Shown: positions 1 to 64,000 of the stretch, piece by piece
Layout: each line of letters starts with the position of its first letter
Numbering within the stretch: the stretch's first letter is position 1
Source: Octopus sinensis
Taxonomy: Eukaryota
DNA: 64,000 nucleotides
Assembly (NCBI RefSeq): GCF_006345805.1
Contig: NC_043004.1
Location: forward strand, 27,466,001 to 27,530,000
Reading direction: 5' to 3'
The notes under the pieces: model-generated
What the model was told of the DNA's origin: nothing
The model's input: the letters and a program-made list of their open reading frames with translations, nothing else
Databases searched by the model: none
Translations under genes and position numbers: made by a program

Positions 1-288
1 ACAGGACTAGGTACTTTCTTTATGGGGATACTTAAAGATAAAAGTTTATGTTACAAAACCAGCAATGTTTAAAGAACTGAGAGCAGCCTTTAAATGTGCT
101 GAATGAAATGCACCTTCATGTTTGAATGCCATTACTTTACATTACTAGCAGTGCCTGAATCAAGCATACATGAAAAGAATTTTAAATTGTCTGCAGATTC
201 TATAATATTCTGAAAATGAAATGTATTTGAATAAACATTGGTTTTATAATTATTCAAAGAATGTATACATTTCTGGGGACATTATGTA
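1..288 (+). mobile_element. Tc1/mariner-superfamily transposon, 3' remnant
   Basis: Translates as ..FLWGYLKDK/VYVTKP..ELRAA, a typical transposase C-terminus; ends at TA before a (TA)n tract. Confidence 0.6.
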
Positions 289-317
289 CATGTGTATATA
301 TATATATGTATATATGA

Positions 318-465
318 AGGTGCATGGCTTAGTGGTCAGGGCATTCGGTTACGTTAAGGGTACACGTGTCTGCGAAGTGCTCAGCTACTTGCACGTTAAT
401 TTCACGAGCCAGTTGTTCCGTTGATCGAATCAGCTGGGACCCTCATCATCATAACTGATGGAGTG
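318..465 (+). mobile_element. Internally deleted tRNA-derived SINE (family of 29279-29600)
   Basis: Head ggtgcatggcttagtggtcagggcattcgg is joined directly to the 3' part ttaagggtacacgtgtc...gggaccctc of the 29.3 kb copy. Confidence 0.8.
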
Positions 466-622
466 CTTCTATGTATATATATACACACACACATCATACA
501 TGTATGTGCATGTACATATGCATATATATAGAGACACATGGACACACACACATACACACACATGCACACACATGCACACACATACATGCACACACACACA
601 CGTGCGCGTGCGCACACACACG

Positions 623-675
<53 letters not shown>

Positions 676-851
676 ACGTACATACGTGATGTGTATGAAG
701 GGGTAGGTAAGCAGATATATAATTTCAGTGACTGTTGTTAATTTGAATTATTTACGTTTAGCTTCATTTAATACATTAAAGTCACAAGATTTTGCAAATC
801 ATTAAATACATATGATTAATTATTGTAATTTTTCTTATGCGCTCACACATG

Positions 852-888
<37 letters not shown>

Positions 889-1605
889 ATGCGCATGTCA
901 ATCTATGTGTGTCTATGACTGAGTGTGTGTGTCTATTGATACATTTTTTTGTCATATTGTTTTTCCCATTAGTTGGAAATCGTTCAGAAAAAGGCTTGGT
1001 AATTGAAGTCATAATGTGTCAGCAATATCAACATCAATGTTTTGACAGAAATGAAGTTGTTATATAGACAATCACAACGAACTGGAAAAACATATTAGTC
1101 TTCCGTTTCCACTCCTGTTTGAAATACAAGAACATAATGTAAATTAACGCATGCAACAATCAGCAAAATTTAAGTACTTTCCAAGATTCCAAAATAAATA
1201 TTGAAAATGGGAAAGATTAACATGTAACCAAAGAGATGAATTTAAAAAGAAGTATTTGATCAACTAGAAAAGAGAAATTAGAGTAAACGTGAAGAAGATA
1301 ATAAATATTTAGCTTATTCTTCAAAATTGATTTGAAGGGAGGATTTTGGAATTAATCAATATTATCTTTGAGTCTCATCATCAACTCATTCCAAATATAA
1401 AAACAAAACCAAAGGTTACCACTGTGTAATTAATTCCCATCATCAGTGAATTTCTCAGCAGGTAATACAAATAAATATACATATAAATGTAAACATAAAT
1501 ATAAACATATATGTACAAATGTAAATACAATATAAATATATACATATAACTTTATATATCTATCTATCTATCTGTCTATATATGTGTGTGTGTATACATA
1601 TATGA

Positions 1606-1663
<58 letters not shown>

Positions 1664-2129
1664 TATAACGATATATATATATATATACATGTACGCATAT
1701 GTATATACTTACATATACATGCATATATGTACATACATATGTGGGCGTGCATGTGTGTGTGTGTCTACTTAAATATATATTTATATATTGTATAGAAGTA
1801 ATGTTTACATTTGTGTACAGATTACATCGTGTGGAGATCGTAAAATGTTAAATAAGCTTTGAGCAAGTCAAGCTAACATATAAAGCATGATTTGGTTTGA
1901 GTAACAACAACCTACAAATGAATAAATAGAAAAATGAATACACAATGAAAGAAGGGTATAATGGAAGAGAAGTGTTGTATTTCATGCATAAATGAATAAA
2001 TTAACCAAAAGTGTGTCACTCATGATAAAATAGGTGTGAAATAGTGAAAGAAAATTATGCAGAAGTAATTAGGAAGGGAAATGTTGGAACATAAGTCTTT
2101 CTGTTAGTCACAAATATACATACATACAC

Positions 2130-2220
<91 letters not shown>

Positions 2221-2222
<2 letters not shown>

Positions 2223-2520
2223 CTGTACATATAATATGTGACAATTATTCGGTAGCAATGATAAAATTCCAAGTTTCGGATGTCGAGGCAGAAGACCATG
2301 CCGGTATCTTTTCAGTTATTGGGCCAGCGAAAAAAATTTTTTTTTTGCGATGGCCTGGCAACCGAAGATATGCCAGCATGGGTTTCCACCCTGACATCTG
2401 AAATTTGGAGTTTTATCATGGCTACCGAATAATTGTCACATATTATATTTATAGATAAATTCCTCTATTTAAATAATATGGAGGTTTCAATCATTCTTTT
2501 GTTGTCTTACGATTACTATT
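2221..2520. repeat. Fold-back (arms ~2221-2330 and ~2340-2457) derived from a Penelope-like terminal repeat, with a degenerate hammerhead in each arm
   Basis: ataatatgtgacaattattcggtagc is the reverse complement of gctaccgaataattgtcacatattat; cores CTGAAAA..GAAA (- strand) and CCGAAGA..GAAA (+ strand). Confidence 0.75.
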
Positions 2521-2528
2521 AATATATG

Positions 2529-2562
<34 letters not shown>

Positions 2563-2589
2563 ATCATTTTACATGTTCCCTCCCACATC

Positions 2590-3945
2590 CATTTCCCAGT
2601 TTTCAAAGTTGGCACTGTCAGTGTAGGCACATTGAAAGGTAGGTCTAGCAAGATTGTTGAGATGCTTGAATGGAGGCATGTTGTATGTTGATGTATGTTG
2701 CATTCAAGAGGTAAGGTGGAGAGGGGCTTTAGCCAGGTTCTTCATGGGCAAGACACATTGGTATAAAATCTTTTGGGAAGGTAACAGCAATGGAGTTGGT
2801 AGTGTGGGCATACTTCTTGGTGAGAAATGGGTGGGTAAGATCAGAGAGGTAGCCAGAGTATGCAATAGAGTACTTAAGCTCAGGCTAGTCTTCCAGAATA
2901 GAATAGCAACAATTATATCTGCCAATTTCCCACAAACGGGCCTACCAAATGAACAAATGGGCCAATTTTATGATACTCTTCTGCAAGCTACCTCAATTAG
3001 CATGCTGGATGGCAGCCTGGTATCTTCCATGGTGTATATGGGAGCCATGAAATTGGTTCCCGAAATGAAGAGGGAACAAGGCTACTGGAGTTCTGTGATG
3101 CAAATAACCTATTGATCTGCAACACGAAATTCAGGAAGCCAGCCAGCCACCTGACAGCCTACCAATCAGGTGACTATACTGACCAGATTGATTACATTCT
3201 CACCAGACAGCATGATGCATAGTTGCTCCTAAATACAAAGACCCTTCCTAATGAAGATGTACCCTCCAGCATAAACTAATCATTAGTGACTTTAGACTCC
3301 AGGCCAGAAGGATGCCAAGAAGCAGACCAATCTGGAAAAGAAGGATTTGGAAGCTTAAGGACACTTTATATGGTCAGAGATTTAGGGACATCCTAACTGA
3401 GAAATTTGATGAGAGGGAGTAGGACCTACAGACTTGTGACATAGAGGGCAACTGAGAATTCCTGTGGGACAGCTTGCTGAGTGCTACAGTCCAAATCTGT
3501 GGCTGGTGCAAAGTCCCATCAAAACCTAGAGAGATGTAGTGGTGGAATGATGCTGTGGATATGACCATCAGAGCAAAGAAACAGGCCCAGAAGGCCTGGA
3601 AGAGTGGGGTTAGCAGGGAACTGTATCAAATAGTCAGAAAGGAAGCTAGGAGACAGGTATATCTAGTCAAGAGAGAAGCAGAAAAGAAGTTTATCTATAT
3701 TCAGTGACATGAGGACCAAAGACTTGAAGTGTTTCGGATTTCAAGGCAGTGTGTGAGAGAAAATTGTGATGTCATAGGAGAGAAACATGTCCGCATGGAT
3801 GATGGTGCACTGGAATTAATGATTCTGCAAAGAAAGAGGCTTGGAAATGCCATTATGAAAGACTGTTGAATGTGGAGAATGAATGGGAGGAAGAGTGTCT
3901 GCCGAATGTTGACCCCATTGAGGGACCAACTATGTGAATTGACCG
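2590..3945 (+). mobile_element. RTE-clade LINE fragment (APE endonuclease and linker), decayed
   Basis: VGTLKGRS..VDVCCIQEVRWRG..GVG.VGILL..RVLKLRL; QIDYIL motif near 3185; many frameshifts. Confidence 0.85.
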
Positions 3946-4147
3946 TACCTTGGTGGTGGTGGTGGTATTGATGATGATGATGGTGGTGATGATGATGATG
4001 ATAATGATGATTATGATGATGATGATGACCTGCTCCTTGACATTTCATTCAACAATATATTGACATGTGTGTCATACATAAACATAGCATTATACAAATA
4101 TGTAAAAAGAAAATATGGTGTAAATAAATAGTCAACACAGTATCACG

Positions 4148-4645
4148 ATCATCATTTAACATCCATTGTCCATGCTGGCATGGGTTGGAGGGTTTGACTG
4201 GGGCTGGTAAGCTGGAAGGCTGCACCAGACTCCAGTCTGATTTGACATGGTTTTCTACGGCTGGAATCCCTTCCTAACACCAACCACTCCGAGAGTGTGA
4301 TGGGTGCTTTTACATGTCACCAGTACGAGCACCATTTGCATGACACTGGGGTGCTTTTATGTGCCACCAGAATGAGTGCCAATTTGCATGACACTGGTAT
4401 CTGCCATTAATGCGATTTTGCTTGGCTTGATGGGTCTTTTTCTCAAGTACAACATAATGCTAAAGGTCTTGTCTCTGAGAGGCCCAACACTTGAAAGGAA
4501 CTCAGCCACTTTGCCTCCATGAGGCCCAACACTCAAAAGATGTTCTTTACGTGCCCCCACATGGGTGCACTTAGCTTATTGAGTCCTCTGAAGCACAGTA
4601 CATTGCCAAAGTTCTCGGTCACTAGTCAATGCGTCTGTGAGGCAA
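4148..4645 (-). mobile_element. RTE-related non-autonomous element with (TGA)n tail
   Basis: Reverse complement ends aacccatgccagcatgg...gttaaatgatga; matches the + copy at 56770-57101. Confidence 0.7.
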
Positions 4646-4689
4646 TGTATATTCACTTCCTGTATTATATATAAGTTTACAATACAGGA

Positions 4690-5025
4690 AGTAAACTTAC
4701 AGTTTCATAACTAGTCGAATGGCCATTTAAATAAGAAAGTTTATCTGTTCATATTGTTCTGCAAGGTTGTTGCAAAGAAAGAGGTGGGCACATGAATAAT
4801 ATTGTTGGGTAGATGAAGCAGTTTATTAATTGTGAAGAAGTTAAGAATTATACTAAGTGTTTCTTTGTTTTGAAACTGAAAACTTTTATGCCCAAAGGAT
4901 CAACAGTTTGTTACATAGATGGGATTATGTTATCAATAATGAGAGGAAATATTTTCTTGATTAAATTAAGACCATAGAAGCATTTGTTTCTTTTCCATTT
5001 TGAAAGCTAAAGGACTTACTGTATA
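4690..5025 (+). mobile_element. Mariner 3' remnant
   Basis: FY..GI..L..RWDYVINNE..YFLD* transposase C-terminal pattern. Confidence 0.5.
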
Positions 5026-5203
5026 CAGATTTTTGGTAAACTGTGATTAAAGCATTTGTCCTTTGACAGCTGAATATTTTCTTTACTGATAATTATTTAG
5101 CTGTGGGTAGGAGTTGTTGACTGAGCAGACTGTGGCAGTATAGCAGGTAAAGTTGTATGTCATTCTACAAGTACAACACAATAAAAGAAAAGAAAAATAT
5201 ATA

Positions 5204-6432
5204 GAGGGTGTCTGGGTAAATTGTATAAAAGGGAAAGAAACAGAATATCCCATCCAAAAATAAAAGTATTTTAAAAAATCAAAAAAATATCAATTAGTTT
5301 ATGGCTTGGAGACAACAGTTTACTCAAAGAACCTCCCTCAGCTTCCACAACAGTCTCAAGATGACTCTGGAACTTGGTGCATGTGATCCTTACTGCATCC
5401 CTAGGAATATCTTCAAGCACCTTGATCATGGCCACCTGTTCAGCTTTGGTGTTGCAGATAAAGAGTTTGGTGTCTTTCTCAACCATGCCTCACTCATAGT
5501 AATCCAATATGGGAAATTAGGAAGCCTGAAATAGGAGCTGATGAAATCATAGAAATTCTCCAACATTCACTTCTGACTTGCTGGAAGTATGGCACAAAAC
5601 CAAATCCTGCTCCTGCACATATGGCCTTCCAGCAACAACCCTCTCCAGTAGCTTAACAATAATCATCTGAATTGAGGCTAAGGCCAAGTTCAAAGATGTG
5701 GATTGGCATCATGTTGCCCTCACTGGAGATACACACAAAAACAATCACAGTTTAGAGGAACTTGGTTATCATGATATGTAAAACATCACATGGAATGCAG
5801 GTAAGGCATGGGTGCTATGCAACTAGTCCTGGCAGAAGTTCTTTTCATCTGAGAAGAATCTGATCATCCCCAGCTCAAAAGGATGCCTCAGCTTGTTCAG
5901 GAGCTTCTTTGTCTTCATCAAAAGGTTCTCCTTAGCTTTGGATGTCAGAATTTGTCCCTTGCACCTTTTGTATGAGTGGTAGTAAAGGTCCTCATTCAGG
6001 GCCAACTTCATGGTGGTGACTTCAACACCACTCTTTCTTGCCAAAGCCCAGATTCCCTTGCTTGGATCTTCCATCACACTATCCTGCAGGTGTCAAATGA
6101 ATTCCAGCATGTGAACACAGCCAGAATGCCTGTTGCATCCCTTCCTGCTGGCCACAACATCGTAGTCTTTGTTGCATCTGTCCATATCACATCTAACAGA
6201 CTTTACAGAGTTCACAAAGCATTGAGTGGCAGTCATGATGTCAATATTTTGATAGCCAACTTGAATCATCATGATATAGATAGCTCTTTTCCAATATTTA
6301 GGTGGCTTCCATTCCTCCATGTCAACTAACTTTTCCTCAACTACAATTTTAATCTTTATGCTCACCAATACATCATACTGTTCCTCAAAAAAAGAGACAT
6401 AAAATATTGTCACACTTAACTCAAACACCCTG
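5204..6432 (-). mobile_element. Tc1/mariner (maT/DD37D-like) transposon, full-length but decayed
   Basis: TA-flanked imperfect TIRs (gagggtgtctgggtaa / ttaactcaaacaccctg); ORF pieces RFFSDEKNF and LETVVEAEGG. Confidence 0.8.
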
Positions 6433-7195
6433 TAATATGGTAGTCATTTGTAGCATGTTTCCCACTTATACCACTTTCAACACTGTACCATGTGTATTGT
6501 ATGTACTACTTGTACTATCAATAACATCTACATCACCACCACCACCACAAACATCTACACCAACCATACCATCTGTATTTCATGTACCACTTATACCACC
6601 ACTAATACCTTCTACATCATCTGCACTGTATGTATGATGTGTATCATCTGTATAATCAGTATCAGCTGCAAGATCTATTTACACTATTTGCACCATTTAT
6701 ACCATCTGTACAATATGTGCAACTTTTACCACTTGCACTCGAAGCACTCTCTGCACAATATGCATCATATCCAAACCATCATCAATGACTGACATCATCT
6801 CCACCATCTGCATAAAATGTGCAGTTTGCATCATTATCAGCAACTACCTAGGCACCACTGACTGTGTCATCTGCGCCATTTGCAGAATACACATAATGTG
6901 CACCATCATCGCTGATCACATTGTGTCTTTAACGGCATCGACTGCACCAGCTGCTCTTATTCTTATGAATAGACTATTAAATCGAATTAAGGAAAATTTG
7001 TTTCCATTTCAAGAGAAAGAAGAATATAAATGAATTCAACTAAATAATTCATTGATTTTTCTTTATATATTTTTCTCACACAGTGATGTATTTATGAGGA
7101 ATATATATGTATATATATGCATAGATAATTATATGAATATACACATATATTTAAATAAATATATATATATATAAATCTATATTCATATACATACA

Positions 7196-7227
<32 letters not shown>

Positions 7228-7914
7228 CACACACATACACACATGCACACATATACATACACACACACATATACATAAATATATGTGTGCGTGTATGTGG
7301 TATGTGTGTGTGTTTGTGTGTGCGTGTGTGTGTGTGTGTGTGCATAGTGTATCCATCCAAAATTAAAATAGTGCAATAATGTTAAGAGATCATTTTCTGT
7401 GTGACAATATCAAATCTAGAGAGATATATCTACCTATTTGTGTCTCCAGACAATAGTTCCACTGCTTCGTAAAAGTAGCCATTGTTAGGGCAAAAATAAT
7501 CATTTCACTGATTAATTTAATTACTGATGAAAACAAAAGTTTATTTTTAACCATTTTATTATTTGCATTTAATTAATTCATGTTTGAATGTATAAAATCT
7601 GTAATGCCTCCGTTTAGCCATGATTTATTTCATAATTATTTTTATTTTTAATAGTTCTATTGATTAAGAAATTGGTAATGCCAAATAGACAAGAGAGGTA
7701 TATAAATCAAGGCAATGAAGTAGAGCAAATTCATCAATTGTTATTCAGTCATTGTTTCTACAGTGTAATCAATGACCTATCCACAGACATAGCTAATTAA
7801 GTTATAAACTAGTTAATATGGCTCTCTAAATATCTATAAGTCGAATATAACCTTATTTAACTCAGATTTATTTCACTGAACCATTTTGACTAACCAAGAG
7901 ATTATAAGGTTTTC

Positions 7915-7931
7915 TACTGCTGCTGCTGCGG

Positions 7932-7963
<32 letters not shown>

Positions 7964-7984
7964 GATGATGATGATAATAATGGT

Positions 7985-8036
<52 letters not shown>

Positions 8037-8045
8037 GATAATAAT
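7915..8045. repeat. (CTA)n/(AAT)n microsatellite
   Basis: Directly visible. Confidence 0.95.
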
Positions 8046-9180
8046 TGGGATATAGAAAAGGCCAATGCTTCCCTCAAATATCAAGAACAGCAGGATATAA
8101 TTGGTGTAGAAGTGAAAGCAGTGCTTGCCACATCAAAGAGATGGAAATCCCCAGGTATAGATAAGATACCAAATTTTTGGCTGCTTTAATGAGCACCCAC
8201 CACAACTTAGCCATAGCATTCAATGAAGTCGTGTCCAACTCTGTGAAAGCCCCAAAGTGGCTTACAGAAGGGATAACATATCTCCTACCAAAAACAGAAG
8301 AAACTACTAACCCCCTCAAAATACCAACCCATAACATACCTCACCACCATATATAAACTATTAGCAACTATAATAGTGAATAGAGCATATGAAGTTTTGG
8401 ACAATAGGAAGTTATTCCCAGTGGAACAAAAGAGATGTAAAAAGGACCGATTACTGATTGATAAAACGGTCATTGAAAATTGCAAATCCAAACGTAGAAA
8501 CCTTAGCACTGCTTAAATAGATTATAAGAAGGCTTTTGACAGTGTTCCCGATGTATGGATCATCAAGACTCTGGAAATTTACAAGATAGCTCCAACAATT
8601 GTGAACTTGTTAAAGGTAATCATGAATTCGTGGAGAACCACCCTCATTTTAAACCATACACACGAATACACCACCTCACCAGACATCAATATCACCTGTG
8701 GTATCTTTCAAAGTGAATCATTATCACCATTACTATCCTGCCTCGCTCAGTTCCTTTTATCCACACAACTGAATAATGGTGCCCTAGGAATGATATCAAA
8801 AAGGGGCTGACTGCTACCTGTCTCAGATACCAGGAAATCCAAAAATGGAAGAAATTTAAAAAATAGTGCACATGAGAACTGCTCTTATCCTATGAAAAAT
8901 ATTGCCTATGTAATTCCAAAAACATTTTAATTTGTAAACATTGCCAAAAGTACTTTTAAATGTACATAATTGCAAACACCTTCTACTGTCATATTAACAT
9001 CACGCAATCATCGTATCACCAAATTACTTTTAAAGCAAACTTCTAATTTTCTTATGTTCTGACAGACATTCTCTAGAACAATACTCTGTGCAAAACCAGA
9101 TAAATGGCACCCTACTATTAACACCAAGTTGAACTTCTAACTTGTTGTCTCTTGAGATCTCCAGGCAAAAGCCAAACATA
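8040..9180 (+). mobile_element. R4/Dong-clade non-LTR retrotransposon, internally deleted (RT start joined to C-terminus and 3' UTR)
   Basis: WKSPGIDKIPNFWL, DYKKAFDSVP, GIFQSESLSPLL; jumps near 8780 to the C-terminus seen at 35380; flanked by (AAT)n. Confidence 0.85.
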
Positions 9181-9249
9181 TAATGATAACAATAACAATA
9201 ATAATAATAATAATAATAATGATAATAATAATTATAATAATAATAATAA

Positions 9250-9395
9250 CGGTTTCAAATTTTGATTAGATTAACCCCAGTTCTCAACTGGTACTTATTT
9301 TACAGACTCCAAAGCAAAGTCAAGCACAGTCAAATTAGTATACAGGATATGAAGATGGCCGCCAGGCATTGTGCCCAGTTTGCTAACGACTCTAC
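9250..9395 (-). mobile_element. tRNA-derived SINE fragment ((ATT)n-tail family)
   Basis: Degenerate match to 36601-36782 (actggtactta..aaagtc). Confidence 0.55.
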
Positions 9396-9430
9396 CAATA
9401 ACAACAACTAATAATAATAATAATAATAAA

Positions 9431-9977
9431 TGCTCTGATGCAGTACCATGCACTGGCTTTCTGATCTTAACTGATAGGAAGTGTTATCATGTACTTGTTT
9501 TGTCTTAGAATAAAAGATGGGCTACAGCAAATATTCTGCTCAATACCACAGATTTGCTCGTCAGTTGTTTGAACTTAACCAGTTGAGCATGTCCCTTAGT
9601 GACTGACGATATGTGCATCTCTGATCACGAGCAGAAGTATTTGGGGAGCATCATAACCATGTGTTGAGAGGAATTCTTTGGGGCTTGAATAATTCACCTC
9701 TGGAAACATGGGTATTTTGTTCAATATTCTTAAACAACCCTTATTCAGGGATCTTTTGAGTGGAAAGGGCTACTTGCCCTGAAGAAAATTCTAACTGGGC
9801 CCCACCTGTAAAGTCATGTTCTGTTTATCTTGATTCAGAGTTCACCATGTCGCATGCATATGGTTGTGATGCATGTGTCTGGAGTACTATTATCAGATGG
9901 GTAGTCATGATGGGTGTACTGGGCTTCATATATTTTACGCCTGTGTCATGTTGATGGCATGCACTGCTCTCTCGCTC
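9431..9977 (+). mobile_element. ~550-bp (AAT)n-associated non-coding element, copy 1
   Basis: tgctctgatgcagtacc ... gcactgctctctc; (AAT)n on both sides; aligns by eye to 36854-37403. Confidence 0.85.
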
Positions 9978-10407
9978 ATTAATAATAATAATAATAATCC
10001 TTTCTACTGTAGATATAGTGACTGAAATTTGAAGGGAGGTTATGTTACATGATTACATCACCTGCAGTGATTAATCCTGAAAGAAGGAAAGGCAAAGCCA
10101 ACCTTGGTGGAATTTGAACTTTTTATATGGCACCAACATAGGTGCTTTTTACTTGGCACCAGCACCTGTGACCTTTCAGCTGAGAGAGAATGTGAAACTG
10201 AGAGTTTAAAGTTTGATAGAGGGGCAGAGGTAGCCCTCTTACTATCTAGGAGATAAGTTGCAACTTCAGTAGGATATAGAAGGAAAGGAAGGTAAGAGAG
10301 AGTTAGAGAGAGAAACAGAGAGACAACCAGAGTGAGATAGAGAGGGTCTGCCCACGGGGAACAGTGGGAGAGCAGTAAGTCACTAATAACAACAACAACA
10401 ACAACAA

Positions 10408-10670
10408 TATTTAAAGTGGGAAATACGGAGGTTGTGGTTAATGAAGAGAGCAGGCGTGATACCAACAGTAACTAGTGCACTTGGAAGTATCAGTACTCAA
10501 CTATCAACATGGCTGAAAAAGATTGGTGCAAGTGTGAAGGTAGAACACCTACAAAAATCAGCATTGCTTGGAACTGCAAGAATTCTTTGAAGCATGACCA
10601 GTAAACAAGTGTCACCTTAGTCAGCTGGCTGTGGACACCTAACACTTTCCATCATACTCAGCAAAATATG
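10408..10670 (+). mobile_element. R4/Dong 3' fragment (different subfamily)
   Basis: VIPTVTSALGSISTQLSTWLKKIG..LQKSALLGTARIL C-terminal motif, then AAT. Confidence 0.75.
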
Positions 10671-10675
10671 ATAAT

Positions 10676-10875
10676 AATTCTTTCTTTCTACAAGCAGAGG
10701 GCCTGAGATTTTGGGGGAGGGGTTTCATTGATTACATCGACTCCAAAGATCAACTGGCTCTGAAAGAATAACAAGCAAAGTGGGCCTCAGCAGAATTTGA
10801 ACTTAGAACCTAAGGGCAAATGAAATACCTCTAAGTATTTTGAGAAGGATTCTAACCATTCAACCAGTTAGCAGC
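10676..10875 (-). mobile_element. tRNA-derived SINE, (ATT)n-tail family
   Basis: Similar to 36601-36782; B-box-like gagttcaaattc on the - strand. Confidence 0.7.
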
Positions 10876-10919
10876 ATTTATAATAATGATGATGATGATG
10901 ATGATGATGATGATAATTA

Positions 10920-11458
10920 GCTCTGATGCAGTACCAGACAGTAGTTCTCATGGTTTCTGATCTTAACTGATCAGAAGTGTTATCATGTATGTTTTGTCTT
11001 GATGCAAAAGATGGGCTACAGAAAATATTTTGTTCAATGTCACAGATTTGCTTGTCAGTTGCTTGAGCATGTCCCTTAATAGCTGACAATATGTACATCT
11101 CTAGTCATGTGCAGGAGTAGGTGGGGGAGCATCATAGCTATGTGTCGAGAGGAATTCTTTGGAGTTTGACTAATTCACCCTTGCAAATCTGGGTGTTTTG
11201 TTCAACATCCTTAAACAACCCTTGTTCAGGAACCTTTTGAGCAGAATGGGCTACTTGACCTGAAGAAAATAGCAACTGGGCCCTACCTGAAAGATCATGC
11301 ACTGGTTATTTTCATATGAGATCACTATGTCATGCACATGTGGTTGTGATGCATGTGCCTAGTGTATTCTTATCAGACGGGGAGTCATATGGGGTATATT
11401 GAGTTTTTTATATTTGAACCCCAGTGTCACTTTGATGGCATGCATTGCTCTCTCATAC
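10920..11458 (+). mobile_element. ~550-bp (AAT)n-associated element, copy 2
   Basis: Same termini and internal blocks as the other copies; left flank is (ATG)n plus short AAT. Confidence 0.85.
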
Positions 11459-11522
<64 letters not shown>

Positions 11523-12689
11523 AAGTTACAACACACTAACATGGATTCTGATAATGAAGATATACACCTACATTTATGGTTCATTACATTTATTTCAAAA
11601 CTCACTCTTAATCCTATTTACAAACTGATGAAAAACGTTGTCTAAAAATTGTCAATACAATCATGTAAAACAATGGTTGGTGGATCCCCCACACCCACAT
11701 TCAAATTTGAAGCTGTATGCTGACAGTTTATGGCAAAACAGTAATTTAATATAAATTACCGTGCTATGGATTTGTAAAATTAAATACTCACTGTTTTTTC
11801 AGTACTGATGCACACTCACAAGTTCTCATGTACTTTTGCACTATGTTTGTGGTATTAAAAGGGTTTCCCCCACTCCCTCTCTCAAAATTAGAATAAGAGA
11901 TAAATCATTTACCTCTATTACAAAAATATTGAAGTCAAAGGCTACATAATTCAGCTCCATTCCCCTACCACCTGACTCATTGGTGCTCTATATAGATCTA
12001 TAAATATATTTATAATTGTGGAAATTTGCCATTCCTATCAGTATATTATACATTGGGTGTGAGCCAAAGAAGATGTTTCTCTATGGTTGATTGACTTACT
12101 AGAAATAGAAACCAAATATCATTTAGGCATACTGTAAAAAATGAAGGACATGTTGAATTATGCAGTTCTGGATAAATTGAGACTGAAAATAAATTGAGTA
12201 GTTGGAGCTGGAACTTACTTAATCAAGACTGACCTGCAAACTAAGCAACAACTGCATCAAATGTTATATTATACAGGCATATAACAATAATTTAAAGGTA
12301 TCTAAAATACACTTTCAAAAAGGAAATCATGTGTTTGCATATTAAAGAATTCGATAACACAAAGCTGCAGAAGAAAATATAGGAGGGAAAATGCTCAGAG
12401 AATCATTCCTTAAAATTACCAAATTGTGAAGAAAGATCAAAATTCAATTGCATTTTATATTTAGTCTAAATCTTAATTTTAAAAAACAAATAATTTTCAT
12501 GAATAAAATTAAATTTTTATTCAATAATTACTGTTCGATAAACAAAACAGAAATCTAAAATAAGCTGAAAAACTGATAATACAATATGTATATATGTTTG
12601 AACTATTTCTCTTTTTAATTTAGAGTAAATTTTGACTGTCCATCTACTTGATAGCAAGGTTGTGAAAGAAAGCTTGTTTTAACCATTAT

Positions 12690-13680
12690 CCTTTAATTCT
12701 TAAGAAGGGCTCACAGATTACCATTGTCCCAGATATTGTTATCTTTTATAGCATATGAATTTAGGTTTTGTGTTCTCACCCCAAGAACCCAAATTTAGCC
12801 ATACTTTGCTCCAGTTAGGTTGGTATGTACTCAGTTGCTTCAATAATAATAGGTATGAAGCTGAAAGTGTATCTTGGATTCTAGATATGTAAACTCCTTA
12901 TCAATGGTCCATAGATGACTTCTTTCTCTTGTATTTTTCAAACTATGTTTGTGTTCAGAGGGCAGCTGATTTCCACCACAGAACATATCTTTTCCTTCTG
13001 ATCCCACACAACAATATCTGGCTGGTTCTCATTCAACTATCAGGCTGTTTTAATTTCTAAGTTCCTCTAATGTTCTTTTGACCCATTGGTTTCAATGGAA
13101 TCAACTTTGCCTGTAGGTGTTTTCTTTTTTGCTTCCCTCTGGCCACCACCACATCATGCTCTGTGGGGAAATAATATCTGGACGACATTGCCTTGCATTT
13201 GGCAATAATGTGCTTGATGTCTTTAGTCTTGGTCTTACACATTCTATATTTGTTGCCTGTCAATGCTTTCTGCCTCTTGGTACTTGGTACTTGGTGGGGA
13301 TTTCTTGTTCTTGAATTGCATGGAAGTAACCGCCAAAGTGGGATGTCATAAACTTGCTAGTACATCATGCCAAGTACCCATGTATTATCTTCCCAGTGAC
13401 CCGGTCCATTTCTTTTTATTTTGTTCTTCTGATAAATAGATTTTATCAATGCTCCTTGGACAGAAAGCTTTATCAATTCTTATTTCATACAACTCATCAA
13501 GTTCACTAGCTATTCTAATTATATTATTGATTTCGTGGTCACACATCTGGATAAGATAGTAACTGATTTCTTTCCTCTGCTGCAGATATTGTTTCAGTGT
13601 CACAATACCTGCTTCCTATGACATCAATACAGATTTGAGGCTATGGTCACCAGCTTTGCATGAAAAGTATAGCCTGTCTC
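12690..13680 (-). mobile_element. R4/Dong-like fragment (zinc knuckle and RLE endonuclease), decayed
   Basis: YFHAIQEQEIPTKY, YRMCK..HIIAKC, NQPDIVVWD..VVEISCP motifs on the - strand. Confidence 0.75.
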
Positions 13681-13689
13681 TTTGAAGAT

Positions 13690-14052
13690 TTGGGTATGAG
13701 ATATGTGCATGCTGAGTTTGTGCCAAAACTGCATTCAGTTACAGTAGTTTTTTGCTAATCACAACATTCCATACATCCAATAACCACCAAATTCTCCAGA
13801 TCTCACCCCATGTGACTTTTTTTCTCATTCCAAAAGTTAAATCCCACTTGAATGGAACAAAATTTCCAGATGTTAAGAAAATCCATGAGAATGCAATAAG
13901 GCAGCTGTTTGCTGTCCTAAAAAAGGAAATGGCACCAGATTAAGTGTGTTGTTTTTGAAGGGGACTACTTTAAAGGAGATTAAATGCCAAATTGATATGT
14001 GTTGTAGCTTTCTCTTAACGGCACTAGTCCTGATACTATTTTATCAGCCTTT
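13690..14052 (+). mobile_element. Mariner internal-deletion remnant
   Basis: FVPKL..., SPDLTPCDFFLIPKVKSHLNG. Confidence 0.75.
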
Positions 14053-14132
14053 ATATATATATATATATGTATTTCGTTTTTGGATTTGGTTTGCAAGATT
14101 CTTTATGCTTTATGTGAGTTTGAGTGTTGAAG

Positions 14133-14254
14133 CATATTCTGCTATGTCTGGAGAGAGTCATTTTCTTTCTGTGCCTTATAATTTAACACACTTGAGTGTG
14201 TTAAAGTATAAGGCGCAGAAAGAAAATTACTCTCCCCAGACACAACAGAATATG
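14133..14254. repeat. ~60-bp-stem hairpin (fold-back) between microsatellites
   Basis: catattctg..ttttctttctgtgccttata..aacacac-ttga-gtgtgtt..tataaggcgcagaaagaaaa..cagaatatg. Confidence 0.9.
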
Positions 14255-14639
14255 TATATATATATATAGATTGATGGATGGATGGATGGATGGATAGATG
14301 GATGGATGGATGGATGGATGGATGGATGGATGGACGGATGGATGGATGTGTGAGTGTGTGTGAGAGATATATATTGAGAGAGAGTGTGTGCATGTTTACA
14401 AATGTGCATATATGATTGTTTGCATGCATGTGTCTTGTTATGGATGATTTGATAGATTTTCCTGTATACACATGTTCTTCAATAAGTGGTAATTTGTTTC
14501 ACAAAATCAGACATGTCCAGTCAAGTATCTCTGTCCAACCATACTAAACGACTTATACAAACATATCTAAATAGTCATAGAAACACATAAATATATCATT
14601 TATACATGTGTGTGTGTGTATGTACACTACATGTATATA

Positions 14640-15872
14640 TCAAGTCATCCCATAAATTCTGTTCAAATTTTGAATAAAGAAAACAAGTGACCAAATGTTA
14701 TATTTAATGAAATTTAATCATCAATGTACTTTCCCTGATTATCTATGACTTCCTTCCATCAATTTACAAGCTTTTTAATCCCACCAATGTAAAACTCTTA
14801 TGGTTTCAAAGCAAAGAACTCTGAAATGTCAGTTTTGACCTCTTCCTGGCCTGCGAAAGTTATGTCCCCCAAATGATTCTGTAAACTACAAAACAGATAG
14901 TGGTCTGAAGGAGCAAGGTTGGGAGAATAAGGTGGATGAGGAATTTTTTCCCAACCAAGCTCTTCGATCTTTTGTGATGTGATCTTTTCAGTGTGGGGTC
15001 GCACATTGTCCTAATGAAACATCACTCCTTTTCAATTCGCTAAAGCAGGTAGTTTTTTCTTCAAAGCTTGGTTTAAACACTCTAATTGCTGACAGTAGAC
15101 TTGAGCATTGATTGTTGCAGTAGGTGGTAACAATTCAAAGTGAATTACTCCTTTGCAATCCCACCAGAAAGAGAGAAGAACCTTTTCCCCATGAAGTTCT
15201 CTTCTCGGTTGTGGTTGAGCCTTTTCCCTTTTACCAAGCCACTATTTACAACATTTAACATTTCAATAAAAGATCCATTTTTCATCAGCAGTCACAAGTC
15301 TATCCAAAAAGGATGAAATGAGTTCATGAGAATGGAGAGAAGAGCAGATGTCAACTTGGGATTGCAGTTGCTTTCGGACAATTCATGAGTCACCCATTTT
15401 CCAAGTTGTTCAAGATGACAATGAACAGATGTATGGTTTGAACTAAGCTTTAATGCCAGTTCTTCAACTGATAATGCAGGATTTTCTTCAAGTATTACCT
15501 CAAGGAGCTTATCATTACACTCAACTGGACATCCTGTTCAATCTTCATCTTCAAGCCTGAAATCTCCACTTCTGAGTTTTGCAAACCATCTTCTGCAAGT
15601 TCTTTCATTCAAGCATTCTTTCCCATAAACTGAGTGTATGTTTCGAGTTGCTTCAGTTGCAGAGTTACCTTCTTTGTACTCATAAAGCATTATGTGCCTC
15701 AAATGCTCTTTGGATACTTCCAAAGAAATTCTGTAAAATAATATTCAATTAGTTTAAATGTACACAAATGCATAAAAATAATTTTAAATTCCATTAGACA
15801 TTCTAAATTACTATTAAATTTCATTCAATTTTAAAAAAGTTAAAATCGGACAGAATTTATGGGATGACCTGA
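14640..15872 (-). mobile_element. Full-length mariner (DD34D) with disrupted transposase
   Basis: TA-flanked TIRs (tcaagtcatcccataaattctg / cagaatttatgggatgacctga); MEVSKEHLRH..., GKWVTHEL, HPPYSPNLAPSD motifs. Confidence 0.92.
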
Positions 15873-16171
15873 TACATACATATATATATATATAAACATA
15901 CACACAAGTGTGTGCATATATGTATATACATGTACTGTACATGTATATATATATATATACATATATGTAGACATATACATATATAATTAATTTTAGGATT
16001 CATTTGAATCAAGGTATTATAAAAGCAAGGACTCCAAGTTATAGTTGAGATTAGGGTAGCCATGTTTGTACTTAATACTGACGATATCAGTTTATTCATC
16101 AATAAAAAAACATGTTTGAGTTCTAGTGAACCATAACCTATTTGTGTTCTCTCCCACTCTCTCTCTTTCTT

Positions 16172-16209
<38 letters not shown>

Positions 16210-16335
16210 ATCTAAAATAATCTATATATATATAATCTAAAATAAGCTGAAAAACTGATAATACAATATGTATATATGTTTGAACTATTTCTCTTTTTAA
16301 TTTAGATGAATTTAGAGTAAATTTTGACTGTCCAT

Positions 16336-16762
16336 CTACTTATGAAGACTTTGGTTTTAGCTAGGTTGACTCTAAAGCCCTTTGATTCTAATCTTTGCTT
16401 CCACACCTGAAACTTTTCCTCTAGTTCTGATAGAGACTCAGCAATTAGAGCAAGGTGATCAGCATAGAGGAGTTCCCAGGGGCATCCTGTCTTGAATTTC
16501 TTTGTTATTGCTTGGAGGACTATGATGAGTAAGAGGGGGCTGAGGTCCGATCCTTGGTGGACCCCTACTCGGAATTCTTCACTATACTTATTGAGAACCC
16601 TCACCCTACTGACAGCATCCCTGTACATGGCTTGCACAGCTCTCACTAATCATTCATCTATCCCTAGTTTCCTCATTGACCACCAGATAAGGGATCAGGG
16701 GACCCTGTCAAAAGTTTTCTCCATGTCAACGAAAGCCAGGTACAGAGGTTTATCTTTCGCTA
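16336..16762 (-). mobile_element. RTE-clade reverse transcriptase fragment
   Basis: FVDMEKTFDRVP, GVHQGSDLSPLL, ELLYADHL (YADD motif), VNLAKTK. Confidence 0.9.
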
Positions 16763-16954
16763 GGTCTGTGTATGCACACATACACAGGTAACAGGTATAT
16801 GAATATATATGTACATATATATTTTGATACTTGTATATAAGTAAATACATACATATATATGTGTATGTGTGTGTGTATGCCACTATATATGTATGTAAAT
16901 ACATTTTAACATATGAATATATATGTTTGTATATTTATATAAAGAGAGTGAGAG

Positions 16955-17080
16955 TGACAGATAGACAGATAGACAAACAGACTGACAGACAGATCGATAT
17001 AGAGAGATATATAGATAGACAGACAGATAGACAGATAGACAGACAGACGGATAGATAGATAGACAGACAGAAAGACAGAC

Positions 17081-17135
<55 letters not shown>

Positions 17136-17140
17136 CAGAC
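16955..17140. repeat. (GATA/GACA)n microsatellite
   Basis: Directly visible. Confidence 0.95.
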
Positions 17141-17429
17141 AAAAATACGTTTCAAAATTTCAGCTATATTTACTGCGCGTTTCACATAGATGAATTTGCA
17201 GCACTTACTATTGTAAACAGCCAAATCAACTAAGCATAAACCTTCAAAGATTCTATAGATTCCATCTTTTATATTTTGCCACCTATCTCATTTCAATTGT
17301 TTTGTTCACAAAACTAATTTGCTTATTGTCAATTCCTTCAATCTCAATACATTTGTATTTTCTCATTTTCCTCTTAAATTCTTGGAGATTCTTTTTGTCT
17401 TATTTTCCACCATAAACTAATTAATTTTG

Positions 17430-17469
17430 CATATATATACATATGTATACACGTACATACATATATGTA

Positions 17470-17502
<33 letters not shown>

Positions 17503-17503
17503 T

Positions 17504-17547
<44 letters not shown>

Positions 17548-17621
17548 TATATATATATGAATATATATATGTATATGTATATATATATATGTATATGTAT
17601 ATATATATATATGTGTGTATG

Positions 17622-17671
<50 letters not shown>

Positions 17672-17850
17672 TATATATGTACATATATATTATATATACA
17701 TATATATATATTTGTATATATATATATTCATTTATATAATATATATATATATATATTTATATATATAATATATGTATGTGTATGTATGTACGTGTATATA
17801 TATATATACACACACTTACACATACACAGACACACACAGACACACATGTG
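17430..17850. repeat. Long imperfect (TA)n tract; similar tracts at ~1480-1790, 22760-22980, 42210-42635, 44390-44515, 44870-45005, 45755-46008
   Basis: Directly visible. Confidence 0.95.
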
Positions 17851-18444
17851 AAGTTTGTTTTTCGCTCCTAAACATTTTCTCAAAATTGTCTTCTTATTGA
17901 ATTCGTTTAACTGTATTGTTCACCACCTTCTCTCTATCAGATGACTACAAGAACAGCATTGAACTGACTGGCTGCTGGTTTCTATTGTAATCTCTAAAAC
18001 AGGAAGAAATGGTCTTTTTCTTTTCAGTTTGACCTCAACTTAAGGTCTTTTCATTCAGCTCTGTTTCTGTGCATATATATATGTCTATTAATACTAGTGC
18101 ATGTATGTGTTATTTCACACATAAATTTAGAATCTACGCATATCATTTCCTTTTACTGTTATCAGCCATCTGGTTCTGACCATGCTGGGGCACTGCCATT
18201 ACCTTATTTCAGCTGAATCTCAGTATTTAAGGATGGTAAGAGTTTGGTCCTGCCATAATGTAGGTTCTCTTGCGGAAATGTAAGTTTGTCAGAGTTGACT
18301 GAGATCTCTGGTGATACAGTAGTACAGGCATTACAAAGGGAATATTTCAGAGATAGTCTTTCTGTACTTCTTTTCATTTTGGCACTGAATCTATTATGGT
18401 TAATTGCTAGTATCTTGAACTGCCACAAATATCAATGTAACTTA

Positions 18445-19135
18445 TAATTTCTCTGTAGACGACCTGAAGATTTATGCTAAAAGTGTTAACAATTCCAAAA
18501 AACAACTGGAAGTAATAACATTTTCAGCTGAATTTGGCCAAAAGAAATGTTCATATTTGGTTATAGAACAAGGAAAGTCAGTCCCCCAAATCCAAAACCT
18601 GTACATCAACGCTCTCTTTATCTCCCCCATTCCACACAAAGAATGTTATAAGTACCTAGGCACAGACGAAAATGTATCATACGAAGGCACTGTGAATGAA
18701 GATAGTGTGACCTGAGAATATTACACAAGACTTAGGAAAATATGACAGTTGGAACTCTCCTCTTACAACAAAACAATATCCCACAATGCATTTGTTGTAC
18801 CAGTGCCAATCCCAACATTTGGGATATTTGATTGGTCTGTTGAAGAAATCCACTCCATTGATATCAAAACCTGCAAAATCCTGACAACAACTGGGAACTT
18901 CCACAAAAACAGTGACGTTGACAGGCTCTAGCTAAGAAGAAATGAAGGTGGTAGAGGCGTGAGATCAGTGCAGACAGCCTTTGAATGCTGAATGGTATGA
19001 CTCAGGTAGCACCTGCTAAACAACAGTAGCAAAAATAAGCATATTAATGCAGTCCTGAAAAGTGAAGTGAGCAACATTGTACGAGTTGGCAGTGAACTCC
19101 TCAAGAAACACTCTCTTCCTGATGATCTCCTATAC
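18445..19135 (+). mobile_element. R4/Dong-like RT fragment
   Basis: VDDLKIYA, FGQKKC, YKYLG, DVDRL..R.EGGRG motifs. Confidence 0.8.
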
Positions 19136-19265
19136 AAATGTGAATTTGCTTGTGTTAACTACATCCCATAGATGGAGCCTTGTATCTTTGTTGGAAACTG
19201 GCCCCTTCCTCAGTGACAGATTTATAATAATTAAAAAAATAGAAGAGAGAGAGAGAGAGAGAGAG

Positions 19266-19300
<35 letters not shown>

Positions 19301-19375
19301 CAAACACACACACACAACACACACACACACACACATATATATAGACATAAATACATACACAGATACTGTTTAGAT

Positions 19376-19667
19376 CTGTGCTTCACAACCAGGGTCTATA
19401 TGACCATTATAAACCTTGGAGTGGGGGGGGCATATAACCCTTAGGGGTCCATATAAGGTTTTGCTGTTAAAAATTTATGTGCAATAATTGGATTATATTT
19501 CTACAATGCACTAAATATTTTAACAATTTTTTTTTTATATACTTCCTCATGGCATTTAATTATAAAGATAAAACAGAATTTTTTAACTATCAAGTCACTA
19601 TAAGGGTCCACCCAAGTAAAAGATGAATTAAAGGGGTCCAGAGGTAAAAAATGTTTGAAAACTACTG
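19376..19667. mobile_element. hAT/Charlie-like MITE
   Basis: Imperfect TIRs ctgtgcttcacaacc / gtttgaaaactactg; 8-bp target duplication gtttagat/gtttacat. Confidence 0.75.
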
Positions 19668-19888
19668 GTTTACATAAAGAAATGCATGTCTCTCTCTCTC
19701 TCTCTCTCTCTCATCATCATCGTTTAACATCCGTTTTCCGCGCTAGCACGGGTTCATATATATATATATATCACTATCATAGAATGATGATGATGACATA
19801 TATATACACAGAAAGAAACTTATGCCTTTGTTTATCTAAACACTATCTGTATGTGTGTGTGCATATATATATATATATAATATATATA

Positions 19889-20170
19889 CGTGATCAATAA
19901 GTATCCGGATTGTTACTGTAGTAACGAACCTAAGCTAAGGCATGCAGAGTAAAGCTGCTTAGCAAAGATTGACCTTGAACTCTGCTGTGCACTGCACTAA
20001 GTTTTAACATTCTAGCTTACTTCTGTTTACAGCACAGCTTGGAAGGAACATGTGTAGCATGTGATCATCGCATTGACTGTGACAGAGAAAGTTGAGCAGA
20101 GAATCTGCATCAAATTTTGCCAAAGTCTTGGTGATACCTGCTCAGAGACCTACACAAAGCTTTCAAAACT
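19889..20170 (+). mobile_element. Mariner 5' fragment
   Basis: TIR followed by EQRICIKFC..G.T.SETY transposase N-terminus. Confidence 0.8.
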
Positions 20171-20184
20171 TTTTCATTGTTTCA

Positions 20185-20400
20185 TGTGTGTGTATATATT
20201 TGTGTGTCTGTGTCTGTCTCCCTCCATCACTTGGCAACCGATGCTGGTGTGTTTACATCCCCATAACTTAGCGGTTTGGCAAAACAGACTGATAGAATAA
20301 GTACTAGGCTTAGAAAGAATAAGTCCTGGAGTCGATTTGCTCGAATAAAGGTGGTGCTCCAACATGGCCACAGTCAAATGACTGAAACAAGTAAAAGAGA
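20185..20400 (+). mobile_element. SINE 3' half (family of 21955-22380)
   Basis: caaccgatgctggtgtg...gactgaaacaagtaaaaga tail. Confidence 0.85.
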
Positions 20401-21005
20401 GGGTTCTCAACACAATCAAGGAAATCTCGTGCAACTGAAACCCAAGTGTGATTTTGGTCAGCTAAAAGCAGTTTTGGCACAAATTTGGTAGATACATGTC
20501 TCTTACCTAAATCTGCAGTAATTATGGACTGAACTGAACCATACTTAATCTGCACATTCTCTAATAACTCTCAGATAGTGATTTGACGATTTCCCCTCAA
20601 AACTGCATGCACATCTGCGATGTTTTCCCCAGTTCTGCTGGTTGCTGGTTGCAGGTCTCTCAGAATGTTCGTCAATATTGACGTTTTTTCAGCCATCTTG
20701 TAAATGCCTGAATCACTCTTACACTTGTACATGGCTTATACAATCCTCTCCATACATTTTCTGCAATTTTGCATAGGCCTCTGAGCAGATATTGCCATGA
20801 CAACTTTCTCTGTCATCGTCAATACAACAATAACAGACTACACATCTTTCTTCCAAGCACTGCTGTAAACAGCAGAAATGAGCTAGAACATCAAATCTTA
20901 ATGCACATGCTCAGCAGAGTTCAAGGTCAATCTTTGCCAAGAAGCTTTACATTGTGTGCTTTAGCTTCATTACCATGGCAATAGTCTGGACACTTATTCA
21001 TCAGA

Positions 21006-21009
<4 letters not shown>
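20401..21009 (-). mobile_element. Mariner 5' half, same family as 19889, inverted
   Basis: HVSTKFVPKLL on the - strand; its 5' UTR is the reverse complement of 19889-20050. Confidence 0.8.
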
Positions 21010-21053
<44 letters not shown>

Positions 21054-21479
21054 CGGCGCCGCGCGTGGTGCTCTTTTGGCCGTCATCGTTTCTTGCGGCA
21101 GCGGTCTCGGTGCGCTCGCGTCGTGCCGTCGGCCGGCCGGTTTCGACGTTGGGGTGTCGTGCACGTTGCGACAATGAAAAACCACCACTTCTGTAGTTTC
21201 CTCATTCACTCGATGGAGAAGGGATCGGGCCGTCGCCGAGCGGTGGTTTATTATCTGGTGCGAAGCGCGCGGTGCATGTCAAGTGCCTTTGCGGGCACCG
21301 ACGCAGCCGATGTGCAACCCTTAGTCGAGGAGTTTGACTGGGGCGGTACGTCTGTCAAACGGTAACGCAGGTGTCCCAAGGCGAGCTCAGCGTGGACGGA
21401 AACCACACGTCGAGCAAAAGGGCAAAAGCTCGCTTGATCTCGATTTTCAGTACGAATACGGACCGCGAAGCGTGGCCCA
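21054..21479 (+). pseudogene. Dispersed 28S (LSU) rRNA fragment: domain V, expansion segments through the P-loop region
   Basis: ggagtttgactggggcggtac..tgtcaaacggtaacgcaggtgtcc..aaaagctcgcttgatct..ttttcagtacgaatac is conserved eukaryotic 28S sequence; GC-rich island flanked by (TA)n. Confidence 0.95.
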
Positions 21480-21498
21480 TATATATATAGTTTATATC

Positions 21499-21674
21499 CA
21501 TTTAAAAGAAGAAGAAAATTGTATATTGTTAACATCTTAACTTACATCTGTTTCTTGTAAATTTAATATTTACAGAGTATTAATAGAAACAGCTGTAAGT
21601 GAAGATGACTAATTTGCTGTTAATAATAAACGATTATTAATCTCCCAATGTCCATTTTATTCTTCTTTTAAATG
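21499..21674. repeat. Short palindromic element carrying inverted hammerhead 3' halves
   Basis: Terminal repeats catttaaaagaagaagaaaat / attttattcttcttttaaatg; inner cttacatctgtttc / gaaacagctgtaag. Confidence 0.7.
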
Positions 21675-21954
21675 TGTGTGTGTAGTGAAGGCATGTAACT
21701 TAGTGGTTAGGGTGTTGCACTCATGATCTACCGACTTTGAGATTGATTCCCAGACCAGGCAGTGCATTGTGTTTTTGAACAAAAAACTTTATTTCACATT
21801 GCTCTGCATGGACGAGTAGGAGAGTACCAGAATCATTGGCATTTTGGTCAAAATGTTTAACCATATATCTTCTTGTTCTCTACAGTTTGAGTTCAGATCC
21901 TGCCTGCCTGAATAAAGCAACAGGAAATCACTCCAGTATTTATACCAAGTGTAT

Positions 21955-22380
21955 AGGCACAGGAGTGGCTGTGTGGTAAGTAGCTTGCTAACCAACCACA
22001 TGGTTCCAGGTTCAGTCCCACTGCGTGGCATCTTGGGCAAGTGTCTTCTGCTATAGCCCCGGGCTGACCAATGCCTTGTGAGTGGATTTGGTAGGCGGAA
22101 ACTGAAAGAAGCCTGTCGTATATATGTTTATATATATATATATATATATGTGTGGGGGGGGGGGGTTGTGTGCCTGTGTTTGTTCCCCTAGCATTGCTTG
22201 ACAACCGATGCTGGTGTGTTTATGTCCCCGTTACTTAGCAGTTCGGTAAAAAGAGACCGATAGAATAAGTACTGGGCTTACAAAAAGAATAAGTCCTGGG
22301 GTTGAGTTGCTCGATTAAAGGCGGTGCTCCAGCATGGCCACAGTCAAATGACTGAAACAAGTAAAAGAGTAAAAGAGTAA
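21955..22380 (+). mobile_element. Full tRNA-derived SINE with an internal microsatellite
   Basis: A-box tggctgtgtgg, B-box ggttcagtccc, (gtaaaaga)n tail, aagtgta on both flanks. Confidence 0.9.
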
Positions 22381-22410
22381 GTGTAGTCATAACAGCTGGA
22401 GTTCTAGTAA

Positions 22411-22514
22411 TCTACTAAACAGTGGGACTCTCTATACGACCCTCTCAGGTCGTATAGAAAGTGCTGGTGAAGGTTCACATACACAGAACCTTCCTAAGAG
22501 CAGACCACTGCTAG
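22411..22514 (+). mobile_element. Miniature Helitron-like element
   Basis: A|TC...CTAG|T termini; hairpins ctatacgacc/ggtcgtatag and gaaggttc/gaaccttc; subterminal cagtgg/ccactg. Confidence 0.55.
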
Positions 22515-22525
22515 TGTATATATAT

Positions 22526-22757
22526 GCTTCTTTATTACCCACAAGGGGCTAAACATAGAGGGGACAAACAAGTACAGACAAACGAATTAAGTCGATTACA
22601 TCGACCCCAGTGCATAACTGGTACTTAATTTATCAACCCCGAAACGATGAAAGGCAAAGTCGAACTCGGCAGAATTTGAATTCAGAACGTAACGGCAGAC
22701 AAAATACAGCTACACATTTCGCCTGGCGTGCTAATGGTTCTGCCAGCTTGCCGCCTT
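22526..22757 (-). mobile_element. tRNA-derived SINE with MetaSINE-like central domain
   Basis: Reverse complement: ggcggcaagctggcagaa..gaattcaaattc..gcctttcatcgtttcggggttgataaattaagtaccag. Confidence 0.8.
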
Positions 22758-22899
22758 TATATATACATATATATATATACATACATAAATACATACATAC
22801 ATATATATATATGTATATATATATATACATATACATATATATATATATATATGTATATACATATACATATATATATGTATATGTATATATCTATATGTT

Positions 22900-22953
<54 letters not shown>

Positions 22954-23499
22954 TTCACACATATATATTTTATACACATACACACAAAGTTTGCTATCCA
23001 ACTACTTGGTTTTAGGTTCAGTTCCACCATGCACAAATATCTTTTACTGTAGACACAGGTCAACCAAAGCCTTCTAAGTAGATTTAGTGTATAGAAACTG
23101 GAAGATGTATTGTGTGTATGTGTGTGTGTGTGTGTGTGTGCACGTGCACATGTGTATGTGTGAGCTTGTGTGTTGTATCTATAATTTTTAAAAACTGACT
23201 TTTGTTATCACATTGATAGCCTCTGAGTATAACATTAAGGCTACAAGTGTGTGTGTGGAATATGCAGCCACTTATATAGAATAATGCAATGACTCAACAA
23301 TTCCATTGGAATACTGATCATCATTGAATTTGATATGAGGTCCCTTTTATAAAGGATACTGGTCACAAGCAGCTGTAAACTGATTAGTCCAAACATCTCA
23401 AGTTCACCCCAGATTGTGATACGCGTGTCAAATAGATTGATATTGATATGGCAGAAGAATATTATCTTACCAGCTTACAGGAGACAGATGGATGCACAT

Positions 23500-23536
<37 letters not shown>

Positions 23537-24444
23537 TGCATGCACAACTGAGCTACATGCTCATGTAATGGATGTTTTGCATATCTTATGAAACTCAAAT
23601 ATATTTATATTAGAGAAAGCACTGATAACAAGATTTTTCTCTTCCTTTATGTCATCATTATCCTTGTTTAACATCCTATTTTCCATGCTGGCATGGGTTG
23701 GCTGGCTTAGCAGGAACTGATGAGCGAGGAGACTGCACTGACCGCCAGTGTCTGCTTGGCATACTTTCTACAACTAGATGAATCTCTTAATGCTAACAAC
23801 TTTACAGTGTGTTACTGAGTGTTTGTTTTTGTTTTGCTTTTTTTGTGGCAACAGCACTATTGAGGTTACCAATATCTTGCAAGGCAAAACCCCTTAACTG
23901 AGTGGAATATAGTTTAGAAAGACATGAAAGTATAATTGAGGGAATAGAACAAGACTCTCGCTGAAGAGGTGAATAGATAGCTTCACCAACTGGGAAAAGA
24001 ATGTGAAATGGTGCAGGCATAACCTGAAGGTTGAAGGGAGAGAGAGAAGAGGGGCAGAGAAACAGGAAAGATGTGTGGATAGGTAAGTGCATCAGAGGGA
24101 AAATTGTGTCAGATAATTCAAGATTAGGATTAAGGTGGATACAGTGAATGTCAGTTTGGGGGAGGAGAAGTGATGGACACATATCTAGGTCTATTTCTCT
24201 CTTTATTATATATTTATATATATATATTCTTTTATTCTTTTACTTGTCTGTCATTAGACTGTAGCCATGCTGGGGAACAATCTTGAAGAATTTTTAGTTG
24301 AACAAGTTGACCCTAATACTTATTTTCTTTTTGTTAAACCTGATACTTATTTTACTGGTCGCTTTTACCAAACTGCTAAGCTACAGGGATGTAAACACAC
24401 CAACACCACTAAAAATCATTACATTCACTTCAACATTTAAATTT

Positions 24445-24500
24445 AATTTGCCAAAATATTTTCGTCACTTTGAGACTGAGATCTGTTCACTGACTAAATT
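24445..24500 (-). ncRNA. Degenerate type-I hammerhead-like motif, G3:C8 variant
   Basis: Reverse complement: aattt-a-gtca GTGAACA [stem II] GAAA ATAT TT tggc-aaatt. Confidence 0.5.
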
Positions 24501-25429
24501 TCACGCTGCATCTGAGAAAGTAACAGTTCATGATATATATGCACTTATGTCTGTATGCATGCATGTATGTATGTATGTATGTATGTATGTATGTATGTAT
24601 GTATGTATGTATTATGTATGTATGCATGCATGTATGTATGTATGTACGTATGTATGTATGTGTACATGTAAGTATGTGTGTATGCATGTATGTATGTACT
24701 TATGTACCTATGTATGTACGTAAGTATTTAGGTATGTAAGTTTGTGGATGTTTCTGTGTGTGTGTACATGTGTACGTACATGTGAATGTGTACATGTGTA
24801 CGTACATGTTTATGTACTGATATGTGTGTCTGTTCAAGTTGTGTACATGACTGTTATTCTGTCGAAGATTGTATACACACACACAAACACACATATGTGT
24901 GTGTGCATATGTCCCTTGCACTACCATCTAATGGTGAATGGATACAATGTCTTAGATACATACATGCAAATATAAACCTACCTATATATATGTACAAGCA
25001 GACATAATCATATAATCACAATCATACACATTCACATATATACGTATAATCTTAAAGTATACACATATATAGGTCACTATTTTCACAGTGAAATTCAAAT
25101 TTTTTTGTTTGTCTTTTATTTTTATTTTTTTATTTTATTTACTTACATATATATGTGCACACACATATATACATATATAATATACACATATATCTACACA
25201 CATATTTCTATGTGCATGCATGTACACACTCATACACACACATATACTCACACAATACACAACACATACACACACACATGCATACACATACATCTACACA
25301 TATGTACATACGTTTTAATCTATGTACACTCATATGATTATATATAACTACATATATGCATTTCAGCATCATGCATCTCAACATGTATGTATGGATTTCT
25401 ACATGTAAATGAGAGAAAGGGATGGTTAT

Positions 25430-26500
25430 AGATGGGTACTCCTGAGTGGAATCTGAGTGTTACCCCATTTGGATTTATGGTTGAGGGTGGGTTTGTATTC
25501 CTGTATACAGACAGCTTCAGTGACTTGTCTCAGCATTGCATCAGTGAGATGTGTAGATAAAATGTCTAACCTAAGTCTCCCTGAGGATCCATTGTGGCAG
25601 TCTACAGCATACTGATAGAAGATGGAGTTTGGTTTTTTTCAGCCTAGTTGTCCAGAGGTTCTTTGAACCTATCACTGATGCTCCTAGAAGTCTCACTAAT
25701 ATATGACTCTGGGATAATCGCACAAGTCCCTTCTTAGCGCTTAATCTAGTATACAGTGTTTTTCTTTTTGCCGTTCATATGTGGGGTTGTAGAAAATACT
25801 GCACAATTATTCTGACACAATGTTCTATGAAATGGGTATGATTTACTTAATACAGATTTGATAGTCCTGCCTGTCTTTTCTACAACTTTGATTCTTAAGG
25901 CCATTTGTGTGCAGGATTTTCTTAAATGCCCTACTTAATTCGTTCCTAGGTGTAGTGTCAACAAACATTACACTGTGAAACTTCTTGTTATTATATCAAG
26001 TATTGCTTTTATTTCTTTTGTTAGTGTCCCTCTCCAACCAATTCTAGAACTTGTTGCGGTATAGGGGGCATATACCGTTTTCGTCATCTCTTAGAATGCA
26101 TTCGAATCTTGTTTTCGCTCCTTTGTAGACTCTGATCCTATCGTACTGTGTGTATCTGGAGCATTGCATTCGGAATATGTAGTGCTGGACGTGTTGTTGT
26201 TCTTGTGGTTGGTATAGTGGGGATACGTTCCTCATTACTCTAAGTCTGCCACGAGGATGTTGATTTTGTTAGAACTTGACATCACTGAGTCACTACGGAT
26301 TACCAGTGGATTAGCCATAGGTTTACAATAGTGTGAGTGGAATAAACAGGGCTTAACAGTTCTGTTTATTATGGTATTTTCTATCCACAGCTCAGTATCT
26401 AAGACAGCATCTGAGAGGTCTGGTTTAGCCCAGCTGTACTAATGTTCACAGTGAGTCTTTTTGAATACTGAGGTAATGGTAGGTGGTCTATCTCGTTTGT
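25430..26500 (-). mobile_element. Penelope-like element, RT C-terminus and GIY-YIG domain, decayed
   Basis: PLYR; SVMFVDTTP; IKVVEKTGRTIKSVL..PF..C; YISETSRSISDRFKE (YIGETSR-type). Confidence 0.8.
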
Positions 26501-26547
26501 TACAGTTAGGTCAAGCATATACCAGGTTATATATATATATATATATT

Positions 26548-26735
26548 ATGAGAATTTACAAAAAAAACAAAAGATGAAAACGGATGTGTAAACAACAAAC
26601 AGATGTATTAGTTTAACGCTCAAGAAGTGAGAAAGTCTTTTACGTTTCGAGCCTACACTCTTTGACAGAAGAACACAGAAATAAACAAGGAGAGGAAATA
26701 GAAAAAGGTATAGTGGCTAGCAATCTATCATGGTG
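26548..26735 (-). mobile_element. Penelope-like terminal-repeat fragment with a minimal hammerhead-like motif (26637-26671)
   Basis: Reverse complement CTGTCAA AGAGT GTAG GCTC GAAAC GTA aaag; same family as 45589 and 62018; lies in (TA)n. Confidence 0.7.
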
Positions 26736-27414
26736 ATATATATATATATCTATATATAGGAAATTTTATGGCAAGGTCTCATACAAATCTCCAGAAATTT
26801 AAACAATCTTCAGTGAATTTAGCTTTGCTCTCTTCTAGAGATAATATCAAACCTGATATTATTCCTAGAAACATTGTTTGGTAGAGACTATTTCATCTGG
26901 CCAGTCCTGAAATATGATATCACAAGTATTTGCTAACATTATTGACATTCAGTTTCAAGAAGAGAGGAACTCTGTAATATAGAAGAGAGCACTCTGATCC
27001 CTTCTCTTATCATTCATTTTTGTTTTGCAACAGAATCATTGCAGGAATAAATGTATCTTTACCTTTTGAATGGCAGATTTAGGAAATAATTTTTTGTAAC
27101 TAAACACTTTAAAACTTCGTATACAAGTAGAATGTGTCATATAAAACATCTTTTACTCTTAGCATTTTTGAGAAAAGTTTATATTTTTGAAGTTATTTTG
27201 TGTTAAAGTTGTCCTATTTCGGTAATTTCAACCAATCAATGACATGTATTCAGCTGATTAAAATTACTGCTGCTGTGGAGGAAAAACAAACAGGGTGTAT
27301 TAGTTTGACACTCAATGCTAACACTACATGAAACAGATGTGCAAGAGTAGCAACTGGCAAAATTCAATAGTGGAAGCTTGATACCCATGTACATGTGTGT
27401 ATACATTTATATCA

Positions 27415-27690
27415 ATATCTGCAAACTTCTCAATAGTTCAGCAAAGGTGTTCTCTTTTCCACTGATCTTCAGCTTTATGTTAACATCTGCTGGGCAGCTG
27501 ATTTCCACAACTGTACAGTTTCTCTTCTCTATTTCAAATCATTATATCAGATCTGTTGTGTTTATAATTTATTGAGGTTTTCAGTGGTACATTCCGCCAG
27601 TACTCCTTTGTTTTATGAGTGGCCATGGCATCCACCATACTGTGGGCTCTTATCTCTTTGTCTTTGAGGTTATCCTTTTGACAGATTTTA
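27415..27690 (-). mobile_element. R4/Dong RLE fragment (subfamily of 12.7-13.7 kb)
   Basis: EYWRNVPLKT..KHNRSDIMI; shares gggcagctgatttccac with ~12960. Confidence 0.7.
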
Positions 27691-27850
27691 TATGTATGTA
27701 TGTATGTATGTATGTGTATGTATGTATGTATGTGTATGTATGTATGCATGCATGCATGCATGCATGTATGTATGTATGTATGAATGTATGTATGTATGTA
27801 TGTATGCATGCATGCATGTATGTATGTATGTATGCATGCATGCATGTATG

Positions 27851-27884
<34 letters not shown>

Positions 27885-28369
27885 TTTCAGTTTGTGAAGC
27901 TTCAAACTTTTGTTACAGTGATGTAAGAATTTTTTCATATTGTACTTTTATGCAAAAAGAAATTAAAAATGAAATTAGAATTTTAATTAAGAGAGGAAGA
28001 ACACAAATGACTGTGCCATATCTCTCATTCTTTCTACTTTAAACATTTAGGAAATCACAAGTATTTGGTTCAATTCATTTGGATAATTTCCTCTGCTAAA
28101 CCTTATCCATAATTTCCTCCCCACAGCATCATGTTTCTCCTCATATCTCCCATGCTTTTTTTCAAACTTTTTCTTTTTGTCTCAGCTTCATCATCCTACC
28201 ACTTAATTTCTTATAAATCTTACCATTTTCTCCTGTTTTTTTTTCTTGTCTTTTGCTCCAAGTATGACTTACTTCTCTAAGAAAACCCAATAGTATTCAA
28301 TGTTCCCAAATCTCTTTGTTCCCCTCCCCTTCTCTGTCCTTTTCTTTATCCATTTCTCTATTTCTGTCT

Positions 28370-28401
<32 letters not shown>

Positions 28402-29278
28402 ATTTCTGTTTCTTTCTCTCTTCTTTTCTGTCTATCTCTCTCTATATATATCTGTCTCTTTTTCCCCTCTCTCTCCAACTATCCAGCTAACAACTTTCAT
28501 ATATCTCTCTCCTTCTTTTTCTCTATCTCTCTAAATATCTCTTTCCATATCTTCATGCATAAATACATAAGTCTGAAGATTTTAAAACTCAGATATAAAG
28601 TAATTTAATAAATTATTTTATCATTTTAGTATTTTGTGAAAACTAAATTGTATTTTATGATTTTTCAACAAAATAAATGTGACCTAATATTCAAAATTTT
28701 TTTAATATTTTAATATTTTCTTGATTTGATCCAATTTTGCTTCTTTGTTAATTACCATTTCTCATAGAACCTATGGGAAAATAAAAAATCATGTGAATTC
28801 CTAAATTCTTAACCTGAAGAAATATTGAAGGACAAGAATAGGACCATTCCACCATTTTGAATTATGATTCTATACATTGCTAACCGAATAGCTTATCTTA
28901 TATTTCTTGCCTTTTTCTTACTATTCCTTCCCATTCTTTTGTGCCTGCTTTCTTTCTGTCTTCTGTTTGGATTCCTGGTTACAACAAGGAATAATACAGT
29001 GAAATATGCTGCTAGTGTACCAAATGTAACAATATGGAACGTTTCATGTATGGTCTCCAACTATTATTGTTGTTGTTATGATTGTTGTTATGGTTACTGT
29101 TGAAGTTGTTATATTCTTTTTTTTTTCATAATGGATGTGGTTGTTGTTATTGTTAGCTGATTTGAGATGAATATGTTCAAACAAATTTGTGACACTAATG
29201 GTGTTAATTGCAGATTTAGAATATGAAAAGACTTAAGACAATGTGTAAGAATGTGAAACAGTGTGTAAATATTTGAGT

Positions 29279-29606
29279 GAGGGTGCGTGGCTTAGTGGTT
29301 AGGGCATTCGGCTCATGATCGTAAGGTTGTGAGTTCGATTCCCGGCGACGCATTGTGTCCTTGAGCAAGACACTTTATTTCACGTTGCTCCAGTCCACTC
29401 AGCTGGCAAAAATGAGTTGTACTTGTATTTCAAAGGGTCAGCCTTGTCACTCTCTGTGTCACGCTGATTATCCCCGAGAACTATGTTAAGGGTACACGTG
29501 TCTGTGGAATGCTCAGCCATTTGCACGTTAATTTCACGAGCAAGCTGTTCCGTTGATCGTATCAGCTGGGACCCTCGTCGTCGTAACTGGCGGAGTAGAA
29601 GAGAGC
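29279..29606 (+). mobile_element. Full tRNA-derived SINE
   Basis: A-box tggcttagtgg, B-box gagttcgattccc; 11-bp target duplication aaatatttgag. Confidence 0.92.
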
Positions 29607-30107
29607 AAATATTTGAGGAGTTGTTTGAGGAGATTTAACGAGTTTCAGCAGCTTGAGATACAACAGTGTCAAATCTCTCATGAGTTTTAAGAAGATAACT
29701 CACTGTTTTGAGAATGTCTTCCATTGGTCCAAGAAGATATTTTACTGTTTAAAGAAATCAGTTCATTTGTTCCAGAAGATAGCACACTGCTTTGAAATGT
29801 CCCTTCATTTGTCAGAAAATAAAGATGAAGATGAAATTAATCTTTAAGAAGACAGTACTAAATCGAATGTAAAAAGGATTAAAGACTCAGACATAATGAT
29901 GCTGTGGTATCAGGCTAAAGAGGAGAAGGATGAGGAGATCGGAGTAAAGAGGATGAAGATGAAGAAATCAAGGTACAAAGGATGTGGAAGGCTAGATAAG
30001 GCTAAAGAAGAAGTAGACTATTTGATTTAGGTAAAGAACAATCAATTAATTAGTACACAAAATTTCCACATCAACAGTGACATAGAAGCTTTATCATTCA
30101 TTTCCAA

Positions 30108-30430
30108 TCATCATCATCATCATCATCATCGTTTAATGTCCGTTTTCCGCGCTAGCACGGGTTGGACGGTTCGACCGGGGTCTGGGAAGCCAGGAGCTGC
30201 TCCAGGCTCTAGTCTGATCTGGCAGAGTTTCTACGGCTGGATGCCCTTCCTAACGCCAATATTCTGTAAAAACACATCAGACTATGGGGGAATATTAATT
30301 TGCTTAGAAACAGGTGGGGTTGATAGTAGGATGGGAATCCAGCCCTAGAAAAGCTGCCTCAGTAAAATTCTATCCAACCCATACAAGCATGGGAAAGTAG
30401 ACATTAATTAAAACAATGATGATAATGATG
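30108..30430. mobile_element. RTE-related short element fragments in opposite orientations
   Basis: (CAT)n + cgtttaatgtccgttttcc (- strand), then ccaacccatacaagcatgg..(TGA) (+ strand). Confidence 0.65.
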
Positions 30431-30453
30431 GATATATGTGTGTGTGTGTGTGA

Positions 30454-30755
30454 AGGCACGTGGCTTTGTGGTTGAGGTGCTGCACTTGCAATTGTGAGCT
30501 CATGGGCTTGATTCCCAGACTGGGCTTGATTCCCAGACTGCATTGTGTTCTTGAGCAAAACACTTCATTTCATGTTGCTTTGCGATCATTTCAACATCTG
30601 ACATGTGGTACCCATTGCACCTATACAGGTAATGTCGATCTGATGGAGGGAGTGAGCTTATGTCTACACAAACATTCGATCACTATAAACAAATCCTCTG
30701 TGTGGTTGTTCAGTAAGAAATTGTTGAACCCTCATACATCATCTAACGACAGGTG
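30454..30755 (+). mobile_element. tRNA-derived SINE variant
   Basis: tRNA-like head with duplicated tgggcttgattcccagac; gtgttcttgagcaaaacactt body. Confidence 0.7.
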
Positions 30756-30776
30756 AATCCATTATATATATATATA

Positions 30777-31048
30777 GGTTGTGGTGAATAAATTGTCTTC
30801 TAAATTATGCAAAAAATGAAAATAACACTGACATCTCATTTTAACAGATATATTTACCAAATCTGTATAAAAATATCTTGAAATACTAAAGAGTAAATTT
30901 ATTCAATAAAATTACAATTGGCTTCAATGTCCTCCAGACAACTCTTTGGAACACTCTCACTTGCAACTTTTTGGAACAGTCTCCTTGTTTAAGTTGGTGA
31001 ATGTTGCCATAATCCTAATTCTTGCCTTCAGTTCATCTTTGGTGTTAT
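30777..31048 (-). mobile_element. maT-like transposon 3' fragment
   Basis: Reverse complement NTKDELKARI..; related to the 5204-6432 and 59435 C-termini. Confidence 0.5.
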
Positions 31049-31647
31049 ATAAGATAAAATATCCTGTATGTACCTACTTAAGCTAGGCATCCATTTTTAG
31101 CTACCCCTACTGACCACTGAACTGAATTTTCTTTCTGACCACACTCAACCTAGAATTCATCCATTAAATTAATAGACATAAATGCCTTCCTCCTCCACTT
31201 TACCAAAACCTTAATACCTGACCTCTCACCCCGAACCGACCATCACGAAGAATAATACTGGCATCTTATCTTTATGTTTTGATTTTATTTTACTTTGGCT
31301 CTCATTCATTTCCCACTGCTATCCCATCCCTTTCTTTTCTCTCTTCCATTGACTCTTTCACAACCCATATCTGTCTATCACGATGTCTGCCTTTCTCACT
31401 CTATATACCCACGTAGACCTTTTCATACAAGCTAACCACTTAATTCTATTCCTTCAACATGAATGCAACATTCAAAATACTGCCAAAATACTGCCTGGAT
31501 TTACCTGGGATTATACCAACCTCCATACCCTCTGGAAGAAGATGAGCTGTGAACTTTATTCTCCTATCTGTATAATTTTATCTACTGGTTTACTCTTTAA
31601 TTCTTCTGTCAACGAATTTCCCTGCCTAGATCTTACATACATACCTT

Positions 31648-31723
31648 GTCCCTGATGACAGAATATCCAGTGTACGGACATGCCAGTCTATCACTCAGAA
31701 TATTCCAGAAACAGCTGTAAGAC
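31648..31723 (+). ncRNA. Type-I hammerhead motif in a Penelope-like terminal repeat (~31050-31812)
   Basis: gtcc CTGATGA [gaatat..cagtg/cact..atattc] GAA ACAGCTGT A agac; palindromic stem III. Confidence 0.75.
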
Positions 31724-33380
31724 TTCAAATTTACCTTACCTTAATTAAATATTCTCAATTACTTGAGATACCTGTCTTTCCTTGGTTTTTGTTGTCTTTT
31801 TTCCTCTTATACAAATATATATATATATATATATATATATGCATGTGTGTGTGTACTCGCAAACATAGCATTCTAGACATTATTGTATTGATAAAACATG
31901 TTTACACACACATTTTTTCTATAACAGTGAACTTTAAAATAGTTAATATCAATTCTGTTTATAAAAGACAGAGTTACAACGATCTTAGAATGCTGCTGCA
32001 CATGGAATATACAAGCAGTGAGTATTGCAGAGGCTGTGAATAGATGGCACACTATTTATAATTAGACTTTCTAACTCTTTGCTTGACTTATAATGAATCT
32101 AATATGTAAAATATTTGATTGTAAGCCACTTCAAGTTCAAAAATCAGTCAATGGAAAACAGCTGGACACGGGGATGAGATGATAGTCCATCAGAGATAAA
32201 CTTCCTTGAAATCCTTCTGCCTATTCCTAACAGCTATGTAGATTACAGCACTTGTGTTGCAGTATTAAATGCATGCAAATTCTTCATACTATTTCATATT
32301 GTGTTGTGTGTTTGCTACATCATCTACACAATTAAAATCTTCCCTACACATGGACATAAATATATCACTGTTAAAATATACCAGAAATCTGATATGTATT
32401 CGTCAGACTGTTAAGTGAAATAAAGATTGCTAAAATAATAATGTTCTTCCTGGGAGATTCAACAGAATCCTTGTGACAATGAAATATTTGAAGATTCATG
32501 AGTTGGTTGTCCAAAATTATATGAAAATAGTTTTTGGAGATCACACAAAAGCACTTAACAGCCGATATATTAAACAGTGGAAATATTAATGAGAAACGTG
32601 CAGAAGATTTATAAATACTTAATGAGAATAACTTTACGAAAATGTAATTAATTTTCATTACATATTATATAGATTTTTAGTATTGGTTTTAGTTTTCTTC
32701 AAAGATTATGGAGTTGAAAATCTCTTTTATTTTTAAGCAAATTACTTTACTCAAAACATTAAATATACAAACATATGCACAAATAAAATCAAACTTCAGT
32801 AATATATATATATGTTTGAGTATGAATGAGTGTGTGTGTGTGTGTGTGTGTGTGAATGAGTGGTATCTCACTGTGTTTGCAGATTTATTTGAGATATATG
32901 TTCCAAAAATGGTTGGCACTGTAAGACATTTTTTCATCTGCTTTCAACAATATGTATCTATGTGTGTGTGTATGTGTGTGTAGTGAGAAAGACAGAGAGG
33001 AAGAGCAAAATGCAGAGACAGACAGAGAGATTGAAAGATGCATATATATATATATACATACATATATATATATGTATATATATATATATAATTGAGAATG
33101 CATGTGTTTGTGTGTGTGTGTGCATATGTGTGTGTCTGTCTGTCTATGTGTCTGTATGTGTGCATCACTAAAACTCAAGAACTACCCAACCAATTTCATT
33201 CAAGTCTTACACATACTCTACTGAGGGTCCATGGAGTGTCATGGACTAAAAAAACTTCTTGCCTAATGCAAGCCCAGAGCAATCTCTTAGACTGTTTTGG
33301 TATTACATGCCAAAAGTGAAACAATAGTTTCAGTTTTAATAGTTTCACTATAAATACTATCACTATATATATAATATATA

Positions 33381-34193
33381 CTAGCTTAAGGTGACCCGCT
33401 CTACGTGCGGTTAAGAGTGTGGTTGTTACTTTCTGTTGCTTCCTTTCTGGTTTTTTATCACCACATTCTCCCTCTTTGTTTCTCTATCCTTTCTCTCTCA
33501 CTTTCCCACTCTCTTACTCTTCCTTTCTCTCGGACTCTCCCTCACTTTCTCTTACTCTTTATCTTTCTCTATCTATCTCTCTCCCATTTATAAACAACAA
33601 AAGATCTTGAGTAAGTTGAGAAAGGAAATATTTTGAAAGATCAATCATAAATATCAGGCAGAGACAACTAAAGGTCTGCTTCAAGGCAGACAGCAAAACA
33701 CTAACATTTAAAAGGGACAAAGTTTGAAGGGATAGAATCTGAGGATAATAGAGTCACCATGGCTGGCATTTCTTAACGACGGACATCAACGTAGTGGCAG
33801 TTTAATGGCTGGCGTAAAGTTTTTAACTTGATGTAAGAGAAAATTCCTGAACACCAAGTTTTGAAGTGATTCTTTCTCATGACAGTAGACTCACCAATGC
33901 AAACGTTCAAAACTTCTTCATGATGGATGGCAGCACATTGAAGATTTAAAGGCTGGCGCAAAATTTTTAGCTTGATGTAACAGAGAATTCCTAAACACCT
34001 GCTCCTGTAAATTTTTATCTCCTTCCAGTTCCATTTAGACCCCTTTTCACATTTTCGTTAATATAACCCGATTTCATTGGGGTCTACTCGGGTCACATTT
34101 TATAAGATGAGGAATTTAGTCCTAGAGGTCCCGCCTTTCATTTGAGGAAAAAAATAGTTGCTATGCAAACTCGCCAGCACTTTTAACATAGGT
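33381..34193 (-). mobile_element. Non-autonomous Helitron-like element
   Basis: 3' end on the - strand: ccgc-acgtaga-gcgg hairpin then ..CTAG|T; internal direct repeat at ~33805/33945; 5' boundary uncertain. Confidence 0.55.
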
Positions 34194-34333
34194 GCGCATA
34201 TTTTCAGCTCAACTGACCACATAATGCACACATTATATATATATATATATATACACATTAAATATATATATGTACATATATACGCATTATATATATGTGT
34301 GTGTACGCATTATATATACAAATGTATACTAAT

Positions 34334-34373
<40 letters not shown>

Positions 34374-34489
34374 TAATATGGGCCCAGGAATAGGGAGTGC
34401 AGCGGGGGCACCTGCACCCCTTGGAATTTTCAGGTGGTGCAAGATCAAAATTTGCACCCCCTACATAATTTAACCAGTTTCAGAAATTA

Positions 34490-34928
34490 GGGCTACAGCA
34501 AATATTGTACTCAACACCACAGAATTGCTTGTCAGTTGTTTGACCTTCACTAGTTGAGCATGGATTTGGTGACTGATGATATGTGCATCTCTGATCATGA
34601 GGATAGCCATGTGCTGAGAGGAATTCTTTGGGGTTTGAATAATTCACCCCTGGAAACATAGATGCTTTGTTCATTATCCTTAAATAAACCTTATTCAGGG
34701 ACCTTTTGAGCTGGATGTGCTATTCAACCTGAAAAAATTCTAACTGGGCTCCACCTGCAAGGTCATGTACTGTATATCTTGATTATGAGATCACCATGTT
34801 GTGCAACATATGGTTGTGATGCATGTGCCTGGTGTACCCTTATCAGATGGGTAGTCATGGTTGATATACTGGGCTTCATATATTTGTACCCCAGTGTCAC
34901 TTTGATGGTATGCACTGCTCTCTCACTC
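34490..34928 (+). mobile_element. ~550-bp element, copy 3 (left end missing)
   Basis: Starts at gggctacagcaaat; right end ctctctcactc+(AAT)n intact. Confidence 0.85.
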
Positions 34929-34971
34929 AATAATAATAATAATAATAATGATGATGATCATAATAATAATG

Positions 34972-35017
<46 letters not shown>

Positions 35018-35018
<1 letters not shown>

Positions 35019-35728
35019 GTATCTCAACAGGCACGATAGAGCTGCACAATATATTCACTGGGTAATCTGTAAAAACCTGGAGTTGCCCCATGAGAAAAAC
35101 TGGTGGGAACACAAACCACCCCCAGTGCTTGAAAATGACCACATCTCACTCCTCTGGAACTTCACCATTCAAACTGACAGGAAGATAGATGCAAATAGGC
35201 CAGACATCATATTGAAAGACTTCAAACAAAGAACATGCCTCCTCATTGATATGACTGTCCCAATCGATAAAACGTATCTGTCAGGACCTACCAAAAACTG
35301 AGCAAATATAAAGATCTTGAAATAGAAATCAGCAAAATGTGGAAGCTGAAGACTAAAACAATACCTGTTGTCATAGGTGCCCTGGGAATGATAGCAAAAG
35401 GGGCTGATAGCTACCTAACTCAGATACCAGGAAACCCCAAAATGGCAGAAGTTCAAAAGATAGTGCTCATGGGAACTGCTCATATCCTACGCAAAATACT
35501 CTCTATGTAACCTCAAGGTTTAAAACAACCATAATTTTCGGTTTAAAAAAAAAAAAAAAAAAAAAACTTTTTTTAGACATCATTAGTACAACATCCCCCC
35601 CCCCAAAATATATGGCACACTAGGCATAACAACAACATGAACTTCCAACCCTGTTGTCTTGAGGTCTCTGGGTGAGACTTGGAGCCAACTTGTACAAATA
35701 TAAAGCAAAAGTCAAACATGAATAGAAT
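35018..35728 (+). mobile_element. 5'-truncated R4/Dong element (RLE endonuclease and 3' UTR)
   Basis: YLNRHD..WNFTIQTDRKIDANRPDIIL..IDMTVP..KYKDL..IPVVIGALG; (AAT)n on both sides. Confidence 0.92.
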
Positions 35729-35733
35729 TAATA

Positions 35734-35788
<55 letters not shown>

Positions 35789-35789
<1 letters not shown>

Positions 35790-36333
35790 GCCCTGATGCA
35801 GTACCAGGCAGTGTGTCTCATGGCATCTGATCTCAACTGGATTGGAAGTGTTATCATGTACATGTTTTTGTCTTGATATAAAAGATGGGCTACAGCAAAT
35901 ATTCTGCTCAATACACAGATTGCTTGGTAGTTGTTTGACCATAACCTGTTGACCATGTCCCTGAGTGGCTGACGATATGTGCATCTCTGATCACGAGAGA
36001 GTAGTGGCCGTGTGTTGAAAGGAATTCTTTGGGGTTTGGATAATTCTCCATTGGAAACATGGGTGTTTCGTTCAATATCCTTAAACAAGCCTTATTCAGC
36101 GACCTTTTGAGCGGATGGGCTACTCGACCTGAAGAAAATTCTAACTGAGCCCCATCTGTAAGGTCATGCGCTTTGTTTATCTTGATATGAGATCACTATT
36201 TCGCGCACATATAGTTGTGATGTATGTGCCTGGTGTACCCTTATCAGACGGGTAGTCATGATGAGTATACTGGGCTTCATAGTTTTTTTTTTACCACAGT
36301 ATTACTTTGATGGCATGCACTGCTCTCTCACTC
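35789..36333 (+). mobile_element. ~550-bp element, copy 4
   Basis: Both termini present within (AAT)n. Confidence 0.88.
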
Positions 36334-36367
36334 AATAATAATAATGATGATGATGATAATAATAATC

Positions 36368-36409
<42 letters not shown>

Positions 36410-36438
36410 TAATAATAATGATAATAATGATGATGATG

Positions 36439-36493
<55 letters not shown>

Positions 36494-36510
36494 TAATAAT
36501 GATGATGATG

Positions 36511-36567
<57 letters not shown>

Positions 36568-36601
36568 TTGATAATAATAATAATAATAATGATAATAATA
36601 A
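36334..36601. repeat. ~270-bp (AAT/GAT)n microsatellite
   Basis: Directly visible. Confidence 0.97.
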
Positions 36602-36782
36602 TCCTTTCTGCTATAGGCACAAGGCCTGAAATTTTGGGGGAGGGGCCAGTCGAGTAGATCGACTCCAGTACGCAACTGGTACTTAATTTATTGACCCCGA
36701 AAGGATGAAAATCAAAGCCGACCTCGGCGGAATTTGAACTCAGAACGTAGCATCAGACGAAACCACCGCTAAGCATCTTGCT
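36601..36782 (-). mobile_element. tRNA-derived SINE with (ATT)n tail; further copies at 37495-37705 (-) and 49366-49548 (+)
   Basis: Reverse complement: gagttcaaattccgccgaggtc..ttcatcctttcggggtc..aagtaccag..gccttgtgcctatagcagaaaggatt(att)n. Confidence 0.85.
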
Positions 36783-36792
36783 AATAATAATA

Positions 36793-36831
<39 letters not shown>

Positions 36832-36853
36832 TAATAATAATAATAATAATAAA

Positions 36854-37403
36854 TGCCCTGATTCAGTACCAGGCAGTGGCTCTCATGGCTTCTGAGCTTA
36901 ACGATTGGAAGTGTATCATTACATTGTTTTGTCTTGGTATAAAAGATGGGCTACAGCAAATATTCTGCTCAATACCACAGATTTGCTTGTCAGTTGTTTG
37001 ACCATAACCAGTTGAGCATGTCCATTAGTAGCTAATGATATGTGAATCTCTGATCACGAGCAGAAGTAGTGGGGGAGCATCATAGCCATGTGTTGAGAGG
37101 GATTCTTTAGGGTTTGAATAATTCACCTCTGGAAACATGGGTGGTTCTTTCAACATCCTTAAACAACCCTTATTCAGGGACTTTTGAGCAGGATGGGCTA
37201 CTCAACCTGAAGAAAATTCTAACTGGGGCCCACTGCAAGGTCATGTGCTGTTTATTTTGATATGAGATCATCATGCCGCGCACATATGGTTGTGATGCAT
37301 GTGCCTGGTGTACCCTTATCAGACGGGTAGTCATGATGGGTATACTGGGCTTCGTATATTTTACCCCAGTGTCACTTTGATGGCATGCACTGCTCTCTCA
37401 CTC
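36854..37403 (+). mobile_element. ~550-bp element, copy 5 (reference copy)
   Basis: 550 bp from tgccctgattcagtacc to gctctctcactc; (AAT)n on both sides. Confidence 0.9.
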
Positions 37404-37452
<49 letters not shown>

Positions 37453-37724
37453 TTAATAATGGTCGTGATGATGATGATGATGATGATGAGGATGATCCAT
37501 TCTACTATAGGCACAAGGCCCGAAATTTGAGGGAAGGGGATAGTCGATTATATTGACCCCAGTGTTTCACTGGTACTTAATTTATCAACCCTGAAAGGAT
37601 GAAAAGCAAAGCTGACCTAGGTAGAATTTGAACACAGAACATAGTGGCAGATGAAATGCCACTAAGCATTTCACCTGACATGCTAATGATTCTGCTAATC
37701 TCACAGACAATAATAATAATAATA

Positions 37725-38018
37725 GGAGACCAGAGAAGCGAGATTGCTAAGATGTGGCAGCTATGAGAGTTGAACATAAAGGGTATCCCTATTTTCATCA
37801 GAGCATTGAGTTTGATACCACCCAACCTGAAAAAACATCTGAAAACCTTAGAGCTACCCTACAATCTAGATGTATTGCAAACGTTGGCATTACTTGGAAC
37901 CACACACATTGTGCAAAGTATTGTCTGTCTGAGGTCCTTGTGACTTAACAGACAGTACAAACCCCCAGTAGGCACAATATCTACAATCAACAACCTCACC
38001 GTATACTGTGCAATATCT
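37725..38018 (+). mobile_element. R4/Dong 3' fragment, another subfamily
   Basis: LRSEIAKMWQL..; LQTLALLGTTH; followed by (AAT)n. Confidence 0.65.
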
Positions 38019-38040
38019 ATAATAATAATAATAATAGTAA

Positions 38041-38096
<56 letters not shown>

Positions 38097-38109
38097 TGAT
38101 AATAATAAA

Positions 38110-38438
38110 TACCCTGATGCAGTACCAGGCAGTGGCTCTCGTGGCTTCTGATCTTAACTGATTGGAAGTGTTATCATGTACATTGTTTTGTCTTGGTATA
38201 AAAGATGGGCTACACTTTTGAGCGGGATGGGTTACTCGACCAGAAGAAAATTCTAACTGGACCCCACCTGTAAGGTCATGTGCTATTTATCTTGATATGA
38301 GACCACCATGTCGTGCACATATGGTTGTGATGCATGTGCCTAGTATACCCTTATCAGACGGGTAGTCATGATGGGTTTACTGGGCTTCATATATTTTACC
38401 CCAGTATCACTTTGATGGCATGCATTGCTCTCTCACTC

Positions 38439-38479
<41 letters not shown>

Positions 38480-38823
38480 TAATAATAATAAATACCCTGA
38501 TGCAGTACCAGGCAGTGGCTCTCATGGCTTCTGTTCTTAACTGATTGGAAGTGTTATCATGTACATTGTTTTCAGTCTTGGTATAAAAGATGGGCTACAC
38601 TTTTGAGCGGGATGGGTTACTCGACCAGAAGAAAATTCTAACTGGGTCCCACCTGTAAGGTCATGTGCTATTTATCTTGATATAAGACCACCATGTCGTG
38701 TACATATGGTTGTGATGCATGTGCCTAGTGTACCCTTATCAGACGGGTAGTCACGATGGGTTTACTGGGCTTCGTATATTTTACCCCAGTGTCACTTTGA
38801 TGGCATGCATTGCTCTCTCACTC
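38110..38823 (+). mobile_element. Two tandem internally deleted copies of the 550-bp element (38110-38438, 38493-38823)
   Basis: Both carry the junction gggctaca|cttttgagc and start with taccctgatg. Confidence 0.9.
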
Positions 38824-38863
<40 letters not shown>

Positions 38864-38887
38864 TAATAATATAATAATAATAATGAT

Positions 38888-38947
<60 letters not shown>

Positions 38948-38948
<1 letters not shown>

Positions 38949-39723
38949 TACAACAAATTTCGGAATTAGAGATAGACATACAAGAAACAGGCACAGAAAA
39001 AGCTAAGCGCATGAAAACCCGTGCTAAATCTGCGGCCTTACATATTCTGAATGATAAATGGCAAGAAAAACCTCTCTATGGCAAATACCCAAAGACAGCG
39101 AATAATGCAGATGTTGACAAAGCCCTGACCCATCAATGGCTAATGGCCTCTGGCTTAAAATCTGAAACAGAGGGGTTTATCATAGCAGCTCAAGATCAAT
39201 GCCTACCAACAAGAAACTACCAGGCCAACATATTAAAGATCGGCAGTAGCCCAACATGTCGTGTATGTCAGCAACAAAATGAAACCATTGATCATGTGGT
39301 CTCCAAGTGCAGCCTTCTAGTGCCTACAGAGTATCTCAATAGGCATGATAGAGCTGCACAATATATTCAAACTGACAGAAAGATAGATGCAAATAGGCCA
39401 GACATCATATTGAAAGACTTCAAACAAAGAACATCCCTCCTCATTGATATGACTGTCCCAATCGATATAAACGTATCTGTCAAGACCTACCAAAAACTGA
39501 GCAAATATAAAGATCTTAAAATAGAAATCAGCAAAATGTGGAATCTGAAGACTAAAACAATACCTGTTGTCATAGGTGTCCTGGGAATGATAGCAAAAGG
39601 GGCTGAGTGCTACCTAACTCAGATACCAGGAAACCCCAAAATGGCAGAAATTCAAAAGATAGTGCTCATGGGAACTGCTCATATCCTACGCAAAATACAA
39701 CCTGCACTAGTGCATGTGTAACA

Positions 39724-39757
<34 letters not shown>

Positions 39758-39825
39758 TGTTGTCTCTTGAGGTCTCTGGGTGAGACTTGGAGCCAACTTG
39801 TGCAAATATAAAGCAAAAGTCAAAC

Positions 39826-39827
<2 letters not shown>
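38948..39827 (+). mobile_element. 5'-truncated R4/Dong element; ORF 39011-39721 encodes the CCHC knuckle and RLE endonuclease
   Basis: W.EKPLYG.Y, ETEGFIIAAQDQ, CRVC..ETIDHVVSKC, RHD, RPDII, KLSKYKDL. Confidence 0.93.
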
Positions 39828-39892
<65 letters not shown>

Positions 39893-40022
39893 CCTACATA
39901 AAGCATTTTCAATACAGTGAAAATAAGAACACCACGACAAATCACAGCACACGGTGCACACAGAGCTGTGTTAAGTAGTGCAGTGAAAGCATGTGATAAA
40001 AATAAGACTACTGAATAATAAT

Positions 40023-40645
40023 AGTTAGAATGGTAATGTAGGTTATGCAAATCAAAGGAGGAAAGTGTTACTCATAATAAGTGAATTTCGCATGATGACA
40101 CAGAAAGAATACAAGGAAATACATGACAGCTTAAGGAGAGTAATCCACTGGGTGTTATATAGAAAGCTAGGATTTGACCATACTGATAAATGGTATGAAT
40201 ATGAACCTAGTAAAGTACTAGAAAGTAAGAAATATAAGATGTTGTAGGACTTTAACATTCAGACGGACAGAGAAATAGAAGCTAGAAGGCTTGATTTAGC
40301 AGTAATATATAAAGGGAATTGGAAGTACCAGATAATTGATTTTACTGTTCCAAATGATGTGAAAATCAATAGGAGAGGTATAGAAAAAATAGCAAAGTCC
40401 CAGAGACTACAGAAAGTGCTGGTAAAATGCATCCCAGTAGTTATAGGTGCATTAGGAACTATCGTAACATATTTGAACAGATGGATAGAGGAAAATCACA
40501 TAAAACACAGTTTACTACAGCTCCAGAAAATAGTGTTTTAGGGACAGCTAGGATACTTAGAAGGGTTCTTGGCATTTAAGGTTACTTGTTGTAGCCCGAT
40601 GTTAGGATTTTTTTTTTCTCCAACAGTCTAATCTGTTGTGCATAT
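40023..40645 (+). mobile_element. R4/Dong 3' fragment, further subfamily
   Basis: CRLCK..E; HDSL..IHW; DFNIQTDREIEARR.D; IPVVIGALG; LQK.V..GTARILR. Confidence 0.85.
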
Positions 40646-41002
40646 ACGTAGTTTGTAGAGAAAGAGCTAAATGTGCCTGAAAAGAAACATGGTCTTCCTC
40701 CCCACCCCACCCCAACTAAACTACAGGAAGAGCTATGAAAGAAGGCAAATAAGTACCAGGGGTGGGGGAAAGAAGAGAGAACTAACAGTCGATCATTCTA
40801 GAACTCCCAGAGTAAAAACGTAAACACCTGAAAAACTTTCTCTCTATTCTTTACTAAAAGTATTTCCCTCTTCTTCATTGTTAAAAGCAAAGAAGCTAGA
40901 AAAGGTCGATTATATTTCAGTCTAATTGTCATTGTAAATGACTGAGGCTTTCCTCTCCCTGTCGCTGCCGCTTCACTCCTTTTCTCTATAGTTAAGAGAG
41001 TG

Positions 41003-41325
41003 AAGGTGCATGGCTCAGTAGTTAGGGGTATTCGGCCCACAATTTTAATATCATGAGTAAGATTTCCTGCAGTGCGCTGTGTTCTTGAGCCAGGTACTCT
41101 ACTTCACTCTGCTGCAGTCCATTCAGCTGGCAAAAATGACTTGTACCTGTAATTCAAAGGGGTCAGCTGTGTCACATTCTGTGTGAGGCTGAATCTCCCT
41201 GGGAACTAACTTATGGTATGCATGTCTGTGGAGTACTCAGCCACTTGCACGTTAATTTTATGTGCAGACTGTTCCGTTAACCAGATAAACAGAAACCTCG
41301 TCGTTATAAGCAATGGAGTGCCAGT
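41003..41325 (+). mobile_element. tRNA-derived SINE (29279 family); partial copy at 41650-41790
   Basis: tggctcagtagttaggg head; cagccacttgcacgttaattt block. Confidence 0.8.
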
Positions 41326-42468
41326 TTTTAAAAAGAGTGAAAGGAAAGGAAATGTTCAATATCGTTAGGCAAAAATGTCATGCGTTTAGTATGAGTTGTG
41401 AAAGCTAAGACGAAATAATTGCTATTCCCTCATGTATTCACCCTCAACTCATGCTTATTTTGATAACAAACATCCTGCGCAATGGTGTTTATCTGGGGGC
41501 TTGACCACCAGATCTGTGAGACCCACAAATGTTGCTGTTGGGACCAGATTAACACTCATAGTGACCCTAATGACTAATAAGATTTTCCTGCCCCTATATA
41601 GGATCTTTCTGCATTTTCTTCCAACCACTTGAAGGTTTATCTTGCTCTAGTCCGCTCAGTTGGCCAAAATGAGTTGTAGTTGTAATTCAAAGGAGCCAGC
41701 CTTGTCCTATTCTGTGTGAGGCTGAATCTCTCTGAGAATTACGTTAATGATATGCGTGTCTGTGGAGTACTCAGCCACTTGTGAGTTAATATTATCCTCT
41801 TGTGGGATAATGATAAGTGGAAGTGGCATTCAATATTTCCTTTGTCTATGTATCTACGTATCAACTTTTCTTTCGATCTATGTATCTACTGTCACTCTCA
41901 CTTTCTCTCTTTCTCTTTCACTTCTTCTGTGTCCCTCTCATCTCTCCCGCTTTTAATTTAACACTGTGTGTATGTGTCTATGTATCTAGTTTTCTTGCAA
42001 TGTGAAAAACATTTAAAAACACAAAATGAAAGTCATCATCACTCATTGTCTCTTTCTCTCTCCCTTCCCTCACTCTCTTTCTGTCTCTCTCTTTCTCTCT
42101 TACTTCCTCTCTGTCCTCCTCTCTTTGACATTGCCACTCACTTCTTTGAAATAGGTGTGACATACATGACAGGTATGTACAAAAAGAACAAATTGGCATA
42201 TAAATATTATTGATAATATATATATATACATATGTGTGTGTGCATATATATATATATATACACATATGTATATATATGTGTGTATATATGTATATATACA
42301 TATGTGTATATATACATATGTGTATATATATATATATGTATATATGTATGTACATATATACATATATATAAATACACACACACACACATATATATATATA
42401 TACACACATATGTATATATATATGTGTATATATATGTATATATACATATGTGTATATATACATATGTG

Positions 42469-42506
<38 letters not shown>

Positions 42507-42530
42507 CATATATACATATATATAAATACC

Positions 42531-42568
<38 letters not shown>

Positions 42569-42569
42569 A

Positions 42570-42620
<51 letters not shown>

Positions 42621-42904
42621 CATACACACACACACTTACGGGAGACTTTTAATAGAAAATGGAGACAAACACCATTCCTCCATGTGATCAGCTTGAAAAA
42701 TTGTTGAGGTAGTTTTCTATTTTTCGTAACGTGACACCAATGGTAAACTTAATATACAAATAAAGAAATTCTATCCATCAGTTTGGTGTTGAGCACTCAT
42801 TTTCATTGTTTAACATTTACGTAATTTACGTATACGTGTGTGTGTATGTTTGTGTGTGTGTGTGTGTGTGTATTTATATATATATGTATAATATATATGT
42901 ATAT

Positions 42905-42948
<44 letters not shown>

Positions 42949-43474
42949 ATTATTACATATATATACATTTACGTATTTGTTTTGGAAGATTCGTGATGTG
43001 AAGTCATGCATTGAAAAAGATTTTGTTATACTTTGGGATGATCGTATTTTGGCAATTAAATACGACCTGCACTAGTGTATGTGTAACAATGCACACACAC
43101 ACACACACACACATATTGTTGACGTCATAAAAATTTTATAAATATTCAAGAGATAGTGAAATAATTGTATTTAGGAACCCTAGATCTCAAAGCACAGAAA
43201 GCTATAAATAATAACCTGAAAATATTGGATTGGAAAACCCTTTGGGATTTTGACTACAGGAAATGTAAGTTCATGTCCCATGAGCAGTCTTAGACTTTTT
43301 CTATCCGAAAGAGTTTTCTAACTTAATATTCACATGCTATATGCTTTTATCAATAGCTTTATATTTTTTGAGATACACTATTCTTGAAACAAGATGTTTG
43401 ATTATACATATACATATACATACATACATACATACATACATACTTACATACATACATACATACATACATGCATG

Positions 43475-43521
<47 letters not shown>

Positions 43522-43677
43522 TAGAAAAGACCACCTTTTATCAATTCAAAATAAACAATTAAATTACACCATCTAGAAAATTACATATAATAGAAATATT
43601 AAAACTAAAATAACAATAATATACCGATGATTAAATAAATTGCAAAATAATAATAAAAACGTATATATTTGGTTGAA

Positions 43678-43781
43678 TAACGACACGTGTGTCGTGGCTA
43701 TATTTAAGAAATGATTATAGTAAAAAAATTAACAGTAGTAGTAAAATCACTTCGATATAAATATAGCCACTCATCAGGTTA
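43678..43781 (-). ncRNA. Hammerhead, mirror copy with GAAA>GACA
   Basis: Reverse complement: taac CTGATGA gtggctatattta..taaatatagccac GACAC ACGT GTC gtta. Confidence 0.8.
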
Positions 43782-44033
43782 AAAATAAAATAGAATAATA
43801 AAATAATCAATCAATAAATATACTTTAATATATATATATATAATATATATTATATATATATATAATTAATTAATAAATATACTTTAAAATATATATATAT
43901 ATAATTAATTAATAAATATACTTTAAAATATATAATATATAATTAATTAATAAATATACTTTAAAATATATATATATATATATATGTTAAAGTATATTTA
44001 TTAATTAATTATTTTATTATTCTAATTTATTTT

Positions 44034-44137
44034 TAACCTGATGAGTGGTTATATTTATATCGAAGTGATTTTACTACTACTATTAATATTTTTACTATAA
44101 TCATTTCTTAAATATAGCCACGAAACACGTGTCGTTA
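44034..44137 (+). ncRNA. Type-I hammerhead ribozyme with canonical core
   Basis: taac CTGATGA gtggttatattta..taaatatagccac GAAAC ACGT GTC gtta; predicted cleavage after C44133. Confidence 0.9.
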
Positions 44138-44414
44138 TTCTACCAAATATATACGTTTTTATTATTATTTTGCAATTTACTTAATCTTTGCTATATTATT
44201 GTTATTTTAATTTGAATATTTCTATTATATGTAATTTTCTAGATGGTGTAATTTAATTGTTCACTTTGAGTTGATAAAAGGTGTTTTTTCTAATTTTTAT
44301 ATATATTATATTTTGTGAAATTTGATTTAGTATTTCTAAATTGAATTTTTCCCTGTAAGTTAGGAATAATATTCCCTCAATAATAATTATTATATATATA
44401 TATATATATATAAT

Positions 44415-44462
<48 letters not shown>

Positions 44463-44871
44463 ATATATAATATATATATATATATAATATATATATGTAC
44501 ATATATATATATCATAAACTGTGTTGAGGCTTTCAAGTGAATGCTGCTATGCACGTAAGCATATCAAACATATCAATGTTTGCTGATAAATCTTTGTCTC
44601 TACCCTGTATTTATGTGTCTATATATCTACTTTTATTGTGATGTGATAAACATTTAAAAACACAAAACGAACGCTGTCACCGCTCACTGTCTCTTTCACT
44701 CTCTCTCTCTTTCGCTCTCTCTCTCTTTCTCTCTCTCTCCCTTTCTCTCTCTCTTTTTCACTCTCTCTTAATTCCTCTCTTTCACATTACCACTAACTTC
44801 TTTGAAGCAAGTGTGACACACATGACAGGTACGTACAAAAAGAATAAATTGGCATATTAATATTATTGATG

Positions 44872-44905
<34 letters not shown>

Positions 44906-44908
44906 ATA

Positions 44909-44947
<39 letters not shown>

Positions 44948-44956
44948 TCTATATAC

Positions 44957-44987
<31 letters not shown>

Positions 44988-45057
44988 TTACATATATATA
45001 TACACACAGGAGACTGTTTTTCTATCCAAAATGGAGACAAACACCATTCCTCCATGT

Positions 45058-45124
45058 GATCAGCTTGAAAAATTGTTGAGATATTTTTCCATTTTCTTAA
45101 CATGAAACCAATGGTAAACTTGAT
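45058..45124 (+). ncRNA. Possible degenerate hammerhead, U3:A8 variant (paralogue at 42687-42753)
   Basis: TTGAAAA attgttgaga..tcttaacat GAA ACCAATGGT A; stem I register imperfect; AATAAA follows. Confidence 0.4.
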
Positions 45125-45250
45125 ACAAAAATAAAGAAATTCTATCCACCAGTTTGGTGTTGAGCACTCATTTTCCTTGTTTAACATTTATGTATGTGTA
45201 TGTGTGTGTATATGTGTGTGTGTGTGTATTTACATATATATGCATAATAT

Positions 45251-45515
45251 AAAGACCCCCTTCGGTCATGAATGACCATGGGATTGCACCTAGAAAGTTA
45301 CCCTCCTAGACACAAGTCCGGGCAAGGTTGTTTATGGAAGACCAGCAGTCACCCATGCATACCGGCCTCCCCTCTCCACGCCACCAGTGTTATCCAAGGG
45401 AAAGACAAAGGTCGATACAGCTTGGCACCAGTGACGTCGCAACTCATTTCTACAGCTGAGTGAAGTGGAGCAACGTGAAATAAAGTGCTTTGCTCAAGAA
45501 CACAACACGCAGCCC
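45251..45515 (-). mobile_element. Head-truncated SINE
   Basis: Reverse complement gtgttcttgagcaaagcactttatttcacgttgctcca body shared with the 29279 family; different tail. Confidence 0.7.
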
Positions 45516-45551
45516 ACGCAGAACACAACACAACATGCATATATTATATGC

Positions 45552-45871
<320 letters not shown>

Positions 45872-45876
45872 ATATA

Positions 45877-45918
<42 letters not shown>

Positions 45919-45929
45919 ATATATATATA

Positions 45930-45986
<57 letters not shown>

Positions 45987-46009
45987 ATATTATATATACA
46001 TATATATGT

Positions 46010-46140
46010 GGAGGCGCAATGGCCGAGTGGTTAGGGCAGCGGGCTCGTGGTCGTAGGATTGCGGTTTCAATTCCCAGACTGCATGTTGTGAGTGTTTATT
46101 TAGCGAAAACACCTAAAGCTCCACGAAGCTCCGGCAGGGG
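46010..46140 (+). mobile_element. SINE 5' fragment with tRNA-like head
   Basis: tggccgagtggttagg..ggtttcaattccc A/B boxes; no tRNA acceptor stem. Confidence 0.7.
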
Positions 46141-48489
46141 GTGTTTTGGAAGATTCCTGATATGAAATCAGGCGTTAAAAAAGATATCGTTATACTTTGG
46201 GATGGTCATATTATGGCAATTGAATACTATATGCTCTGGTGCGTGTGTAACATTACACGCACACACACTCACGTATATTGTTGACGTCATAAGAATTGTA
46301 TAAATATTCAAAAGATAGTGAAACAATCCTGTTTACAAACCATAGATCTGAAAGTTGTTTGCTGATATATTTGTGTCTCTACCCTCTATTTAAATGTACG
46401 TGTCCATATATATGCATCTACATGTACACACTAGATCACATATATAAATGCATGCATGAATGTATCACTGATTACATTTTCAAAGCAGTTTAAATTTTGA
46501 AGGCAACACCCCAGTATGGTTTGCAGTCTAGTGACTGAAATAAATAACCGATATTCAATATTCATACACACACACACATACACACACACAAGCACGCACA
46601 TGCAAATCTGTATGTGAATAGACATCAGAATACCATTTAATTATAAAATACATCAAGTTATTAACATTATTTCAACAAGGAAAACTCAAGGAAGATACTT
46701 CTGGAAGAGATTTACTTCAAATATATGTTGTCACTGTTTGTCATTGTTATTCTTTTAGTAATTGTGTGTGTATATTGTACATGTATGTCTACGTTCATTT
46801 TTAAACTTAAATAAGTCCCTTCTCTCTCTCTTTCTCTCACTTTGTCTCTCTCTACTATGTGTGTGTGTTAGTGTGTGTAATATATATATGCATATATATA
46901 CATAACATATATATGTGTGTATATATATGTGTGTGCATATGTATGTATGTATATATGTATGTATATATATGCACATATATACAAATTCTCTTATACACAT
47001 ATCTGTACGTAAGAATAAAATTATATGTTTACACGGGTGTATATATGTATATGTATGTAAATAAGCACTTTTGTGTACATGTATGTGTGTGTCCATATGT
47101 GTGAATATGTGCAACGCACATATACACACACATATATATGTGTATATATATATATATACTTATGTATATATGTAATCTGGTATATATGAGTATTCACGTT
47201 TTAATAACTATACCATTAAATCCACCCTATTTTGCAGGAAGATCTGGGTGAACGTTAACAGAAGTAGATATTAGTGATGTTCAATGGATATGAATATGAG
47301 AGGATGTTGGAGATTAATCACTGCCACTTAGGATTTTTAATGTCCATTCAGATTAACATCAACAGGAATATTTGCATGAAACCTCTATACACGCATTAGA
47401 ATTGAACAGGGAAACAAAACATTATCATACAGGTATGTGCTAAGAAAGGAATTGTTTTTTGGTGATTTATTTTACATCACAATTTGGGAACAACATCACC
47501 ACTGATGGTAGATATTGATCATCAAATAGTGAATATGAAAACAAGGAAATATACCAAGATTATATTGAGGCATGTGCTAACAAAGGCTTTGGTTTTAAAA
47601 TGCTTTTTAAATTTTTAGTTTGGTAATAGCATTGTCGTTGGCTATGTGGAGGTAAACATCAAAGAAATTATGAAATTATGCAAGTTGGCAAACTTTAAGC
47701 TGGTCCTGTTGTACACATCCAGTAGCCCAATCAGATTTTATTTCACCACTGTTGTTTTCTGAAGTCCTCTGCCAGTTGGTAGGTAGTCAAAATAAACACC
47801 CTGAAAGTGACTTTCAGTTGAGGGGGATTGGATAATTCTATAAATATTTGTAGTTTGTAAAAGAAGTGTTTTATAACTTGATGCATCTTTCTGATGCATC
47901 CAACAAATATACAAAACATGTCTCTCTTTGTTGTTTAGCCCTAGGTCAACCTATGGTCAAACTATTTACAGTTATAACCATCTTTTTCCTGTTGTGTTCA
48001 GATGCAATACATGTAGGACTCAATTATCTACTGTGATCTTCCAGTTTTTTTTAAATAGAAAGATGTTATTTGAGGTTGATTTAGCTGATATTTCAATTAG
48101 GTCTAGTGAAAACAAATGAGCTCCGTTGTTGGTTTTTGTTTTGTATATTTTAATGATAGAGTAGTTGTAATGTTTTGTATATTGTAATGATAGAATAGTT
48201 GTTGAGCAGTTCCAGTCAGATGTAGAGAATAAAATTGCTTCCTCAAACATGTGGATGAATGCTATAAACCTACTACCAAGGGTATTCCATATCATCATCC
48301 AGTACCAAGAATTGTATGTCAGACATACAATTGTATGCTGATTTTTAACCTTAGGTCAGCCTTGATGGATCACAGCTATGATCAGATATATTGCAGACAT
48401 GACCCTCTTCAAGTATAAAATATCAAAGACTACATTAACCAATATTTCAATTTTTAAAAAAAAGTTGCTAAGGAGTGGTTTAAAGAAGA

Positions 48490-48790
48490 TTTGCTTACTA
48501 TTTCTAAAACTTATACTGGGGCCACAGAAAGCAGCCTCAAGAAGCAAGTTTACCAGCACAAGAATTAATTTAAATATCCAGAGAAAAGGTCTTTCTTGGA
48601 AAGAAAGTTACTTCACCAGGTTAACATTAGTTGTAATGCATAACACATATGTTAGATCTAATGAGTATAATATCGAGCACCACCACCACCAGACTTTTGA
48701 GTACTTTTAGCAGAGTACCTCTAATAGAACCATTCAGACCTGAGTCTTCCTGCAGACATACATCTGAAACTGTCCAGTTTGAATGAGAGT
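48490..48790 (+). mobile_element. Decayed Penelope-like GIY-YIG fragment; second copy at ~49915-50250
   Basis: KTYTGATESSLKKQVYQHKN*FKYP, matching KTYTGASENSFK at 63.4 kb. Confidence 0.65.
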
Positions 48791-50959
48791 TACATCCAGA
48801 GAAAGGCCACTTGACTGATTGGCATAGAGTTACCACATCTCCTGACCCACCGATATATTATGTGCTCTTCCTGCTTCTTTATTGCTAATATGATACCCTA
48901 TGCTCTCTACTGCTATTTGGCCTCATATCAAACTCACTCTTCTCCTCTCATCCCTTATTTTGCATCCAAACACTCATGTTTTACACAAAACACTAAACTT
49001 AAACCTTCCATCCCTGGATGCCAGCACTTTGGATCTTCTTCCCAACCCATGATTCTCTTGCAGCAGCCAACTTGCAAGAGAGAAAATAATTCTATCAATC
49101 TCAGCTATCTTGAAGTGCTTTCAAAGGCTGTAGGCACCACCCTTTGTCTGGTCACAGCTAATAAAAAGTAGTCAATTCCACCCATACATGCTCTTTCGTG
49201 TAGTTAATGTTAGGTTTTCTTTCATTCATTAGTAATTTTAATTTTAGCCTGACTGTCTTTGTCCTACATGCCGTTACATAATTGATAAGGTTTGTGCTAG
49301 TTTTGTTCCCTTTTTCAGATGGTAAACATTCAATTAAACAGATGTAATTATTATACCTTACAACAAGGTGACAAACTGGCAGAACTGTGAGCACACCGGG
49401 TGAAATGCTTAGCAGTATTTCATTCTGAGTTCAAATTCTGCCTTTTGGGGTTGATAAATTAAGTACCGGTTGCATACTGGGGTTGATGCAATCATCTATC
49501 CCCTCTTCAAATTTCAGGCCTTGTGCTTATAGAAGAAAGGATAATTATATGCTACAACACTAGAGCTCTCTTGTTGGTATGTATGGGCCAGTGTAGAAGT
49601 GTAATCAAGACGTGGAGAATAGTGAAGTGATTTAGATCACTATTTCACATTCCTATACAATACTTTAAATCATTTTCTCTCAGCAGTAAATTCAAGTTAT
49701 GCAGGTTTCAACTTGGATTTTCATCCTTTTAGAGGTTCCATAAAAATAAACCTCTACCATATACTGCAGGGAGATTTAACTGAATATATTTTTCTATAAT
49801 GTAAGGTTTTTAACTGTGCATATTAATTAAGGACACTGCACAATGGACAAATGTCTCATTAATGACAATTCCTAAGCCTAATGAGTAATATATGGAAGTA
49901 AAGTCCATCACTCTAGAAATAAAACTTAAACGTATACCGGGGCAGTAGAAAACAGCCTCAAGAAACAAGTTTACCAGCACAAGAATTAATTTAAATATAC
50001 AGAGAATAGGTTCTTCTGTCAGATATCTAGAAAAGACTGTTACTTCACCAGTTAACATTAGCTGTGTTGCATAACATAGATGTTAGCTCTAATAAGTGCT
50101 ATATCTAGCACCCACACCTGAGCCTTGAGTACTTTTAGCAGAGTACCTCTAATAGAACCATTCAAACCTGAACTCCTTGTTTCTTTATGTTCCTTCCATA
50201 ACAAACTTTTCCTGCAGACATACATTTGAAGCTGTTCAATTTGAAGATTGGTCATATAAATGCTACCAGGTTGAGAGGAATACATGCAAAGGACATGAGG
50301 CCTGACCATTTCACTCCATCACAAGATAAAATGGAAATTTTTTGCAAAGAAATTTCTCTGAAACACTATTTTAAAACACACTCCTGGTGAACTCATCAAT
50401 GCTAATTAAAAACATTGGAAAATCTTAATTAATGAATCTTTCAAAGATTTTTACCTGATCTCTCCAAAATTATTCAAAACATTTGTCAAAATATTCCTGA
50501 ATTAAGGAAAAATCTCAAGATAGTAATCATGGTTTTCTTCAATTTCAAAGTTGAACACATTTTTTTAACAATTTCTCTCTTCAAAATCTTTCCATATTTA
50601 GAAATTCATGCAAGAATATTCATTTCAGATATTTATCAATTGATAGATGTCACATCTCTATTTTCTTGGATTAAATACATATGAATTTCATTTATTCTTC
50701 CACATGTGTGTGTGTCACTCTGTCCTTCACTCTCTCTCTCCCTACTGCTCTTTCTTATATCTTTCTCTTTTCTCTTTCTCACTTTCCCTCTCTCAACCAC
50801 TTTTCTCTTTTGTATACTTTCTCTATCTCCATTCTGAATATAGACTTTTATATTCATAGCAAAAGCATATGCATGTAGACATACAAACAAATGCATGCAT
50901 ACATTAATGCATACATACATATATATATATATATAATTACAGACAGAAATTAAATAGAG

Positions 50960-51891
50960 AGATGCTACTGACAATCAAATAATTTATTTATAATATTACA
51001 TAATATACTATGAATATAATATAACATAATATTATATAACAAACAATTATTACAAAAATATAAAAAGCCAACAAATTGTTTCGGCTTTATATATATTCTG
51101 ATATAGACACACAATAACAATTCCCTTATATATAAGTCACTACAGGGTTCATGGTGTAGATGAAATTCTGTGCGAAAAGAAATATAATAGCAGAAAAGTA
51201 TCCAATTTATTTGTAAATAGTAATGATATGATTAACAATAGTATTAATATTAATAAGAACAAGAGTAGTAAATATGTCCTGAATAATAATAAATATTTAA
51301 ATAAACTTAGGTCTAATGATAATAAATATGCACCATATTCCAACCCAAATACACCCAATGATGTTAAGTATAATGAACATAGTTATATTTGTTTTATCAT
51401 TCCTTAAGCAGGATAAATAAAAATGAATTTGGTCAAGCTATTTTATAGATCTATATCTAAACACTTTAATAAAGAACATAGATATTATAAAATAATTAAT
51501 AATAAAAGGATTAGAATAAGTTTTTCAGGATCTAGAATTATCTCCTCCTTTAATAATAAAATGTTTGAACAATTTTTATAATTAAAAAAGTAATTATATT
51601 ACAGATAATGATCTAGCTAGGAACTGTGATTGTAGATATAAGGATAAATGTTTACTTAATAATTTTTGTTTACAGAACGATATTGTATATAGATGTAGGG
51701 TGGATTCGGAACAAAGAAATTATTTTTACATAGGTTCTGCAGAAAATTTTATTAAAAAACTGATAGCAAGCCATGAATACTCCTTTAGGAAAAGAGATAG
51801 ATTTAACAGTACTAGTCTAACTAAACTAATTTGGTAACTGAAGGATAGTGAGAAATCATACAAAATAAACTGGAAAATACTTAGTCATGGA
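50960..51891 (+). mobile_element. Penelope-like element fragment; GIY-YIG domain at 51667-51891
   Basis: CLQNDIVYRC..FYIGSAENFIKK..SH..SF..STSLTKLIW*LK..INWKIL. Confidence 0.8.
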
Positions 51892-52459
51892 TATGTATAT
51901 ATGTGTGTATATATGTGTATATATATGTGTGTATATGTCTATATGTATATATATGTGCATGTGTATGTATTTCTAGGTGTGTATGTATATATCTGTGTAT
52001 ATATATGGATTTTGGCATGTATATATGTAGATGTATATGTGTGTATATCATTTATTGTTAATGCAGGTACATGTGTGTGTATATATGTATGTGAATGTAT
52101 ATATATGCATCTATTGTATGAGTGTAAATATATGTAATCATATGGCTATTTATATTTGTGTGTAAATGTATTTGTATATTACTTGGATGTGAGTGTGTGT
52201 ATATATATATGTAAGTAAATATGCATGTATCTATGTGTTTTCTTATATATGTATGTGTGTATATATGAATAAGTATGTATATGTACGTATGTATGCGCAT
52301 CCATGTATATGTGTGTATGTGTATATGTGTATGTATGTGTGTATATATGTATACATCATATATATATATATATATATACATATATATATGTAAGTATGTA
52401 TGTGTGAATGTGTCTGTGTGTGTAGATTGTATATATTTGAGTTTTGTCATCTCAATCTA

Positions 52460-53722
52460 CAGGGGTTGGATAAAATAATGGAAACACCTTAAAATTTCAA
52501 GCAAATTTATTTTAATATGGAGTAGGACTGCATTTGGCAGTAATTACAGCCTGGCATTCTATGAGTTATAGACTCTAACAAAGTTTGAATTGTTTCCAAA
52601 GGAATTTTAGTCCATTCTTCAGCTAAAACAGTCTCCAGTTTATGTAGCGATGATGATGGATGATATCGACTCCTTACTTGTTTTTCTAAAATGCACCATA
52701 AATATCTGATAATATTGAAATCTGGAGACTGTGGTGGCCAGATAAGATGTTCAACTTCACTTGAATGTTCCTCGTGCCATTCAGTAACAACTTTAGCTGT
52801 GGGAATTGGTGCATTATCATTCTGAAAGAATGCGTTTTCCTCCGGAAACAGTTCTGCAACCATAGGATGAATTTGATCTCATGAAATGCTTAAATAGTCT
52901 TGATTATTAATCCTGCCATGAAAGGAAACCATTGGGCTGGCAGATTTCCAAGATATAGCCCCCCCCCCGATCACAGATCCCCTTCCTTGTTTAACAGTTG
53001 GAAGAATGCAGTCTTGGTCAAGTGTTTCTTTTGGCTGTCTCCACACATATACTTGGCTGGTGGTTGGAAATAAGGTAAAGGATGACTCATCCACGAAAAT
53101 AACATTCTTCCACTGCTCTAGGGACCAATTCTGTAGGTTTTTTCTCCACTCTAAATGCTTTGCAATATTTGTTTTTGCAAATAGTGATTTTCTGATTGCA
53201 ACCTTCACATGAAATCCTCCTTTGTGCAGCTCTCAGCAAACAGTTTCTGTGGAAACTGGGTTCTTGAGGTGGTCATTAAGCTCTGCAGTAATTTTGGGAG
53301 CTGTACTTTTGTGATCCTTTCTAAGAATTTGCGTATGAGTTTGATGGTCCCTATCTGAAAGTTTTGGTTTTCTTCCCGAGTTTTGTTCCGACAAGGAAGT
53401 TTTTCCCTCTTTCTCAAAGTCTGTCATTACTTTCATGACAGTACTTCTTGAAATACCAAACAGCTTGGCTGTTTTCGTTACGCTAGCGCCTGCCATGCGA
53501 GCACCAACAATTTGACCTCCTTGAAAGTCTGATAGATCTGTCATTTTAATGAATTTTAATTACCTTTTTCTGATCATATCTAAAAAGAAACAGCAATTTT
53601 AGCAAAATATATTAAGCAACACTAATAATTAATAAAAAAATAAAAAAACATAAAAACAAATAAGCTTTTGATGGTTTTATAGATATTTGGAAATTATGAT
53701 GCTATGATTTGTCCAACCCCTG
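52460..53722 (-). mobile_element. Full-length Tc1 (DD34E-type) transposon, frameshifted
   Basis: TA|caggggttgga..tccaacccctg|TA; MTDLSDFQGGQIVG, WKNVIFVDESSF, FQNDNAP, WPPQSPDFNII. Confidence 0.93.
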
Positions 53723-54279
53723 TATATAATAACTTAATTTTGAAAATTGATTATAAGAGTGGACCAATTCTGAATTCCTTCATTTTAGTGCATATTCTTG
53801 TAGTTACTGTATGAATACACATATTTCATTAATTAATTAATTAATTGATGATAATTATGATAATAATAATGATGATGGCAAATAGTTTCATTTGACTAAC
53901 TAAATAAATTTAATAACCAAAATAATAATTATTATAGTATTGTATAGTTTATAAATTGTATTCTTATTACAATAATGTTGTTTGTTACTTATGAAAGTAT
54001 TGACAGAGTTTGGATATGCACTATGTGTTGTCTCTCATTTTGTAAGTAATAATATTGATTAGTTCATTGAGAACAGTCCTTATTACTTGTTTGGTTTATA
54101 TTAACAATTTCTATCGATTCACTAAATTCTCCCTTCCTGAATATATGAATAACAATCCTTATTTAAGTAACTTCAAATCTGGTTACCCCTAAAAATTAGT
54201 AAATTTTATTTCCATTACTATAGCCTAAATATACATCTATGGGGTACTTTGGTTATCGTATTCACAGCCTTAAGTTTAT

Positions 54280-54688
54280 ACTCTTTTACTCTTTTACACT
54301 TTTACTTGTTTCAGTTATTTGACTGTGGCCATGCTGGAGCACTGCCTTTAGTCGAGCAAATCGACCCCAGGACTTATTCTTTGTGAGCCTAGTATTTATT
54401 CTATCGGTCTCTTTTGCCGAACCGCTAAGTTTCGGGGACGTAAACACACCAGCATCAGTTGCTAAGCAATGTTGGGGGGACAAACACAAACACACAAACA
54501 CACGCATATATATATATATATATATATACGACGAGCTTCTTTCAGTTTCTGTCTACCAAATCCACTCACAAGGCTTTGGTCGGCCTGAGGCTATAGTAGA
54601 AGACACTTGTTCAAGATGCCGTGCAGTGGGACTGAACCTGGAACTATGTGGTTTGTAAGCAAGCTTCTTACCAAACAGCAACTTCTAT
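54280..54688 (-). mobile_element. tRNA-derived SINE (21955 family); fragments also at ~22985, 24225, 59310
   Basis: Reverse complement of 21955-22380, including the internal microsatellite. Confidence 0.88.
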
Positions 54689-54802
54689 GTCTTATTATAT
54701 ACTGAATACTCCCTATGATAAATTAAGTAAATAAAGAAAATTTTTATTAGGGTTCTATTTATATCTATTACGGAATTATCCCTCCAAGAAAACAATAAAT
54801 AT

Positions 54803-56061
54803 AGAAGTTCCTGGACTATTTCTGAAGTTCACCAACAGATGACATCACACGGTTGCATGTGCAGTGAGAGCTAGCAGTGACCTTCATGAGGTAATATGCT
54901 GAGTGACATCACTGTATTTACATTGCAAGTTGTGAAAAATGTTTTTGTGATCCCGTGTAGGCTGTAGTCTGCGATTTTGTGATGGACTGGAAGTTGGAAC
55001 AAAAAGCCAATGTGAAATTTTGGCATTAAACTTGGGAAGTCTGCTACAGAGATACTGAGCAGGCTTTGGCAAGTTTACAGAGATGAAGAAATGGGTCATG
55101 CATAATGTTTCAAGTGGCATAGGTGCTTCAAAAGCAGAAGAACATTCCTGGAAGACGATGGGTGATCTGGAAGACCTGCCACAAGCTTCACCCCTGGAAA
55201 TGTGAAGAAAATTCATCAACTCATGCATGAAGATTGTCGGAGGACAATCAATGACATTGCCTGTGTTGTCCGTCTGTTGTATGGGTCCGTACATGCAATC
55301 CTAACATCAGAATTAAACATGAATTCACTGAGCAGAAAGTGTATAGTGTTGAAGTCTGTCAAGATCTCTGTCAGCATGCTGTTGATGACCACTCCTTCAG
55401 GTCAGGGATCATCACTGGTGATGAGAGTTTGGTCTACAGGTATGACCCTGAGATGAAGCAGCAGTCGTCACAATGGAAGAAAGCATGACTGAACTGCAAC
55501 TCAAACGAGAGCATGCTCATCGTTTTTTTGACACCTGCAGCATTGTGCATTGAGAATTCATCCCCTCTAGGCCCCTCTAGGGCCAGACCATAAATCGAGA
55601 GTTCTACTGTGATATCTTGAAGCATTTGAAAGAGGACATTCAGTGAAAGTGACTGCATATGTGGAGTGCAAAAAATTGAATTCTTCACAAAGATAATGCA
55701 CCCTGACACTAAGCTCTCCTCACTTGTGAGTTTCTTGCCAAAAGAAACAGGTATTGTTTAAACACCTGCCCTATTCACCAGATTTAGCATCTGTGGACCT
55801 CCATCTCTTCTCCAAGATGAAAATGTAGCTTAAAGGTTGCCGTTTTAAAATTGTCGTCAAGATCAAGAGTGAATCGCAGAAGGTCCTCAACTCACTTACT
55901 GAAAATTACTTCCAAGCCAGATTGTAAAGGTGGCAGGAATGTTGGGACTGGTGTATGGAAGTGCAAAGTGATTATTTTGAAGGAGATAATGTTAAAACTT
56001 AGGTGAATAAGTTGTTTTGTATTGAACATAACAAGTCCAGGAACGTTTTGATACCACTTCA
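54803..56061 (+). mobile_element. Mariner (DD34D), near full length, decayed
   Basis: ITGDES.VY.YDPE, DNAP, YSPDLASVD; end repeats gttcctggact / agtccaggaac. Confidence 0.88.
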
Positions 56062-56091
56062 TATGTTTGCATGTATATATGTATTATGTGC

Positions 56092-56142
<51 letters not shown>

Positions 56143-56769
56143 CATATGTATGTGTGTATGTATATATATATATACATACATATGCATGTGTGTATGTATA
56201 TATGCCTGTATGTGTGTATGTGTTTACATATGTATATATGGCTAAAATTCCTCCCATTTAAGACTCATTACTTTAGCTTGACATTATAATGCCAAAAGGA
56301 AATTCTAAAAAGCTACAATTGTGTTATATTATTATTTTGTGCAAGGTGTTAAAATCTTCCAGTCTTTGAAGAGTTAAGTCCTGAACTCAACTCACATACT
56401 AACAGATTTTGTTGATATATATGGGCTAGTTTAGAATTCATAGAATTCGATATTTCCTGTGTATTGATATGATTTATGCAACAACATCACAGATTCATTG
56501 TTTATGTTTATTGAGAGATTGTTGATATAATATAGCCCAGTAGTTACTAAATGATATACTGTGACACACAACTATATCACAAAATGTAGATCAATGTGTT
56601 TTGATAATAATTAAACTATGTTTTTAAAAAATGGCAAAGAAATACAGACTGAAATTATATTCAGCTGAATCTTCATATAGTTCGAAATACATCTGTAGTT
56701 AGGTGAAGGAGTAATTTGTGCCTTCAAATTTATGAAAGCAGCCAACTGGCTTCCATACTCGTGGCATGT

Positions 56770-57048
56770 AAAAGGGCACCATTCGAGCGTGATCATTACC
56801 AACGTCGCTTCACTGGCATGTGTGAAAAGATTCGAGCGAGGTCATTGCCAGTACTGCCTGACTGGTCCCATGCTGGTGGCACATAAAAAGCACCCACTAC
56901 TACACTCTTGGAGTGGTTGGCGTTAGGAAGAGCATCCAGCTGTAGAAGCTCTGCCAGATCAAGATTGGAGCCTGGTGCAGCCATCTGGTTCACCAGCCCT
57001 CAGTCAAAATCGTCCAACCCATGCTAGCATGGAAAACAGACGTTAAAC

Positions 57049-57101
<53 letters not shown>
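56770..57101 (+). mobile_element. RTE-related non-autonomous element with (GAT)n tail
   Basis: gtggttggcgttaggaagagcatccagctgtagaa..ccaacccatgctagcatgg..cgttaaac(gat)n. Confidence 0.8.
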
Positions 57102-57103
<2 letters not shown>

Positions 57104-57489
57104 TTAGAAAAAACAAAGGTAATTTTTTTTTTTGTCTTATCATGATGAGCACACTTGTATACATCAACACTTTCTGGTCCTTCATCAACTTTGCAACACA
57201 ATTTATTTCAAAGATTGCATCCATCAGTTTCATAAGATCTGCCTCCTCTTTTACCATTTACTGGTTGCTATAAAAATAGTTGCTGTTCTACTTCATTGTT
57301 TAAGTCTGTGTTGTTTCATGGTTTCTATTAGTAAGAGTATACTTCCATATTATTCACTGTTCAGTAAATGTTGCTCCCAAGAAACATTCTTCTACTTCAA
57401 CTACTGCTTCAGTGAGTTGAGGAAACTTCAAATAGATGTACTACACATTAATGACAGAGTTTATGGTTTTCAATCAACCATAAGAAGAA

Positions 57490-57730
57490 ATTATATAATC
57501 AAACGGTGAAAACTTGAAATGTGTAAATAACTTGAAGTATCCGGGATTGTGGGGAGAAAGTTCAAAGCGAGTAAGAATTGAATTGACAAGGTCAGCAATG
57601 AACAAGATGTCTGCACTATGGGAATGAAACCTATCTTATGACCTCAAAATACAGTTCTTTTTAGAGCTGCGATTGAAAGTATATTGATATAGGGATCTGA
57701 ATGCTGAATATATATGAGAATAAACTAAAT
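57490..57730 (+). mobile_element. Old LINE RT C-terminal remnant (RTE-like)
   Basis: NGENLKCVNNLKY.G..RIELTRSAMNKM..W; IESIL.GSEC. Confidence 0.55.
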
Positions 57731-59434
57731 GGAACAAACAACAGGATGTTAAGGAAGGTGAAGAAAATTTCTTGGAAACATTTATCAAACAGTGTATTAT
57801 ATGGAAAAAAAAAAACACTTTGCTTCTAAGGGCTTAAATAAATAAATATTTTTTAGAAGATATAAATAAACATCATCAACAAAAGAAGAATTAACTTCTA
57901 AATCTATCAATCATGGATTTTAAATAAAGCCTGCAGATTTGGCCTTTGACACATTTCAGATTTCTTTTAAAGAAGGAAGTTCTTTAGTAGTGTTTTATTA
58001 ACTAATATTAATGTAATGAGAGAAAGGGAATAGGGAAGAGGAAGAAAGAAAAGTTAAAGGCAGAGAAGAGAGTGAAGGAGAGAGATAGAATTTGAAGATG
58101 AAACATGGTTAAGTTTATCCTAAATCTATCCAAACATACAAAAAAATCACCAAAAGCACCAATGTTGGTCATTGATAATTGTATTTCATCCATTGGAAAT
58201 ATAAATATTTATAAATTTTCTGGTATTCAGTGTTGTACTGGTAGACAAAAATACCTGTTTTAGATATATTTTTAACCTAATGTTGCTGATGTTAACATGA
58301 GTAAGACAGGACCTAGTTAAATTGATTCACAAAATCAGCCCCCTTTAATTTTGCTCAGGTTGCTTTCAATTTTGGTGTATCGATGCAACTCTGAATTTTG
58401 ATTACGATCAACCAATTATTTTATCTCATAAATTAAAGAATCTGATGTTATTTGGAATTAACGTTGGGAAATTTGGGTAATTTTAGCCAATCAACAGACA
58501 GTGAGGCATTAACAGCTTGTTACCATGACAACTGCATGTTGTGTTGTGTTTCACTTCACCTGCATCTGCCGCACATGCATGTGTGTGCATGCATGTACAT
58601 GTGTGTGTGTATATGTGCATGCATGTGTGGCTGTTGTGTGTGAGGAGGTATATGTGTGTTTGTGTGTGTGTGTGCGTGCATGCATATGTGTGTGTGTGTG
58701 CATATATGTGTGTGCATGTATGTATGTTGTATGTATGAGGGGTATATATATGATTTCATGTCTATGTGTGCATGGGCACGTATGTCTGTGTGTATATGTA
58801 TGTTGTGTGTGTGTGGGGGGGATCTAGTTAAATCGATTCACATGTACATATAAACTTATATATGAATACATATATCCTCATGCACTTATATATTAATGAT
58901 GATGTACATGACAGGTATACATAATACTGAAATATGCATAAAGTAAACACGGATAACAGGTCATTTCACAGACACTAAACTATAAATTTCACAGAGTACA
59001 ACCTTAAAGTTGACACTGCTGTCTCACTATCGGCTAAGAATACAGTTTTTTTTTTAAACCTTTGTAAATTTTTCCTCAAATTTTTTTCTCCACAAGATCA
59101 TGGATTCACAGCAATAAGAGTGGAAAAATATATCAATATAACCGAATTTTAGATTTTTTACTTCCTTTAAAAAAAAAGAAATGCAGATTCTGTGAATCAA
59201 TTTAACTAGATCCATAAGACATTTTAGAAACAACTGGTTTAGATGAATATTTTTCATATGTATAACTCTTCCACTACTTGTCAAACATTTTATCTAGTTT
59301 TCTTTTATCATTTGTCGTTTACTTGTTTCAGTCTGTGGCCATGCTGGAGCACCACCTTGAAGAATAGACAGTGTATGCAATGGAAGGCCATATGTGTTTC
59401 AGTAAGACATTACACTATCATACATGGCTCTAGT

Positions 59435-59833
59435 AACACAGGAATGGATGTCTGAAAATGTTCATGATCACATAACCCCTGACATTTAGCCTCCTAATTC
59501 CCCAGATCTCAATACATTGGACTATTACATGGGGAGCATTGCCGAAAGAGATGTCAATGAACATGCCCATAATACCAAAGATTCTATGAAAGCTGCCATA
59601 GTCAGAGTAATGCCCAAAATGAATGAGGACCACTTGATTCAAGCATGTAGATGATTTAAATCTCATATAGAAGCAGTTGTTGGAGCTGAAGGTGACTTTA
59701 TTGAATAACATTATAGAAAAGAAGGTTTATTTCTTTCCTCATAGCATTTTTTGATTAATAAAGTTATGATCTGTTAATTATATATGTTTTTTTTATAAGC
59801 ATAAATCTGTCCTCAAATATCTTACACACCCTG
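59435..59833 (+). mobile_element. maT-like transposon 3' part
   Basis: PPNSPDLNTLDYY; EAVVGAEGDFIE*; ends cacaccctg|TA. Confidence 0.8.
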
Positions 59834-59841
59834 TATATATA

Positions 59842-61070
59842 CAAGGGTTGGACAAAAAAATGGAAACACCTAGCAATGGAAAATCATAGCATCATAATTT
59901 ATAAAACTGTCAAAAGCTTGTTTATTTTATGTTTTTTGATTTAGTGTTTCTTAATACGTTTTGCTAAAATTGTTGCTATTTTTCAGTTATCATCAGGAAA
60001 AGGTAATTAAAATTCATTAAAATGACAAATCTATCAAACTTTCAAAGAGATCAAACTGTTGGTGCTTGTATGACAGGTGCTAGTGTAACGAAAACAGCCA
60101 AAATGTTTGGTGTATCAAAAAGTACTGTCTCGAAAACTTCCTTGTTCAAACAAAATTCCCGAAGAAAACCAAAACTTTCAGATAGGGACTGTTGGACTCT
60201 TATGTGAATTGTTAGAAAGGATCACAAAAGTACAGCACCCAAAATTACTGCAGAGCATAATGCCCACATCGTGAACCCAGTTTTTACAAAAACTGTTCAC
60301 CAGAAGCTGCATAAAGCTGAATTTCACTGGAGGGGTGCAATTAGAAAACCACTATTTTCAAAAACAAACATTGCAAAGTGTTTAGAGTGGAATAACCTAC
60401 AGAAATGGTCCCTAGAGCAGTGGAAGAATGTTATTTTCTTGGATGAATCATCCTTTGCCTTATTTCCAACCACTGGCTGAGTATACGTGTGGTGACAGCC
60501 AAAAAGAAGCACTTGACCAAAACTGCCTTTTTCCAACTGTTAAACAAGGAAGTGGATCTGTGATGATCTGGCGTGGGCTTTATCTTAGAAATCTGTCAGC
60601 CCAATGGTTTCCTTTCATAGCAGAATTAATAATCAAGACTATTTAAGCATCTTATGTGATCAAATTCATCCTATGGTTGCAGAACTGTTTCCGGGGGAAA
60701 ACGCTATCTTTCAGGATGATAATGCATCAATTCACACAGCTAAAGTTGTTAGTGAATGACACGAAGAACATTCTAGTGAATTTGAACATCTTATCTGGCC
60801 ACCACAGTCCCAAGATCTCAATGTTATTGAAGATTTATGGTGCATTTTAGAAAAACAAGGAAGCATTATCATTCACCATCATCACTACAAGAACTGATGA
60901 CTGTTTTAGCTGAAGAATGGACAAAATTTCCCTTGGAAACATTTCAAACTTTGTTTGAGTCCATACCTAGTAAAATTCAAGCTGTAATTGCTGCCAAAGC
61001 AGTCCTACTCCATATTAAAATAAATTTGCTTGAAATTTTAAGGTGTTTCTATTATTTTGTCCAACCCCTG
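59842..61070 (+). mobile_element. Full-length Tc1 copy, same family as 52460-53722
   Basis: TIRs caagggttggacaaa / tttgtccaacccctg; WKNVIFLDESSF, FQDDNA, WPPQSQDLNVIE. Confidence 0.93.
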
Positions 61071-61464
61071 TTTATATATATATATATATATAAAGTGTAG
61101 CAATTGTAATAACCGGCTAAGGGATAAAATATCCATTTGTACTATCGGTATCCATTACCTGTGTTATCCCTGGGCATTGGTGTGCAGGAACACTATGCTC
61201 ATAAAGTGCAGGTAACAACAGGATAAATAAGAGTTTATCAGCAACCAAATGCAAATAATCAGAAAATGCCTTAATCTGAATGTCCTATGAAGATGAAGAA
61301 TTATATTTTCACAATTATTCATAAGCAACATTTGGAAATGTATGCGAAAACGGCCATAAGATTTGCTATTTACTATGTTATACTTTGTATATTAAAAAAT
61401 AATATCGATGTGTTTGTTCATCTGAGGCTTTCTCCATTTTATGATTATTTGAATATATACATAT

Positions 61465-61509
<45 letters not shown>

Positions 61510-61536
61510 TTTATTAAAAAGCAGCAGAAATATCAC

Positions 61537-61583
61537 AAAAACTGTTACTCAGAGCTTCACATTCCCGTTCATCAAACAGTTTT
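61537..61583 (-). ncRNA. Degenerate compact type-I hammerhead
   Basis: Reverse complement: aaaactgt TTGATGA acg-ggaa-tgt GAAG ctc-t-gag TA acagtttt; AATAAA downstream. Confidence 0.65.
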
Positions 61584-61981
61584 GTTTAGAATGGAACAGA
61601 AATAAGGTTATAAGCAAACATAAAATTAGTTTAATGGATACACATTTGAAAATGGTTTTGTTTCATAGGTTCTTTCGACTAATGAACAAAATGCAGTATA
61701 AAATCATCTTCTTTTAAAATTGAAGAAAACCTTAAATCGAAGGAGAGAGTCTAAATACATAGGGTAAATAATTATATGTAAAATATAAATCAATTAATAT
61801 TTTAAAAGTTATATGTTTAAAAAATTAAAAGTTAAAAATTTTCATGCTGAATTACTTATACATTTAGCGACATATTCACATACTAAACCCTCTGTAATAT
61901 ACATATATGCACTAAAACATACAGACACACTTACATAGTTATAGACATATATAGGTGAGACATAAATATATATACAAATAC

Positions 61982-62017
<36 letters not shown>

Positions 62018-62021
<4 letters not shown>

Positions 62022-62180
62022 AGAGTTTACGAAAAAAACAAAAGATGAAGACAGGTGGTGTACAAAACAAACAGATGTATTAGTATAATGCTCAGGAATA
62101 GAAAAAGACTTTTACGTTTCGAGCCTACGCTCTTCTACAGAAAGGGACACAGAAAAAAACAAGGAGAGAAAAATAATGTA
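62018..62180 (-). mobile_element. Penelope-like terminal-repeat fragment with a minimal hammerhead-like motif (62109-62144)
   Basis: Near-identical to 45589-45755; stem I cttt/aaag. Confidence 0.75.
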
Positions 62181-62464
62181 TATATGTACACACACATGCA
62201 CGTGCACAAAATCTTCTGGCATATGCATATACAGGTCAGTTGCTACAGATGAAAGAAAAAGAAAGTATATATTAAGCGGAGGGAGGAGGAAGAGAAAAGG
62301 AAAAAAGATAAAGAAACAGAGACAGAAAACTAGCGAGAGAAGAGAGAGAAAAAAGGTTAAGGACACAGGGTGCTATGTAAAGACCCTAGCGAGGTGCGAG
62401 CATGAAAACGATACTTCATAAATTTTGCACAACAAATGCACCATAAAATTACACACACACACAC

Positions 62465-62518
<54 letters not shown>

Positions 62519-63119
62519 AATACACATATATGAGTACATAAACAAATATACAAAAGAATGTAAGCAAATACATGCTCACATAAATATAAGTATACACATG
62601 TATACATATACATCTATGTACACATGCAGACATACACACACACACACACACGCACACACACACATATGTATATATGCATACACACCTGCACATGTATGCA
62701 TATGCACGCATGCACATACATGTGCATACCTACAATACATGCAAACACAAAAATAAATATATAGTGACATATCTATATCATAATATATATATACAAACAA
62801 TTTTTAAAAAGCTGCTCGGTGTATATAATATTAAAAATTCGAATGTGACATCATTACAAAATGCTGCACCATATATCAAACTATCTATAAATTTGATGTA
62901 ACAATTAAATAGGTATGTAAAATAAAATGAAATAAAAATGAAGCTTAGCAGAGCTTAAGCTAGCAGTTAAATTCGTAAAATCGAAAGTTTTTTTTAAAGA
63001 ATGAGCCGAAATATATTCAACATTGTTGCAATGCAAAATAACCATACACTGCAAAGACAAATTCAAAAGCAGCAGCTGAAAATTCGAAAGTCAAAACATA
63101 TTACCCATATGGTATTTTT

Positions 63120-63490
63120 TCGGTTGACATTTTAAATTTTCTTGTGAGCTTGCAGGAATTTAAGAGCTCACATCTTTGGTTCAAAGCGTTTTTATCCTGG
63201 AATAGTATAAAGAATTTTTCTGAAAGACAAAAATCACATTTCATAGGTCTTTTATAAGCTCCATGTCTGTAAGCTGATGCTTTATCTAAGCTCTTTCCAG
63301 TTTACATTGAAAGGATGGGCTTCATTCTCTTCCATTTCCCAGAATGCTTTGCAAGGCTAGTCACTGTCCTGTTTTGTGGGTACCGGAAAGAATTTCTGTG
63401 GGAATAAAATCAAATCTTGAAAGAATTTTCTGAAGCTCCTGTATATGTTTTATATTCTTGCAAGCTTTCTGTTTGCACTTTGGCTTTATA
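63120..63490 (-). mobile_element. Penelope-like GIY-YIG endonuclease C-terminus
   Basis: YKTYTGASENSFK..YSHRNSFRY..TSLAKH; C.FCLSEKFFIL..LNQRCELLNSC..KFK. Confidence 0.8.
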
Positions 63491-63744
63491 TCTAAGGCTG
63501 AGAGAACAGAGGGCAGTATCTGCTAGGGGTAGGGCTGAAGAAACAGACAGAAATCATAGTTGGTATAGTCATAAAAATCAAGATTTATTAGAAGCAATAT
63601 CATGAAGTTTGGTAAAGGAAAGCTTAAAACAAGATGTTAGCTGATAATCTTGATTTTTATGACTATACCAACTATGATTTCTGTCTGCTTCCTCAGCCCT
63701 ACCCCTAACAGATACCGCTCTCTGTTCTCCCAGCCTTAGATATA
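63487..63744. repeat. Inverted repeat, ~100-bp arms and ~60-bp spacer
   Basis: cagacagaaatcatagttggtatagtcataaaaatcaagatt recurs as its exact reverse complement near 63647. Confidence 0.92.
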
Positions 63745-64000
63745 CAAGGATTTGATAAACTAGTCTATAAATTAAAACTGACCCCATAAAAACAAAAAAA
63801 TCAGTGACAGGCAGAGTCTGTAACAATGTATATCTTTTTGATATCTTGGTAACTTTTGTGCTGGAGTGGAGACAGCATGTTCTTTGTCTATCTCCTTAAC
63901 TTCTTGGAGATTTTAGGTATAATTATACTAATATGCCCATCTGTTCTAATTTAATTAAATTCTATGTCTTTGTGCAGCTGAGGATTGCTCTGCATTTTAA

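Follow-up and report, generated by a model that had tools for sequence, protein, structure and literature searches.

An (AAT)n-specific, non-coding repeat family in Octopus sinensis, probably mobilised by Dong protein

Element E is a 555-bp non-coding repeat family of the Octopus sinensis genome that is specific to (AAT)n tracts, and we read it, with a probability of roughly 0.78, as a non-autonomous retroposon whose reverse transcription starts at the right end and is carried out by a protein of Dong, a LINE of the R4 clade. The family is real, far beyond chance: exact matches to its terminal 28- and 27-mers number 6,192 and 5,371 (reversed controls, 0), with at least 6,192 exact 3′ ends. Extrapolation from nine matches in 800 kb of DNA chosen by position gives about 30,000 copies (95% range 14,000–58,000), or roughly 0.3–0.5% of the genome. 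The youngest copies are 99–100% identical to the consensus, length is uniform with a defined 5′ start, and no distinct old subfamily appeared among the top 40 matches to the oldest copy in the window. As anticipated, there is no conserved ORF; none of the six frames matches Pfam, and the best blastx E-value against Dong-A was 1.4; a coding remnant was rejected. Short, non-coding, high in copy number and subject to 5′ truncation, E has SINE-type traits.

The window, a 64,000-nucleotide stretch of contig NC_043004.1, holds seven copies where the original prediction placed them, all on the + strand and co-oriented with (AAT)n. Four are near full length, in line with the predicted ∼550 bp: 9431..9977 (89% identical to the family consensus, with AAT tracts on both sides), 10920..11458 (83.5%, the oldest in the window), 35789..36333 (88%) and 36854..37403 (96.4%), the last two being E1 and E2 of a composite. 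The other three depart from that size. The copies at 38110..38438 and 38493..38823 both lack positions 106–331 and are 96.8% identical over 434 bp; because they are tandem duplicates with one common internal deletion, they are not independent. The third, 34490..34928, comprises E positions 98–555 and has lost its left end as noted earlier, but is not a clean 5′ truncation because its left side abuts non-AAT sequence. It was weak evidence for polarity, which copies elsewhere in the genome show instead. Likewise, the termini described as fixed are consensus-like rather than invariant (exact 17-mer in one of the seven copies, exact 12-mer in five).

Dong fragments lie within ∼350 bp of every copy, as claimed, with a SINE intervening at 36854. 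Those on the + strand in and around the copies are an older Dong-A relative, 3′ UTR included, with an AAT tract at its end (8052..9197); the C-terminus and 3′ UTR of family B1 (10411..10670) and of family C (37724..38019); a young 5′-truncated Dong-A (35017..35737), 98% identical to the full-length locus L035, whose AAT tail contains E1; a 5′-truncated and internally deleted Dong-A with the CCHC and PD..D endonuclease region, 3′ UTR and AAT tail (38948..39829); and a family G fragment (40074..40603). Between 34929 and 39891 (+), (AAT)n tracts form a cluster, a common target where E, Dong and SINE copies accumulate.

Specificity for (AAT)n was evident in nine unbiased copies: AAT-type tracts flank five of them on both sides and seven on at least one side. 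The corresponding counts for an abundant co-resident SINE that served as the non-targeting control (partial copy at 36593..36781, − strand, its sense strand judged by eye from A/B-box-like motifs) were 7 and 22 of 136. Tracts of at least five AAT units make up 3,297 of the 800,000 bases sampled. The right junction of E reads AATAAT in 42 of 47 copies, the register that also follows the 3′ ends of Dong-A and Dong-D, and an empty-site paralog (L265) is without E2 while retaining the tract. The one exception in orientation, L257, carries E positions 1–154 inverted between ATT tracts.

The sense strand of E, which the original prediction left undecided, is settled as + because of truncation polarity, left-end duplications, the AAT register of Dong and folding on + only. 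The proposed tabulation of flanks and truncations found 12 of 40 right-anchored copies left-truncated into AAT and none of 41 left-anchored copies right-truncated into it (Fisher p = 7.9e-5, or 6.9e-4 counting the inverted L257); an earlier mixed set of 92 copies gave nine left and no right truncations. Two borderline right-truncations (L052 and L072) adjoin short AAT runs. Dong pieces have the same polarity, with 12 left vs. 0 right truncations for Dong-A (n = 20) and 7 vs. 0 for Dong-D (n = 22). Tandem duplications, read by eye, occur at the left end of 10 of ∼65 left-intact E copies, and none longer than 4 nt was seen at 77 right ends; one of eight Dong-D 5′ ends, whose strand is set by the ORF, carries such a duplication. 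Only the + strand of E folds better than shuffles (z = −3.85 on +, +0.94 on −; −3.50 for copy L006).

These one-sided truncations and 5′ duplications largely refute derivation from a solo LTR or a DNA transposon, as do the lack of TIRs (correctly predicted; none of 10 inverted pairs connects the two termini) and tandem E pairs separated only by AAT, with no coding region seen inside any copy that was inspected. Such an origin would account for the TG at which E starts, the CA at which it ends if one target A is counted, and a 170-bp piece common to E and a MITE. That piece, the middle segment 102–271 (36952..37121, +), also occurs inside a separate ∼495-bp TIR-bearing MITE family, to which a survey of loose ends in contigs led us; that MITE ends in termini of its own and contains only these E positions, which argues against E itself being a DNA transposon. 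Its occurrence outside (AAT)n partly triggers the refuting condition on copies beyond (AAT)n that the original prediction set, but harmlessly, because it sits in this different family. The E copy at 10920..11458 has three variants in common with the MITE-borne fragment, and the shared segment shows that sequence has passed between a retroposon and a MITE. The picture of a target-specific, non-tRNA, SINE-like passenger of Dong is supported by the SINE control, polarity, register, 5′ duplications and the empty site.

The composite E1-AAT-SINE-AAT-E2 (35789..37403, +) is a read-through unit that ends at the E right end. Copied again elsewhere, it recurs at five places, on C15, C2, C8857 and C16 and, as E2 alone, on C21, with varying left ends and a single right end. 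E2 has 11–13 of 15 substitutions in common with five distant loci.

Searches for a recognizable SINE head were negative. A tRNA origin was rejected: ARAGORN found no genes in four of four loci, Rfam was negative, and A/B boxes had, as predicted, zero exact matches on either strand, with only scattered two-mismatch matches (the + strand has three T4 runs). A 5S origin, suspected by eye, was also rejected, since 444 of 500 shuffles match the genome's own 5S as well. At thresholds up to E = 10, Rfam returned only two chance matches to E (E 4–8), and only chance matches to the Dong-A 5′ end. Retrocopying by Dong of a conserved, structured cellular RNA, too diverged for Rfam, would fit the strand-specific structure, the uniform length and the defined 5′ start; we regard it as very improbable, given these null results and the way in which copies beget copies with common variants, like a self-propagating family. 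With regard to ribozymes, a strict HDV-like descriptor found nothing in E or in the local Dong 5′ ends, and a relaxed HDV scan, in which no positive control passed, performed on E as on shuffles (20/40).

It is improbable that E is carried by some other enzyme, either an RTE/CR1-type SINE partner or a Penelope-like one, and reaches AAT through tail-target annealing or AT preference. E and Dong are without a detectable common tail, as such a carrier would predict, and other short elements do sit in AAT tracts, one of them (the L028 unit) with a hammerhead core; E, however, has no hammerhead core on either strand, although the same scan detected that of L028. The SINE control is not AAT-specific (7/136), the orientation, register and polarity of E equal those of Dong, and when tract-adjacent 3′ ends were clustered, Dong families were the only coding ones. 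LINE family J (window positions 18434–18961) was considered as a partner and rejected; it is not AAT-tailed and bears no likeness to E.

The assignment of these LINEs to R4/Dong rests on the reverse transcriptase, the CCHC and PD..D endonuclease motifs seen in translation, and insertion into AAT. Dong is known to target TAA repeats (PMC3812793 and PMC7998251). Intact Dong-A ORFs encode 1,192 aa (RVT_1 at E = 1e-27, zf-RVT present), full-length Dong is flanked by AAT on both sides, and the Dong-A loci L031 and L032 are 99% identical. E and Dong are alike in target site and junction variation. The proposed alignment of E to full-length Dong-A and Dong-D, termini against UTRs, gave no similarity above shuffles, none of 13 sampled Dong family 3′ UTRs resembles E (as the original prediction held for its right end), and nhmmer found no link from E to other sampled DNA.

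E could alternatively be an internally deleted, SIDE-like derivative of an unsampled or decayed Dong family, its ends being that family's 5′ and 3′ UTRs, a view that agrees with Dong mobilisation and differs on origin. We consider it unlikely. The target, register and 5′ junction behavior of E are those of Dong, the two share a weak stem-loop likeness, and the 5′ UTRs obtained cover only two (Dong-A and Dong-D) of at least 13 families; against this stand the 13 dissimilar 3′ UTRs. No LINE joined to the E 3′ part was found at loose ends in contigs. A pattern search gave seven matches, from which a decayed parent could be missed because the pattern allowed zero mismatches and at most 200 nt. Six are an ordinary Dong tail followed by AAT and a truncated E, and in the seventh (L175) the end of a Dong ORF runs straight into a diverged 3′ part of E, without intervening AAT. 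L175 is a lone locus with a Dong-A-like UTR start and is best read as a deletion chimera.

The 3′ UTRs of Dong families contain a real stem-loop, with 15 cells showing double changes across ten families (0 of 500 shuffles); the model also recovered it in the family G fragment, used as a held-out control. E carries a candidate 3′ recognition stem-loop, CCCCAG plus a 5-bp stem (37364..37385, +), that weakly resembles it. The best E site on either strand scores 6.6 bits on the Dong model (E = 0.33), vs. 7.4 bits for the non-targeting SINE; a descriptor picked after the likeness had been noticed gives P ∼ 0.018. E was missed by the first profile and PWM of the Dong motif, with 143 of 150 shuffles scoring as high, and the distance from motif start to tail is 40 nt in E vs. 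58–74 nt in Dong.

Under the preferred reading, mobilisation by Dong, a Dong protein would bind the + strand RNA of E close to the 3′ end, perhaps at the CCCCAG stem-loop, nick the tract on its ATT strand and prime reverse transcription there. An early stop of the enzyme would yield a 5′ truncation, and a jump back onto the template a 5′ duplication. The E RNA is most likely made by Pol II, starting 1–3 A residues before TGCCC or by upstream read-through. Our preferred guess, held by a slight balance over self-cleavage, is that a candidate internal promoter sets the usual 5′ end.

Passengers of LINEs with a restriction-like endonuclease (RLE) are few, namely EhSINEs and R2 SIDEs, and each retains part of its partner's sequence. 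EhLINE1, the partner of Entamoeba histolytica EhSINE1, is placed in the R4 clade. EhSINE1 has ∼70 bp of 3′ end in common with it, whereas E is without a detectable Dong tail, and EhSINE1 inserts without a fixed target, whereas E is (AAT)n-specific. Like E, EhSINE1 is 500–600 bp long, with no ORF and no identified small-RNA precursor (PMC2996970); like Dong, EhLINE1 carries a restriction-like endonuclease (PMC1635306). EhSINE1 has hundreds of copies (PMC2657916) vs. tens of thousands for E. The Drosophila R2 SIDE and R2/R1 hybrid SIDE are, like E, non-autonomous and target-specific, and their partner was assigned, as here, on the basis of the target site and of variation at the junction (PMC3414825). 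SIDEs retain the 5′ ribozyme and the 3′ end of a LINE, neither of which was seen in E by sequence or descriptor, and they are rare and restricted to rDNA, unlike E. Dong LINEs themselves match E in target, strand, 3′ register, truncation polarity and 5′ duplication, and differ in having an ORF. Dong of B. mori self-cleaves at its 5′ junction through an HDV-like ribozyme (PMC3774820); our scans found no such fold in E or at the 5′ end of either local Dong.

Bipartite non-autonomous LINEs (RIME, NARTc, Vingi-N and Bov-A) are, like E, short, ORF-less, probably Pol II-transcribed and LINE-dependent. They are defined by ends taken over from a parent LINE, and PMC5786205 records them solely in RTE, Ingi, Vingi and R2. 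For E, no parent was found among the LINEs sampled, and the probable partner clade is R4/Dong. Mollusc and cephalopod SINEs (OR2, Ceph-SINE, MESC and Vhc) resemble E in being short and high-copy with simple-repeat tails (PMC4758252); they are set apart, going by their descriptions, as tRNA-derived, whereas neither a tRNA head nor A/B boxes were found in E.

A literature search covering few subscription papers or Repbase Reports found no published description of E or of a Dong-dependent SINE. Existing repeat libraries probably already contain E as an unclassified consensus; this would lower the novelty of the sequence, not of the mechanism. We suggest tentatively that E could be the first described high-copy, microsatellite-targeting Dong passenger that borrows no sequence, mimicking the Dong 3′ stem-loop by structure and bearing its own 5′ RNA module of an undescribed kind. 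Because it appears to have reached tens of thousands of copies through Dong without a detectable shared tail, E is a natural test of Dong RNA recognition, and the Dong 3′ stem-loop, with its double changes in ten families, makes the question directly testable. Such recognition is relevant to RLE proteins for site-specific gene insertion. For the octopus genome itself, E also accounts for the growth of AAT clusters.

All seven copies of the non-coding element (hereafter E) that the original prediction placed at window positions 9431, 10920, 34490, 35789, 36854, 38110, and 38493 were confirmed, each on the + strand, and a consensus scripted from 30 loci is 555 bp long. Four of the seven are near full length; two form a tandem duplicate and have the same internal deletion of 226 bases. 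The copy at 34490 lacks its first 97 bases, so it has indeed lost its left end; because no AAT lies on its left side, however, it is unusable for the polarity argument in which it had been enlisted. As originally described, E contains no terminal inverted repeats (TIRs), A/B boxes, or ORF. It also showed no tRNA or 5S likeness, matched no Rfam family, and contained no hammerhead or HDV fold, the HDV scan lacking a working positive control here.

A search of eighty 10-kb stretches picked by round coordinates (800 kb of the 2.7-Gb genome) returned 11 matches to E, two of which were assigned to a different family (a TIR-bearing MITE) and removed; the remaining nine correspond to an estimated ∼30,600 copies genome-wide (95% range 14,000–58,100). 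Exact patterns for the two termini set floors of 6,192 and 5,371 matches, and the reversed control patterns gave 0 matches genome-wide for both ends. AAT-type tracts, which make up 0.4% of the 800-kb sample, flanked these unbiased copies on both sides in 5/9 cases and on at least one side in 7/9 (15-base window), vs. 7/136 and 22/136 (18-base window) for the abundant co-resident SINE used as a non-targeting control (window 36593–36781, − strand), bearing out the proposed specificity for (AAT)n. Locus L265, a paralog of L263 and L004 with identical downstream flank and tract but missing the E copy, is an empty site for E2, the window copy at 36854.

Truncation polarity was tabulated on contig C1, with classes assigned by eye, for 40 copies anchored by their right end (the first such matches on the contig) and for 41 anchored by their left end, drawn from the first 52; the other 11 of these 52 are full length. 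Among right-anchored copies, the left end was intact in 25, truncated straight into the tract in 12, and truncated into other sequence in three. Left-anchored copies had an intact right end in 37 cases and one interrupted by other sequence in three, and right-truncation into AAT was seen in 0/41; the last copy, L257, is an unexplained exception in which E 1–154 lies between (ATT)n tracts in the reverse of the usual orientation. The contrast gave p = 7.9e-5, or 6.9e-4 once L257 is counted, and an earlier mixed set of 92 copies held nine left- vs. no right-truncations into AAT, with two borderline opposite cases. Dong, the R4-clade LINE proposed as the partner of E, is truncated in the same direction (12 vs. 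0 of 20 for family Dong-A; 7 vs. 0 of 22 for Dong-D). AATAAT occupies the right junction in 42/47 E copies, and the same register follows Dong 3′ ends. The first 18–240 bases are tandemly duplicated in 10 of ∼65 left-intact copies; since the restart brings one to three A residues and in no case a whole AAT run, the E template must start at a set point immediately before TGCCC. Dong-D has the same duplication in one of eight 5′ ends. The folding z-score is −3.85 for the + strand and +0.94 for the − strand. Taken together, these results establish + as the RNA strand, which had been left open, and show that E is copied by target-primed reverse transcription. Separately, Dong-D 5′ ends at L084–L093 differ by a few purines, and one has its first ∼23 bases duplicated in tandem six times; at least nine close-set exact matches to the E 5′ 27-mer occur at G000:C1:68851374–68852158, probably an extreme 5′-duplication run or a derived minisatellite.

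Window 35789–37403 (+ strand) is a composite of E1 (the copy at 35789), a tract, a SINE, a second tract, and E2. It recurs on contigs C15 and C2; the versions on C8857 and C16 are shorter, being truncated on the left, and C21 carries the E2 part only. All five relatives carry 11–13 of the 15 substitutions of the 36854 copy, vs. only 0–4 in unrelated E copies, and that on C2 includes 170 bases of upstream Dong 3′ UTR. Because all stop at the E right end and then enter differing flanks, it is from this end that long transcripts begun upstream are primed. Self-cleavage at the 5′ junction is described for silkmoth Dong in the available part of PMC3774820. Efficient self-cleavage at the E2 5′ end would not be expected to yield such composites, unless E2 variants disable it.

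Dong targets TAA repeats, according to excerpts of PMC3812793 and PMC7998251. The full-length elements recovered, a 4.9-kb Dong-A with a 1,192-aa frame (RVT_1 E 1e-27) and a 4.0-kb Dong-D, have AAT on each side. Alignment of E to either full-length element was no better than shuffles; it had been noticed already that its right end matches no Dong 3′ UTR in the window. A genome-wide pattern search that required the end of a Dong ORF and the E 3′ motif to be at most 200 bases apart gave seven matches: six have an AAT spacer, and the lone fusion, at the single locus L175, joins a diverged E 3′ part to a Dong ORF end with AAT absent at the join. Dong 3′ UTRs were sampled for 13 families in all; ten Dong families have a common hexamer and a 5-bp stem-loop with double changes, 58–74 nt ahead of the tail (window 35652–35686, 39760–39794, and 40569–40603; alignment A2). 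The stem-loop is 80% paired with 15 double-change cells (0/500 shuffles; slid controls 30–50%), its model detects a held-out Dong family at 13.1 bits, and hexamer and stem-loop are likely a protein-recognition signal. The best site in E, across both strands, falls at the right end, although it is weak (6.6 bits, E 0.33) and below the 7.4 bits of the control SINE; a post-hoc descriptor gave P of about 0.018, and neither a PWM nor a profile of the Dong motif detected E. We regard this modeled likeness as a lead, not a result. Mobilization by Dong is the best explanation for E, with a probability of nearly four in five.

By eye, a splice-donor-like motif lies ∼110–140 nt from the 5′ end in the Dong 5′ UTRs at L035 (Dong-A) and L087 (Dong-D), with a pyrimidine tract plus AG close to the ORF start in Dong-A; a retained 5′ UTR intron is possible. 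An older LINE family (window 18434–18961, L095–L102; copies at 86–89%) is protein-related to Dong and has no AAT tail.

Positions 102–271 of E are also present in the MITE, a separate ∼495-bp family whose TIRs are imperfect and ∼100 bp long and whose flanks are TA-like (L046:4809–5305, L080, L106–L114), counted in at least 40 copies and aligned from 10 of them. Two occurrences in 800 kb suggest about 7,000 genome-wide, with a wide range. The segment is ∼96% to the E consensus, and MITE copies lie 5–9% from their own. Three segment variants are common to the oldest window copy of E, favoring, without proving the direction, a capture in which the MITE would have taken the segment from an older E. 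Within the MITE this piece lies outside AAT, a partial but harmless departure from the confinement to (AAT)n proposed for E.

In one further repeat (L009, L028:2575–2720, L026, L057), a tRNA-like head is combined with a downstream hammerhead core; E copies insert into its internal (AAT)n tract, and it is possibly a Penelope-dependent SINE. An open frame at window 2636–3115 resembles, by eye, part of the APE-type endonuclease of an RTE-like LINE and had no Pfam match. Self-comparison found long inverted repeats or palindromic elements, probably DNA transposons, at window 43502–44311, 52459–53715 with 59877–61071, and 63487–63744.

E behaves as a SINE or SIDE, yet fails membership of either on the features tested. 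Its nearest analogue by size and absence of a small-RNA head is EhSINE1, which, in the portions available of PMC2996970, PMC1635306, and PMC2657916, differs in having ∼70 bp in common with its LINE and no fixed target; R2 SIDEs are target-specific like E but retain both LINE ends (PMC3414825, in part). Reports of bipartite non-autonomous LINEs are limited to RTE, Ingi, Vingi, and R2 in the accessible text of PMC5786205. No description of E was found in the literature searched, including extracts of PMC8967140 and PMC4758252. One octopus species shows no sign of recent Dong activity, according to a section of PMC9115989. A recent octopus annotation (PMC13282606, partial text) lists five Dong-R4 families with recent activity and 893 SINE families that are unclassified, so E may already be deposited there, unnamed.
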